DNA of 64,000 nt, taken from the NCBI RefSeq assembly GCF_023055435.1, contig NW_025963815.1:310001-374000 (forward strand), in the 5' to 3' direction. Numbering within the stretch: position 1 is the stretch's first letter; every line of letters begins with the position of its first letter. Both the position numbers and the translations under genes were made by a program. The stretch is from Haliotis rufescens. Taxonomy: Eukaryota. Under the pieces are notes generated by a model. That model did no database searches. It was not told where the DNA came from and saw only the letters and a program-made list of their open reading frames with translations. Positions 1 to 64,000 of this stretch are shown here, piece by piece.

Positions 1-449
1 TACCCCTCGGGCTGTGTCGTGTTGTGTCGATCTTGTATAATCTAACCTGGATCAAGGAGGACGCTTCGACCAAATCGTAGCAATATGAAATTGTGAGTCT
101 CTAAATTATACATATTTTATCCCCCAGGGCTGCTCAATGATTTCATAAATAACAATAAAGCTGAAAACATCAACTGTGCAATACTGGGGAATTATGGAGT
201 TTAACCCCGCTTGGGACTTTTTTAATCTCATCACAGGTGTCAGCTAAATGTGGGACACAAAAAACGAGTGACACAGGCTGTTGTCGCTTGTCACTATGAA
301 GCTCCTAGAACAGGTAGCGTGTCGTAGCCCAAGGTCAGGATCAGGATGATACGAACATTGAAACCCACGCCCCAACGGATCCTGGTCTGACCAAGGGAAG
401 CAACTGTTCATATCGAATTAGATCAGTAGGCCACTGTGCTTCTTTGTAA

Positions 450-1193
450 GGCCAGGTTCACACAGTGCTGATTGTGGCTCCCGTTTGAGATCAGACAGCG
501 GTACGACACGAAAAGTGAATAAGTCGGATAACTTTCCTCAATTATCATTGTCTTAACGCAGTCGTATACGTTCGTAACAGAGTCCTACGGATCGGGAAAG
601 GTCCAAAGAGGTCGGCCAAGCACTCCCGACAGTATGGTGCGTCCTGTAACATTCAGGAAACTCAACCGATTTTGTCTAGTCGGATTACAATCGTGACTAT
701 ATCGTGACAGATTCTGCTGTATCGGATCAAAATCGTAACAATGTCCCGTGTTGTCAGGGCGGTGTCCCGTGTTGTCAGGGCGGTGTCCTGTGGATCGGGA
801 CGCTGTCGTGGTGAACGGGCATGAACTGTTCATTGCCGTTTCTTGTCGATTGAGTCCAGATTGCGTCCAGATCTTGCCGAATGCGAACGGTCTTTGTCGG
901 TTCACTGTCCGGTCACTGTGTGATCTCTGTCGGATAACATTCGGGAGAATCGGGACGCTGTTGGCACAGGTTCGATTGTGTTTTACCATGCGAAAGATAC
1001 AAATCGGATCAGATTCAGATTGAGAACGGGAGAATCGGGACGAATTCGGCTGGAAACGGCTGAATCGGGACACTTCCCGAACAATATCTCAATGTTTGTG
1101 AATTTCCCACCCGCGAATCACAGGATCTTGATCAGATTTTTGACACATTTTAATCAACAACGGCAGTAAAAATCCTGAATGTGTGACTGGTCC
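450..1193. mobile_element. Probable non-autonomous DNA transposon (Harbinger-like ends)
   Basis: Imperfect TIRs ggccaggttcacaca / tgtgtgactggtcc next to TAA/TTA; GC-richer interior with short direct repeats. Confidence 0.5.
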
Positions 1194-1881
1194 TTTAGAA
1201 TTGACATACATTTACACTGGTGAATGAACTCTATGGACTACAAACAGAGCTCACGCTCTATTTCCTTGACGCGACATACATATGTGTAGACTGTGTCATT
1301 TCATTTCATTTCATGATTTATTTATACTGTCGACTCAGTGTGTTAAATTTCTGAAGCTTATCCAAGAATCTCCCATAATACCCCACGATTGTGAAATATC
1401 AATGACGTCATCAACACGTCCAATCACTCAGCTGCATCTGGTCCGGATCAATTTTCTTGTTTCTAAAATCACAAAACATAACTTGATATGGGGCTTCTTT
1501 ACCCAACTACGACTAAATCCTAGAAATAACTATATATATTTACTTAACCTAAACATGACTAAACATAGCTTAATATGTTTACCGGAGCATTGTTTCACTG
1601 AACTAAACATGATTCAACATTACTCAGCTTAGCTAAATATGTCTTACATTGTACACTGCAAAGATTGCTGATGGCAATGGAAAAGAATTGTCGGTTTTAT
1701 TTATTAACGTCACTAAATGTCATTTACTTTAATTAAACAGTGACTTAACATTCTCTAACTTTCTAAACGTGAATAATGGCGCTCGGTTACAAATTAAAAT
1801 AAAAGGTATCTCCTCTACAGTGGGACTACATCAAATTTCAAGCAACAGTAGGTTTATCTTCTAAATGAATATGTCTTTCGT

Positions 1882-2112
1882 GAACACCTGGTGTCATCAC
1901 TATTCGATAGTGCTTCATAAACACCTGGTGTCATCACTATTTGATAATGCTTCATAAACACCTGGCTTTACCACTATTTGATAGTGCTTCATAAACACAT
2001 GGTGTCATCACTATTCGATAGTGCTTCATAAACACCTGGTGTCATCACTATTTGATAGTGATTCATAAACACCTGGTTTTATCACTGTTTGATAGTGATT
2101 CATAAACACCTG
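1882..2112. repeat. 37-bp tandem repeat (about 6 copies) with an internal hairpin
   Basis: aaacacctggtgtcatcactatttgatagtgcttcat. Confidence 0.9.
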
Positions 2113-3892
2113 CTTATGATATACAGCCGAACCCCGATATCTCGAACATAGCCAGACCGTGCTGTAACTTCGACGAAACGAGGTATGGATACTCAGACAG
2201 GGTAAGAAAAAATATTATAGATCCAGAGCAAAACGATTGCATACTGGAGACATCGAAAACACAACACGTGTGACCATGACACAGTGAAATGTAATTCACA
2301 GGCAATGATCAATAACAATTGTAATAAAATATATACGGTGTTATTTCATGTAGGATTGACAAAACATCACATGCACATTATTAAGCACAGAAGCAATCTG
2401 AAATCAACCGCTTCTGAACGAGTGGCACGTGGACATTGAATGGCTCGCATCATGTTGCAGTACATAATGTTATGTCCGAAGTTCATTTGGTTCATCACCG
2501 TGCCAGCGACCTATGTGAAGTTGGATATAACAAAGTGGGTGATGCATATAAGGGTTATCGGACTGGTTGCCTTTTCAGAACAATAGACGTTTAATGTGAT
2601 TACATGTATTTGGGTAAATACAAATTAGGGAATGAAAAAAGACGAAAAAGACGCATCTCATGTTTATTCAAATATAACAATGTTTAACAATTTGTATCAC
2701 AATTTGACACATGTTTAGTACAGCTGTCAGTGTTCATGACAATGTAAGCAGGTGCGAGGCAGCCTCTGCATAATGGAAGACATCCATGTCAACAGTCTGC
2801 TGTCTGGGTTTCAGTAGATTCAGGCTTCTGTTAATGCCTGTGTGTTTCTTTTTCTGTGTATTGCACTTTTTTTTAACCTGCCCAGTGTTTTAACAACATC
2901 ACATTGCCTGCAGGCAGCATCAAAGAAATCTATACCGTTTTCACAAAGGTCAATCTCCCGGTGAGTTATTTGTATTCAGTTTACTGAAACTTTACTTTAC
3001 TAAAACCACAAAGTGCCACACTCGCCTCAAGCATGTAAAGTTAATGATAGGACATGGCAAGTAGCGTCCCGCGGTATCATTCCTTTAATTGCCTTTGATT
3101 AGCATTTTTTGATATATCAATGGACTCTATATTAAAAACAAACTCTTATGATTACGGAAAGGGCAGTGTTGGTTATTTTAACTAAATCATTCACTACGAG
3201 AGACCAAGGCTGGAAGTACACGCTGGAGGCGTCAGAGATTGCAAACTCTGAGACATGGCAAGTGTTGTGATGTGATATTCAGGTACTCCTAACAGTTGTG
3301 AGGGAAGTAGTCTGACACACTGACGTAATGTGCCTTGACAACAAGAAATAATTAGTTTGTGGAAGGATGTGTCGGGGCCGTGCATTGAAACATAGTACCT
3401 AAATCTAAAAGGTTCTGAGAAATATAACCACTGATACTGAAGGATTTTAAGATTATTTTGCTTGAAAGTCAAACCTTCAGAAAGTTCATGGGTCAATTTT
3501 CAACCTTAATATGCACATAAATACCTTAGGGAAAAAGAGAGGAGATACGTATATTAAAGAAAATCTGTTTCAGTTTGTCTAAGGCTCCGCAATTAGCTTT
3601 GCACATTTATGCCCCTTTGGCGAGCCAGGATCCTCTGATATTTGATTAGAATCCAAGATTTGCTTTTTTATGAAACTTGGTACCTTACCCCCAATCATGG
3701 GTTTCACCGAAGTGGTAAACGTGGTTTCGATACCACATAATGATGACACGACTTGATATTACTGAAGTTTGCTCAATGTGACGTCACACTCACCGATACA
3801 GTTTGTCCGAGAAACAATTCAACAACTAACGTGGAATAGTACTCATACATTGTAAACCATTTTTTCATTGTAAAATGTGTCATTTGTTACAG

Positions 3893-4054
3893 GTGGGTCA
3901 ACGGGCAAAAGTGCTGCAGAGTTCAGAGACTGCAACAATAATTGCAACGGCACCAGTGTCAACGACACATGTGGTTTCTGTGTAGCAGCGTCGGCGGCGG
4001 CCGGCGTCACAGGGAGTCAATACAAGGACTGCAACAACGACTGCTATACGCCAG
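3893..4054 (+). CDS. Gene A exon: Cys-rich repeat (GGSTG..DCNNNCNG...DTCGFC...DCNNDC)
   Basis: ttacag|GT acceptor, CCAG|gtaagt donor, phase 1-1, 162 nt. Confidence 0.85.
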
Positions 4055-7000
4055 GTAAGTGAGAACGAAGCACACGTGTGATGCATATCAGTACAACATG
4101 CAGAAAAACTTCAACCATGTCTCGCGTCCCGTGAACATCCGGGTTACAATTGGTCTTCAGCAACCAGTGCTATTCGTAAGAAGCGACTAACAGGATCGGA
4201 TGGTCAGGCTCCCTGATTTGGTTAATGCATGTCATCGTATCCCAGTTGCGTGAATTGATGCTCATGGTATCAATCACTGGATACACAACAAACAAAATAC
4301 ACAGGTTTGACATGGGTTCAATGTGTGAATACTGTTACTTAGAGGTGGAATTACGCAAGAATTTCGAGTTTCACCGAAATTGCTTTGAGCAATTCCAATT
4401 CACCTATTTAAACAATGAAGGCCAATGAAGTCATAAGTTTATGGTTAAAATGTTGACCAATCGTGCCCACTCGGCATATTCCGCTACCTATACCTCGGAC
4501 AGCAAGTGCGTTTTTTATTGAACGAATTAATATCTTAACATTGACACATCAAGCATTTGTGTAGCACTTGCATGTCACCGTACCCTATGCACTGCAAGAT
4601 CCTTCCGCACGAAGTTCTCACGGGCCGCCGACGTATTGTTGGAAGATTGAAGAGTGTAGCGCTAATTTAAACAACAAAAAAGACATTGTTGTCATGGGGA
4701 TTTCTGTACAATAAGAACAGTCGATTTACATGCATTGTATCGTACATAAAATCAATACATTTAAATTTATATATTGACTTAAACTTGCGAGAACTGCCTT
4801 TTGAATCCAGAGTAAATTCCTGGAAGGCAGAACTTGCTGACTCCGCGTCTCGCCACTACCCGTCAATACATTCCACCGCTCTGTTAAGTGAGTAATGAGT
4901 CTCGCCACTACCCGTCAATACATGCCACCGTTCTGTTAAGTAAGTAGTGAGTCTCGCCACTACCCGTCAATACATGCCACCGTTCTGTTAAGTAAGTAGT
5001 GAGTCTCGCCACAACCCGTCAATACATTCCACCGCTCTGTTAAGTGAGTAGTGAGTCTCGCCACTACCCGTCAATACATTCCACCGCTCTGTTAAGTGAG
5101 TAGTGAGTCTCGCCACTACCCGTCAATACATGCCACCGTTCTGTTAAGTAAGTAGTGAGTCTCGCCACTACCCGTCAATACATGCCACCGTTCTGTTAAG
5201 TAAGTAGTGAGTCTCGCCACTACCCGTCAATACATTCCACCGCTCTGTTAAGTGAGTAGTGAGTCTCGCCACTACCCGTCAATACATTCCACCGCTCTGT
5301 TAAGTGAGTAGTGAGTCTCGCCACTACCCGTCAATACATTCCACCGCTCTGTTAAGTGAGTAGTGAGTCTCGCCACTACCCGTCAATACATTCCACCGCT
5401 CTGTTAAGTGAGTAGTGAGTCTCGCCACTACCCGTCAATACATTCCACCGCTCTGTTAAGTGAGTAGTGAGTCTCGCCACTACCCGTCAATACATTCCAC
5501 CGTTCTGTTAAGTGAGTAGTGAGTCTCGCCACTACCCGTCAATACATTCCACCGTTCTGTTAAGTGAGTAGTGAGTCTCGCCACTACCCGTCAATACATT
5601 CCACCGCTCTGTTAAGTGAGTAGTGAGTCTCGCCACTACCCGTCAATACATTCCACCGCTCTGTTAAGTGAGTAGTGAGTCTCGCCACTACCCGTCAATA
5701 CATTCCACCGCTCTGTTAAGTGAGTAGTGAGTCTCGCCACTACCCGTCAATACATGCCACCGTTCTGTTAAGTAAGTAGTGAGTGTCGCCACTACCCGTC
5801 AATACATTCCACCGTTCTGTTAAGTGAGTAGTGAGTCTCGCCACTACCCGTCAATACATTCCACCGCTCTGTTAAGTGAGTAGTGAGTCTCGCCACTACC
5901 CGTCAATACATTCCACCGCTCTGTTAAGTGAGTAGTGAGTGTCGCCACTACCCGTCAATACATTCCACCGTTCTGTTAAGTGAGTAGTGAGTCTCGCCAC
6001 TACCCGTCAATACATTCCACCGTTCTGTTAAGTGAGTAGTGAGTCTCGCCATCACCCGTCAATACATGCCACCGTTCTGTTAAGTAAGTAGTGAGTCTCG
6101 CCACTACCCGTCAATACATTCCACCCTTCTGTTAAGTGAGTAGTGAGTCTCGCCACTACCCGTCAATACATTCCACCGCTCTGTTAAGTGAGTAGTGAGT
6201 CTCGCCACCACCCGTCAATACATTCCACCGTTCTGTTAAGTGAGTAGTGAGTCTCGCCACCACCCGTCAATACATTCCACATTAAGTGAGTAGTGAGGTG
6301 TGTGTGGTTTAGTCAGCCGTTTATTACTCACGGGAGTTGAATAAGTGAGTATGATTATACGCCGCATCCGTTCACGACATGGAATTCATACTTTGTACCT
6401 ATGTAGGGAAATGAACCCTGGGCTTCTGCACGAACACTCTAACCACTAAGCCACCCCACCACTCCTTAACAAACTAGATACCACATGACACAACTCAATA
6501 AAGATATCTGCTTGAATATCAAATGCTCAAACCCAGTGAAGATCCAGAATAGAATCGGTCTTTAAAAGGCGGCCATGCTTGTCGTAAGAGGTGACTAAAG
6601 GGATCGGGTGGTTAGGCTCGCTGACTTGGTTGATGCATGTCATCGTATCCCAATTGCGTGGATCGATGCTCATGATGTCAATCACTGGATCGTCTGGTCC
6701 AGACTCGACTATTTACAGACCGCCGTCATATAGCTGGAATATTGCTTGGTGGGGCGTTAAACAACAAACAAATCAAAACCAAATGCTCAAATATATGAAA
6801 TCAGGCAATCAGCACTGTAAGCGAGGCAAGTTGCGGTCTTCCTCAGCCTGTAGTGTTCCTGTACACGTCCCTTGACGGTGAGTTTAACACTGCTACCTAT
6901 CCTCCAGGTACACTGGCTCAGATGGCATCCAACAACACGTGCCAGGTGTGTGTCGGCGGCTCGACAGGCAACGCGGCAACAGCGGGAATGGACGCTTGCG

Positions 7001-10000
7001 GCGTCTGTAGCGGCGACAACTCCACCTGTACCGATTGTAGCGGAACTGTGAATGGGCAAGTACCATACATCTAGAATTTGTTCCAATTCCGCTTCTGACC
7101 AGATTCCTTGTATTTTCCACGAAATCTTTCATCCCAAACCTTAAAATTCAGTCGAAACTTGGAATCCCGCTATTGACCAAAACATAATTTACGTACATAT
7201 TTAAGAAATAAACGACTCATGGTCGTTGTTTCTCGTACAATAAAACTCTGCAGGTTTATTCTCCATTCATTATTTTATTGTGCGATAAACAACGACCACG
7301 CGTCGTTTATTTCTTATATTATGTTTCAACATTATGTACAGCATCTTTAAGGATGTTGATACAATGTACAAGCTTCAGAAATATTTACCTTTTTTTTGAT
7401 AATGATGACTCCCTGAATGGAATCCGACTTTGGAAATGTCGGACAAGACCATTTTACGAACAGGTGGGTTAAGTTTGATATATTTCCGCATATTCTTATG
7501 TTCCTTACATCGATTAACTGTACCTTTTCTCCCAATACCGATGGTCACATCTCTCCCACTTGTGGATGCGATCATTCGGCCACTACGTTTATGTGCATAG
7601 CCCAGCCACGTCTATAGTAGTTCATGCTTGTTTAAAATTGTTTGATACAAATTAAATAAGAGTACAGTTGTGTGGCTGTGTAGTGTAAGCTCCTCCTCCT
7701 TCATCACGTGATGAAGGACGAAAGAGTGATAACATGTTTAGACGTCAATAACAGTTCAGTAGACTTGTCCGACATTTTGAATTTAAAGTATGGCGCAGTG
7801 TGTGAACGTACCCAATTAAGCTAAGTCAGTGTATTGGTAGTCATTGGATAATGTCGACAGAACATTGTTAGGTGTTGATTGCATCTGAAGACACCCAACG
7901 TGCGTGATGTCAACCATTAAGACAACAAAACTTAAAACACCGCACGGACTGGCTCGCTGGTGGTGTCAATTACCAGTTCGTCACTCCGTAGCCAAAGCTG
8001 CTGGTCACCACGTGATTGTTTTCGTCCGAGATATTTTCTCAAGCATTATTTACGAAAACACTTTCAATGGCAGACTTCTGTGTGTGCGGTGTTGATGCCA
8101 GACTTCTGTGTGTGCGGTGTTGATGGCAGACTTCTGTGTGTGCGGTGTTGATGGCAGACTTCTGTGTGTGCGGTGTTGATGGCAGACTTCTGTGTGTGCG
8201 GTGTTGATGGCAGTCTTCTGTGTGTGTGGTGTTGATGGCAGGCTTTTGTGTTTGCGGTGTTGATGGCAGACTTCTGTGTGTGCGGTGTTGATGCCAGACT
8301 TCTGTGTGTGCGGTGTTGATGGCAGACTTCTGTGTGTGTGGTGTTGATGGCAGACTTCTGTGTGTGCGGTGTTGATGCCAGACTTCTGTGTGTGCGGTGT
8401 TGATGCCAGACTTCTGTGTGTGCGGTGTTCATATTATGGTGTATGGATTTCCGCAGTTTCGCCGTGCAAAGTCTTTTGCTTCCATTAGGTGTACCAAACC
8501 TAGAAGGGTACGTTCATCAGACAAATCGCAGAGCACTTGTCTTATGAAGGTACCCTCATGGGTTTGCCAATCTTCCCGAGGCAAGAGAGTTAACTGACTT
8601 TAAAAGTCCAGTTTCCACCCTTGCCGAACTAGGCTGGAATTACTGGGCTCGATCGTAGCGCCACCAGAGGCTATTACCAGTTATGTCCCTTCTAAGCCTC
8701 TCCTATGGACCAATTAGGTCCCACCCCGCGCATCACTCGCGTTTGCTTCACACAAAATGGTGGCGCCAAGTCAGGACGATCTGATTGATAATCAAGATCT
8801 ATATTGTGATAAAACGGGTCTTACATCGCGAAATGCATCAAATTCCGTGAGCAACTTGATTAAAAACATGAAAAGATGTGGAAAATATCTGCTGACAACG
8901 AGTTGGCGGTGCAGATGCTTTGCAAATCCTGCAATCGACCGAAATCTGCGCGACAGTTTACGAACCGGATTTCGATTTCGGTGCGCGATTTTGATTGGAC
9001 TATGCATAGACTCGTTAGTCCAGCCAAACTCCATAATACCACTCAGTCCGGCAAGGGTGGAAACTGGACTTTTATAGTCAGTTAACTCTCTTGCCTCGGG
9101 AAGATTGGGTTTGGCATGCAAAATGGACGCAACCAATTTCGTCTAAAATAGCGCAATTGGCCAAGAGTTATCTCCCATAGTGGTACCAGGTTCCGCTGCT
9201 CGTGGCACTTCCTGGTTATAATTCTTCACTTATCAGCACCTTGCCTGTGCTCGTACGTTTCACCAGAGATCTTTGCATATGGCAGGTGATTTACCAAAAT
9301 GTGAAACATTTACATCATGAAACATCCTTTGATAAATTGAAGCAATGTTTATAGCGTTGATGAAGCCGAACTCTCTCACAAGTGAAATTTGTTCATTTTG
9401 CACTTGTTGCGAAAAGTCCGTTCATGTCCTCTTGGTGATGTAAAGCGACACTCACTGGACAAGTAATATAAGTCAGGTTAGACAGATCTCCATTCCTCTG
9501 AATGTTTAATCGAATTCATAACAACTGTGTTGTGGCTGATTTAAATAGTAATATCAGACTTTAAAAAACTGCTGGACTGGTTTGACGTCGTGTTTGACAC
9601 AGACCACTGAAATCGATGAATATTTTTATACTTGTTTTTTTTTCTAAAACCAACATCTTATTTAACAAACCTCAAACCGAAATGATGTTACTACGTTCCT
9701 AGAATACACCAAAGCATAGTATCACGAAATCTAGTGCCCGACACGCAAGACTTACATGAAATATACAAGCATTGCCGTACACTGTTCCAAGTAAGTGATT
9801 GATTTCCTGGTTGTTGATTACAAGAATGTCGCTGTATTAATAATTAAATGTGTTCCTTCTCGTTGTCCAGTAGGTAACCGGCAGCCATCTCTGTTTGTGT
9901 AGTTCTGTATCGGGGACAGCTTTGGGGCTATCTTCATTCAGGGAAATTGTAACATCGCATGTAATGTGATGACAGGGTTGCTCCGGGCAGCGGCAGTTTT

Positions 10001-13000
10001 TCTAACTTAGATGTTGTGTTTATTGCCTGGCATTTTTGCTGTGGCTTGGAAGTAGAAGAAATGCCTGGACTGATGTAATAACATCCAAGTTTAATCTACA
10101 TCTTGATTGTCATTATTGTGATCTGCTGTTATCACTTATCTCTTCATTATGCCGAACTGTATACACTGATCATTATGCCGAACTGTACACACTGATCATT
10201 ATGCCGAACTGGACACTGATCATTATGCCGAACTGGACACACTGATCATTATGCTGAATTCTTACACACTTGTTAATATGCCGAACTGTATACACTGATC
10301 ATTATGCCGAACTGTACACACTGATCATCATGCCGAACTGGATACACTGATCATTATGCCGAACTATACACACTGATCATTATGCCGAACTAGAAACACT
10401 GATCATTATGCCAAACTGTACACACTGATCATTATGCCGAACTGGATACACTGATCATTATGCCGAACTGTACACACTGATCATTATGCCGAACTGGACA
10501 CTGATCATTATGCCGAACTGGACACACTGATCATTATGCTGAATTCTTACACACTTGTTAATATGCCGAACTGTATACACTGATCATTATGCCGAACTGT
10601 ACACACTGATCATTATGCCGAACTGGACACTGATCATTATGCCGAACTGGACACACTGATCATTATGCTGAATTCTTACACACTTGTTAATATGCCGAAC
10701 TGTATACACTGATCATTATGCCGAACTGTACACACTGATCATCATGCCGAACTGGATACACTGATCATTATGCCGAACTAGAAACACTGATCATTATGCC
10801 GAACTAGAAACACTGATCATTATGCCGAACTGTACACACTGATCATCATGCCGAACTGGATACACTGATCATTATGCCGAACTGTACACACTGATCATTA
10901 TGCCGAACTGTACACACTGATCATTATGCCGAACTGTACACACTGATCATTATGCCGAACTAGAAACACTGATCATCATGCCGAACTGTACACACTGATC
11001 ATTATGCCGAACTGGATACACTGATCATTATGCCGAACTGTACACACTGATCATTATGCCGAACTGGATACACTGATCATTATGCCGAACTGTACACACT
11101 GATCATTATGCCGAACTAGAAACACTGATCATTATGCCGAACTGTACACGCTGATCATTATGCCGAACTGTACACACTGATCATTATGCCGAACTGGATA
11201 CACTGATCATTATGCCGAACTGTACACACTGATCATTATGCCGAACTGTACACACTGATCATTATGCCGAACTGTACACACTGATCATTATGCCGAACTG
11301 TACACGCTGATCATTATGCCGAACTGTACACGCTGATCATTATGCCGAACTGTACACGCTGATCATTATGCCGAACTAGAAACACTGATCATTATGCCGA
11401 ACTGTACACACTGATCATCATGCCGAACTGGATACACTGATCATTATGCCGAACTGTACACACTGATCATTATGCCGAACTGTACACACTGATCATTATG
11501 CCGAACTGAACACACTGATCATTATGCCGAACTAGAAACACTGATCATTATGCCGAACTAGAAACACTGATCATTATGCCGAACTGTACACACTGATCAT
11601 TATGCCGAACTGTACACACTGATCATTATGCCGAACTGTACACACTGATCATTATGCCGAACTAGAAACACTGATCATCATGCCGAACTGTACACACTGA
11701 TCATTATGCCGAACTGGATACACTGATCATTATGCCGAACTGTACACACTGATCATTATGCCGAACTAGAAACACTGATCATTATGCCGAACTAGAAACA
11801 CTGATCATTATGCCGAACTAGAAACACTGATCATTATGCCGAACTGTACACACTGATCATTATGCCGAACTGTACACACTGATCATTATGCCGAACTAGA
11901 AACACTGATCATTATGCCGAACTGTACACACTGATCATTATGCCGAACTGGATACACTGATCATTATGCCGAACTGTACACACTGATCATTATGCCGAAC
12001 TGGATACACTGATCATCATGCCGAACTGGATACACTGATCATTATGCCGAACTATACGCACTGATCATTATGCCGAACTGGAAACACTGATCATTATGCC
12101 GAACTGTACACACTGATCATTATGCCGAACTAGAAACACTGATCATTATGCCGAACTGTACACACTGATCATTATGCCGAACTAGAAACACTGATCATTA
12201 TGCCGAACTGTACACACTGATCATTATGCCGAACTGTACACACTGATCATTATGCCGAACTGTACACACTGATCATTAAGCCGAACTGGACACACCGTAC
12301 ATTTTACCGAATTTTGTTTATAATTTTACGTATTATGCGTATGGAACGCATTTTATACCGTTTTAAACTCCGTTTTGATCGGACCTCATGTGTACATGTA
12401 TCTCTGTATAGAGCACTCGTGCTGAACTGTGTCTAGAGCGGATCTTATGCCGAATTCTGTATAGAGCGCTCGTACTTATGATATGTATATCATCACATGT
12501 ATGACGTGCTTATGATATTTGCAGCACCATAGGTATGGTGTACTAATGATATATGCAGCCCCATACGTATGACGTACTTATGATATATGCAGCACCACAG
12601 TATGACGTTCTTATGATATATGCAGCACCATAGGTATGGTGTACTAATGATATATGCAGCACCATAGTATGACGTACTTATGATATATGCAGCACCACAG
12701 TATGACGTTCTTATGATATATGCAGCACCATAGGTATGGTGTACTAATGATATATGCAGCCCCATACGTATGACGTACTTATGATATATGCAGCACCACA
12801 GTATGACGTTCTTATGATATGTGCAGCACCATAGGTATGGTGTACTAATGCTATATGCAGCACCATAGTTTGACGTACTTATGATATATGCAGCACCATA
12901 GTATGACGTACTTATGATATATGCAGCACCATAGTTTGACGTACTTATGATATATGCAGCACCATAGTATGACGTACTTATGATATATGCAGCACCATAG

Positions 13001-16000
13001 TATGACGTACTTATGATATATGCAGCACCATAGTATGACGTACTTATGATATATGCAGCACCATAGTATGACGTACTTATGATATATGCAGCACCATAGT
13101 ATGACGTACTTATGATATATGCAGCACCACAGTATGACGTACTTATGATATATGCAGCATCATAGTATGACGTACTTATGATATATGCAGCATCATAGTA
13201 TGACGTACTTATGATATATGCAGCACCATAGTATGACGTACTTTTCCTTCTCTAGTGGTTTGGTTTTGAATGACGTCGATGTGTTGACGTCGAGAAACAA
13301 TTCTATAGAGATAAAATATTATGAAGAAATTTATATTTATGTGTCTGTTTATCTCTGGGTCAGCATAACCTTGTCTGTACATAAATCACTGTAAAGCCCA
13401 TACATATTCCGTGAACACTAAGCACATAATTATGTCATCTGCACAACTCCGTCGAGTGTCATAGCAACATTCTATTACAATATGTAACAGTAAAAGTCAT
13501 ATGTCGAAAATTTAGTATGGCGATAAATGACAACAACTAAAGTAAAATATATTAACTACAAATTAGCTATTGCGAACTATTGTTTTGATTTCAAACACGC
13601 GCGCACCGCATCCCCCTGCCGCCACCCCCACCCAACCCCCTCGCCTCAGCATCCCACGTCTGTTGCTAACCCTGATAAAACAAGTTTGGGTCAGTGTTGC
13701 AAGTTTTGCATCAGGCGTACATTCAGCAATAAATTTTCAATCGATTCACATTATGCAGGTGCGCCATTAACTTGTCTAAGCTACTCTAATCGTTTCAGTG
13801 ACATTACCAAGATTCCGACATTGCAGGATTACCGAATCATTTGTCATAAGGCTTATACGTGTATTCACATGAGTAGTCTACGTGATGGCGAGGTTTGCTA
13901 ACTACAGGGGTCCGAATAAACGGGGTATAACTGTAAACTCGCTCATCGATTACAAAGTAGTTCGATAGTTACATGAAACCGCGCAACTGTGTGCGAAGTC
14001 TCGCTGGTTTCTAAGCTAATGTGTTCGTGGACACTGGGAAATGTAATTAAGGAGAGTTATCAATACATTTTATTTGATTTAACTTAGCGGCGCTCCTATT
14101 CTCCCGTGAAATTGACACCCGTTGCATCATAGTTCTATTTACTGTGAGGTGAGGGCGATGGGGTAGCCGTGTGGTTAAAGCGTTGGACCCATGTTCGACT
14201 CCAAACATGGGTACAATGTAGAAGCCCATTTCTGGTGTTCCCTGTCGGGATATTGCTGGAATATTAGCCTTTGCTTCAATAACAGTGTGGTTGTAGGACT
14301 TCGACAATGCTCATACTAATTGTTGTGGTAAACAAATCTACCATAAATACATGACACTTTTTTTTCATCTTTTTTTCTTTCTTTTTTTTTCTTTTTTTTA
14401 AATATATTTTTTAAAAGAAGTTGCTATCCACAACAAAGTGTCATGTATTCATGTTCTCCAAACTTCTAAATGGCTATCAAAGACTTAAATCTGCCATAGC
14501 TGAAATCGACACTACAACACAAGGGTAATACACGTAACACACGAACAGCTTTTCGCTATTCCCTGCATATCTCCCCGTTATCTCGAGGGCTAACTACAAT
14601 GAAGACCCCCGTGAAGAGCACGGTTCATCACAGGTATACACAAAGCCCATTGTATCCGTGTTATAAATAACTCATGGTTGATATTTGACTAATACATGTA
14701 TAAATGTGTGTACTCCCGTAAAGATCGATGCTCATGATGTCAATTACTGGATTGTCTGGTCCAGACTCGTTTGCAAACCGCCGCCATGTAGCTGGAATAT
14801 TGCTGAGTGTGGCGTTAAACAACAATTACTTTTGCTTGGGTCGTCTTGCTACCCGGAAGTGAAGCAGGTTGCGGCACGTGTTTTTCCAGGTATAACTAAC
14901 CTTGGTTTTCCAAGAACTACATTGATTCGTTCAAGGTTCACCCACAGGAGACGTGCTTATACATGGCTGATTTCTTTGAAATATTCGTTTATTTTCTAGT
15001 CAAGCATAAACACAGGCGATCTATTACGTTCAGACTAAGTGGATCCATTCAATTATTACAAAACTGTTCTAGTTGTCGACCGTCTGCAAATGGGGAAAAC
15101 GATTACCCTGTTTTGTTAAGAATTACCTTTGTTAAGAATCTTCCCTGGGGAGACATTAAGAAATCATGCATAGTTTAACCGTTCTTTCAACGATCCACTA
15201 TTTATTCGCGAATTAACAATTTGGTTGTGAGCTATTCATGCCCCATTGTCAGTTATCATTGCCAGTTATTATAATTTAAGTTAACATTGTCATATATAAT
15301 TGTCATTTATCATTGTCAGTTATTTTATTTTGAGGTTTTATTGTCAGTTATCATTATCATTTATCATTTCTGTTATCATTCAATTTATTAGTTATCATTG
15401 TCAGTTAATTAATTTGAGGTATTATTGTCAGTATTCATTGTCATTTATCACTATCATTCATCATTGTCAGTTAATTATTTTCAGTATCATTGTCAGTTGT
15501 CATCTCCAGTTAGTTATGTCAGTTATCATTCAATTTGTTAATTATCATAGTTAGTATTTATTGTTATTTATCATTGTCAGTTATTCATGATATTCATAAT
15601 AATGTACCCTTGGAATTTGACGGAACTATTTTTTCACTTCCGACACTCCATTGAATGATTTCAACTTTTGCCTGGAACTCGAGAACCCCCACAGTATGGC
15701 GTGTAATAGTCAGTCTGAGCTACGTACACATATGACAGGGCGGTGTAAAATTAACAACTAAGCATTTTCAAATGTTTCTTAATCCTTAAAGTCGTTTTAT
15801 GTAGAATGTTTATTACATTGTGCTACCTAAAACGTTGTAAATTAAAAGTAACAAGAGAGACCGTCGACAAGAAAACTAGGAAACAGATAAACATATATAT
15901 CATTGTTCAAGGCTCTAGATTTCATACAATCCCAATTTGCATGTTTTTAAAACGTGAAAGCGATTGATGAAATACCCGCGGACCCAGCGAAATTGTAAAG

Positions 16001-19000
16001 CGCCTTGTACCATGCATTGTAAAGGACCTTCTACCATGCATTGTAAAGCGCCTTGTACCATGCATTGTAAAGGACCTTCTACCATGCATTGTGTGTCAGG
16101 TGCTACACAGCCATACACATTGTTGTCAATTGAGAGTGTGTCACGTGCTACACAGCCATACACATACCTCGTTGCCACCGGGGATATTGTCACTCGCTGC
16201 AATAAAGCCCTTCTCTGCTGAACTTTCGTCGGGGCACCGCCGCTGCCATACGAACTGAAATTCAGAAGAATCTCTTAAAGGCGACATAAAATTAAGATTA
16301 TTTAAATTTGTTTGAGAGACGACAAAACTTTGACGTAGGAAACACCCGCTCGGGTAGTCGTTCACCCCATGCGGCTAGCTAGGGCAACTGAGTGTGTTTG
16401 AACCACGGATAAGCAATTTAACTAACATGGTAGGAGGAGTAATAACACCATCATGGTACGAGGGCGGGTCAAAACGTTCTAAGCCTAACAAACGAAAACA
16501 ACAATTGTGAAAGTGTTTTTAATATATTTTTCAACATAACCTACCTGCTTTTCAATACACTTCTCATATCGATAGTGAAGTTTCTCAATTCCAGTCAGGA
16601 AGAAGCAGCCCTGAAAAACACATTCACGGCAGTTTTGTGGTAATCGTTGTCCATGAAGGCGTTCTTTCAGTTTAGCAAACAGGTGGAAATCACTTGGCAC
16701 CAGGTCTGGCGAGTATGGAGGGTGAGAAGCTCTTTGAACCCACATTGTCGCACAGCAGCAAGTCGAAAGGTGTGAAAAGAGGCATTGTCATGAAATAGTA
16801 GCACTCCAGCACTAATATACAAACGGCCTCAACAGACCAAATACCCTTGCAATTAACTATTCAAATAATGTACTACATTGACGAGTTCACTTTGTTATGT
16901 CCCATAGTTGAAAGTTAGTCAGGCTTAGAACTTTTTGACCAGCCCTCGTAAGATGTAGCGTTTGCGGTTACACACTTATGTGTTACATAAGATAACGGCC
17001 GTGGTTTATTAGATGGATCGTTAAGGTAACGCAAACCCTGAAAGAACGTAACATTCAATATACAAACGCAATAAAAGTACAGGGGTGGTCCCTCATTCTG
17101 AATCCGCGTCACAGTACTCACTCATAACACAGGCTCCCCGACATGGTCGTATCTTAATTGTGTCGATCGATGCTCATGATGTGAATCATTGGATTGTCTG
17201 GTCCAGACGCGATTATTTACAAATCGCCGTGAGGCATTAAACAACAAACCAAAAAAACACTCAATGTTATTGATGCTATTTTTTAAATGCAGCTCACATC
17301 CGAGAACAGAACATTTTCACACATTCGTCTTGTCCCTTTAATTCTGCCACATTGCATGTTTGGACAGACCTACGCAAATCGATGATAAGAAATTAAACTC
17401 GCTGCGCTTGATCGCTTCATAAAGCGGTGTTATTTTACAACTGATTGATTGTTCCCCTGGCAAACACAATGTAAATGTAACAAGTTGCAACTGATTGCTG
17501 TTTCGTGGAAAATGCCTGGCTTGACAAACTGCATGCCTCACACCTGACCTGCTGTTGGAGCCATGTGTTGCCCGGGTGATATATCAACATGCAATGGGTG
17601 GCCAAGCACCAGAGTGCAGCGTTTCCTCCCTTAGCAATGTCAGGACGCATTGGTTGTTGGTTGGAATCCCAAGCTCACTCTGATTGGGCTGTTTGATCTG
17701 TCAGCACTGAACCCGCGCTCGTGCGTTTCATTGTTAAACACCACCGTCAAGATCCAGGGTTAGAATTGGTCTTCCGCAACCAAGCTTGGACAAGCTCTCT
17801 GACTTGGTTGATGAATGTCATCGTATCCCATCGATGCTCATGACCTCAATCACTGGATTGTCTGCTCCAGACTCGATTATTTCGAGATCGCCGCAATAAA
17901 TAACCGCTAATATGCTGAAGTGCTACACTTATGATGTTAAATATATATAGTGAAATCAGTAACTAAAATAAAACAAAATTAGAATGTATGATTCCTTTTA
18001 GAATTATAGTTTAAGATTTAATTTCTTCGGACCATTGCATTAAAAATCTTCCATGTTATTTTGGGGGTATTTTTAACTGGAATGGCCTGAAGATAACGGG
18101 AGAAAATGTGCTTATAAAAGTAAAAGCAATGATTTAAGCTTCTGCATGAAAGAAGCTGTCAAGTTAAACAGGAAATACAACAGAAATTGTAAATCATCAT
18201 GTCTTGTAATGGTTTATCGCAAAATTAAAAATTTACTCCGAGTCTGTTTACTCCTGTTCGTTCACCTGTTTCTTTTTATGATAGTACCGTGAAGTTCGTT
18301 TGTTTGTTGTTATTCAACGCCGCACTTCACAATATTCCAGCTATATATTTGACGGCGGTCTGTAAATAATCTGGACCAAACAATCCAGTGACTGACAATA
18401 TGGGCATCGATCCATGCAATTGGGATATGAAGACGTGCATCAAACCACCCGATCCCGTTAGTCGCCTCTTATGACAAGCATAGTCGCCATTTACGGCAAG
18501 CATTTTTAGCTGAAGACCTATTCTACCCCGGATCTTCACGGCAAGCATGGATTGCTGAAGACCTATTCTACCCCGGATCTTCACGGGTCTATGATAGTAC
18601 TAAACATCACCATACCCTACCAGGTTGCCTAAACACTGACGCAGCTGATATTTTTTCGATTTATTTACGTGCTTTCACTGAGACAAATACGCAGGAATGT
18701 TTTGCGTCAGGTTAAAAGCTATTTTATATAATATAATCTACAGAATAGATCAGCCACACCATTGGACATGCATGTTTTAAGAATCTGACCCCCCGAGACC
18801 TTCGGTGTCGGTCGCTCGGGTAGTTTAAACACTGCCTCGGGACAATGGCTATTATTTGGCAAACTATAACTGACTGTTGTGTCGACCATTCATTCTACAA
18901 CGTTCATTACATTTCAGAGGGAAATTGATTGACCCTTGCGGGGTGTGCGGCGGTGACGGCACTACTTGTCTCGTTGTGACGTCAGTCAGCCCCGATTATG

Positions 19001-22000
19001 TCCCGCCACAAACCGTAAAGGTAAGATTACTTTTCACAAATTATAAAAAAAACTACACATCTGCTTTCGTGGATTTATAGGAGTGGTGGGGTAGTTTTGT
19101 GATTATAACGTTCGCTCGTCACGTTAAAGTTCTGAGTTCGATTCCCTACAAAGGTATATTGCGTGAACCACATTCCTAGTGCTATAGGCGGCGTAACACT
19201 ATATTCACTCACACGTTGATCTAAATGACCGATTCAAAATACGTAAACGTAGACAAGTGGATTTCCCTATTTTGCCTTGTAGCATGTGTTCGCAAGTTGT
19301 TTTTTCAGATAAAACTTACTTGCCTTTGCATGTGTTTGTGACGGGTGCCACCTATAGGGCAGGATACGCTAACCTTTTCGCAAACACCTAGTATCATCAC
19401 TATTTGATGGTGTTTCATAAACACATGCTCATGATACAGTCGGACTCGCACTATCGACTCTGCTTTATTCAGATATTTCTATTGGATGCGGGAAGGAAAA
19501 TTAGCTTACCAATGATTCATGTTGTTTGTTTTTATACAGACGATCAAAGTTGGCGGCGCTGGGTTAGGTAGGACAACCATAGAGTGTGTCGCCATTAGTC
19601 AGGCTACCAACGCTGAAACCAGTTTGACAACCATCCAGAAGACACCTCAAGAAATTACCCTATCTCTTCCCGCCTTAGTTGCAGGTGGGTTGCGAGGAGT
19701 CAGATCCTTCGACAAGCAGAAATATGGTTGATCTGAACCTTAGGAAATATATACCACAATGTAATCAGCTGATCTTTACCCTCCCGATGTCCCGATCTTT
19801 TCTCTTTACCTGTTTTCAGTCTTATTATCTTGTTAAAAAGTTATTCAACATTTGAGAATGTGTCGAAGAAAGACGCTAATTATAGTTGCGAATTAAATGT
19901 ATAGTATTGTTATTAATTGTTATTACCTGAGTACAAATATAACAACCCATTAAACAGCATATCCAGAATATGTAAACATGTATATTTTTTTAAATAACAA
20001 AACAAATACAGTTAAACTTTGTATCTGGCAGTGTATATAGCTATGACAATACGATACCTATAGACACGTTAATAGGTTTAGTTTTGATACGCTGCAAGAT
20101 TCTGCGTACTTTTAGGAGCGGTGGGGTAGCCTAATGGTTAAAGCGTTCGCTGGTCTCGCCGAAGACCGGGGTTCGATTCCCCAAATGGATACAATGTGTG
20201 AAGTCCCCGCAGTGATATTGCTAAAATTTTGCTAAAAGCGGCGTAAAACTCACTCACTCACTCATGCTTACCTTCTGATACATGGTTCTTTCCTTCCCCT
20301 ACCTGTTCCTTTATTTAGTATCTTCAGTATATGCTACAACTGTCTTAACTTCTCATTTGTCTACTTCAGCTATGTACAATATATCCTGCCGTCTTGGTGC
20401 CGCTGGATCTCTCGCCTCCACCACGGCCATTCTGACAGTGTATGACTCAAGTAAGTAAACATGGTTGTTTGTTCGTTGTTTAACGAATATTCCATCAATA
20501 TGACGGCGATCTGTAAATAATCAAGCTTGGACAAGAAATCCAGTCATTGACATCTTGAGCATCGATCTTAACAATTGAAATATACATCAACCAAGTCAGC
20601 GAGCAGGACCACCCGATCCCGTTAGTCGCCTGTTATGACAAGCATAGTCGCCTCTAACGGCAAGCATGGGTTGCTGAAGACCTATTCTACCCCGGATCTT
20701 CACGGGTCTATGATAGAACTAACCATCACCATACCCTAACATGTTGCTTCAACACTGACGCAGCTGATATATTTTCGAGGTATTTAACTACGTGCTTACA
20801 ATGGATCAAATACGCAAGCATGGGTTGCTGAAGACCTGTTCTACCCCGGATCGTCACGGGTCTATGATAGAACTAACCATCACCATACCCTAACATGTTG
20901 CTTCAACACTGACGCAGCTGATATATTTTCGATGTATTTAACTACGTGCTTACAATGGATCAAATAAGCAAGCATGGGTTGCTAAAGACCTATTCTAACC
21001 CGGATCTTCACAGGTCTATGATAGTTCTAACCATACCCTAACATGTTGCTTCAACACTGACGCAGCTGATATATTTTCGATGTATTTAACTACGTGCTTA
21101 CAATGGATCAAATACGCAAGCATGGGGTGCTGAAGACCTGTTCTAACACGGGATTATCACAGCTCTGAGAACATGTAAACATTCTCCTGCTCTAAAAGAG
21201 CCATTTTAAGAATTAGATTAATTAACTCATGTCTGTTTCATCGAGTGAATATTTACGCCAACATCTTTCACGAATACCTCATACCGCCATTTCATACAGG
21301 AGGTTTACACGATATACGGTTGTTCTATTGGACGAAAGGTCGATAACATGACCGCTAAACCGTCGTTCATAAGCATATGAACCACACATGTTGATACAAT
21401 CGTTCATACGTTTTTCATGAGATTATACCTTGAAGTGAAATGAGTCCCACATTCGTTGGGCCGTTACCCTTGGAACCCTAATGCCCACACGTTCATTCAG
21501 GTCTGCCCTCACTCTAGGAAGGTTCATACTCCAATGAATCTACACAAAGTGAAAGTCAGTTTTTAAATAAGTGTACACTGCTTGTGACAGCTGTTTGAAT
21601 GGGGTTTTTTTGTTCTCGTAGCAAACATACAACTAAGACATTGACGCTTTAACATACACTTTCTGGAAACGGTGATAAAACAACTCTTCATTTCGGCACA
21701 CTCAGCTCGATAATCTTCAGACAGGTGATGTACAATTGTAGCAGTACAATCAGTACAATCGTATCAGTTTGTATCAGAGCGGTTTCAAATTAATTGAATC
21801 GGAGCGCGGCTTTCGTCACTTTCGTGTATGGGGGCTGTTTTGTGAAACACAGGACCCGCTGTTCATGTGTTCTAATTCCCGATAATGATGATCTGTGTCA
21901 GTGTCAATGTCTAACACACACAGCCACCGAGGCTTCCACAAAAATGAAAGTCCGGCACTCGTCAGAGGGGTGCACAAAGTACGTGATCTGGACTACCAGT

Positions 22001-25000
22001 TATCGGACCCTTTTGTGTTCATTTTTGTGGAAGCCTCGGTGGCTGAGTGGGCTAGATCGCTGACGTTGTGTGCTGGCGATTAGATGCCTCACTCAGTGTG
22101 GGTTCGAATCCCGGACCCAAAATGGTACGAGAATCTGTAGCTCAGAAAGTGTTATCCCAAATGTAACATTTGTTACATGTCTACGATACATTTACACTGG
22201 CAATATTTGACCCGGAAAGAACGAATCATCTAGGGTTTCAGTTAGTGGCATCTATCTACACTAATTATGTCTTTGAGTGTTGATCCCCCTAAACCTGAAA
22301 GTAAGAATGTGATGCCCCTCAAACAGCACTGATCTCCAACTCCAACTCTCTGATATTCTTTTTTATTGCTACAGGTGCGACCGTGACCTCTGTGACCCCA
22401 ACCCAGTTCACTATTTCCGGGTCAACCCAGTCGCTGGCATTCGTTGGATCTAACTTCGTGGTGAATCACACCTACTGCCACGTCAAAGGTACTGGTCACC
22501 ATGTGTTATAAACTACCCAAAAGAAGTTAAGGACCACCCGATTCAAGCAATGACAAATTAACTATAGTAATATGAAGGAATTGGGTAGTCCTTAACTTCC
22601 TTTGAGTAGAGTACATTGTGTAGAAAAAAACACTTTCATTGGGCTATTTTGCATCTAACATGACATTTATTTGTTTTTCATTAACATATCTTATTGACCT
22701 TGTTCAGGTCTGTTTTCAAGAACCATTGATCTTACAAAATGAAATAAACATTCGCATTGCGTCTTATAGATATATTGTATTGGTTTAAGAGACTGAAAAC
22801 ACTTTCCTACCAATTGTTATAAATATATCGTTAACCTACGATTTATTAAATGTTAAACATTACACATGAAACAAAGAATTCAGGAGTTTACAATTGTCCC
22901 TTCTTCTTATCATAAAGAGCGATGGTTGACGACACAGCATCTATATAATCAGACATACTATGTGATGTAGGTACACACATAGCTGCATATGGGAACTTAT
23001 CTAGTCGTTATAAATGAATATGTCACTTTAACGCTTGTTCCTTTGGTAAAAAGTGTATAAGGAGCTTACGGCTAGCAACTAACTGACTTGTTTTGGCCTC
23101 GTGTACATTATCAAGATGGACAATATGTTTTAGCTTATAGGATCAAGGTATCGATGCTAAAAAACTAATACAATAAAATTGTTCGATGAATCTGCAAACG
23201 ACTTAAATGCTCTACACATCGATGCGATATCAGCTTTTTTTTAAACTATTTACTAACCTTTCAAGTTAGTTTAGATATGGGTTTCCCATTGCCTCGCTTA
23301 TTATGGGGAATTTAAACATGGCCGCAAATCATTTAGCACTTTATGGTCAGTGGGAAGTTCACTCACACTCTGTATTGATACGCGTTATTAACGTTCTCCC
23401 CATGCTGCAAGGTATTTTTAACGACCGTCAGTTAATGATATATCTGCTAACCATCTCAAAATCCTGATCTGATCCATACTGTTTTGTATTTGTAAAAGAT
23501 GTCTTTATAATGAGGAATGTGTAACTCGATTTAAAATCTAATCATGTACATCACGTGACAAATGTTAATATCCAATCTGCATTGTACTCTGGGCCTTGAT
23601 GCCTAATTACTGAATAAATTGTCTGTCTGTCTGTTTAACATTACTTCATCGAAGTTACGTCTTAAAATTAGTTTAAGGATGATAAAAAGATTATTACCTG
23701 TGTGCGTTTCCTTATCATAAATATCATATATTAGGAATAGAACATATGTATTATGCTCGCAAAAAGGCTCGTATAATATATTTCTTATTCCGAATATATT
23801 TATGATCCGAAACGCACAAGGGTAATAATTATTTTCATTTATTATCTATATCCCAAGAGGGGTCACACACATTTTGTATGTTTGTGTTTCAGTGGGAGCA
23901 GCTGCAGAAACTACCTTCCTCGCAAGTGTCACCGACGCCAGCAATGCTGCCTGTGACGTCACACATCCTCCGACGTCATCCCAAATACTGGTAGCCTTGA
24001 GTCTGAACAAAGTGGACAAACTCGCCAGCGACACCACAGTGACGGCACAGGCCGCAGCCCCTACCCTCACCGCGGTCTTCACCAACTCGGGTACAATATA
24101 CGACTGATACTGCTTGAATAATGTGACAAAGTCCCATCCCCCCATCCCCACCGCCCAGCACCTCACACACCCATGCGGAGTCCGGGTAGGGATACGTCTC
24201 CAGGAACGCATGCTGATGCTGGTCATATGAGGCGATTCAATGGATTGGTTGATAGCTATATCGTTGCTCATAATATCAGTCACTGGATTATATGGTCCAG
24301 ATTCTACAAGACAACACGTTTAACGGCAGAGAATAGTGTCTCGATCATCTGCCGAAACAGATTCCACTTAACGTAAAACGCAAAATAGCATTGAAAATTA
24401 TATGAATTAATCACTGAAAATCAGTAGTGACACCAGGTGTCATACATGTGTTTGTTTAACATATGTTGGATTGATAACTGCGGTGAATTCACTCAACGCC
24501 GCATTGGACAAGATTCAGTTATATCATGATGTGTCGTCTTTGTGTGGGACGCAAGTCCACAGTGACGTAGGTCGTTGATATCAACAACTTTGGTGTCCAT
24601 GAACCCGGGTGCTGAAATTAACGCAAGACTCATAATCAGGGACATCTGAATTCAAACCTACAATCTTCGGATCCGGGTACCATTAAGGGACGCAACACAG
24701 CTAATCGAATTGTGTCCTTAAGATGACTGGGCCACACGTGCCCTTCGAAATGTTAACGTGGCTGCAAAGGCAGCATTGATTATTTATACGAGGATGGGTC
24801 GGCCTTTCCTCACACGAATCACATGGCTACAGTATGTGAATAGATACTGATACACGTTATCTTTATTTGCAGGTGAAAAGGTCGTTGTTACATTCAGCGC
24901 GTCCGTGAACACAGCTAGTCTCACTTCCTGTGCCGCGGTGTTCCAGGATGTGACGTCACTCGGATCCACTGCCACGTGCTCTTTCAAATCTCGGACCACC

Positions 25001-28000
25001 ATGTTAATTGAGAGTACCACAGCTGCACTGGGTGAGCTTCAAACCAATAGAATTTGAAAGATTTGAAACAGATATGTTGAACATTAATTATATTAATCAC
25101 ATTTATACTGCGTATCTGTGGAAGAAATCGGATTGACGTTGTTTCATGGTAGGGACGTGTGAGTGAGTATTGTTTTACGTTGTATTTATCAATATTCAAG
25201 CGTCGTGGAACTGCAGGAATGGATTCGTATTGTATGCCCATGTGGGAAAAAGAACCCAGGCCTTATGTGTGACGAGCGAATGCTGTGTCCACACGGTTTT
25301 CCTACAGTTCAGACACTTAATCAAAAATACGCATGCACATCATTGTGTCAAATATGTGTGCCATGTGTCAAATATGTGTGTCATGTGTCAAAGACGTATT
25401 TAATCCAGCAGGTCTTGCGTCGTGCTTCAAATACAGGATATAATTACCAGGTGTTGAAACACGTGTTAATGGTGTCGGGAATCCGCAGGAAATAGTATCT
25501 GGAGTTAGAGCTCTCTCTGCAGGATCAATGCAAGCAATAGATTAATTATTAAGACGTTCATTGCTAGCGCGATGGGAGATGACGGATCATCCACCACCAT
25601 TGGCTTATTCAAGCTCAAGGCCTGGGGGATTTCACATAACGACAAACACGACTTTTATTTCCACTGAACATTATTCAGTGTTTATGGAAAGGACTGTTGA
25701 ATATACACAAACCCCCTTTTTATATACAGAAAGAGAGAACACATCGGTTGTTTTGTTTCCGACACAATGGATAATTGTGCGGAAACGCGGCAATATAGCA
25801 AGAGAACGCGGTAGTATAGTGAGGGAACGCGGTAATATAGCGAGGGAACGCGGTAAAACAGCGACAGAACGCGGTAATATAGCGATGGGACTCGGTAGTA
25901 TAGCGAGGGAACGCGGTAATATAGCGCAGGAATGCGGTAGTATAGCGGTGGAACACGGTAATATAGCGAGGGAACGCGGTAGTGTAGCGACATAACGCGG
26001 TAATATAGCGAGGAACTCGGTAGTATAGCGAGGGAACGCAATAATATAGCGAGGGAACGCGGTAGTATAGCGAGGGAACGCGATAATATAGCTGAGCAAA
26101 TGGGTAAAAAAGAGAGGGAACGCGGTCATAATGCGAGGGATCCCGAATATTACGCGTAGGAACGCCGTAGTGTGGCGAGGGAACACGCTAATGTAACCAG
26201 GGGACGCGGTAGTAAAGCGGGGGAACGCGGCAGTATAGCGAAGGAAATGCTATACATATATATTGACCATGTCAAGCGCATTCGTACTATACATATCCAT
26301 ATTCACTTTTCTTGATTATCAGATAGCAGCTTGACGATAAAGACTGGCGCCGTCAAAGCCTATGATGAAACGTATGCCATAGCTGCCAGTGGAACAATCA
26401 CACTGGCCAAGGGGAGTAACCCTGTCAAACCTACCGGTACCATCCGGGGACCAAGCAAGATCGGGTCGTGCAGTGACCTATCCGTGAATGCCCTCGGCAG
26501 CAGTGGCGGGGGAGGACGGGCGCTGACCTACACATGGGCCGTGTCCCCATCAACTGGCCTCACTCTCAGTAAGTATAGTAACTAGTAATGGCGTTTGTAA
26601 ATAGTAAAGCCACGAGTAACACAAGGCGTTTGCGAATAGTAAAGGCAAGAGTAACACACGCGTTTGCGAATAGTAAAGGCAAGAGTAACGCAAGGCGTTT
26701 ATGAATAGTAAAGGCAAGAGTAACGCAAGGCGTTTGTGAATAGTAAAGGCAAGAGTAACGCAAGGCTTTAATGAGTAGTAAAGGCAAGAGTAACGCAAGG
26801 CGTTTGTAAATAGTAAAACCAGGAGTCATACAAACCGTGTGTGAATAGTAAAGGCCGAAAGTATTTTTTGTCTCGTTTCAGTCTTTTGTTAACACGTATT
26901 CTACCTCTTATTATGACCCGATAGAGAGAGAGTTTCTAGGGCTTCGGTCCTGCCCCACACTGAAGCATATGTAACCAGTGGCGTCACTTTGGCAAAGTGC
27001 CTCTGTTCACCCAGCAGTGAATGGGTACCCGGTAGGATGAGATGGCAATGTGGATGGTAACCTTCTAGCGCCTCAAAGGCAGCTACTTGTATCCTCGCCA
27101 GGGAGCTGGGGATGATTCTTGAGTGCACACTGATAATAGCGCTTTGAGCATGCCCCTTTGACTGGTGTGGAGATAAACGCAATATGAATGGCCTGTTATT
27201 GTTATTATTATTATGTTGCAGCCGGACAAGGTACAACTGATCTCTCCGTGACCGGCACGATGAATGGAGTGACGTACACCGTGACCTTGACCGTGTGCAA
27301 CTTCATGAACGAGTGCGACAATACCCCGACGACAACCGTAGAGAAGCTTACGACAGCCATACCAGACGTTTTCGTCACAGCTGGTGCTGACGTCAGCAAT
27401 GTTATCGCATCCGAGGGGTGGGTTCATTGCTGTTGTTTTTAATAATATGTGTAACATTGCATTATCTTTAAGGAACCGAGAATCTGATATTCGGGGTATG
27501 AATGGGGGTGGATGTGTGTTTGGGATGTTATTGAAAAACATAAATTGTTCCATACATTTCTTGAAAGAAATACATATGCTTACGACTGTTGAACAAAAAG
27601 GACATTGCGTGCCTCAAAAAGTACCTTCTTACAAGTTTTTTTTTCTTATAATATACATTCAGGCTCATAGTTTTAATAAAACAATATCTTATCTCCATGC
27701 ACAATATCATTGATGATATTTATTGAAGATATGGTTCAAGTCCCGTAATGTAATGCCTTTTGATCACCAATTGTAATGTTTGTATATTCCAGTTTTGAGC
27801 TGAAAGCGAACGCTAAGCTGACAAGCTGTGTGGACGACACTCTGATGTTCTCATGGAGCTTCAGCGACTCCCGCGTCGACATCAACACCGTCGACCAAAC
27901 GCGCAGGGTGTACAACGTCCGGGCCGGAGATCTGCCAGGTGAGGGGCCAGGACCTGTGTACAACGACACCTCGTCAGTCCAGACTCTTGAATATTGAACA

Positions 28001-31000
28001 TACACAAGTACAATGTGACATCACCTTGATTTCATTATACCAAGGTCCTGGAATTTGATAATGCGGATTCTTGATAACTTAATAATATTTTGTAATATGG
28101 AAACGAAAAAAAGGGAGAGACGGAACTTGAACCCACTATGACAGGTTTCTAGAACACCGATAGGACGCAACCATGCACAGCGAATTGCGGTGCTATGTTG
28201 CCCTTTATGCCAAGTGGAATCAGTTTCGACAGATAATCTAGGCTGGTTTTTCTCTTGTATTGACAATTTATATTTACTCAACTGGGGCACCTGGATCCCC
28301 GATAGCCGTAACGTAGAGCAGTAATCATCCACCAAACTAACGACTAATGTTGTTTAATGGCATTTTTAAAATTGTTTCACAACAGCGTTTATGTTCTTTA
28401 AAGGCATTGTTTAAAGTTGGTTAAGGACATTGTTTAAAGATGTTAAAAGTCATTGTTTAAAGCTGTTTTAAGACATTGTTGAAGTTGTTTAATGCCATCG
28501 TTTCAAGTTGTTTAATGACATTGTATAAAGTTGTTTAAGAACAATGCTACCGGTGGGGCAGGATAAGCTCACCTTTTCGCGAACGCCTGGTATTAATACT
28601 ATTTAATAGTGATTCACAAACACATTCTTATGATATAGTCGGAATCGTACAGGGGACTGCTTTTTGCAGAGCTTCCTTATGCTTATGGAAAGGGTTTTTT
28701 GTTGCTTTTATTTATTAATAAGTATAATTATCCAAGTATGTGTTTTTCTCACAGGTGATGTGACATTAACGGCGACAGTGACGGTATCACTGGCCAGCGA
28801 CACCACAAGGACAGTTCAGGCCAGTATCTCCCTCGTTACCAAGTCAACGCCTCTTGTCGCTCTTATCAAAGGTAAAGGAATCATGTTTGTTTGTTTGTTT
28901 GTTTGTTGTTAACGCAGCACTCAGCAATATTCCAGCTTAATGGCGGCGGTCTGTAAATAATCGGTGTTGGCCAGACAATCCAGTGATTGATGTTTTGAGC
29001 ATCGATCTACGCAATTGGAATACGATGACATGCATCAACCAAGTCAGCGGACCTGACCAGCCGATACCGTTAGTCGCCTCTTACGACAAGCATAGTCGCC
29101 TGTTATGGCAAGCATGGGTTGCTGAAGACCCATTTTACCCCGAATCTTCACGGGTCAGCAATCATGTAATGTGACAGTCGAATGTGCGAGGGGTAAATAT
29201 CACTGCCACGGATCTACCAGTTAATATAATAGGCATTTGAAGTCATCGAAACACCAAGTGTTCTGCAAAATGCAATCTCGTCATTCCGGAATGTGCTGTT
29301 ATGGAATCGCTGTGAGCAGTTACAACTGTACATACAGAAAGTTACCTGTTAGGAACTGGAGAGGAAAACAGCCTTTCATTACCTAGAGAATGACTATAAG
29401 ATTCTAGAGAATACGGATTATTTCGCGCGACTTTACGTCACTCGTTTACGAGGAACGTCACAGGGAATAACTATTTACAGTCAAACACCGTTGTGTCGAA
29501 CTTTCGTTTGTCTCTAAGAAAAAGCTGGGTCCCTGTGTATTTCTTCTTTATTCATCAGTTTCGATTGTGCAAAATCTCGGATAACTCGAAGTATTCCCGT
29601 AGGCCCCTGCAACTTCGACACAACGGTGTTTGAGTGTATATATAACAATAATCCTTTGCGTTTAAAGGAGAATAGATGTGAAATGCCAAGCCTACAAATA
29701 CATTTACTGGACTGTCATATAGCACCCGAATTATGATTCGTTACGATATCCAAATATCAGAAAGCTGGTAAACTCGATCTTTCAATCCTTATTCTAGTAA
29801 ACCCTTATGTTATATCATATTTCTTCCAAAAGACAATACTGAAATGCGTGCATAAGGTTAGAAATCTGGTGCAAAATATTGAGCCGTATGTTGTATCTGT
29901 GGGCGCTGAGGTAGCCTAGTGGTTAAAGTGTTCGCTCGTCCCGCCGAAGACCCGGGTTCGATTCCCACATAGGTAGGATGTGAGAAACCTATTTGTGATG
30001 TCCCCCGCCGTGATATTGTAGGAATATTTCTAAAAGCGGCGTAAAACAATACTTAATCACATGTTGCATCTGATTTGTGAAGTGTATATTGTGGCATTCG
30101 GAAGTGATGGAAGCGCCTCATAAATATCTAGCCTCAGATTGAGTTACTTTAGCTCATCTTCAAGTGTGCACACTTTTTCGCGAAGGCACACACTCATATC
30201 TTATATGCTAAAAGGATTTTGTTTAAGGCGTCAACTTTTGGTATATTCACACGACGAAATCAAGCAATTTGAACACCTGGTGTCATCACCATTTAATAGT
30301 AATCCATAAACACATGCTAATTCTTTAATCGGAATCATACAATGGCCTGTATTAAGCCGAGATTTCTTAGATTATGGAACTGGTTTTGTTGCTTTTATTG
30401 CCATGTTAAAGGATGCACCACAGAGATGTAGGGGGGGGGGGGGGGGGGGGGGTCGCTGTGTAGAGTTGCGTCCATTGGGCACGCAAGAAGAGTTTGAATC
30501 CCGTTTCGCCCCGATTATGTTCCTAGGTTTGTCAGCACCGTGCCCGTGGTAAAGGTCAGAGACCTGCATCACTTCGGGCTTTCTTCCCACATTAAGCTGA
30601 CTTGCCGCGATATAACGGGAATACTGTTAAAAGCGGCGTTAAACCCAACTCACTCACTCCTTGTGTTATCTGTGATGTGTTAATTGATTCTAAGTTTGTT
30701 TGGAACTAACTTCCAAGTTTGTAGGGAGTGGGACGATTTGGGATGAAAAATGTCAACGAGTACCAGTTCTGATTAATCAAGGAACGTGAATATATAACTC
30801 GGGTCAGCAGCGTGACAGGTCCAGAATGGCCTCTGAACGTCGGTGGCCACCTGTTTGTATTGTGTAAAGTCACAGACATGACCTAGTGGATTGTTGGTTC
30901 CAGGATCGGACACGGTTACCATAGGAACACAGACGGGCCAGCTCGAGCTTGACGGAAGTAATTCCCGTGACCCGGATGGAGCTGCTGGCAGTCTTGTGTA

Positions 31001-34000
31001 TGAGTGGGCATGCATCGTGCAGATAGCGGTAAGATGTGTGCTGATTTGGTTGTTGTTTTATGCCGCAATCACCATTATTCCAGAAACATCCCGGCGATAT
31101 ATATATATGTTTTATAAATAGACCCATTTTTTAGTCAATTTATAAAATGATTGAAAATGACTGAAATGACTGGATATCTACTTCTTGTACGCAACATCGT
31201 ATGTGTCACGTGTGCCCAAGAAACACGTGACACATTCCACCTAAAACCTGCAAATGTTAAAGGTCATCGATATAAACTCAAAGACAATGAAAACGTTTTA
31301 TGACAATTTATCAGTGACAACAAAGATCTATAGACCATATTTTCAGGTGGCAGCCAAATTGAACACTTTTCCATCCACGAATATACTTTTGGAAATTATG
31401 TTACCATCAATGCGTTTCTTGTTCAAGGGAGCATATAAACGCAGCCATGCAGATAATCTAAATGTACATATCTGTACTTCTACTCTCAGCGAATCTACAA
31501 CGAATACAAATAAATCCTATGTACACATCTCCTTGTATTTTACAGTCGTCAACAGCTACATGTCTTGATCCCACCGGATCTACCTTCCCGACAAGTTCTG
31601 AGCGCTCTTCAGCAACGTTGACGATGGCGACGACTCGGTTGTTGAGCGGCAAAACCTACTTATTTACACTGACCGTCAGCAAGTCTAGCGGGAGTACCAC
31701 GAGGTCCAACAGCGCCTCCGTCACAGTCGTCACTGTGGAGGGCACGCCACCAAAGGTTCGTTACATCAGAATGAGTGAGTTGGGTGTGATGTCGTTTTAA
31801 GCACCATTCCCGTCATACCACTGCAGGGAACTCAACTGTAGGCATCCAGCTTTGTACCATGATGGGATTCGAGCATTGATTTTCAATCCTTTGCTCTGTA
31901 TACTGAGTGAGTAAATGAGTATGGTTTTGAGCCGCTTTGAGCAATATTCCAGCAATATCACGGCGGAAAACAGCAGAAGACGGCTTCACACGTTGTACCC
32001 ATGTGGGGAATCGATCCCGGGTCTTTGGTGAGACAAGCGAACCCCTAGCTTGCCCCACCGCTACTCTTCCAAATGCTATACCTTGATACCTTGATACCTT
32101 GACCTTGATACCTTGATACTTTGACCTTGATACCTTGATACCTTGACCTTAATACCTTGATACCTTGACCTTGACCAATCGTCTAAGGAGTCGCGATTCG
32201 CTGTGCAGAGTTGCGTCCCTTGGGCACGCGCGAAACCTATGATTGCGGGTTCGAATCCCGGTTCGCCCCGATTATGTTTCTAGGTTTGTCAGCACCATAC
32301 CCGTGCGCGTGGGTTTCACCGAAGTGGTAAACTTCCGAGAGCTGCATCACTTCGAGCTTTCCTCCTACATTAAGCTGACACGCTGTGATATAACTGGAAT
32401 ACTGTTAAAAGCGGCGTTAAACCCAATTCACTCACTCACTCACTCACCTCGACACCTTGACCTTGACCAGTCGCCTAAGGAGCTGCAGTTCGCTGTCTAG
32501 AGTTGCCTACCTTGGGCACGCCGTGCTCATGGGTGTGAAAGTTTTAATCGTCTAGGACCTGCGTCACTTCGGGCCTTCCTCCCACATTAAGCTGACACGC
32601 CTTCGAATAACTGGCATACTGTTAAAAGCGGCGTTAAAGCCAACTCACTTACCAAGTTGATATTGCTTAATAACCCTAGTGAGTTCTTGAGTGGATGTGA
32701 GTTAATGTTTGTTCATGAAATGACAGGTGTCATCAACTCTGAGAGTTTCCATCCTCTGTAAACACCATTTCCTCATTACTTTCAATGAGCCTATTACATA
32801 TATCATTTCATAGGTTTAACTCGTTATATTTATATTTGCAGATCACGTTCAGAGACCTGGCCAATGACGGTAAAGTTAACTCGAACGGCGTCTTCACACT
32901 CACAGCTATCGTAGAATCTACGACGACAGTGACCTTCACCTGGGATTCAGAGGTCAAGGCTGGTATGTACAGCCGTGATATTATTTAGCGTCTTAAATGT
33001 ATTCAGGGCTTTTAGTGCCTGATAATATGTACATATGCATTGCACAAGAATGTGTTTGTTTGTTGTTTAACGCCACACACAGCAATATTTCAGCTATATG
33101 ACGGCGGTCTGTAAATAATCGAGTCTGGACCAGACAATCCAGTGATTGACATCATGAGCATCGATCCACGCAATTGGGACCGATGACATGCATCAACCAA
33201 GACAGAGTGCAGAGTTGCGTCCCTTTAGCACTCAAGAAACCTATGATTGTGGGTTCGAATCCCGGTTCGCCCCGATTATGTTTCTAGGTTTGTCAGCACC
33301 ATACCCGTGCTCGTGGGTTTCACTGAAGTGGTAAACGTCTGAGACCTGCATCATTTCGGGCTTTCCTCCCACATTAAGCTGACACGCCGTGATATAACTG
33401 GAATACTGTTAAAAGCGGCGTTAAACCCAACTCACTCACTCACTCTTTGTACACCGCTTTAAAGCAAAAAGATGGATGTCACGTGCCATCGAGCAACTGT
33501 TTTTTATCAATTTAGAATATATTTGAATTATATTACTATGTCACATTAAAACATGTCGATAACATAAATTCGTTGTAGCAGGATCACTCGGGGAACATGG
33601 CGTTTTATGCGTCCCGGGTTAGGTTTCATACCACGCGCCTCCGGCCTCCGGTACGTGGTCTGAAACCTGACTCTGGACGCATTAAACCCCATGTACTCCC
33701 CGTGGTCCAGCTGCAACTTATAATGGATGCACTTTTTGTGGCAGACAATTTCATTTTTTTCAATAAGCTGAATTTTAATTTTTTTTCTTCAAGCATTTAC
33801 TTGGGCAATCTATTTCGATAGAACCCCCTCTTTCTGTCACAGCTAAGACTGAATTTATTTCTCGTACCATAAAAAGCATAGTGCGCATTATATAATATGA
33901 AATAGTGTTATGTCATCAGGACCGACGTAAAGTGCCTTACCTCTGTCTGGTTGAGTCGGGTTCAAATAAAAATAAACTCATGTGTTTTTTTCACAGGTTA

Positions 34001-37000
34001 TGGCTTTGTGGACTTGACCAACACCGACAACCTGCAGACCACGCCCACATTGACGACCATCTCAACCAACACATACGTCACAGTGCTGTCAATCAAAGCA
34101 GGTAGGTAGATTACACGCTTATCGTTAATATCAGATGTCACCTTTATGATAAAATAAAGAAAACGTTTCCATAATCATATGAAATTTATACTGAGAGCGG
34201 TATCCAGGGTACGATTCCGACTATATCATAAGCAGGTGTTTATGAATGAGTATCAAATAGTGACACTAGGCGTTTAAATTCCTAGACGCCGTCGTTTTGA
34301 TATACTACAAGTTAAAGCTTCAAGCAAAACCATTTTAGAATATAGTGAGTGAGTGAGTGCGTTGGTTTAACACCGCTTTTAACAGTATTACAGTTATATC
34401 ACAGCTTATCAGCTTAATGTGGGAAGAAAGCCCGAAGTGATGCAGGTCTCAGACGTCTACCACTTCGGTGAAACCCAAGTGCATGGGTATGGTGCTGACA
34501 AACCTAGAAACATAATCGGGGCGAACCGGGGTTCGAAACCACAATCATAGGTTTCTTGCGTGTCCAAGGGACGCAACCCTGCACAGCAAATTGCGGCGCC
34601 TTAGACGAAAGGGCCACCCGTGCCAGCTTTTAGCATATAAGATATGATTGTCTGTTTTCGAATTAGAATAGTGCATGTTGGTAGGGAGGCCTAATCCCTA
34701 GTATGGGGCGTCAATTTGGTTGCTGGCGATCTATTTCCCTTTATTTATATTGTACTGTTAACTGATAGTTTATATTTTTACATGCTCTCAAAATTCAGAC
34801 ACGGGAGTTACCCACCTGCGTACATTTTGGGTATTAGTTTCAGTTTGTTTTTTGTCTAACTAAATTCTGTTTGTCACAGACATCCTACAGCGAGGGACGA
34901 ATTACCGCTTCAGGTGTACTGTCAACGACGCAAACGGAAAGTCTAACGTGGCAGCGAAGGAAGTCTATGTTTATAATGGCGTCACTTCCTGTTCCATCAC
35001 CGCGCCCACGTCCTATCAACAACTAGATTCGGTTAGTGTCATTGTGAAGGGGCAATGTCTCCAGCATAAACTGTTTTAAACATCCTTAGTTTCGATTAAT
35101 TATAGGAATATGAACGAATCGGTGGTCCTTAACTCTTTTGAGAAGAATAGTCCAAACAATCCTCTCCGGATGTTTTCTTTAGGAACATCTGCATATAATT
35201 AAAAAATAAGTGCCAGGGACCCGTTGTACAAAGCGATCTTAGCGCTAAGATGATCGTAATTCTCAGACATAGGCTTACATTTATCAAAGCGCTAAGATCG
35301 CTTTGTGGAGCGGCTCCGTGGCAGTGATTTTGTAGCCCAGAAACTATGATGAAGTCACACTTGTAATTAACATCTACATATCATATATACCTTCCTTGTT
35401 CCGGGGACGCAAGAGTTAACACAGATAAAACTGTAACTCAACACGCGTAGATGTCACCATTGGGCGTCCAACGAAACCTGTTAACAAAACCTGTTACACA
35501 TGATGCGTGTATGTGAAGTTCCAAATGTGTTCATCGACCGGAATTTCGCTGTGTTTTTTAGATCAGTCTGACTGTGACCAAGTGCTTCACCGACAGTGAC
35601 GGCAGTCCCCTCACCTACACCCTCTACCAGGTGAAGGGCGGCAGCGACACCTCCTTCCCCCTCTCCACAACTCAGGACAATGGGCAGTTTGTGGTCAACG
35701 TCGGCCCTAAGGATGACGGGTCTGGGAAGAACGTCTTCGCCGTTAAGGCAAGTATTCTGTCACGTCCTTCCCATCATGTAAGGACCATTTTACCGAAAAA
35801 AAATACAGGCTCAGGGAACATAACAATCAAACCAGTTGGTTCAACTTATGGATGCCAAAAATGTTTTACGTTGTTTTGATCGTGTATTTTTGCTTCTACA
35901 AAAATGACAGAAAAGAACATGCTACAAATATGAGACGAACAGTTCCAATTACTGAACATAATGAAGTACATTTTACATGCATCTAAACACATAATTTTCT
36001 GTACAACAAAAATGTTTCCATGTGGGAATTCATCAGGAATTAATTAATTAGATTTAATAACAGAAACAGGCGAATGCTGACATTAACATCTGCTCTCTTT
36101 TGGGTTAACGAATGCGAACTGAATAGCATTTATTTCAAGCATGTTTTTCATTTACATCTGAAATTGCCCTCCGTGAAGATCCAGGTTAGAATTGGTCTTC
36201 GGCAACTAATGCTTGTCGTAAGAGATGACTAACGGGATCGGGTGGTCAGGCGTAGATCGATGTTCATGACGTCAATCATGGGATTGTGTGGTCCCGACTC
36301 AATTATTTACAGACCACCGTCCTATAGCTGGAATATTGTTGAGTGTGGCTTTAAGCAACTAACAAAGATACTAAATGTTGGCCAAATTTCAATTTGCTCG
36401 ATCCCATTTTTTCAGGTGTGCGCAAACAAAGGAGGCTGTACGGTTTATAAAACGGGGGACATCACCGTGACGGCAGTTACTGCAGCTGCCCTGGCGGCCA
36501 AGGAGACGGCAGTGCTCGGCAACATCAACACGCTCACGAAAGAAGGTATTTCGATTCTATCACGTAGTTATTGTACCCGTCTTCAGCAACCCATGTTTTC
36601 GTAAGAGGCCACTAACGGAAGACTATTTCCTGATGTGTTTGAAGAAGACCTTGACTCGAATATTTCTAATTTGAAACTCCGTGATGATGACGTCATGCTC
36701 TGTGGTTACATGAGACCGGGTAGGTGATAAGTCTGCCCAATTCCCGTTACAATGTCACTCGGACTACTTAGTAACCCCTGAAGATCTGGGTTATAATTGG
36801 TCTTGAGCAACCCATGCTTGTCATGCTAGGCGACTAACGTGGTCGGGTGGTCAGACTTGGTTGATGTCCTCGGTTGGTCCATCATCTGGTCCACAATCGA
36901 TTATTTATAGGCCGCCGTCATATAGATGGAATATGGCTGAGTGCGGCGTTAAAAAAACCAAACAGACGTGGTTACTGCTCTGGCTTCCTTGGTTTAATGT

Positions 37001-38379
37001 TCTTGTGGCAATGGTCGTTATAACAACCGGCAACGCTTACTGCTTGTTCACAAGTCTATTGAAGAGACGCAAAGGTCAGCTATAGGTAAACTCAAACATG
37101 TTCCAGTAACTGACACAGACAAGTCAAACATGTTCCAGTAACTGACACAGACAAGTCAAACATCCCAGCAAGTAACTGTCCTCTCATGCCAAACATGTTG
37201 GCAACATCTAAGACATGGATGTTTTTGTTGTTGTTGTTGTTTGTTGTTTAACGCCACACTCAGCAATATTCAAGCTATATGACGGCGGTCTTTAAATAAT
37301 CGGGTCTGTTCCAGACAATCCAGTGATTGACATCATGAGCATCGATCCACGCATTTGGGATACGATGACATGCATCAACCAAATCAGCGAGCCTTACCAT
37401 CCGATCCCGTTAGTAGCCAATTACGACAAGCATAGTCGCCTCGTCGCCTCTTACGGCAAGCATGGGTTGCTAAAGACCAATTCTACCCCGGGTCTCCACG
37501 GGTCCTGCATGTGTTTCTATAACACTAAATGACATAAGTATTACTACAATCACTCGTATTATATTTTTGTCACAGGTAATCCCTTGGATGCTGCCGTCTC
37601 TCTCGGTATCTACATGTCTGCCGTCACCGCAAGTGTCAGCCGACGTCGACGTAGCGCTGATGAAGCCTTAGAACGTTACAGACGTAGCGCAGTCGTCACC
37701 ACAGACCTTGCAACCCTACAGATAGATCTCGTCAACAAATCCCTCAATACCATAAACCTGAAAGAGTCAGTGGGAAACACGTTGTATGGTGTTCTGGGCT
37801 CGTTACCCGCGACGACAGTCAGTGACAGCGACATGCAGGTGGTGACAGGGTTCTACTTGACCATCACAAACTTTTTCCAAACAAATACAATCAAAATGCA
37901 GGTAAGCAGTGTTCAGCATTTAAACACGTGGACTGTGTCCCTGACAGCAAGATCGATAACTGGTAGTGTTGTTACGGATCTGACTGCAAAGGCAAAGAAA
38001 GCCGCCAGGCTTGGATATCAATTGGAGGAGACTCAGACCTTCACCTTGTCTCAGTCAACCCGGAAGTACATGTTCGTCATACCCGGGACTGGCCACGTCA
38101 GCAAGGACACGGACAGTACCGTGATCAGTTTTGGAGACACCCTACGGAAACAGTAGGTCTATTTCTTCCCTTACCACACGCTGCGTAGTATTGACAGAAG
38201 GGACCTAAACTGACCCAATATTTACGGTGACACTAAATATAAATGTATGTCAATGATCTGTATTCCATCGAGGCTTAGTCCGACCTCTCCAAAACCATCA
38301 ACAAATCTACATGCAGAACCACACTTTACATAATATATACTGAACGAATAATTGTTTCTTTATCAATGTTGATAAGCAT

Positions 38380-38430
<51 letters not shown>

Positions 38431-40653
38431 CCAGTAGTAGTAGTAGTGTGAGAGAGAGAGAATGAGTGAGTGAATGTAGTTCAAAGACATCAATATTCAG
38501 ATAATATGATGACAGTCTTTTAATAATCGAGAGAAAGACGCGACTATGCTTGTCCTATTAGACGATAAACGGGATCGTGTGGTCAGACTGACTTGGTTAA
38601 TGCATGTCATCTTATCCCAATTGCCTCGATCAGTGCTCAACAAACAAACAAATAATCGAGACAGACCATTGGTCAACGATGTACCCTGTCATTGTTGTAA
38701 CCAAGCGATCTCATCTTTAGCGACTCTTCCCGGATCACCAATTATATTTTTATCGGTTTGTCGACACCATACCTTGCTCGTTGTTTTCGACAAGGTTATA
38801 ATAGTCAAAGACCTGCATCACTGTGGGCTTTCCTCCCATATCAAACTGACAAGCCGTGATACAACTGAAATAGCGTTCAAAGCGGCGTTTAAAACGCTTC
38901 AGATAAGCATAGTGTACTGAGCATCCATGATCAAGGATGAAGCAATAGATGATTTGTTGCAGGTTTGCGTCCTGGTCGTGCAGCTCGGGAACGTGCGAGG
39001 GCGTCGGCGTCGAGATAACAACCAGCAACACCGGTGTCGACCCCTACTCGACCACCAGCGACGACATCAAGCAGAGAGCTACAGACGTCCTGGAAATATT
39101 GCTCATTGATCCAAAATCAGGTATAGAAGCATAGGTTGCAGCAACTGTTATAACGTCACGCATTGACTGTTGTATCTATCGTGTGAAGAGCAACTGGAAT
39201 TTCTCTATGATGCATTCAGAAGCTGTATTACAAGTGTAGACAGGATTGACTTTTAAATAATTTTATCTTATTATTTTAATGCAATGTTTCGGCACAAGCG
39301 CCACAGCGCTAATAGCTCTAATAGAGGTACCAGCGTCTGTACTGAACGAAGTTAAAACACATAGTTGCGCCAATCCTGACTTCAGAAGATTGAATATCAT
39401 TGTGCGCTATCCGTGACCTTTATGAAATGTGTAAGACTGTTTAAATGGTTCCCAGATAACTCATGTTTTTCATTTAAAATAACTTGGGCAAGGATGTCAG
39501 GTCTCATTTAATTATTATGTTGTTTTCATGTAAAGTTCATATGCTGACACATTTTATAAATATGTTAAATTGTTAAAAAATCAATTTAATCATATCATTA
39601 GACCCTTCAACATAACGTTTTGTTTTACTTCACAAGACAAATGTTTAACACGTATTTATTACAAAACTGGATCCTGCAAATAAGTACGTTTACTTCAATG
39701 CTGATGTTTTGTTTCAGGGGCTGAGATATCTAGTATCACTGGACTGAGCAGCCCTGTGACCATGACCTTCGTTGTGACGCGGCCTCAGTCTGGGACGTCC
39801 TTGACCTGCAAGTACTGGAACACGCTCAGCGCGAGATGGGAGACGGACGGAGTGACGACGTCATCACAGTCCACGAGCTCCCTCACATGTTCTAGTGACC
39901 ATCTTACTGGCTTTTCAGGTTTTGCGGAAAGTAAGCATTTTTCAAAATGATAATTTGTTCTTTCTTTTTACAGTTTTTCTGTTGTTTCCTTTTAAGCTCT
40001 TGTCTGTGTTTCATTTACTCGTTTTTTAAGTCAGTAATTTCATTCGCTCACCTTTGGGGAAGATGTGTGTGCCTTAAAACATACATTGATAACCGCTGTT
40101 AACACAATCGATGGTTTTAAATATAAGCAACAAAAATCCTTTACTTGATCATAAGAAATATGTACTAAAAGCCCTGTACGATTCCGACAATATTATGAGC
40201 ATGTACTTATTAAATACTATCAAATAGTGATGATACCAGGTGTTCGCCCAAAAGTGAGTGTATCCTGCCCCACATGTGGCGACCGTCACAAACACATGCA
40301 AAGGCAAGTGAAGTGATCACATACAAAACACAGGAACAGATGGTTCAGGTTACAAAAGGGAATTGCAGTGGACAAATCTTGGTCAAATTTGGAAATGTTC
40401 TCCACATGTCTAAACTCATCAAATTCTCACGTTGTTAACGGTAATGAATATTCCTTATTTCTCTTTTCCAGCAACAGATCCAGCCACAGCCAAATCAGAG
40501 CAAACAGGTTTAATCGTTGGAATCGTCTTCGGCGGTATCATTGGGATGTGTGTCATTGTAGGTGTCGCCATCGTCATAGCACTCGCCGTCAACAAGAAGA
40601 ACAAGGTGAACATAGTCGAGGCCATATCTCCTCCACTCGGACCAGAGCCCTGA
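3893..40653 (+). CDS. Gene A (5'-partial, 23 exons): polycystin-1/REJ-like single-pass receptor with Cys-rich repeats, IPT/TIG-like folds, PKD/REJ-like region, GAIN/GPS and one TM helix
   Basis: Hand-spliced exons with AG/GT(GC) boundaries and compatible phases sum to 3974 nt (2 nt + 1324 codons including TGA). Motifs: CGVCGGD repeats, LDGSNSRDPDG...YEWAC, CKYWN..W.TDG..TC.SDHLTGF, hydrophobic GLIVGIVFGGIIGMCVIVGVAIVIALAV followed by NKKNK. Confidence 0.88.
4847..6296. repeat. 52-bp minisatellite (about 28 copies)
   Basis: gtctcgccactacccgtcaatacattccaccgctctgttaagtgagtagtga. Confidence 0.95.
6533..6780 (+). mobile_element. SINE-like family A, representative copy (others near 4128, 17744, 18300-, 20460-, 28885-, 33055-, 36170, 36775, 37225-, 47260, 54350, 56660-)
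   Basis: Recurrent gtgaagatcc...gactaacgggatcgggtggtcaggctcgctgacttggttgatgcatgtcatcg...gctggaatattgc..ggcgttaaacaacaaac with a (CAAA)n tail. Confidence 0.8.
6908..7055 (+). CDS. Gene A exon: Cys-rich repeat (CQVCVGGSTG...DACGVCSGDNSTCTDCSGTVNG)
   Basis: cctccag|GT acceptor; donor GG|gcaagt (GC type), phase 2 matches the next exon. Confidence 0.8.
7202..7316. mobile_element. Short palindromic MITE
   Basis: taagaaataaacgac...caataaaa / ttttattg...gtcgtttatttctta arms of about 44 bp. Confidence 0.6.
8066..8429. repeat. 28-bp minisatellite (about 13 copies)
   Basis: gatggcagacttctgtgtgtgcggtgtt. Confidence 0.95.
8567..9108. mobile_element. MITE with about 60-bp TIRs and apparent 5-bp TSD GTTTG
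   Basis: ccaatcttcccgaggcaagagagttaactgact...cccttgccg at the left end, its reverse complement at 9047-9108; gtttg on both flanks. Confidence 0.8.
10144..12295. repeat. 26-bp minisatellite (about 80 copies)
   Basis: ctgatcattatgccgaactgtacaca with tagaaa/ggata variants. Confidence 0.95.
12472..13243. repeat. 33-bp minisatellite
   Basis: tatgacgtacttatgatatatgcagcaccatag. Confidence 0.95.
15245..15590. repeat. Degenerate AT-rich repeat
   Basis: Recurrent cattgtcagtta motif. Confidence 0.7.
16459..16948 (-). mobile_element. Internally deleted mariner element with transposase C-terminal remnant
   Basis: TA-flanked TIRs (cgagggcgggtcaaaa...ttttgaccagccctcg); minus-strand HPPYSPDLVPSDFHLF and an upstream LFHDNA motif; frameshifted. 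Confidence 0.88.
18918..19020 (+). CDS. Gene A exon: last Cys repeat (GKLIDPCGVCGGDGTTC) and start of an IPT/TIG-like fold (VVTSVSP)
   Basis: tttcag|A acceptor, AAG|gtaaga donor. Confidence 0.85.
19540..19684 (+). CDS. Gene A exon: IPT/TIG-like (TIKVGGAGLGRTTIECV...)
   Basis: tatacag|ACG acceptor, GCAG|gtgggt donor, phase 0-1. Confidence 0.82.
20116..20263 (+). mobile_element. tRNA-derived SINE family B, representative copy (others near 6345-, 14153, 19080, 25160-, 29900, 31905-, 46525-, 58765-)
   Basis: A box ggggtagcctaatggttaaagcg, B box ggttcgattccc, 3' aaaagcggcgtaaaa(ctca)n tail. Confidence 0.82.
20370..20450 (+). CDS. Gene A exon (AMYNISCRLGAAGSLASTTAILTVYDS)
   Basis: cttcag|CT acceptor, TCAA|gtaagt donor, 81 nt, phase 1-1; absent from the ORF track. 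Confidence 0.8.
20660..21165. repeat. About 155-bp unit triplicated in tandem (SINE-A head plus flank)
   Basis: gcaagcatgggttgctgaagacc...ctatgatagaactaacc...caatggatcaaatac occurs three times. Confidence 0.85.
22375..22488 (+). CDS. Gene A exon: second IPT/TIG-like fold (ATVTSVTP...LAFVGSNF...YCHVK)
   Basis: ctacag|GT acceptor, AAAG|gtactg donor, 114 nt; VTSVTP..G.NF pattern typical of IPT/TIG. Confidence 0.82.
23893..24090 (+). CDS. Gene A exon (GAAAETTFLASV...APTLTAVFTNS)
   Basis: tttcag|TG acceptor, TCGG|gtacaa donor, 198 nt. Confidence 0.8.
24873..25031 (+). CDS. Gene A exon (GEKVVVTFSASVN...LGSTATCSF...)
   Basis: ttgcag|GT acceptor, CTGG|gtgagc donor, 159 nt. Confidence 0.82.
25780..26250. 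repeat. 21-bp degenerate minisatellite
   Basis: gggaacgcggtaatatagcga. Confidence 0.9.
26323..26568 (+). CDS. Gene A exon: REJ-like start (GPSKIGSCSDLSVNALGSSGGGGRALTYTW)
   Basis: tatcag|AT acceptor, CTCA|gtaagt donor, 246 nt. Confidence 0.85.
26590..26858. repeat. 35-bp minisatellite
   Basis: gcgtttgtgaatagtaaaggcaagagtaacgcaag. Confidence 0.9.
27222..27417 (+). CDS. Gene A exon: REJ-like (YTVTLTVCNFMN)
   Basis: ttgcag|CC acceptor, GAGGG|gtgggt donor, phase 1-2. Confidence 0.83.
27793..27938 (+). CDS. Gene A exon (FELKANAKLTSC...FSWSF...AGDLP)
   Basis: ttccag|T acceptor, CCAG|gtgagg donor, phase 2-1. Confidence 0.83.
28755..28871 (+). CDS. Gene A exon (DVTLTATVTV...STPLVALIK)
   Basis: tcacag|GT acceptor, AAAG|gtaaag donor, 117 nt. 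Confidence 0.83.
29477..29638. mobile_element. Tc1/pogo-type MITE
   Basis: ta-cagtcaaacaccgttgtgtcgaa ... ttcgacacaacggtgtttgagtg-ta. Confidence 0.7.
30904..31028 (+). CDS. Gene A exon: PKD/REJ signature (LELDGSNSRDPDG...LVYEWAC)
   Basis: ttccag|GA acceptor, GCG|gtaaga donor; L-D-G-S-x-S-x-D-P-D motif. Confidence 0.87.
31546..31755 (+). CDS. Gene A exon: REJ-like (LLSGKTYLFTLTVSK...SASVTV)
   Basis: ttacag|TCG acceptor, AAG|gttcgt donor, 210 nt, phase 0-0. Confidence 0.85.
32842..32962 (+). CDS. Gene A exon (ITFRDLANDGKVNSNGVFTL...FTWDS)
   Basis: ttgcag|ATC acceptor, GCTG|gtatgt donor, 121 nt; paralogous to gene B 62050-62167. Confidence 0.83.
33997..34101 (+). CDS. Gene A exon (YGFVDLTNTDNL...VLSIKA)
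   Basis: tcacag|GT acceptor, GCAG|gtaggt donor, 105 nt. Confidence 0.82.
34345..34622 (-). mobile_element. tRNA-derived SINE family C, representative copy (others near 30450, 32175, 32465, 33205, 48720-, 49503-, 57013-, 60105-)
   Basis: Head gggtggccc..tcgtctaaggcgcc, B box ggttcgaa, body ctaggtttgtcagcaccatacc, tail aaaagcggtgttaaacc..(actc)n. Confidence 0.8.
34880..35031 (+). CDS. Gene A exon (ILQRGTNYRFRCTVND...APTSYQQLDS)
   Basis: tcacag|AC acceptor, TCG|gttagt donor, 152 nt; same length and phase as gene B 60411-60562. Confidence 0.85.
35562..35747 (+). CDS. Gene A exon (ISLTVTKCFTDSDGSPLTY...NVFAVK)
   Basis: ttttag|ATC acceptor; AAG|gcaagt GC donor, at the position where gene B has a GT donor. 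Confidence 0.82.
36416..36545 (+). CDS. Gene A exon (VCANKGGCTVY...INTLTKE)
   Basis: tttcag|GTG acceptor, GAAG|gtattt donor, 130 nt; same length as gene B 58094-58223. Confidence 0.85.
37576..38152 (+). CDS. Gene A exon: helical GAIN-A-like region with RRRR|S and RYRR|S sites
   Basis: tcacag|GT acceptor, AACA|gtaggt donor, 577 nt, phase 1-2; matches ORF 37584-38156. Confidence 0.87.
38379..38447. repeat. (GTA)n microsatellite
   Basis: Direct read. Confidence 0.95.
38963..39120 (+). CDS. Gene A exon: GAIN-B-like (FASWSCSSGTC...DVLEILLIDPKS)
   Basis: ttgcag|G acceptor, TCAG|gtatag donor, phase 2-1. Confidence 0.85.
39718..39930 (+). CDS. Gene A exon: GPS motif (CKYWN...WETDGV...TCSSDHL|TGF)
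   Basis: tttcag|GG acceptor, GAAA|gtaagc donor; C-x-Y-W..W..G..C...H-L-T-x-F consensus. Confidence 0.9.
40472..40653 (+). CDS. Gene A terminal exon: TM helix, short tail, TGA
   Basis: ttccag|CA acceptor; hydrophobic run followed by NKKNK; stop at 40651-40653. Confidence 0.87.
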
Positions 40654-43600
40654 ATGACGTCATCAGTGACGTCATGATTCGCCTGCCTATCAGGTTCTTC
40701 CTTTAATATGTTGGCTGGTAATTGGGATCTACTTTACTTGCAGTGATTTGAAGGGTTTTTAGATATTCTGACGTAAAAAGGTTGATCCTTAAGTTCGTGC
40801 GTTCCGTTTATGACAAAAGCGGAATTTATTGGAGTTTTAATTGTATCAATATTTGTATAACAAAATGATTATATATTTATACAAATGAAAGAAACTGTAT
40901 CATTGATGTACGTATTACGTATAATTTGGTAAATTAGGGCACATTTTTTTATTCGTGCCCGAAATGTACGCCTGTTACACATTACATACGGTATGACGTC
41001 ATATTCTCGTGGCACCATTACAACTAGCGGGATGGCATGTTGCCGAGGTGACCATGGACAGAGCACCCGTTTTATCATTGCAGTGCTGTCTGACACACAC
41101 ACACCCACCCCTCACCCCCCGCCCCAGCGTCTTTGCTCAAATTCAAGTTTGATGGGTACTGAGACATTAATATACAATCTCACTTCACCAGAACTCAGTA
41201 TGCTTTCTATGAACCGTCATGAGACATGAACATATACCCCTGATCTAAGTATAATGTTTCCGTTTGAGTATCGAAATGTAAACAATTTAATGACATCAAG
41301 GGTATGAGTAAAAAAATAATTAAATATCCAGCGGATGATTTACAAGATAACATTGCGAGTAGTATTTGAAGAGGCTGTGCCGAGGGGTTTCCATGACATC
41401 AGCTTACCATAACGCATTATTGCTAACGGATGATGTGTTTGACTTACAACGAAGTAAACTTCAATGAAACCCGAACTTGTACATACCTGAAGCACATACA
41501 GATGTAATGTTTTTTTATAAAGTTGGTACGACTCTGTGTACGATTCTGATGCTTCGCGTTTCTGTACATGCAATCTCTTTAGTTTTAAAGTGCATCTATC
41601 GTTCATCTTCTTCAACATACGAGAGGAACGATGGTGCATTTAAACCGTAGTTCATACAAAGTGGTTTTCCTGTCGGTTATATCGCAATAAGTGTGACCGT
41701 AGACATTATTCTTTTATTTTATTGTCAGACCTGGTTGGTCTACCTTTACTCCACGTGATCTGGCAGGTCTATAAAAGTATAACTCATTTAACTGAAAAAA
41801 TATATTTGTTTACAATATTGCCCATGCTTATAAAAATATCGGGTAACTCGTCCATATTTGCACTTGCGGATTTGAACGTTTTTATGGATGATAATTTTAA
41901 TTGCAATATTCTATTACAGATATTTGTAGTTGACTCGTTGATTTGTAGCTTATGATGAAACTCGGTGGCTTCAGTCCACCAGCAGAAACATCGACCACGT
42001 TCATATAAATATAATACGTCATTGTCAGAACAACAAGGCACAATTATCCGACGAAAGAGATGCAATTTGGCATAAATGGCAAATAGCTGTGAAATTCTAT
42101 GAAAATCAGTGATGACACCGGGTGTTTGCTGTGTTCATCCATAGGTGATTACACGACGGAGAGATTCCGTTACCCCAGCAACAATAGTTTTACTTCAGAA
42201 AGTAAAAGCGACAAAACCCTTTCCATGTCCGTAAGAAATATCTGCCCAAATCAGAGTCGATTGTCCGATTCCGCTGATATCATGAGCATGTTGCGGCGAT
42301 ATTTCATATATATTTCTGGATTTATTTTTTAAGCTTTTGATAGAGTTACGAAGCGGAAACCTGGCTCGCTTATCAGCATTAACTGTTTCAGTGTTTCTTG
42401 ACTGAGTCGACAACGGGTCGTGATAGCCCAATAAGGGCTATCGTGGTTACCTGGGAGATATTGACCTGACACATACCACATGCATTATCAGCGAATTCCT
42501 CTGTCAGGTCATTCTGTGATCCAGTGTGAATATTTTCTGTTAAAACCGTTACATATATCCAATGTTACTGTGGCATGTACATCATACCGATTACGTAAAT
42601 ACGTTTTAGAGACCATTTTGCTTCCTCTAAATTGTAAAACGAAATGTACTTGTGATGTAATTTGTTGTTAGACATAGAGACAATTTTATCTAACAATTAA
42701 GAAGAGACATTGTATCAAACAATACTCCAAAAAATATATATTTGTTTAGATTGCAAGTGAAATTATGCGTTGTTCTCTTATTGGTGACGTAGTTGAACTT
42801 TCTACCGCGCACCCATTCACTGCTGGGTGAACAGAGGCGTATTTCCACCTGCCTAAGGAGACACCACATGTGCCACAACTTATCTTATTACAACAATGAC
42901 TGACCTTTTTTGTCATATCATATAGCATATTTTCATATAGCATACCACCTTTTGAAGACCGTTGAATTAATTTATTCCGCAAATATTGTAAATTGGTAAA
43001 GTGCTAATTACCTGGTATTCAAACGTGTCTGTGATTTTATGACAAGTTATTGTGTTATGGAAATATGTTGTAAAATATTCGAAAGTTGCACATGTACATA
43101 CCCTATGTTAATATTCCCTTTTTACCATTCCGTCCAATTCATGCTGTACCGGCGCGGCATGGCTTCTAGTTTTCGTCCCGGTTAGATAGTGTAGAAACTG
43201 TCATATTGACTTCGCTAATGCTAATTACCAGCAAGTCATGACACAGTGTTGCAGGGTCCACAGTTCATTTATGGCCTGGGTGGGGTCAGGAACAATTTAC
43301 AGGAGGGTGGTCATGGGAAATGCACATCTGTAGAGGTAAATCAAAGCAGGCATCAGTGAACTGATCCGGCAATAAGGAGTGATGAAACCCTCTTAAATGA
43401 GGGGTCTGGGGAGGGCAGCCTTTTTGTACAGTCAACACCCCCACCCAACACACACACATGTAATCTGAATGTCGATTGTGAACATTTATGTTCAAGCCCG
43501 CGTACATGTACTTGCAGACGGCAGCGGTTGAAATATTTTAGACAATAGAAGATCCTATTCACTAACTTTGTGTTTATACACACTAGTCACTATATTTATA

Positions 43601-44867
43601 TGTATTTTCACCTTGTTAATAAAGTCATGATTTTCTTAGTTGTTATAAAAGATCTACAGATATTTTTACATTTAAAATATACATTTTTCTGTGTGTAAAT
43701 AAACTTGGCAATATATCTTTCATAAATACCCTTTCTGACTGTGATTTTATTGTACGTCGTTCAAATAGATACGGTCTGATGTTCGTGTTTGTCTGCACCT
43801 CGGATGTCAACCCTGTATAGTTATATTAGCTCCATGCGAGTTGCACTGCTCAACATTTGTTAGGACTATTGGGATGGAATTATTTCAGACTAGATATTTC
43901 TTCAGCTGAGGCTGCAAACCCAGATGCGCCAGATGCATTTGGTCAATGAAAAACTATGCGCCTAAATTTCTTTTTTTACATCATCTTACAACAATGTTAT
44001 TTTGTGGCAGACAATTGCTTTTTATCAAGGGTCTATAGCGGAATTAGCTTTTTTCGTGCATTTCTGGGACAGTTTATGTTTTCAATAAAATTCAAGCAGC
44101 AAGAATATCGAATGGTCGGTCCCTTGAAGAAATGACAAATTATTTATTTCTATTTTTCATTTTAACCATTGTTATTTAGACATGTTGAGAAGTGTAATTT
44201 GTATCCATATTTAATGCTACAAACGTTTGTATTTGCGAATAGTTAGTTTGGGTTATTTTACCTTCGTCTAATCCGAACATTCTTTTTTGTTGCGAAAATT
44301 AAATTGTTTTAAATTTATGATTAAGTTAAGATCACTCGTTACAAGTATGTATCTTGTTGTTATCGACGAATCACAACCGACGCCTGTGATATGAATGTTT
44401 GTTTGTACTGAGCGTGTTAATTTGTTGTCATCGTTATTGTTGCATCTTCTGTGAATAAAAAAGCAATGATTTTGTCTAAGAATGACCCTTTTTTTGTCTC
44501 CCTGATCGTTCCGTGTGACGCTGGAAGGTCACTCTAATGATAAATTCGATCAAATTCTTTGAGTCATCTAACACCCAAGCATGTTCGATCATTTTCAGCT
44601 TCTGTTGGTAAGTCGACACGTTGGTCCGTCTGAAGATACCATGTCAAGTCGGCCAAAATAACACTATTATGGACCATGATCTCCATGTGAATGGAGGAAA
44701 GAATTACCAATGACCATTGAGCTTGTTTGTATGCATTGAAAGCTTATTCTAAAATTTCAATGAGTGAAGTTGCAGCTTTTTCTATAATCGCCAAGAGACT
44801 AACCATATTTTCGGGTGTTGTTATACTAAATGATGACTGCACTGTAGTGATGTGGATGTATATGTAT

Positions 44868-46416
44868 GTCGTTACATCAGAATGAGTGAGTTGGGTGTGA
44901 TGTCGTTACATCAGAATGAGTGAGTTGGGTGTGATGTTACATCAGAATGAGTGAGTTGGGTGTGATGTTACATCAGAATGAGTGAGTTGGGTGTGATGTA
45001 ACATCAGAATGAATGAGTTGGGTGCGATGTCGTTACATCAGAATGAGTGAGTTGGGTGTGATGTTACATCAGAATGAGTGAGTTGGGTGTGATGTTACAT
45101 CAGAATGAGTGAGTTGGGTGCGATGTCGTTACATCAGAATGAGTGAGTTGGGTGTGATGTCGTTACATCAGAATGAGTGAGTTGGGTGTGATGTCGTTAC
45201 ATCAGAATGAGTGAGTTGGGTATGATGTCGTTACATCAGAATGAGTGAGTTGGGTGTGATGTTACATCAGAATGAGTGAGTTGGGTGTGATGTCGTTACA
45301 TCAGAATGAGTGAGTTGGGTGTGATGTTACATCAGAATGAGTGAGTTGGGTGTGATGTTACATCAGAATGAGTGAGTTGGGTGTGATGTAACATCAGAAT
45401 GAATGAGTTGGGTGCGATGTCGTTACATCAGAATGAGTGAGTTGGGTGTGATGTTACATCAGAATGAGTGAGTTGGGTGTGATGTTACATCAGAATGAGT
45501 GAGTTGGGTGCGATGTCGTTACATCAGAATGAGTGAGTTGGGTGTGATGTCGTTACATCAGAATGAGTGAGTTGGGTGTGATGTTACATCAGAATGAGTG
45601 AGTTGGGTGCGATGTCGTTACATCAGAATGAGTGAGTTGAGTGTGATGTCGTTACATCAGAATGAGTGAGTTGGGTGTGATGTCGTTACATCAGAATGAG
45701 TGAGTTGGGTGTGATGTTACATCAGAATGAGTGAGTTGGGTGTGATGTCGTTACATCAGAATTAGTGAGTTGGGTGTGATGTTACATCAGAATGAGTGAG
45801 TTGGGTGTGATGTTACATCAGAATGAGTGAGTTGGGTGTGATGTTACATCAGAATGAGTGAGTTGGGTGTGATGTCGTTACATCAGAATGAGTGAGTTGG
45901 GTGTGATGTCGTTACATCAGAATGAGTGAGTTGGGTGTAATGTCGTTACACCAGAATGAGTGAGTTGGGTGTGATGTCGTTACATCAGAATGAGTGAGTT
46001 GGGAGTGATGTCGTTACATCAGAATGAGTGAGTTGGGTGTGATGTCGTTACATCAGAATGAGTGAGTTGGGTGTGATGTCGTTACACCAGAATGAGTGAG
46101 TTGGGTGTGATGTCGTTACATCAGAATGAGTGAGTTGGGTGTGATGTCGTTACATCAGAATGAGTGAGTTTGGTGTGATGTCGTTACATCAGATTGAGTG
46201 AGTTGGGTGTGATGTTGTTACATCAGAATGAGTGAGTTGGGTGTGATGTCGTTACATCAGAATGAGTGAGTTGGGTGTGATGTTACATCAGAATGAGTGA
46301 GTTGGGTGTGATGTTACATCAGAATGAGTGAGTTGGGTGCGATGTCGTTACATCAGAATGAGTGAGTTGGGTGTGATGTCGTTACATCAGAATGAGTGAG
46401 TTGGGTGTGATGTCGT
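44868..46416. repeat. 31/34-bp intergenic minisatellite (about 47 copies)
   Basis: gttacatcagaatgagtgagttgggtgtgat(gtc). Confidence 0.95.
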
Positions 46417-47258
46417 TTTAAGCACCATTCCCGTCATACCACTGCAGGGAACTCAACTGTAGGCATCCAGCTTTGTACCATGATGGGATTCGAGCATTGA
46501 TTTTCAATTCTTTGCTCTGTATACTGAGTGAGTGAGTGAGTATGGTTTTACGCCGCTTTTAGCAATATTCCAGCAATATCACGGCGGGGGGCACCAGTAA
46601 TGGGCTTCACACGTTGTATCCATGTTGGAAATCGAACCGGGCCTTGGGCGTGACAAGCGAACGCTTTAGCCACCATGCCACCCCAACCCTATATATAAGA
46701 TAGCTTCGAGATAAATCGCAAAAAACAATGAAGAACGAGACGTGGATTATGTCACGATAAAACATAATTCTGTCATGACGTCATTCCTGAAGATTCGAAC
46801 ATACGCTCGCAACTTGATGACGTCGCAAATTGGCATGCTAATTTTGAGAGGTTAGTGACTTGTTCCCCTTAGATGTAGCTGTGCAACAAAGATAAACACA
46901 ATGGCCGAACGATCGCATCTGTAAATGGGCGAGATGTGGCAGTCTGTGACGGGAGAGAAGGTATAGATGAACGTGAGAACTGTGAGACGTTTTAGGAAAT
47001 ACCTGACTTAACCCCCCGTTCTTCAATTGGACTTGTTCGACATTGCCAAGATTGGGTCGTATTCAGGGAGTCATCATCATTTACATAGGGTAACTATCAT
47101 AAGTTATATGAACAGCCTGAGAGACGCTGTATGTAAAGTTGATACTGGTATATCATAAGAAATATGAAACCAAAAACGTTATTCACAATTCTATGTGTAT
47201 ACATGTTTCCCAGCGATACTAGGTGTAGTGTTCATTATAAATTAACACATTAACTCAA

Positions 47259-47635
47259 TCGTGAAGATCGGGGTTAGTATTGGTCTTCATGCCTTGCTAT
47301 GAGAGGCAACTATGGATGCCTTAAGAGTTGACTAACGGGATCGGGAGGTCAGACTCACTGACTTGGTTGATGCATGTCATCGTATCCCAATTGTGTAGAT
47401 CGATGTTTATTATGTCAATGACTGGATTGTCCGATCCAGATTTGATTATTTACAATATTTATCATAATGCTGGAATATTGCTGTGTGCGCCCTTAAACAA
47501 CAAACAAACAAAAATGTCTAGTTTTGCCTTTGCAAGTATTTGTTCCCCTTCCCGTTGTTCTATAGATGACGTAATTTTACTTTAACTTTTCCGACTTGGT
47601 AGGCCGATCCATGGAAGCGACCGTTCTTCTTGCAT
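47259..47635 (+). pseudogene. Inverted, diverged copy of gene B intron end plus exon start (GRSMEATVLL)
   Basis: tagttttgcctttgcaag...ttttccgacttggtag|gccgatccatggaagcgaccgttcttcttg matches the reverse complement of about 56524-56632; a SINE lies upstream in the same relative position. Confidence 0.75.
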
Positions 47636-49138
47636 CATTAAACAACAAACAAGCTAACTGCCACTACACGATCATGAGTCTATTTGATCCACAAGCAAAT
47701 ATATTGATTGATACAGTATTTTATTACGAAACATTGAGTGATATATACAGGAATCATTTTAAAACATCTCAAACAGCAATTTATACATTATATATATATC
47801 ACGTATAATTTCACAAAGGCACTGTTGGACAAGTTAGTTTTTCTAATTTTATTTTTGTTATTACAATATATTTCCATGAATAACATTTGGAAAAAAATGT
47901 ATCCGTCACTAAGTTTTTATCTGTATCATATATATCGAAAGGTTGGTTAGAGTTTGAGAGGAAGTGGACAGTGATATAAAAATAAGATACAATCTATATT
48001 GGACGGGACCAGATAACAGTATAAGATATAAAGCAACATTCTGTACAGAAAATATCACAGTTTGAGGTTATTGTATCAATAATCAATCAACCATATTTCA
48101 TAACAACAATTATAAATTATACTGATTTCAAAGTGGCATTGACTCATCTCCACGAAATTTGTGTATTTTTGCGTTTTAAGTTATTTAATGTTACCGTCGT
48201 CAATATGCGCGTACATATGCTTGTATTACCCTCAAATATCAATTGTGCGATGATGTCATTTGACTGGCATTTTTGTTGAAACTTAAGTTTGAAGTCACTC
48301 AATAATAATTTCACAAATCTAGAAGCACTATAATAATTATTCTGCCATCATAATGTTAAATGTGTAAAGAAAAGCGTCAGCATGTACAATCGATGCCTTA
48401 TTGTAAGCTATTAATAGGTTGCATGTGAACAAAATAACACATATAGTTACACAAAGAATCTAAGAATGCTTTCGTAATAACTTGCTACAAGCCAAGTATT
48501 AATACTATTGCGTATCACAAAGCTAACATGACTCTCTCACACAAATCCTACAAGAAACAGGAAGAGCAATTTCATTATTGAACCCAAACGTTTCTTTCCA
48601 AGTATTTATGCATAAAAATATAATTAGTTCTGCAAGTACATACATGTAGTATATACAAATTTAAACCTGTCTAAACGGAATCCTACGTTGTGTCATACAT
48701 TCTTTTGAAATAATAGTCAGTGAGTGAGTTGGGTTTGACGCCGCTTTGAACAGTTTTCCAGTGACATCTCAGCGTGTCAGCTTAGTGTGGGAGGATGCCT
48801 TAAATAATGCAGATCTTAGACGTGTGCCAGTTTGGTGAAACCCACGAGCACGGGTATGGTGCTGACAAACCTAAAAACATAAACGGGGCGAACCCGGAGA
48901 TTATAGGTGTCTGGCATGCCTTTGACGACTGAGCCAACAGTATCCGATTGAAAAATAACATTGTTTATGCAAAATATAGTGGATTAAGGTAAAGAGTGGA
49001 TTTCAGAATATAACAATCATCGTCGACTGGTGTAAATATTAAGTAGATGTAGGATTCAGTACTTCTTCAACATCGCTACAAGTACTCTCGGTGAGTATTA
49101 TTGCTCGCGCACTAATCACTGTCAACTTCTCGTTTCTG

Positions 49139-49289
49139 TTAGTAGATGTTTCTCTTGAGCCCGTCGCCTGAACCGGGACGTTTGTCGCTAGGGGAGTCTA
49201 CTAGTCGATTTGGTGACTCGTTACTCATGTGAACTCTGGACTGGGACCTAGAGTTCCTTCTGGAGGTGGCGTTCATTCTTGAGTTGGCC
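49139..49289 (-). CDS. Gene B terminal exon: Ser/Arg-rich cytoplasmic tail ending KRNIY*
   Basis: ttacag|G acceptor, phase 2 compatible, TAA at 49139-49141. Confidence 0.78.
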
Positions 49290-52200
49290 CTGTAATAAGA
49301 AAGAGAGATATCTTCAACCAATCCATGTACCGGAAGATAGGAGTCTTTCACAACCAACGACTTAGCGACATGGCTGGTAACAAATGAAACAAGTTCTAAC
49401 TTTAATAAGCAGACAGATTAAACATGTATCATCTAGATTGATGCAATGGCCACGATATCAGTTGCATGTACATCACCGGAAGAAAAACTCTCTTTTTGCT
49501 GGAGTGAGTGAGTTAGGTTTTACGCCACTTTGAACAGTAATCCAGTTATATCACGGCGTGCCAGTTTCAATTGGGGAGAAAGCCAGAAGCGATGTTGGTC
49601 TCAGACGTTTACCACTATCCTGAACCCCACGAGCACGGGTCAGCATAACAAACAAAGAATTCGAATTCTCGATCATAGGTTTTTGGCTTGCCATTTGGCG
49701 AATTGCGGCGCCTTAGACGACTGGGCAACCCGTATCCCCTCTTTTGCTGGAAAGATGTGTGGAATGAACGCTAATTCCAAACTTATCAAGAGACGAATGA
49801 TTTCCTTTTCAGTGATATTTAATATACAGCTGATCCAACTTATAACATTGTTTTGTGTCACCTGTCTCTTTAATATATACTACTTTACTCGTTCACGCCT
49901 ATTTACACAGGTATCTACGTTGTACTTCGCATAAGGAAAAACAACAAATGGAAGGGACAATTGAGAAAAAGATTCGCTCAAAAACTTAACATTGTCGTCT
50001 AAAAGAAGAGATTTTACTAAAGCAACCAAATAGATCTTTATGGATCAAGTTCAAAGCTTACCTGGAAATGTCTAGGACTTTGTTCCGTGTGCACCTGTAA
50101 ACTATGAAGACGATGAGAAGGATGATGACGATCATGAGGACGATGATGCCGAGGACGATGCCGACAATCATACCTGTGTTGTGGTCGTCGTTGTAGGCTG
50201 TGAAGACATCACAATGCAAATAAATGTGTCATAGACAACCGATGAGGTGAAGAATATCCCACGTTAAACTCTGAGCTCGATAATTGTAACAACAAAAATC
50301 AAGATAATCAAGTCTGTGATGCCAGAAGACAGTCAAGTCTGTTATGACAGAAGACCATCAAGTCTGTGATGTAAGAAAACAATCAAGTCTGTGATGTAAG
50401 AAGACAGTCAAGTATGTGATGCCTGAAGACAATCAAGTCTGGGATGTAAGAAGACAATCAAGTATGAGATGCCAGAAGACAGTCAAGTATGTGATGTAAG
50501 AAAACAATCAAGTATGTGATGCCAGAAGACAATCAAGTATGTGATGCCAGAAGACAATCAAGTCTGTGATGGAATAAGACAATCAAGTATGTGATGCCAG
50601 AAGACAATCAAGTATGTGATGCCAGAAGACAATCAAGTATGTGATGCCAGAAGACAGTCAAGTATGTGATGCCGGTAGGCAATCAAGTATGTGATGTAAG
50701 AAAACAATCAAGTCTGTGATGTAAGAAATAATCAAGTATGTGATGTAAGAAGACAATCAAGTATGTGATGTAAGAAAACAATCAAGTCTGTGATGTAAGA
50801 AAACAATCAAGTATGTGATGTAAGAAGACAATCAAGACTGTGATGTAAGAAAACAATCAAGTATGTGATGTAAGAAAACAATCAAGTATGTGATGCCAGA
50901 AGACAATCAAGTCTGTGATGTAAGAAAACAATCGAGTCTGTGATGTAAGAAAACAATCAAATCTGTGATGTAAGAAGACAGTCAAGTATGTATGTAAGAA
51001 GACAGTCAACTCTGTGATGCCAGAAAACAATCAAGTCTGGGATGTAAGAAAACAATCAAGTCTGTAATGTAAGAAGACAGTCAAGTATTTGATGCCAGAA
51101 GACAATCAAGTCTGTGATGGAATAAGACAGTCGAGTATGAGATGTAAGAAGACAGTAAAGTATGTGATGCCAGAAGACAATCAAGTCTGTGATGCCAGAA
51201 GACAGTCAAGTATTTGATGCTAGAAGACAGTCAAGTATGTGATGCCAGAAGACAATCGAGTTTGTGATGTAAGAAGACAATAAAGTATGCAATTCAAGAA
51301 GTCAGTCAAGTTTCTGATACAAGCAGATAATCAATTATGTGATGTCAGAAAACATTCAATTGTGCGATGTATGAAGACAATCAAGTCTGTGATAGAAGAG
51401 GACAATCAAATCTGTGATAGAAAAGGACAATCAAGTCTGGGATGGAATAAGACAATCAAGTATGTGATGCCAGAAGACAATCAAGTATGTGATGCCAGAA
51501 GACAGTCAAGTATGTATGTAAGAAGACAGTCAACTCTGTGATGCCAGAAAACAATCAAGTCTGGGATGTAAGAAAACAATCAAGTCTGTGATGTAAGAAG
51601 ACAGTCAAGTATTTGATGCCAGAAGACAATCAAGTCTGTGATGGAATAAGACAGTCAAGTATGAGATATAAGAAGACAGTCAAGTATGTGATGCCAGAAG
51701 ACAATCAAGTCTGTGATGCCAGAAGACAGTCAAGTATGTGATGCCAGAAGACAATCGAGTTTGTGATGTAAGAAGACAATAAAGTATGCAATTAAAGAAG
51801 TCAGTCAAGTTTCTGATACAAGCAGATAATCAATTATGTGATGTCAGAAAACAATCAATTGTGCGATGTATGAAGACAATTAAGTCTGTGATAGAAGAGG
51901 ACAATCAAATCTGTGATAGAAAAGGACAATCAAGTCTGGGATTCAAGAAGATAATAAAGTCTGTGACGCAAAAATATCTTTACTACAAAGTGGGATACAC
52001 AGAAGTGATTAACCTGTGTAGGTAATTACATAAAAACATATTTTCGAATCGATCAATGCTTCAGTGTATACTGAGCTATGTTCCAGTCTGACTGTATAGG
52101 TCAATACTTCAGTGTGTACTGATCTATGTACCGTTCTACGTGTGTAGGTCATTGCTTCAGTGTCTACTGATTTATGTACCGGTCTACGTGTGTAGGTCCT

Positions 52201-55200
52201 TGCTTCAGTGTATACTGATTTATGTACCGGCCTACGTGTGTAGGTCATTGCTTCAGTGTATACTGATTTATGTACCGGTCTACGTGTGTAGGTCATTGCT
52301 TCAGTGTCTACTGATTTATGTACCGGTCTACGTGTGTAGGTCATTGCTTCAGTGTCTACTGATTTATGTACCGGTCTACGTGTGTAGGTCATTGCTTCAG
52401 TGTCTACTGATTTATGTACCGGTCTACGTGTGTAGGTCATTGCTTCAGTGTATACTGATTTATGAACCGGACTACGTGTGCAGGTCATTGCTTCAGTGTA
52501 TACTGATTTATGTACCGGTCTACGTGTGTAGGTCATTGCTTCAGTGTATACTGATTTATGTACCGGTCTAAGTGTGTAGGTCATTGCTTCAGTGTATACT
52601 GATTTATGTTCCGGCCTTCGTGTGTAGGTCATTGCTTCAGTGTATAGTGATTTATGTACCGGTCAACATGTGTAGGTCATTGCTTCAGTGTATACTGATT
52701 TATGTACCGGTCAACATGTGTAGGTCATTGCTTCAGTGTATACTGATTTATGTACCGGTCTACGTGTGTAGGTCATTGCTTCAGTGTCTACTGATTTATG
52801 TACCGGTCTACGTGTGTAGGTCATTGCTTCAGTGTATACTGATATTTGTACCGGTATACGTGTGTAGGTCATTGCTTTAGTGTATACTGATTTATGTACC
52901 GGTCATACGCCACGACTTACCTTGATTTGCATGTATAACGGTGTACGTGGTGAAATGAGATGCTCTGCACTCCACGTTTGTGCCGGTCTGGACTGCCGTT
53001 GTCACGCCCTCCGTTGACCAGGTGCTTGTGGCGGCGTCCCAGAACACACATAGCGCCACCTGGCCCTGGTTAGCCTGGTCGCTGTTCAGTTTCATCGAGA
53101 TGGACGCCGGCGTCTCAAGCCCTGCCACTTGCTTCTGTCCATCTGGAAGTACAGAGGTGAGGTTTTATGCCGCATTAGCACTGTTGAGCCACATAGTCAC
53201 GAGAAAGTGATATCGAAATGATCAGCAAATGATACATGATTTATTACATACGTCAGTGTGAAATATTGAGTTTTCTGAAATAGAGAAAAGGGATATTTTC
53301 ATTTTAGTGAACATAACACTTTATATTTTACTGCAATGAACATAACACTTGATATTTCACTGCAGTAAACAAGACAATTTGACGGAACTATTGTCATACC
53401 AGAGTTACCTTCACGCAAATGTCTTCCTTTATCATACGTGTCTGGCCCGTACTGTTCACTTCCTTCTTATGTTAGTTCCACATTGACAAGGCCAAATAAT
53501 GACAGATGGTCATTTATGAAGTTTATGTTTCGTTATAGACTGTAATTGTTTCATGAAACTCGTCAATCGAGACTGTTCTTCACGCAAAGAGCCATTTTTG
53601 TTACTTGACCAGCATGTATTCTTTCGCTTTCAACAGCGTTCTCGTGGACTTCAAGAATATTTTGTTGAAGTTTGTTTTTTATATAATCATATCTAAATGT
53701 ATGATAAAGACCCTAATTATTTCTTGTTATATTTGCTAATTTTAAGATTTTGCAAACACGGAACTACATTTCAAGTCGCAAATACAGGAGCTAGACTAAG
53801 TTAAACGTCCCTGTGTGTTAGGTAGGCAGAATTTACGTTTCAACGTTTTACTTTTGGAATGAAATTATTTAATTTTTCCGGTAGACAACTACACAAAAAG
53901 TATAATATAAATAGGATATTCCACGTGTCTCGTGAAAAATCATCTTTCTCTCATCTTGTAACGAGGTAGTAGTACGAGCGTCTACGCCACTCGTGAAAAA
54001 TATCCTTTCCCCTTTCCCTCCTTTCCTCAATTTAGTGAGTGACCGAGTGAACAGTGATTAGTCTTATCGCTGTCAGTTGTCTAAGAGTGGGAGGGTACGC
54101 TGGTACGTCACACGATGGCAGGCATGGTGCTGACAGACCAAGGATCCTAATTAAATCTGGGAGTCGAACGTGTGATCGACCTGCAGGACTAAGGGACGCA
54201 ACTCTGCACATGGACCTGTGGCGCCAACTACTACTACTACTGCCACTACTACTTTCACTACAACTACCACTGCTACGAATTCTACTCCTACTACTATTGC
54301 AGCTGCTACTAGAACTACTACTACTACTGCTAATGATAATACTACTGCTGCTGAACGGGATCTGATGGTCAGGCTCGCTGATTTGGTTGATGCATGTCAT
54401 CGATCTCAATGCCGTGGATCGATGCTCATGATGTTAATTATTGGATTGTCTGGTCCAGACTAGATTATTAACAGACTGCCGTCATATAGCTTGACTATTT
54501 CTGAGTGCGGTGTTAAACAACAAAGAAACAAACAAAACAAACTACTGCTGCTACTACTACCACAACTTCTACTAAAACCACTACTACTACTACTGCTACT
54601 AAAACTTCTACCACTGCTGCTGCTACTACCTCTACTACTTTTTCCCATCGAAAAAAGCCCGATGTCATGTTTTTAATCAAGGTGCCGAAGTGCTGTGATG
54701 CACCTCGCGAGGTTAAGACCCGTTTTATTACTATATAGATCTCGATTATCGATCAGATCGTCATGACTCGTCGCCGCCATTCTGTGTGATGCAAATGGAA
54801 TCTGATTGGTCAATAGGAGGTAAATAGAAAGGGACATAAATCGTTATAGTCACCGGTTGCGCTACGGTCGAGCCACGAATGCCAACCAAAGTTGGATCGC
54901 CGTCATATAGCTGGAATATATCTGAGAGCGGCATTAAAGAAATAAATAAGCGGCTATTGCTTCCTCTGCTGGTATTGCTACGGCTGCACCTATTTATACT
55001 AATGCTGCTGCTGCTGCTGCTGCTGTTGCTGCTACTCACTTGTGGCCGGGTCTAAGAAGGAGACTTCAATGATTGGCGCCATAGTAGAAGACGTATCGGT
55101 GATGGCTGCAGGTTTGGTCTTGAAGGTTGTCACCTTAATGACCACGTTCTTGTAGCCAAGCCTGCAAACAAACACGTCATATCAATGTCCAAGCTGATTT

Positions 55201-58200
55201 ACTAAACTGATCTGACTGAAAGACGTATCTGACTGGAAAACATGACGTGGAATTATCATCAGGGCACGTCCTCAAACCCCGCTGGCACCACATGTTTTCG
55301 ACAAAATTTAAAATCATTCCCTTGTCAAAATAAAAAAAATAGTTCCGTCTGTTTCAAGTGTAAATTAATTGAAATATTGGTGCAAGATAATGTATATTTG
55401 ACGAATACCCTGAAAGAAATGGGGCGTTTAAACAATAGAATGGCGTCACAAATATGTTTTAATATCAAGACTGGGTATTTAGCTTGGCATACGGAAGAGA
55501 AGGATTTTGCTGTCAGTCCATATACTAACAAAACGCCCACGCGGGTGGTTTCGAATGTACGTTTCTCTGTTAAAACCCTTGAATAAGACATGTTGATACC
55601 TGACACCTAATCCGACTTTACCATTACGTATCCGAATTATTTGTTGAGCAGGTCAAAAGGCAAAACTAACCAACGGCCACATGAGTTACTGGACACACCA
55701 CGCACTTGCTGAATATCAGTACTATTTCATCATGATAAACGGGCAAACCGTCCAGTAATTACTAAAATGACTTTTTCAAAATGACTGCCGAGGTGGGCAA
55801 ATTTAAAGATGGATCCAAACCATGTAATTTGTTGGCTTTTTTTCAGTATAACAATTACTTACAATATATGACACGTCATATGATACATCCTGAGTGCCAA
55901 ATGTGATAGTTTCAATATGGCTGCCACGACGGCCATATTTAAAATTTGAATAAAATTGTAGAAAACTCTTTGGAGACCTTTGCAAGGTTTCAGAGAAAAC
56001 GGACGGATGACGTGTCATGACTGGAAATAACTCTCACTTACTTCGATCTGACACTTTCACCGAATTTTATCTTCAAATCGTTGTTGCTTCCATCTTTGAC
56101 CGTCAAGTCATCGCCGGGTATATCATTGACCACGCTCACACGAGATGCAGTCAGGTTATAAGTAGCAGAGTTTCCGTATTCAACCCCAGTGGACTCGGCA
56201 TCATCAACTTTGGCCTCTAAGGCCGCAATCACATCACTAGAAGCACCAGCAGTCTTAGCATTGGCGAGCCAGGTGTTCACGCCCTCAAGGTATCGTTCCG
56301 GGACTTTGACGTTATTGTTGATGAAGTAGTCGATGGTGTTCATTATATGAGAAGCGAGAGTAGCAATTTCCTCACTCGTGAAAGCCTGGGGTGGGATTGC
56401 CGTCAAGGCGTCGAGGAAAGTGCTTGCGGAAGCATCGTTCATGGTCCTCTTGGCAGCTATGTCATTGACCAGGGGAATAAGCAGAGATGGGAGGGTGCTC
56501 TCGCCTGTTTTTCCGTACAACGTCACAAGAAGAACTGCGGCTTCCATGGACCGGCCTACAAAGGCGGAAAAATTAAACAAGTCAAGCATTGAATAAAGTG
56601 AAGGGGAATGGCTGCTTGCAACGGCAAAACTATAAACAAGTATTAAAAAAAGTTTGTATGTTTGTTTGTTGTTTAACGCCACACAGCTGTATGACGGCGA
56701 TCTGTAAATAATCGAATATGTACCAGACAATCCATTGGTTGACATCATGAGCATCGATACATGTAATTGGGATCGGTGACCTGCATCAACTAAGTCAGTG
56801 AGCCTGACCACCCGATCCCGTTAGTCGCTTCTAACGACAAGCGTACTCGCCTTTTATGACAAGCATGGGTTGTTGAAGACATATTCTTCCCCGGATCTTC
56901 AAGGGTCAGTGTAAATTATTACATAAATGGAATTATTCGGGACCAGTATTTTTCGCTATCCTCGATTATCCAATGTATTATGTTTCCATGCTATTATGAT
57001 AAATACTCTGGGGTGAGTGAGTTGGGTTTAGCGATGCTTCGAACAGTATTCAAGTTATATCACGGCGTATCGGCTGTTTTTTGGAGGAAATGATGCATGT
57101 CTTGTAAGTTTACCACTTTGATGAAACCCACGGGTATGGTGCGAACAAACCTAGAAACATTATCTGGGCGAACCGGACTCAAACTCATCATTATTAGGTT
57201 TCAGACGTGCCCAAGGGACGCAACTCTGCACAGAGAGTTGCGGTCACCCTTGCATCCTAAATACCATGGAAATTTGGGAGCATTGGTTTGAGCCTTTTTG
57301 AGCCTCGGATTTCCATGACTCTTAAAACAGCCATCCAATCAAAGAGGGCGCTAAGTTAGAGACAAAAGCGATAGAGGTGGTGAAATCTACGGCGGCGAAT
57401 GTGTCTCGCATGCTTAGATATCTTGTCATATAAAATATTATTTCATAAGCTGTCAACATGATATTACATTAGCATGTTTGAGAACTATTTATCAAAACGA
57501 TATTTCACTTATAAAATAAATCACACGTAAAGAACGGCATTGTGTGAAACTCTCTACCGAGATATAGTTACTTTACTTATACGAATAAATATAATCGTAT
57601 TTTTATCTTATTGGTGGAAAATTGATAGAAACAATTATTAATATAAATAGATATAATAGTATTGTTTTCTTATTGGTGCAACACTGACAGATACAAGTAT
57701 TTATACGAATAGATAAAATCGTATTTTTGTCTAATTGGTGAAAGACTGACATATACAATTGTTTATACGAATAGATAAAATCGTATTTTTGTGCAACACT
57801 GACAGATACAATTATTATTAAGGAAAAACGCATAGATCTATTCTCTCCTTCTACACACCATGTTTTTAACCAGCTTCCTCTACATATCTGCTGAATATCC
57901 ATCGTGCACCAGATAGAACAACAGTCTTTCGCTGTCCCCAAATTTAAGTAGGAAAAATATTTGTTTTTCGAAATGTCATCATCCTGTTCACCCTGTGAAT
58001 AAAAACTGAAGTCGTCCTACACATCCCTGTCATGGAATCCCTGGTGTTTCTAGGTGTTTTTTTCTGGCTGACCATCAGGTCACAATTCCTTACTTTGATT
58101 ATTGAGAAGATCGATCTCTTTCTTTATTGCCGTGACCAGCGTGTCCGTACTCCCGGGGTCGTTCACAGTTGGGACCACGCAGCTCAATGTCCTGCACAGG

Positions 58201-61200
58201 CCGTTCTCGCCTCCCACACACACCTGGACATCAATCAATTATATATGGCTACTGACTGACCGAAACTCTTCAGCAAACTTCATCATCCGTAGTCTGCCAC
58301 TCTACACTTTTGCTAGCGGGTGCGCTCTTCAGCCCGTGTAATATTATCTCCCTTGACAGCACTTCTGCTCTTCAGACGTATACAGGTTAAACGAGCTGTA
58401 TTACAATACAGTAAACTACGTTTATAACGAACTGACGGATATAACGAACTTTTTTTGTCCCGGACATTTGCTGTATATATGTTGTAAATATGCCTTTAAC
58501 AAAATACGGTTATAACAAACTAAAATCAGTGGTCCCTTTGAGGTCGTTGTAGCCGTAGTTTACTGTACATATGTATTTCGTCCAATAGAAAAGTCGTATC
58601 GTGTAAACTTCACATTGAAACCACATGATTCTGTTAAAACTAACTGTCATTGGAAAAGTCCTTTGAAGTTTCATATGTTGGAGGTTGCCTATCAGTAGAC
58701 ACAAGCATATAAACACAAACAATGTGTCTAGTTGTGTATGTATTGAATTAAGACAAACATACACGGGTGGGTGAGTATGGTTTTACGCCGCTTTTTATCA
58801 CGGGAAGGGTCACCAGATATGGGTTTCACACATTGTACCCATATGGGAAATGGAAACCGGGTCTTCGGCGTGATGAGCGAACGCTTTATCCACTAGGCTA
58901 CCCGACCGCCACTTATATGCAGAAACACATGATATATAAGATGTGAATAATTTTCTGTTTGCGAATAGCAACACGATATTATTCAGCAAACTAATATAAA
59001 ACAACGGATCTTTTACAAATCACAATGATGACACCAGGTGCTTGTGAATCTAACACGCCTGAACTGTCCTACGAATCGTCCTCACCGCGAGTTAAAGTCA
59101 AGGTTACTGTACAAGAAGCTGTACATCAAGTTCTCGTCATCACCACGAGTCAAGGCCAAGGTCACTGTACAAGAAGATGTACATCAAGTTCTCGTCATCA
59201 CCACGAGTCAAGGTCAAGGTCACTGTACAAGAAGCTGTACATCAAGTTCTCGTCATCACCACGAGTCAAGGTCAAGGTCACTGTACAAGAAGCTGTACAA
59301 CATGTTCTAGTCCTCACTACGAGTCAAGGCCAAGGCCACTGTACAGGCAGCTGACGAACATGAACCAGGCCGCAAAGATGCAGATATAGTAACTGTTGTA
59401 TTTTTTTCAATTAGTTGAAATTGTGAAATGTAACCACGAATTCCTCACCTCAACATGGAAGGTGTTTCCAGCAGAGCTGTAGGAGCGAGGCCCGACAACC
59501 CGGAAGTCCCCAGTGCTCTGCCTCTGAGACAAAGCCCTGAATTGTCCAGGAGAGGTCTGGACTAGGAGCATGTAAGTCATCCCTCCCGGACCGTCCACCT
59601 TCCTAGTCGTGATTGATATCTGCAACAATAAATCGATTTCTATGAACAGTGAAACCAAACCAATCGTGAGCATGCTGTCTCTGCAACAATAAATCGATTT
59701 CTAACCAAACCAATCGTGAGCATGCTGTCTCTCATGTGACCTTTCGAGACCATAACCTTTAACTACCACGCAGTGATATAACTGTAATACTGTTCCATAT
59801 AACTCACTAAACAGTATCTGACATACCAACTGATTACACACATCAAACTATTTCCGTAATATTTAACGGAACTGAAAATTGTATAGTTATCGGGTTGAAC
59901 TGACAGGTGACCCCTACGTCAAAATATAAGACTATATGAATACATCACCGAAAATCAGTGATGGCACCAGGTGCCTGCGACAAGGGCAAGACGTCCTACC
60001 ATACCGGTGGCACCTGCTTCCCACACAACTTGCATAAACATTAAGTGTTTGTTTGTTACACAGCAGTACTCTTGCCATACGATGACGGCCTGTGAACACA
60101 GGAGTGGGTGAGTGATTTGGATTTAACGCCGCTTTTAACAGTATTCCAGTTCACACGGCGTGTCAGCTTAATGAGGGAGGAAAGCCCAAAGTGATGCACG
60201 TTCCAGACGTTTACCCCATCGGTGAAACCCAAGAGCGCGGGTATGGTGCTGACAAACCTAGAAACATAATCGGGGCAAACAGGGATTCGAACCTATAATC
60301 ACAGGTTTCTGGCACCCCCCAGGACGCAACTCTGCATAGCAAAGTGCGGCGCCTTAGACGACATGACCACCCGTGCCCTCAAACAACAAAACGAGGAGAT
60401 GCCAACCTACCTTGTTCAGCTCGGTGTAAGACGAAGGACATGCCAGTACCCCTCCAGACAATCCCTTCTTCACGCTCACAGTAATCGTTGTCTTGGTTTG
60501 ACCGCCATTAACATCCGTAATGGTAGCCTGTAGATTGTACATATTGCCGCCTTCGACAATGCCTGGAAATACATAACTGAACTGGAGAACCACCCTACAC
60601 AAGGCTCCTCAGAACCAGGTGATGAACCGTTATCAACCACCCCTGTCTGCCATTTGTTATTCTGACGGTGGGGGCTGGGGGTAGGGGGTTCTGGGATTTT
60701 ATCGAAAAATACATTGTCCACGAAAATTCTTGAAAAGAAATATTGCTGCAGACTTTGGAAAAAAACAGTTGCCTGCCACAAAAATGACAATATGGCAAGG
60801 TGACTTTCTTTGATAAAATTCAGGCTCAAAGGTTTAAAGAAGAAAATATCTGGTTTTGTAGCTGTAACTGAAAAAATAGATATCTAATCACAAAACAAAA
60901 ATCCCAGCTCCCCTTCCACCCCCAGCCCTCAACTCAAACCCCCTTCCCCCAAGAATAATGATCAGTCCAAAGCTATCCCGGCAAAGTCGGCCTCATTAAC
61001 ACAGGTAGATGTATAAAAACCATCCTCTGCATAATTCCAATTTACGTTAATAAAAAGGTACAATTATCAAATCCACGTATGGACCCTCTAAATTTAAAAC
61101 ACTGTGTGTTTCCCTCAACATTTAATTTGTATATTATATGGTGGGTACTGTATGTATTATGTCCTTACTGAGATTCATCGATTATTCATATACTATATGA

Positions 61201-62167
61201 TCAAACAGTCTGGCATTTTCTTTCAGTTTGAAATACCTTACTATGTGACACCTACCTTTTCCGATTACAAGGAACATCTTATATACATTGTCAGGCAGGG
61301 CATCAGTGTACTGGTCCGCTATGGCCACGTCCAAGTCCAGGGCCATGACAGCTGAACACAAAGTAAGGACACATGATAATTTCTGATATAGCACACGTAT
61401 AAAAACTGACGATTTCCCACTCTACCCAATACCTCTGACCAATTAATCACACCATTTCGAGCTCATTCCATCCTTCCCCACCACCTTGTACCATATTCCA
61501 CCCCTTCTTACGACATCCCACCCCTTCTTACGACATCCCACCCCTTCTTACGACATCCCACCCCTTCTTACGACATCCCACCCCTTCTTACGACATCCCA
61601 CCCCTTCTGTTCTCGCCCCATCCCATCTCACTCTGTCCTACCATGTCCTACCCCGTCCTACCCCGTCTCACCCTGCCTTACCCTATCTCACCCCATCTTA
61701 CTCCGTCCCACCCCGTCTCACCATGCCCTACCCCGTATTACCCCATCCCACCCCTTCTTATAGCGTCCCACCTTCGTACACCGCCCCACCACGCTTTAAC
61801 CCATCCAACCCCCACCTCACCCCTTCTTACCCTGTCTAGTATAAGCTGGTCATACCCCTTCCTACCCCGTCCAACCCCTTCTTACGCCACCCCACACCGC
61901 CCTACCCCGTCCCAAGCCGTTTTACACCGTACTACCCCAAAACCTGTGACGCCCCATCTCATCCAATCCCTCCTCACGACGTCCTATTTCCTACCCTTCC
62001 CTACCCATACCGACCCACAAGAACCCTATACAGCATGAACTGTATCTACCTCCTCGTGTCTGGCTGTTCCACACCGTGTCCCTGATGGCCACTGAGGATG
62101 TGCAGGTGACCACAAGCAACGCCCGGTCTCCTGGCCGCACAATGTGTCGATTATTTGACGCAAAACA
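49139..62167 (-). CDS. Gene B (5'-partial, 10 exons in window): paralogous REJ-like/GAIN-GPS single-pass receptor
   Basis: Ten GT-AG exons sum to 1812 nt (604 codons including TAA); intron phases match gene A's last nine exons; GPS and TM motifs present. Confidence 0.88.
50062..50197 (-). CDS. Gene B exon: TM helix (GMIVGIVLGIIVLMIVIILLIVFIVY-RCTRNK)
   Basis: tcacag|CC acceptor, CCAG|gtaagc donor, 136 nt; absent from the ORF track. Confidence 0.87.
50300..51967. repeat. 25-bp minisatellite with a higher-order duplication of about 499 bp
   Basis: agaagacaatcaagtatgtgatgcc; near-identical ORFs at 51287 and 51786. Confidence 0.92.
52055..52904. repeat. 48-bp minisatellite
   Basis: tgtgtaggtcattgcttcagtgtatactgatttatgtaccggtctacg. 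Confidence 0.95.
52921..53142 (-). CDS. Gene B exon: GPS motif (CVFWD...WSTEGV...ECRASHF|TTY)
   Basis: ttccag|AT acceptor, CAAG|gtaagt donor, 222 nt. Confidence 0.9.
54226..55035. repeat. Interrupted CTA/CTG triplet tracts around SINE fragments
   Basis: Tracts near 54226-54352, 54540-54638 and 55000-55035. Confidence 0.8.
55040..55161 (-). CDS. Gene B exon (LGYKNVVIKV...IIEVSFLDPAT)
   Basis: ttgcag|G acceptor, ACAA|gtgagt donor, 122 nt, phase 2-1. Confidence 0.84.
56042..56555 (-). CDS. Gene B exon: helical GAIN-A-like region (RSMEAAVLL...IKFGESVRS)
   Basis: ttgtag|GC acceptor, CGAA|gtaagt donor, 514 nt, phase 1-2; lies within ORF 56038-56811. Confidence 0.87.
58094..58223 (-). CDS. Gene B exon (VCVGGENGLCRTL...IDLLNNQ)
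   Basis: gtccag|GTG acceptor, CAAA|gtaagg donor, 130 nt. Confidence 0.83.
58407..58567. mobile_element. Tc1/pogo-type MITE
   Basis: ta-cagtaaactacg...cgtagtttactg-ta inverted termini. Confidence 0.65.
59078..59345. repeat. 58-bp tandem repeat (4-5 copies)
   Basis: catcaagttctcgtcatcaccacgagtcaaggtcaaggtcactgtacaagaagctgta. Confidence 0.9.
59449..59619 (-). CDS. Gene B exon (ISITTRKVDGPGGMTY...GNTFHVE)
   Basis: ttgcag|ATA acceptor, GAG|gtgagg donor, 171 nt, phase 0-0. Confidence 0.85.
60411..60562 (-). CDS. Gene B exon (IVEGGNMYNLQATITD...CPSSYTELNK)
   Basis: ttccag|GC acceptor, AAG|gtaggt donor, 152 nt. Confidence 0.85.
61256..61351 (-). CDS. Gene B exon (VMALDLDVAIADQY...FLVIGK)
   Basis: gttcag|CT acceptor, AAAG|gtaggt donor, 96 nt. 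Confidence 0.8.
61470..62030. repeat. C-rich tract with 20-bp repeat ccccttcttacgacatccca
   Basis: Perfect copies at 61501-61608, degenerate downstream. Confidence 0.85.
62050..62167 (-). CDS. Gene B exon (CFASNNRHIVRPGDRALLVVTC...VWNSQTRG)
   Basis: ttacag|TGT acceptor, GGAG|gtagat donor on the minus strand, 118 nt, phase 0-1. Confidence 0.75.
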
Positions 62168-63386
62168 CTGTAAAGAATGATTAAAAAATCAGATACATGT
62201 GCATTTCAACAGGATTTGTGATGAAATATATTTACAGTTTAACACAATCTTTTACTTGATCTACAATTCACGGAAATTCCATATTTAATCACATGAGTAT
62301 ATATGTTGATCAGGTTTTCGGTCCATGTATTCAAACGCGAACGAAAAAAATCAATTTTATTTATTAATCTGTGCCTTTAAAACACATTTATCGTTGTAAC
62401 TAGGTTTCCAAAAGAACGTTGTGAAGAAGTCGCTGATGTTGAAATTACGATTATTATTATTACTATTAAAGTACCGAGTACATATTTTCTTAAACGTCTT
62501 GATCGTGAGACATACAGATTATTATTCGAGCATGTGTTTCATACTGATTTTACGACACGACTGTCAGAATTCTTGTATTTTTCTATCGAGAACGAGGGTA
62601 TTAATTACTAGTATATGGATTCTCACATCCGTTTCGTAAAATGAGTCCAACACACACGCGAGTGTAGTAATTTCTTATTACTCGTTTTTTCCTTATTCTT
62701 CGGAGCTACCCTTTAGAAACATGCACAGATCACGACCGCCATCTTAGAAAAGCACAATTGTCAAAAGAAATTTCAGCTATGACGTCCTTTCTAGTGTGAC
62801 GTCATTCGACCTTACGTCACAATAAGATTCGAATGACGTCAACAATGCCGTCCGGATGACATAAACAATACACTAGTGATATTTGCACGAGTGCACATAC
62901 AATCATTAAGGGATGACTGTGTACACAGTGCACATACAATCAATTCTTAGTAATAACTGTGTATATCATTTAACTTAAGCATTTATCCATGACATAAGCT
63001 TATGACATAAAAACATGTATGTCATACCCCAATGACATAAGTATGCAAATTAGATATGCAAATTAGATAACCGGAAGAGCGAGCGGTTTGATTTGAAACT
63101 ATATATTATAAGTGAAGTTACACCAGAGATATAATCAGATTACACAGAATCGTTGTTGTTACCGTTATTAACGTTTCAATTATTCTGCAAAAGTCTGTTC
63201 AAGTATTTTGTTTAAAATAATCCGAGGAACTTTTTTTCTCAGCGAATTGTTTATTTTGGTTTACATGGCTATGGAAAACATATATCACTACGCACGATCT
63301 ATACGTAAGATTTCGACAAGTTGCTGATGTTAATGTTTAATGCAATTATTCCTCAGTTTGGAAGCAAAAGTGTGAAAATGATAAAT

Positions 63387-63502
63387 AGAATTAATCACTC
63401 GTGTTTTTTAATATGGGAAATATCAACCTAGTCCCGTTAATCGATTAACTAAGACTCGGTTGATATTTCCCATATTAAAAAACACTCGTGATGAATCCTC
63501 TA
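63387..63502. mobile_element. Palindromic MITE/hairpin
   Basis: atcactcgtgttttttaatatgggaaatatcaacc / ggttgatatttcccatattaaaaaacactcgtgat arms. Confidence 0.65.
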
Positions 63503-64000
63503 TATACACTGTGTATTTTTTACAGTTTGCACATCGGTTTTTCGATTCATACCTCAATGAACCGAACAAAATACACAGTCAATCCTTAAATAACTCGGTT
63601 ATTTCTAACACTCATTGTAATAAACTGAATTGTTATATCTCTACTAATCTTGCAATTCCATTGGTTAATCCGTACCATGTGACGAAACAATACATTTCAA
63701 TGTTGACCCCGAAATCATGACACTGACCTCGACTATTGACTCGTCACATGATCAGTATTGATCTATCACGTGATGAATATTGACTGCTAGAAAACAAGAT
63801 GGCGTCTAGTACTAACATTTCACAGTTCGCAGCTAAGTTACTGTAACGAAACAGAGGACGGTTTGAGACTTCATAATCTTTCAAATGAATTTCGGTATAA
63901 CAAACGAATGGTTACTCTTTACCTGGCAAATGAACGAAAACAAGGACCCTCGGACCCGACCGCTTCGGCGGTCAGACCACCTCGGGGTTCGGGTCCTCGG

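What the first reader, a model, noticed from the sequence alone, without database searches (positions are those of the whole stretch)
3893..62167. Tail-to-tail pair of polycystin-1/REJ-like GAIN-GPS receptors that end after a single TM helix
Seen: two convergent multi-exon genes with stops about 8.5 kb apart. Their last exons correspond one-to-one in phase and length (121/118, 105/96, 152/152, 186/171, 130/130, 577/514, 158/122, 213/222 nt), yet the proteins are strongly diverged. Each has a GPS motif, one TM helix and a stop. Established: GAIN/GPS domains normally precede a 7TM (adhesion GPCRs) or an 11TM region with a PLAT domain (polycystin-1 family); short REJ forms are known from sea urchin sperm. 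Inference: this is a locally duplicated family of autoproteolytic, sheddable adhesion or sensing receptors with no signalling module of their own. They may work with a separate channel or GPCR partner, or with each other.
Basis: partly seen in the sequence, partly recalled or inferred. Interest (0 to 1): 0.82.

Follow-up and report, generated by a model that had tools for sequence, protein, structure and literature searches.

The report
Single-pass REJ–GAIN membrane proteins, abalone-like
Two neighbouring, tail-to-tail genes of a gastropod (abalone-like) genome encode very large cell-surface proteins that carry the polycystin/egg-jelly-receptor "REJ" module and a self-cleaving-type GAIN/GPS domain but then stop after one membrane helix, a short form already known from sea-urchin sperm, so this is a solid new example rather than a new kind of system.

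Summary
Gene A (+) stops at 40651-40653 and gene B (-) at 49141-49139, 8.5 kb apart. For A, five exons and the terminal exon are seen in spliced RNA contigs from four runs, four studies and two species. These contigs run unspliced through the stop into the 3'UTR. Both GPS exons pass Pfam GPS. A carries REJ. The Haliotis rubra relative of B carries REJ. The 624-kb contig has no PLAT or PKD-channel exon. A full-length Patella homologue has the same signal–mucin–REJ–GPS–1TM plan. Fold and complex predictions fit a GAIN domain whose first post-cleavage strand stays embedded.

Both genes run out of the window. A probably starts with a 1,869-codon Ser/Pro/Met mucin exon. B carries 56 near-identical EGF exons. 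B has one more exon, a 49-residue tail, after the TM exon. A third paralogue lies about 100 kb away. B has HF|T instead of HL|T, and the family keeps two of the four GPS cysteines.

The architecture REJ+GPS+1TM is that of sea-urchin SpREJ1, so this is a new member of a known kind. Cleavage, shedding and partners remain inferred. B's expression was not tested.

The parts
3893..4054 (+). Gene A exon (162 nt), a Cys-rich module. It is the first gene A exon inside the window; earlier exons lie upstream of the window.
   Evidence: Family-HMM and tblastn hits to the Patella homologue. Splice and phase model.
6908..31028 (+). Gene A, 12 modelled exons: 6908-7055, 18918-19020, 19540-19684, 20319-20450, 22327-22488, 23893-24090, 24873-25031, 26323-26568, 27222-27417, 27793-27938, 28755-28871, 30904-31028. 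They encode Cys-rich, Ig-like/PKD-like and N-terminal REJ parts.
   Evidence: Collinear family-HMM hits. Phase-consistent splice model. Not checked by RNA here.
31546..31755 (+). Gene A exon (210 nt) with the REJ-domain signal.
   Evidence: Pfam REJ PF02010, 40.1 bits, E 2.3e-10. 36.8 bits in the six-frame search of the genome.
32842..35031 (+). Gene A exons of 121 nt (32842-32962), 105 nt (33997-34101) and 152 nt (34880-35031).
   Evidence: The 152-nt exon matches the 152-nt exon of B at E 8e-6.
35562..35747 (+). Gene A exon of 186 nt. Its donor is GC (AAG|GCAAGT).
   Evidence: Spliced RNA contigs in 4 runs. Boundary set.
36416..36545 (+). Gene A exon of 130 nt.
37576..38152 (+). Gene A exon of 577 nt: helical GAIN subdomain A plus the first strands of subdomain B.
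   Evidence: RNA contigs. The AF2 model has six helices followed by strands, pLDDT 73.8. Aligns to B's 514-nt exon at E 1e-7 to 2e-11.
38963..39120 (+). Gene A exon of 158 nt: GAIN subdomain B strands.
   Evidence: 42-44% identical to the Patella and Nucella homologues.
39718..39930 (+). Gene A exon of 213 nt with the GPS motif. H-L|T is at 39900-39908, with the predicted scissile bond between 39905 and 39906.
   Evidence: RNA contigs. Pfam GPS 32.5 bits. Profile hits to solved adhesion-GPCR GAIN domains. Translation.
40472..41334 (+). Gene A terminal exon. It holds the rest of the 21-residue stalk, the TM helix (40507-40590), a 20-residue tail, the stop at 40651-40653 and the 3'UTR. AATAAA is at 41319. 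The organism B contig ends at 41334. Organism A contigs run on past 41499.
   Evidence: Contigs are unspliced from 40472 through the stop in all 4 runs..
49139..49289 (-). Gene B predicted last exon (151 nt): a 49-residue Ser/Arg-rich cytoplasmic tail and the stop TAA (49141-49139).
   Evidence: Acceptor ..ttattacag|G, in phase with the TM exon. No RNA evidence.
50062..50197 (-). Gene B TM exon (136 nt). The helix is at 50174-50097. The donor is CAG|GTAAGC. If the intron is retained, a stop follows at once.
   Evidence: Aligns to the TM region of A.
52921..53142 (-). Gene B exon of 222 nt with the GPS motif. H-F|T is at 52957-52949.
   Evidence: Pfam GPS 36.9 bits..
55040..56555 (-). Gene B exons of 514 nt (56555-56042, GAIN subdomain A) and 122 nt (55161-55040).
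   Evidence: 72-73% identical to H. rubra XP_046551913.
58094..62167 (-). Gene B exons of 118 nt (62167-62050), 96 nt (61351-61256), 152 nt (60562-60411), 171 nt (59619-59449) and 130 nt (58223-58094): the C-terminal part of the REJ region.
   Evidence: These exons map to the REJ-domain span of the H. rubra protein.
40654..49138 (.). Space between the two stop codons. It holds the 3'UTRs and a 34-bp minisatellite (44866-46417). It has no PLAT, PKD-channel, REJ or GPS exon.

Best explanation
SHOWN.
- The window holds the 3' two-thirds of gene A and the 3' part of gene B.
- They are two old paralogues, 20-25% identical, with at least 14 exons of matching phase.
- They belong to a gastropod family of type-I, single-pass members of the PKD1/REJ superfamily.
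- The shared core is Ig-like/PKD-like modules, a REJ domain, a GAIN-like domain ending in a GPS motif, a stalk of 19-21 residues, one TM helix and a short tail.
- The gene A mRNA ends in the TM exon.
- No PLAT, 11-TM or channel part exists on the contig.

INFERRED FROM SEQUENCE OUTSIDE THE WINDOW.
- Gene A begins with a signal peptide and a Ser/Pro/Met-rich mucin-like exon of about 1,870 codons. That would make it a membrane mucin of about 3,300 residues.
- Gene B carries 56 near-identical calcium-binding-type EGF exons.

INFERRED MECHANISM.
- In the ER the GAIN domain of A cuts itself at HL|T.
- The huge ectodomain then stays held non-covalently, through the embedded strand TGFSGF..., on a 68-residue membrane stub.
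- Pulling force or ligand binding can release it.
- In this it works like the SEA module of membrane mucins and like the cleaved polycystin/REJ proteins.
- Any signal must pass through a partner, for example a PKD2-type channel or an 11-TM REJ protein, as proposed for SpREJ1.
- B (HF|T) may be cleaved poorly or not at all.
For: Gene structure and transcript end:
- Spliced contigs in 4 runs, 4 studies and 2 species.
- Exon boundaries and frame.

Domains:
- REJ in A.
- GPS in both genes.
- PDB profile search with the two GPS exons: the ten best hits (E up to 0.005) are all adhesion-GPCR chains, best ADGRG3 at E 3.3e-6.

Absence of a multi-TM part:
- No PLAT or PKD_channel hit on C37, while both are found next to other REJ loci of the same genome.

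Homologues:
- Only 9 proteins reach E<=0.001 among 1.84e9 representatives. Eight are family members or fragments; the named ones are all gastropod (Patella, Haliotis, Nucella) and four short ones (P0001, P0003-P0005) are unnamed. The ninth is a bacterial false positive.
- The full-length Patella caerulea protein has a signal peptide, a mucin-like region, REJ at 135.8 bits, GPS, HL|T, one TM and a 17-residue tail.

Fold:
- AF2 of the 577-nt exon of A gives six helices then strands.
- For the AF2 model of the Nucella homologue, the six best of 350,542 PDB chains by Foldseek are all GAIN-domain structures, E 2.5e-3 to 5.9e-3.
- VIA-align gives Z 9.0-9.8 over 181-223 residues to BAI3, BAI2 and Gpr126 GAIN.

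Embedded strand:
- Complex prediction of Patella 1270-1562 with 1563-1628 scored 0.66, best control 0.00.
- That mark was reached by 51 of 78 solved complexes and 2 of 108 mismatched pairs.
- The runs agree in at least 74% of contacts, and the partner pLDDT is at least 58.
- Residues 1563-1573 lie between strands 1484-1494 and 1526-1533.

Literature:
- A GAIN ectodomain on a foreign single TM helix self-cleaves and reaches the surface (PMC12488864).
- SpREJ1 has REJ, GPS and 1 TM (PMC1934368).

Mucin exon:
- Open frame, composition and signal-like start.
- In-phase donor at -12484.
- The X5 contig has about 690 nt more than the modelled exons. That matches the non-repetitive 3' end of this exon.
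Against: - No cleavage was observed.
- The family keeps only two of the four conserved GPS cysteines, one disulfide instead of two. This could weaken the strained turn needed for autoproteolysis.
- B has Phe at P1.
- Fold matches are weak in absolute terms: E>0.001, TM-scores 0.15-0.28, model pLDDT 59.9.
- For the A exon alone, GAIN hits tie with generic helical repeats.
- The complex pass may reflect the model's memory of solved GAIN domains. It was run on the Patella homologue, not on the window's proteins.
- Gene B has no RNA evidence here. Its REJ signal exon by exon stays below the cut-off, 14.2 bits.
- The link of the mucin exon to gene A and of the EGF array to gene B is inferred, not seen in reads.
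- Tissue of expression is unknown.
Confidence: 0.72

Rival explanations
1. The GAIN-like domain is a relic that no longer cuts itself. The proteins are intact single-chain barrier or adhesion glycoproteins (a membrane mucin and an EGF-repeat adhesin), and the GAIN region is only a rigid membrane-proximal stalk.
For: - Only 2 of the 4 GPS cysteines are kept, and B and the third paralogue have HF|T.
- About a third of adhesion GPCRs are not cleaved. PMC12488864 states that two-thirds are cleavable.
- The GAIN-A region evolves fast: 25-30% identity between gastropod orders.
Against: - A and both Patella proteins keep the exact H-L-T triad and the hydrophobic strand after it.
- The strand is predicted to be embedded as in cleaved GAIN domains.
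- A single TM anchor is enough for GAIN cleavage in experiments (PMC12488864).
Confidence: 0.25
2. They are gamete-recognition receptors like sea-urchin SpREJ1. On this reading they sit on sperm, bind egg-coat glycans through the ectodomain, and trigger the acrosome reaction through a PKD2-type channel.
For: - The core architecture is the same as SpREJ1: EGF, REJ, GPS, 1 TM and a short tail (PMC1934368).
- B differs strongly from its H. rubra relative, 58-87% per exon.
- The GAIN-A exon of A has a raised non-synonymous share between two species: 11 of 16 changed codons in a partial list.
Against: - No tissue information is available.
- Gene A exons are present at full share in 12 likely-RNA runs of 3 studies of the species. 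That is not what a strictly testis-limited gene would suggest.
- A giant mucin domain fits an epithelial surface better.
- Overall omega for A is about 0.4, which gives no sign of positive selection (partial list of differences).
- No C-type lectin domain was seen.
Confidence: 0.15
3. The one-TM ends are artefacts. On this reading the genes are truncated isoforms or decayed remnants of ordinary 11-TM PKD1-like genes.
For: GPS normally precedes 7 or 11 TM helices. Contigs can miss rare isoforms (tool note).
Against: - The terminal exon of A with its stop, 3'UTR and poly(A) signal is seen in four runs and two species.
- No PLAT or channel exon lies on the 624-kb contig.
- The frames are intact.
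- The same ending occurs in the Patella full-length proteins.
Confidence: 0.03

Closest known systems
Sea-urchin SpREJ1 (suREJ1), the one-TM member of the PKD1/REJ family (Moy et al. 1996; Gunaratne et al. 2007, PMC1934368)
   Same: - A large glycosylated ectodomain with a REJ domain.
- A GPS just before the first and only TM helix, then a very short tail.
- No PLAT and no channel-like part.
- An EGF module at the N-terminus, as in gene B.
- It sits beside 11-TM REJ paralogues in the same genome. These are also present here on other contigs.
   Different: - No C-type lectin domains were found here.
- A carries a mucin-like region of about 1,650-1,870 residues and Cys-rich CGVCGGD-type modules.
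- B carries 56 EGF exons.
- Only one GPS disulfide is kept.
- Orthology to SpREJ1 was not tested, and independent loss of the multi-TM part is as likely.
- Function and tissue are unknown.
Polycystin-1 / PKD1-like proteins (11 TM)
   Same: REJ domain followed by GAIN/GPS with HL|T. Cleavage leaves the two halves associated.
   Different: There is no PLAT domain, no helices TM2-11 and no C-terminal coiled coil. The C-terminal fragment here is 68 residues in A and about 106 in B.
Adhesion GPCRs and their natural one-TM isoforms (Drosophila Cirl 1TM; bioRxiv 10.1101/2023.01.11.521585; review PMC13197933)
   Same: - A GAIN domain with GPS directly before the membrane.
- The best sequence and fold matches are adhesion-GPCR GAIN domains.
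- A GAIN ectodomain on one helix exists naturally in Cirl and works with a 7TM partner.
   Different: - Here the one-TM form is the gene's own end, not an intron-retention isoform of a 7TM gene.
- There is no 7TM exon and no HormR domain.
- A REJ domain lies upstream, which adhesion GPCRs lack.
Membrane-tethered mucins with a SEA domain (MUC1, MUC3/12/13/17)
   Same: - This is how gene A probably works.
- Signal peptide, a very long Ser/Pro-rich domain, an autoproteolytic module next to the membrane, one TM and a short tail.
- The two chains are held non-covalently and separable by force.
   Different: - The module is GAIN/GPS, not SEA. Pfam finds no SEA in the Patella protein.
- A REJ domain is present.
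- Gene A is therefore not a member of that family.

Membership tests
PKD1/REJ family (defined by a REJ domain; PMC1934368) | REJ domain (Pfam PF02010) | tested here: met
   - Gene A exon 31546-31755: 40.1 bits against a cut-off of 25, and 36.8 bits in the genome scan.
- Patella homologue: 135.8 bits over profile positions 6-443.
- Gene B, exon by exon: only 14.2 bits, for an exon just outside the window.
- The spliced H. rubra relative of B scores 87.7 bits.
- So the feature is met for A. For B it is met only through the relative.
PKD1/REJ family | GPS motif upstream of the first TM helix | tested here: met
   PF01825 scores 32.5 bits (A) and 36.9 bits (B) against a cut-off of 22.5. The TM helix follows 21 and 19 residues after the predicted cut.
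Polycystin-1-type (11-TM) members | PLAT domain after TM1, and TM2-11 with or without a PKD channel-like region | tested here: not met
   - The gene A mRNA ends in the TM exon.
- There is no PF01477 or PF08016 match on contig C37, although both are found beside other REJ loci.
GAIN domain (Arac et al. 2012, PMC3321182) | Fold of about 320 residues: helical subdomain A, a beta-sandwich subdomain B, and the GPS as its last strands | tested here: met
   - The 577-nt exon of A folds into six helices plus strands.
- For the model of the Nucella homologue, the six best Foldseek hits are all GAIN domains, E 2.5e-3 to 5.9e-3.
- VIA-align gives Z 9.0-9.8 over 181-223 residues.
- Sequence profile hits reach 10 adhesion-GPCR chains at E<=0.005.
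- Support is moderate. The models have low to medium confidence, and the A exon alone is not specific.
GAIN domain | Cleavage triad His-Leu|Thr/Ser | tested here: met
   A has DHL|TGF and Patella has NHL|TSF. B has SHF|TTY and the third paralogue has SHF|TEF, which are non-canonical at P1. So the feature is met for A but not strictly for B.
GAIN domain | Two conserved disulfides (four Cys) in the GPS motif | tested here: not met
   Only two Cys are present, C30 and C57 of the GPS exon of A. The 'GC' and one Cys of 'CxC' are replaced in A, B and Patella.
GAIN domain | Autoproteolysis, with the fragments staying associated | not testable with these tools
   There is only a prediction. The split Patella domain scored ipSAE 0.66 against a best control of 0.00. 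That mark was reached by 51 of 78 solved complexes and 2 of 108 mismatched pairs. Runs agree in at least 74% of contacts, and partner pLDDT is at least 58.
Adhesion GPCR | Class B2 7TM domain after the GAIN domain | tested here: not met
   There is one TM helix and then a stop. In B the exon after the TM exon encodes a hydrophilic tail.
SEA-type membrane mucins | SEA domain next to the membrane | tested here: not met
   No SEA family appears in the Pfam scan of the Patella full-length protein or of A's last exons. The likeness is functional only.

The most novel reading that the evidence does not exclude
Gene A and its Patella and Nucella relatives are a so far undescribed class of membrane mucins. 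In them a REJ-GAIN module, not a SEA domain, forms the force-breakable link between a giant glycosylated ectodomain and a tiny membrane stub. After the ectodomain is shed, the exposed stalk (TGFSGF...) could act on a partner receptor or channel in trans, as a tethered agonist does in adhesion GPCRs and polycystin-1. B and C would be EGF-array versions in which cleavage has been tuned down (HF|T).
Probability: 0.3. Interest if true: 0.6.

Novelty: new member of a known kind. Interest (0 to 1): 0.4.

Why it matters
These genes are natural cases of a GAIN/GPS domain with nothing behind it but one helix. They allow a clean question: what does GAIN autoproteolysis do by itself (anchoring, force-dependent shedding, exposure of the stalk) without a 7TM or 11-TM receiver? 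They extend the short REJ form from echinoderms to gastropods. They also show REJ-GAIN combined with a mucin domain and with an extreme, recently homogenised EGF-exon array. For abalone biology they are candidates for surface-barrier or gamete-surface proteins. None of this overturns current views.

Tried and rejected
- The three word-index protein searches gave little, each for its own reason. The 190-residue exon query could only reach proteins of 105-332 residues, so its blank says nothing of longer relatives. The two region queries scored only the 8,000 candidates sharing most words. The exon query found only one genomic ORF at 93%. The Patella region query found only the two Patella proteins. 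The H. rubra region query found only itself.
- A profile of all homologues against PDB sequences was swamped by EGF hits. It was replaced by a profile of the two GPS exons.
- Foldseek on the model of the 577-nt exon of A alone gave only generic helical proteins. The wide VIA-align search placed Gpr126 and BAI3 GAIN at ranks 13-14 (Z 8.7 and 8.6), tied with helical repeats. This is inconclusive.
- ESM Atlas gave only sub-threshold leads (0.89 GPS clusters).
- Family tree of the GAIN-A region: A+P0001 and B+H. rubra are clear pairs, but the deeper forks are weak (72/79), so the age of the A/B split is not fixed.
- No TM exon was found for the third paralogue in 8.9 kb downstream of its GPS-like exon.
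- The dN/dS estimate rests on a partial list of differences and is only rough.
- Rejected: the reading as truncated 11-TM genes (see rivals), and P0008, a bacterial PASTA-repeat protein, as a relative.
Exons were searched one by one by reference. Local scripts concatenated exon coordinates only to check frame and phase and to classify differences.
- Read laying and the look-up of sequencing runs allow one call each, so gene B's transcripts were not examined.

Full report
SETTING

The window is G000:C37:310001-374000 of a 1.33-Gb genome in 615 contigs. It has no N runs. The nearest named proteins come from gastropods: Haliotis rubra, Patella caerulea and P. vulgata, and Nucella lapillus. The genome is therefore abalone-like. 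The species itself was not identified.

1. THE OBSERVATION

Gene A lies on the + strand.
- Twelve likely-RNA runs of the same species, from three studies, hold about a quarter of the sampled words of 35500-40700. That is the exonic share of the stretch.
- I laid four runs on 35500-41499: X1, X5 and X8 of organism A, and X13 of a second species, together covering four studies. Each gave one long contig in six collinear pieces, with zero depth in the introns.
- Moved to consensus splice sites, the pieces are exons 35562-35747 (186 nt), 36416-36545 (130), 37576-38152 (577), 38963-39120 (158) and 39718-39930 (213), plus a terminal exon that starts at 40472.
- The 35748-36415 intron has a GC-AG donor (AAG|GCAAGT).
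- The terminal piece runs without a joint through the stop codon (40651-40653) into the 3'UTR.
- The contig of the second species ends at 41334, 15 nt after an AATAAA. Contigs of the first species continue past the end of the laid stretch.
- A profile built from four homologues gives a collinear series of further exons back to 3893.

Gene B lies on the - strand.
- The same procedure gives exons of 118, 96, 152, 171, 130, 514, 122 and 222 nt with the same phases as A.
- The match in phase continues for at least six more exons upstream: 210/180, 125/128, 117/117, 146/161, 196/193 and 246/153 nt.
- The exons align at 58-87% to a spliced RefSeq protein of H. rubra.
- A and B are only 20-25% identical. 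Their collinear matches run from E 2e-11 down to weak ones at 0.02.
- The two stops are 8,485 nt apart.

B's TM exon (50197-50062) ends in the strong donor CAG|GTAAGC. It is predicted to join a last exon (49289-49139) that encodes 49 more residues. If the intron is retained, the frame stops at once.

2. WHAT THE PROTEINS ARE

Pfam.
- GPS is found in both GPS exons: 32.5 and 36.9 bits against a cut-off of 22.5.
- REJ is found in gene A's 210-nt exon at 40.1 bits.
- B's exons taken singly stay below the REJ cut-off, the best being 14.2 bits. The spliced H. rubra protein scores 87.7 bits.

Homologues.
- A profile of the A and B GAIN-A exons was searched against 1.84 billion representative proteins. 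It found nine proteins at E<=0.001.
- One of the nine is a bacterial false positive.
- The other eight are family members or fragments. The named ones are all gastropod proteins; four short ones (P0001, P0003-P0005) carry no name or species.
- Patella caerulea KAK6191655 (1,628 aa) is full length. It has a signal peptide, a Ser/Pro/Met mucin-like region, Cys-rich modules, REJ at 135.8 bits, GPS, NHL|TSF, one TM helix (1578-1611) and a 17-residue tail.
- Its P. vulgata orthologue is auto-named 'mucin-4'.

GAIN evidence.
- A profile of the two GPS exons of the window hits ten solved adhesion-GPCR chains at E<=0.005. ADGRG3 GAIN is best at E 3.3e-6. The alignments extend upstream of the 40-residue motif.
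- AlphaFold2 of A's 577-nt exon gives six helices followed by strands, pLDDT 73.8. This is the layout of GAIN subdomain A leading into subdomain B. Fold searches with it alone are not specific.
- The model of the 439-residue Nucella protein has pLDDT 59.9. Its six best Foldseek hits among 350,542 chains are GAIN domains of latrophilin-1/3, BAI3, BAI2 and GPR110, E 2.5e-3 to 5.9e-3.
- For the same model VIA-align gives Z 9.0-9.8 over 181-223 residues to BAI3, BAI2 and Gpr126.
- The Patella domain was split at HL|T and folded as two chains.
  - Score 0.66, best control 0.00.
  - That mark was reached by 51 of 78 solved complexes and 2 of 108 mismatched pairs.
  - The runs agree in at least 74% of contacts, and the partner pLDDT is at least 58.
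  - Residues 1563-1573 lie between strands 1484-1494 and 1526-1533. This is the position of the embedded 'Stachel' strand of GAIN domains.
  - The pass may owe something to the model's memory of solved GAIN structures. It shows likeness, not binding.

Differences from the canon.
- The family keeps only two of the four GPS cysteines.
- B has HF|T.

3. NO MULTI-TM PART

- Besides the RNA evidence for A, six-frame searches of the whole genome find PLAT and PKD_channel exons next to REJ exons on contigs C13, C113, C1 and C335 (ordinary 11-TM forms). None is found on C37.
- The only GPS hits on C37 are the two in the window.
- The 8.5 kb between the stops holds the 3'UTRs and a minisatellite.

- Gene A continues upstream of the window, with exons at window coordinates -1218..-1024 and -5974..-5843.
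- Further upstream is a 1,925-codon open frame (C37:291838-297612) with 42% Ser, 12% Pro and 12% Met. It begins with a signal-like MDIAVTLVFIVLV. It has a strong in-phase donor, AAG|GTGAGT, at -12484.
- The 8,902-nt contig of run X5 has about 690 nt more than the modelled exons. That equals the non-repetitive 3' end of this frame.
- So A is probably a membrane mucin of about 3,300 residues. This is an inference.
- Gene B continues for at least 70 kb beyond the window. It has further REJ/Ig-like exons and 56 EGF exons of 117 nt (phase 1-1) in units of about 985 bp. Fifty-one full units have a median identity of 98.3% (C37:389110-443494).
- A third paralogue lies on the - strand at C37:466-495 kb. 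It has a GAIN-A exon (E 3e-12) and a degenerate GPS exon (..SHFTEF). No TM exon was found for it.

5. HOW IT MOST LIKELY WORKS

Shown: type-I topology by sequence, REJ, a GAIN-like domain with GPS, one TM and short tails. The tails are 20 residues in A and 61 residues, Ser/Arg-rich with RRNS, in B.

Inferred for A:
- The protein cuts itself at HL|T in the ER.
- The ectodomain stays held by the embedded strand on a 68-residue stub.
- It is released by force or by a ligand.
- Signalling, if any, goes through a partner.

Published experiments show that a GAIN ectodomain on a foreign single TM helix cleaves itself and reaches the cell surface (PMC12488864). Drosophila Cirl makes natural one-TM isoforms that work with the 7TM form (PMC13197933; bioRxiv 10.1101/2023.01.11.521585). 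B and the third paralogue may be cleaved poorly.

6. COMPARISON AND NOVELTY

- Sea-urchin SpREJ1 has an EGF module, lectin domains, REJ, GPS and one TM. It 'lacked this large TM domain' (PMC1934368).
- New here: the lineage (gastropods), the mucin and EGF-array N-termini, the reduced GPS cysteine set and the three-gene cluster.
- The genes are members of the REJ family in the sense of that paper. They are not polycystin-1-type, not adhesion GPCRs and not SEA mucins. A probably works like a SEA mucin.

7. LIMITS

Exons were searched singly by reference.
- Local scripts concatenated exons only for frame checks and for a rough count of changes between the two species. That count was 15 non-synonymous and 13 synonymous codons, omega about 0.4, from a partial list.
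- Tissue of expression is unknown, because run records are coded.

VERDICT

This is a new member of a known kind, of moderate interest.

Noticed in passing
Upstream of the window: G000:C37:291838-297612 (+), window coordinates -18163..-12389 (loci L008/L007): A 1,925-codon open frame with 42% Ser, 12% Pro and 12% Met, made of repeats like SSSSMPPMSSSSPAA. It has a signal-peptide-like start and an in-phase donor at -12484. It is probably the first coding exon of gene A, which would make A a membrane mucin of about 3,300 residues.
   Followed up: partly
Downstream of the window: G000:C37:389110-443494 (-), loci L002-L006 and L009: 56 EGF-like exons of 117 nt (symmetric phase 1-1) in a tandem array of units of about 985 bp. 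51 full units have a median identity of 98.3%, and 37 exons are identical at protein level. The array forms the 5' part of gene B. Whether all the exons are spliced in is unknown.
   Followed up: partly
G000:C37:about 466134-495219 (-), loci L012-L015: A third paralogue of the family. It gives collinear family-HMM hits, including a GAIN-A exon (466700-466134, E 3e-12) and a degenerate GPS exon (465031-464852, ..SHFTEF, first Cys lost). No TM exon was found in the 8.9 kb downstream.
   Followed up: partly
G000:C37:446000-456100 (-), loci L010/L011: Several diverse EGF-like exons and one Calx-beta-like exon lie between the EGF array and the third paralogue. Which gene they belong to is not settled.
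   Followed up: no
window 44866-46417, 50301-51966 and 52053-52909: Three minisatellites: 34 bp x 47 between the genes, and 25 bp x 67 and 48 bp x 18 filling most of gene B's intron between the GPS and TM exons. They create long spurious open frames on both strands.
   Followed up: yes
window 35748-36415, and the predicted donor at 7056: A GC-AG intron (AAG|GCAAGT) confirmed by RNA contigs in four runs. A second GC donor (TGG|GCAAGT) is predicted after the 6908-7055 exon.
   Followed up: partly
window 40654-41499 and beyond: Two 3' ends for gene A. The contig of the second species stops at 41334, after AATAAA at 41319. Contigs of the window's species continue 2-3 kb past 41499, and further AATAAA/ATTAAA signals lie at 43618 and 43698.
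   Followed up: no
window, for example 32179-32455, 33198-33450, 34340-34610, 48700-48900, 57087-57240 and 60090-60325: Copies of one interspersed repeat, in both orientations, lie in introns of both genes and between them. They account for most raw similarity between the two strands.
   Followed up: no
Other contigs of the genome: C13:1.65 Mb and 11.65-11.80 Mb, C113:13.78-15.14 Mb, C1:53.26-53.33 Mb, C335:3.33-3.38 Mb: Ordinary PKD1/REJ-type loci with REJ, PLAT and PKD-channel exons together. Several have very long single-exon REJ frames (about 970-1,760 codons). They are possible partners or ancestors of the short forms.
   Followed up: no
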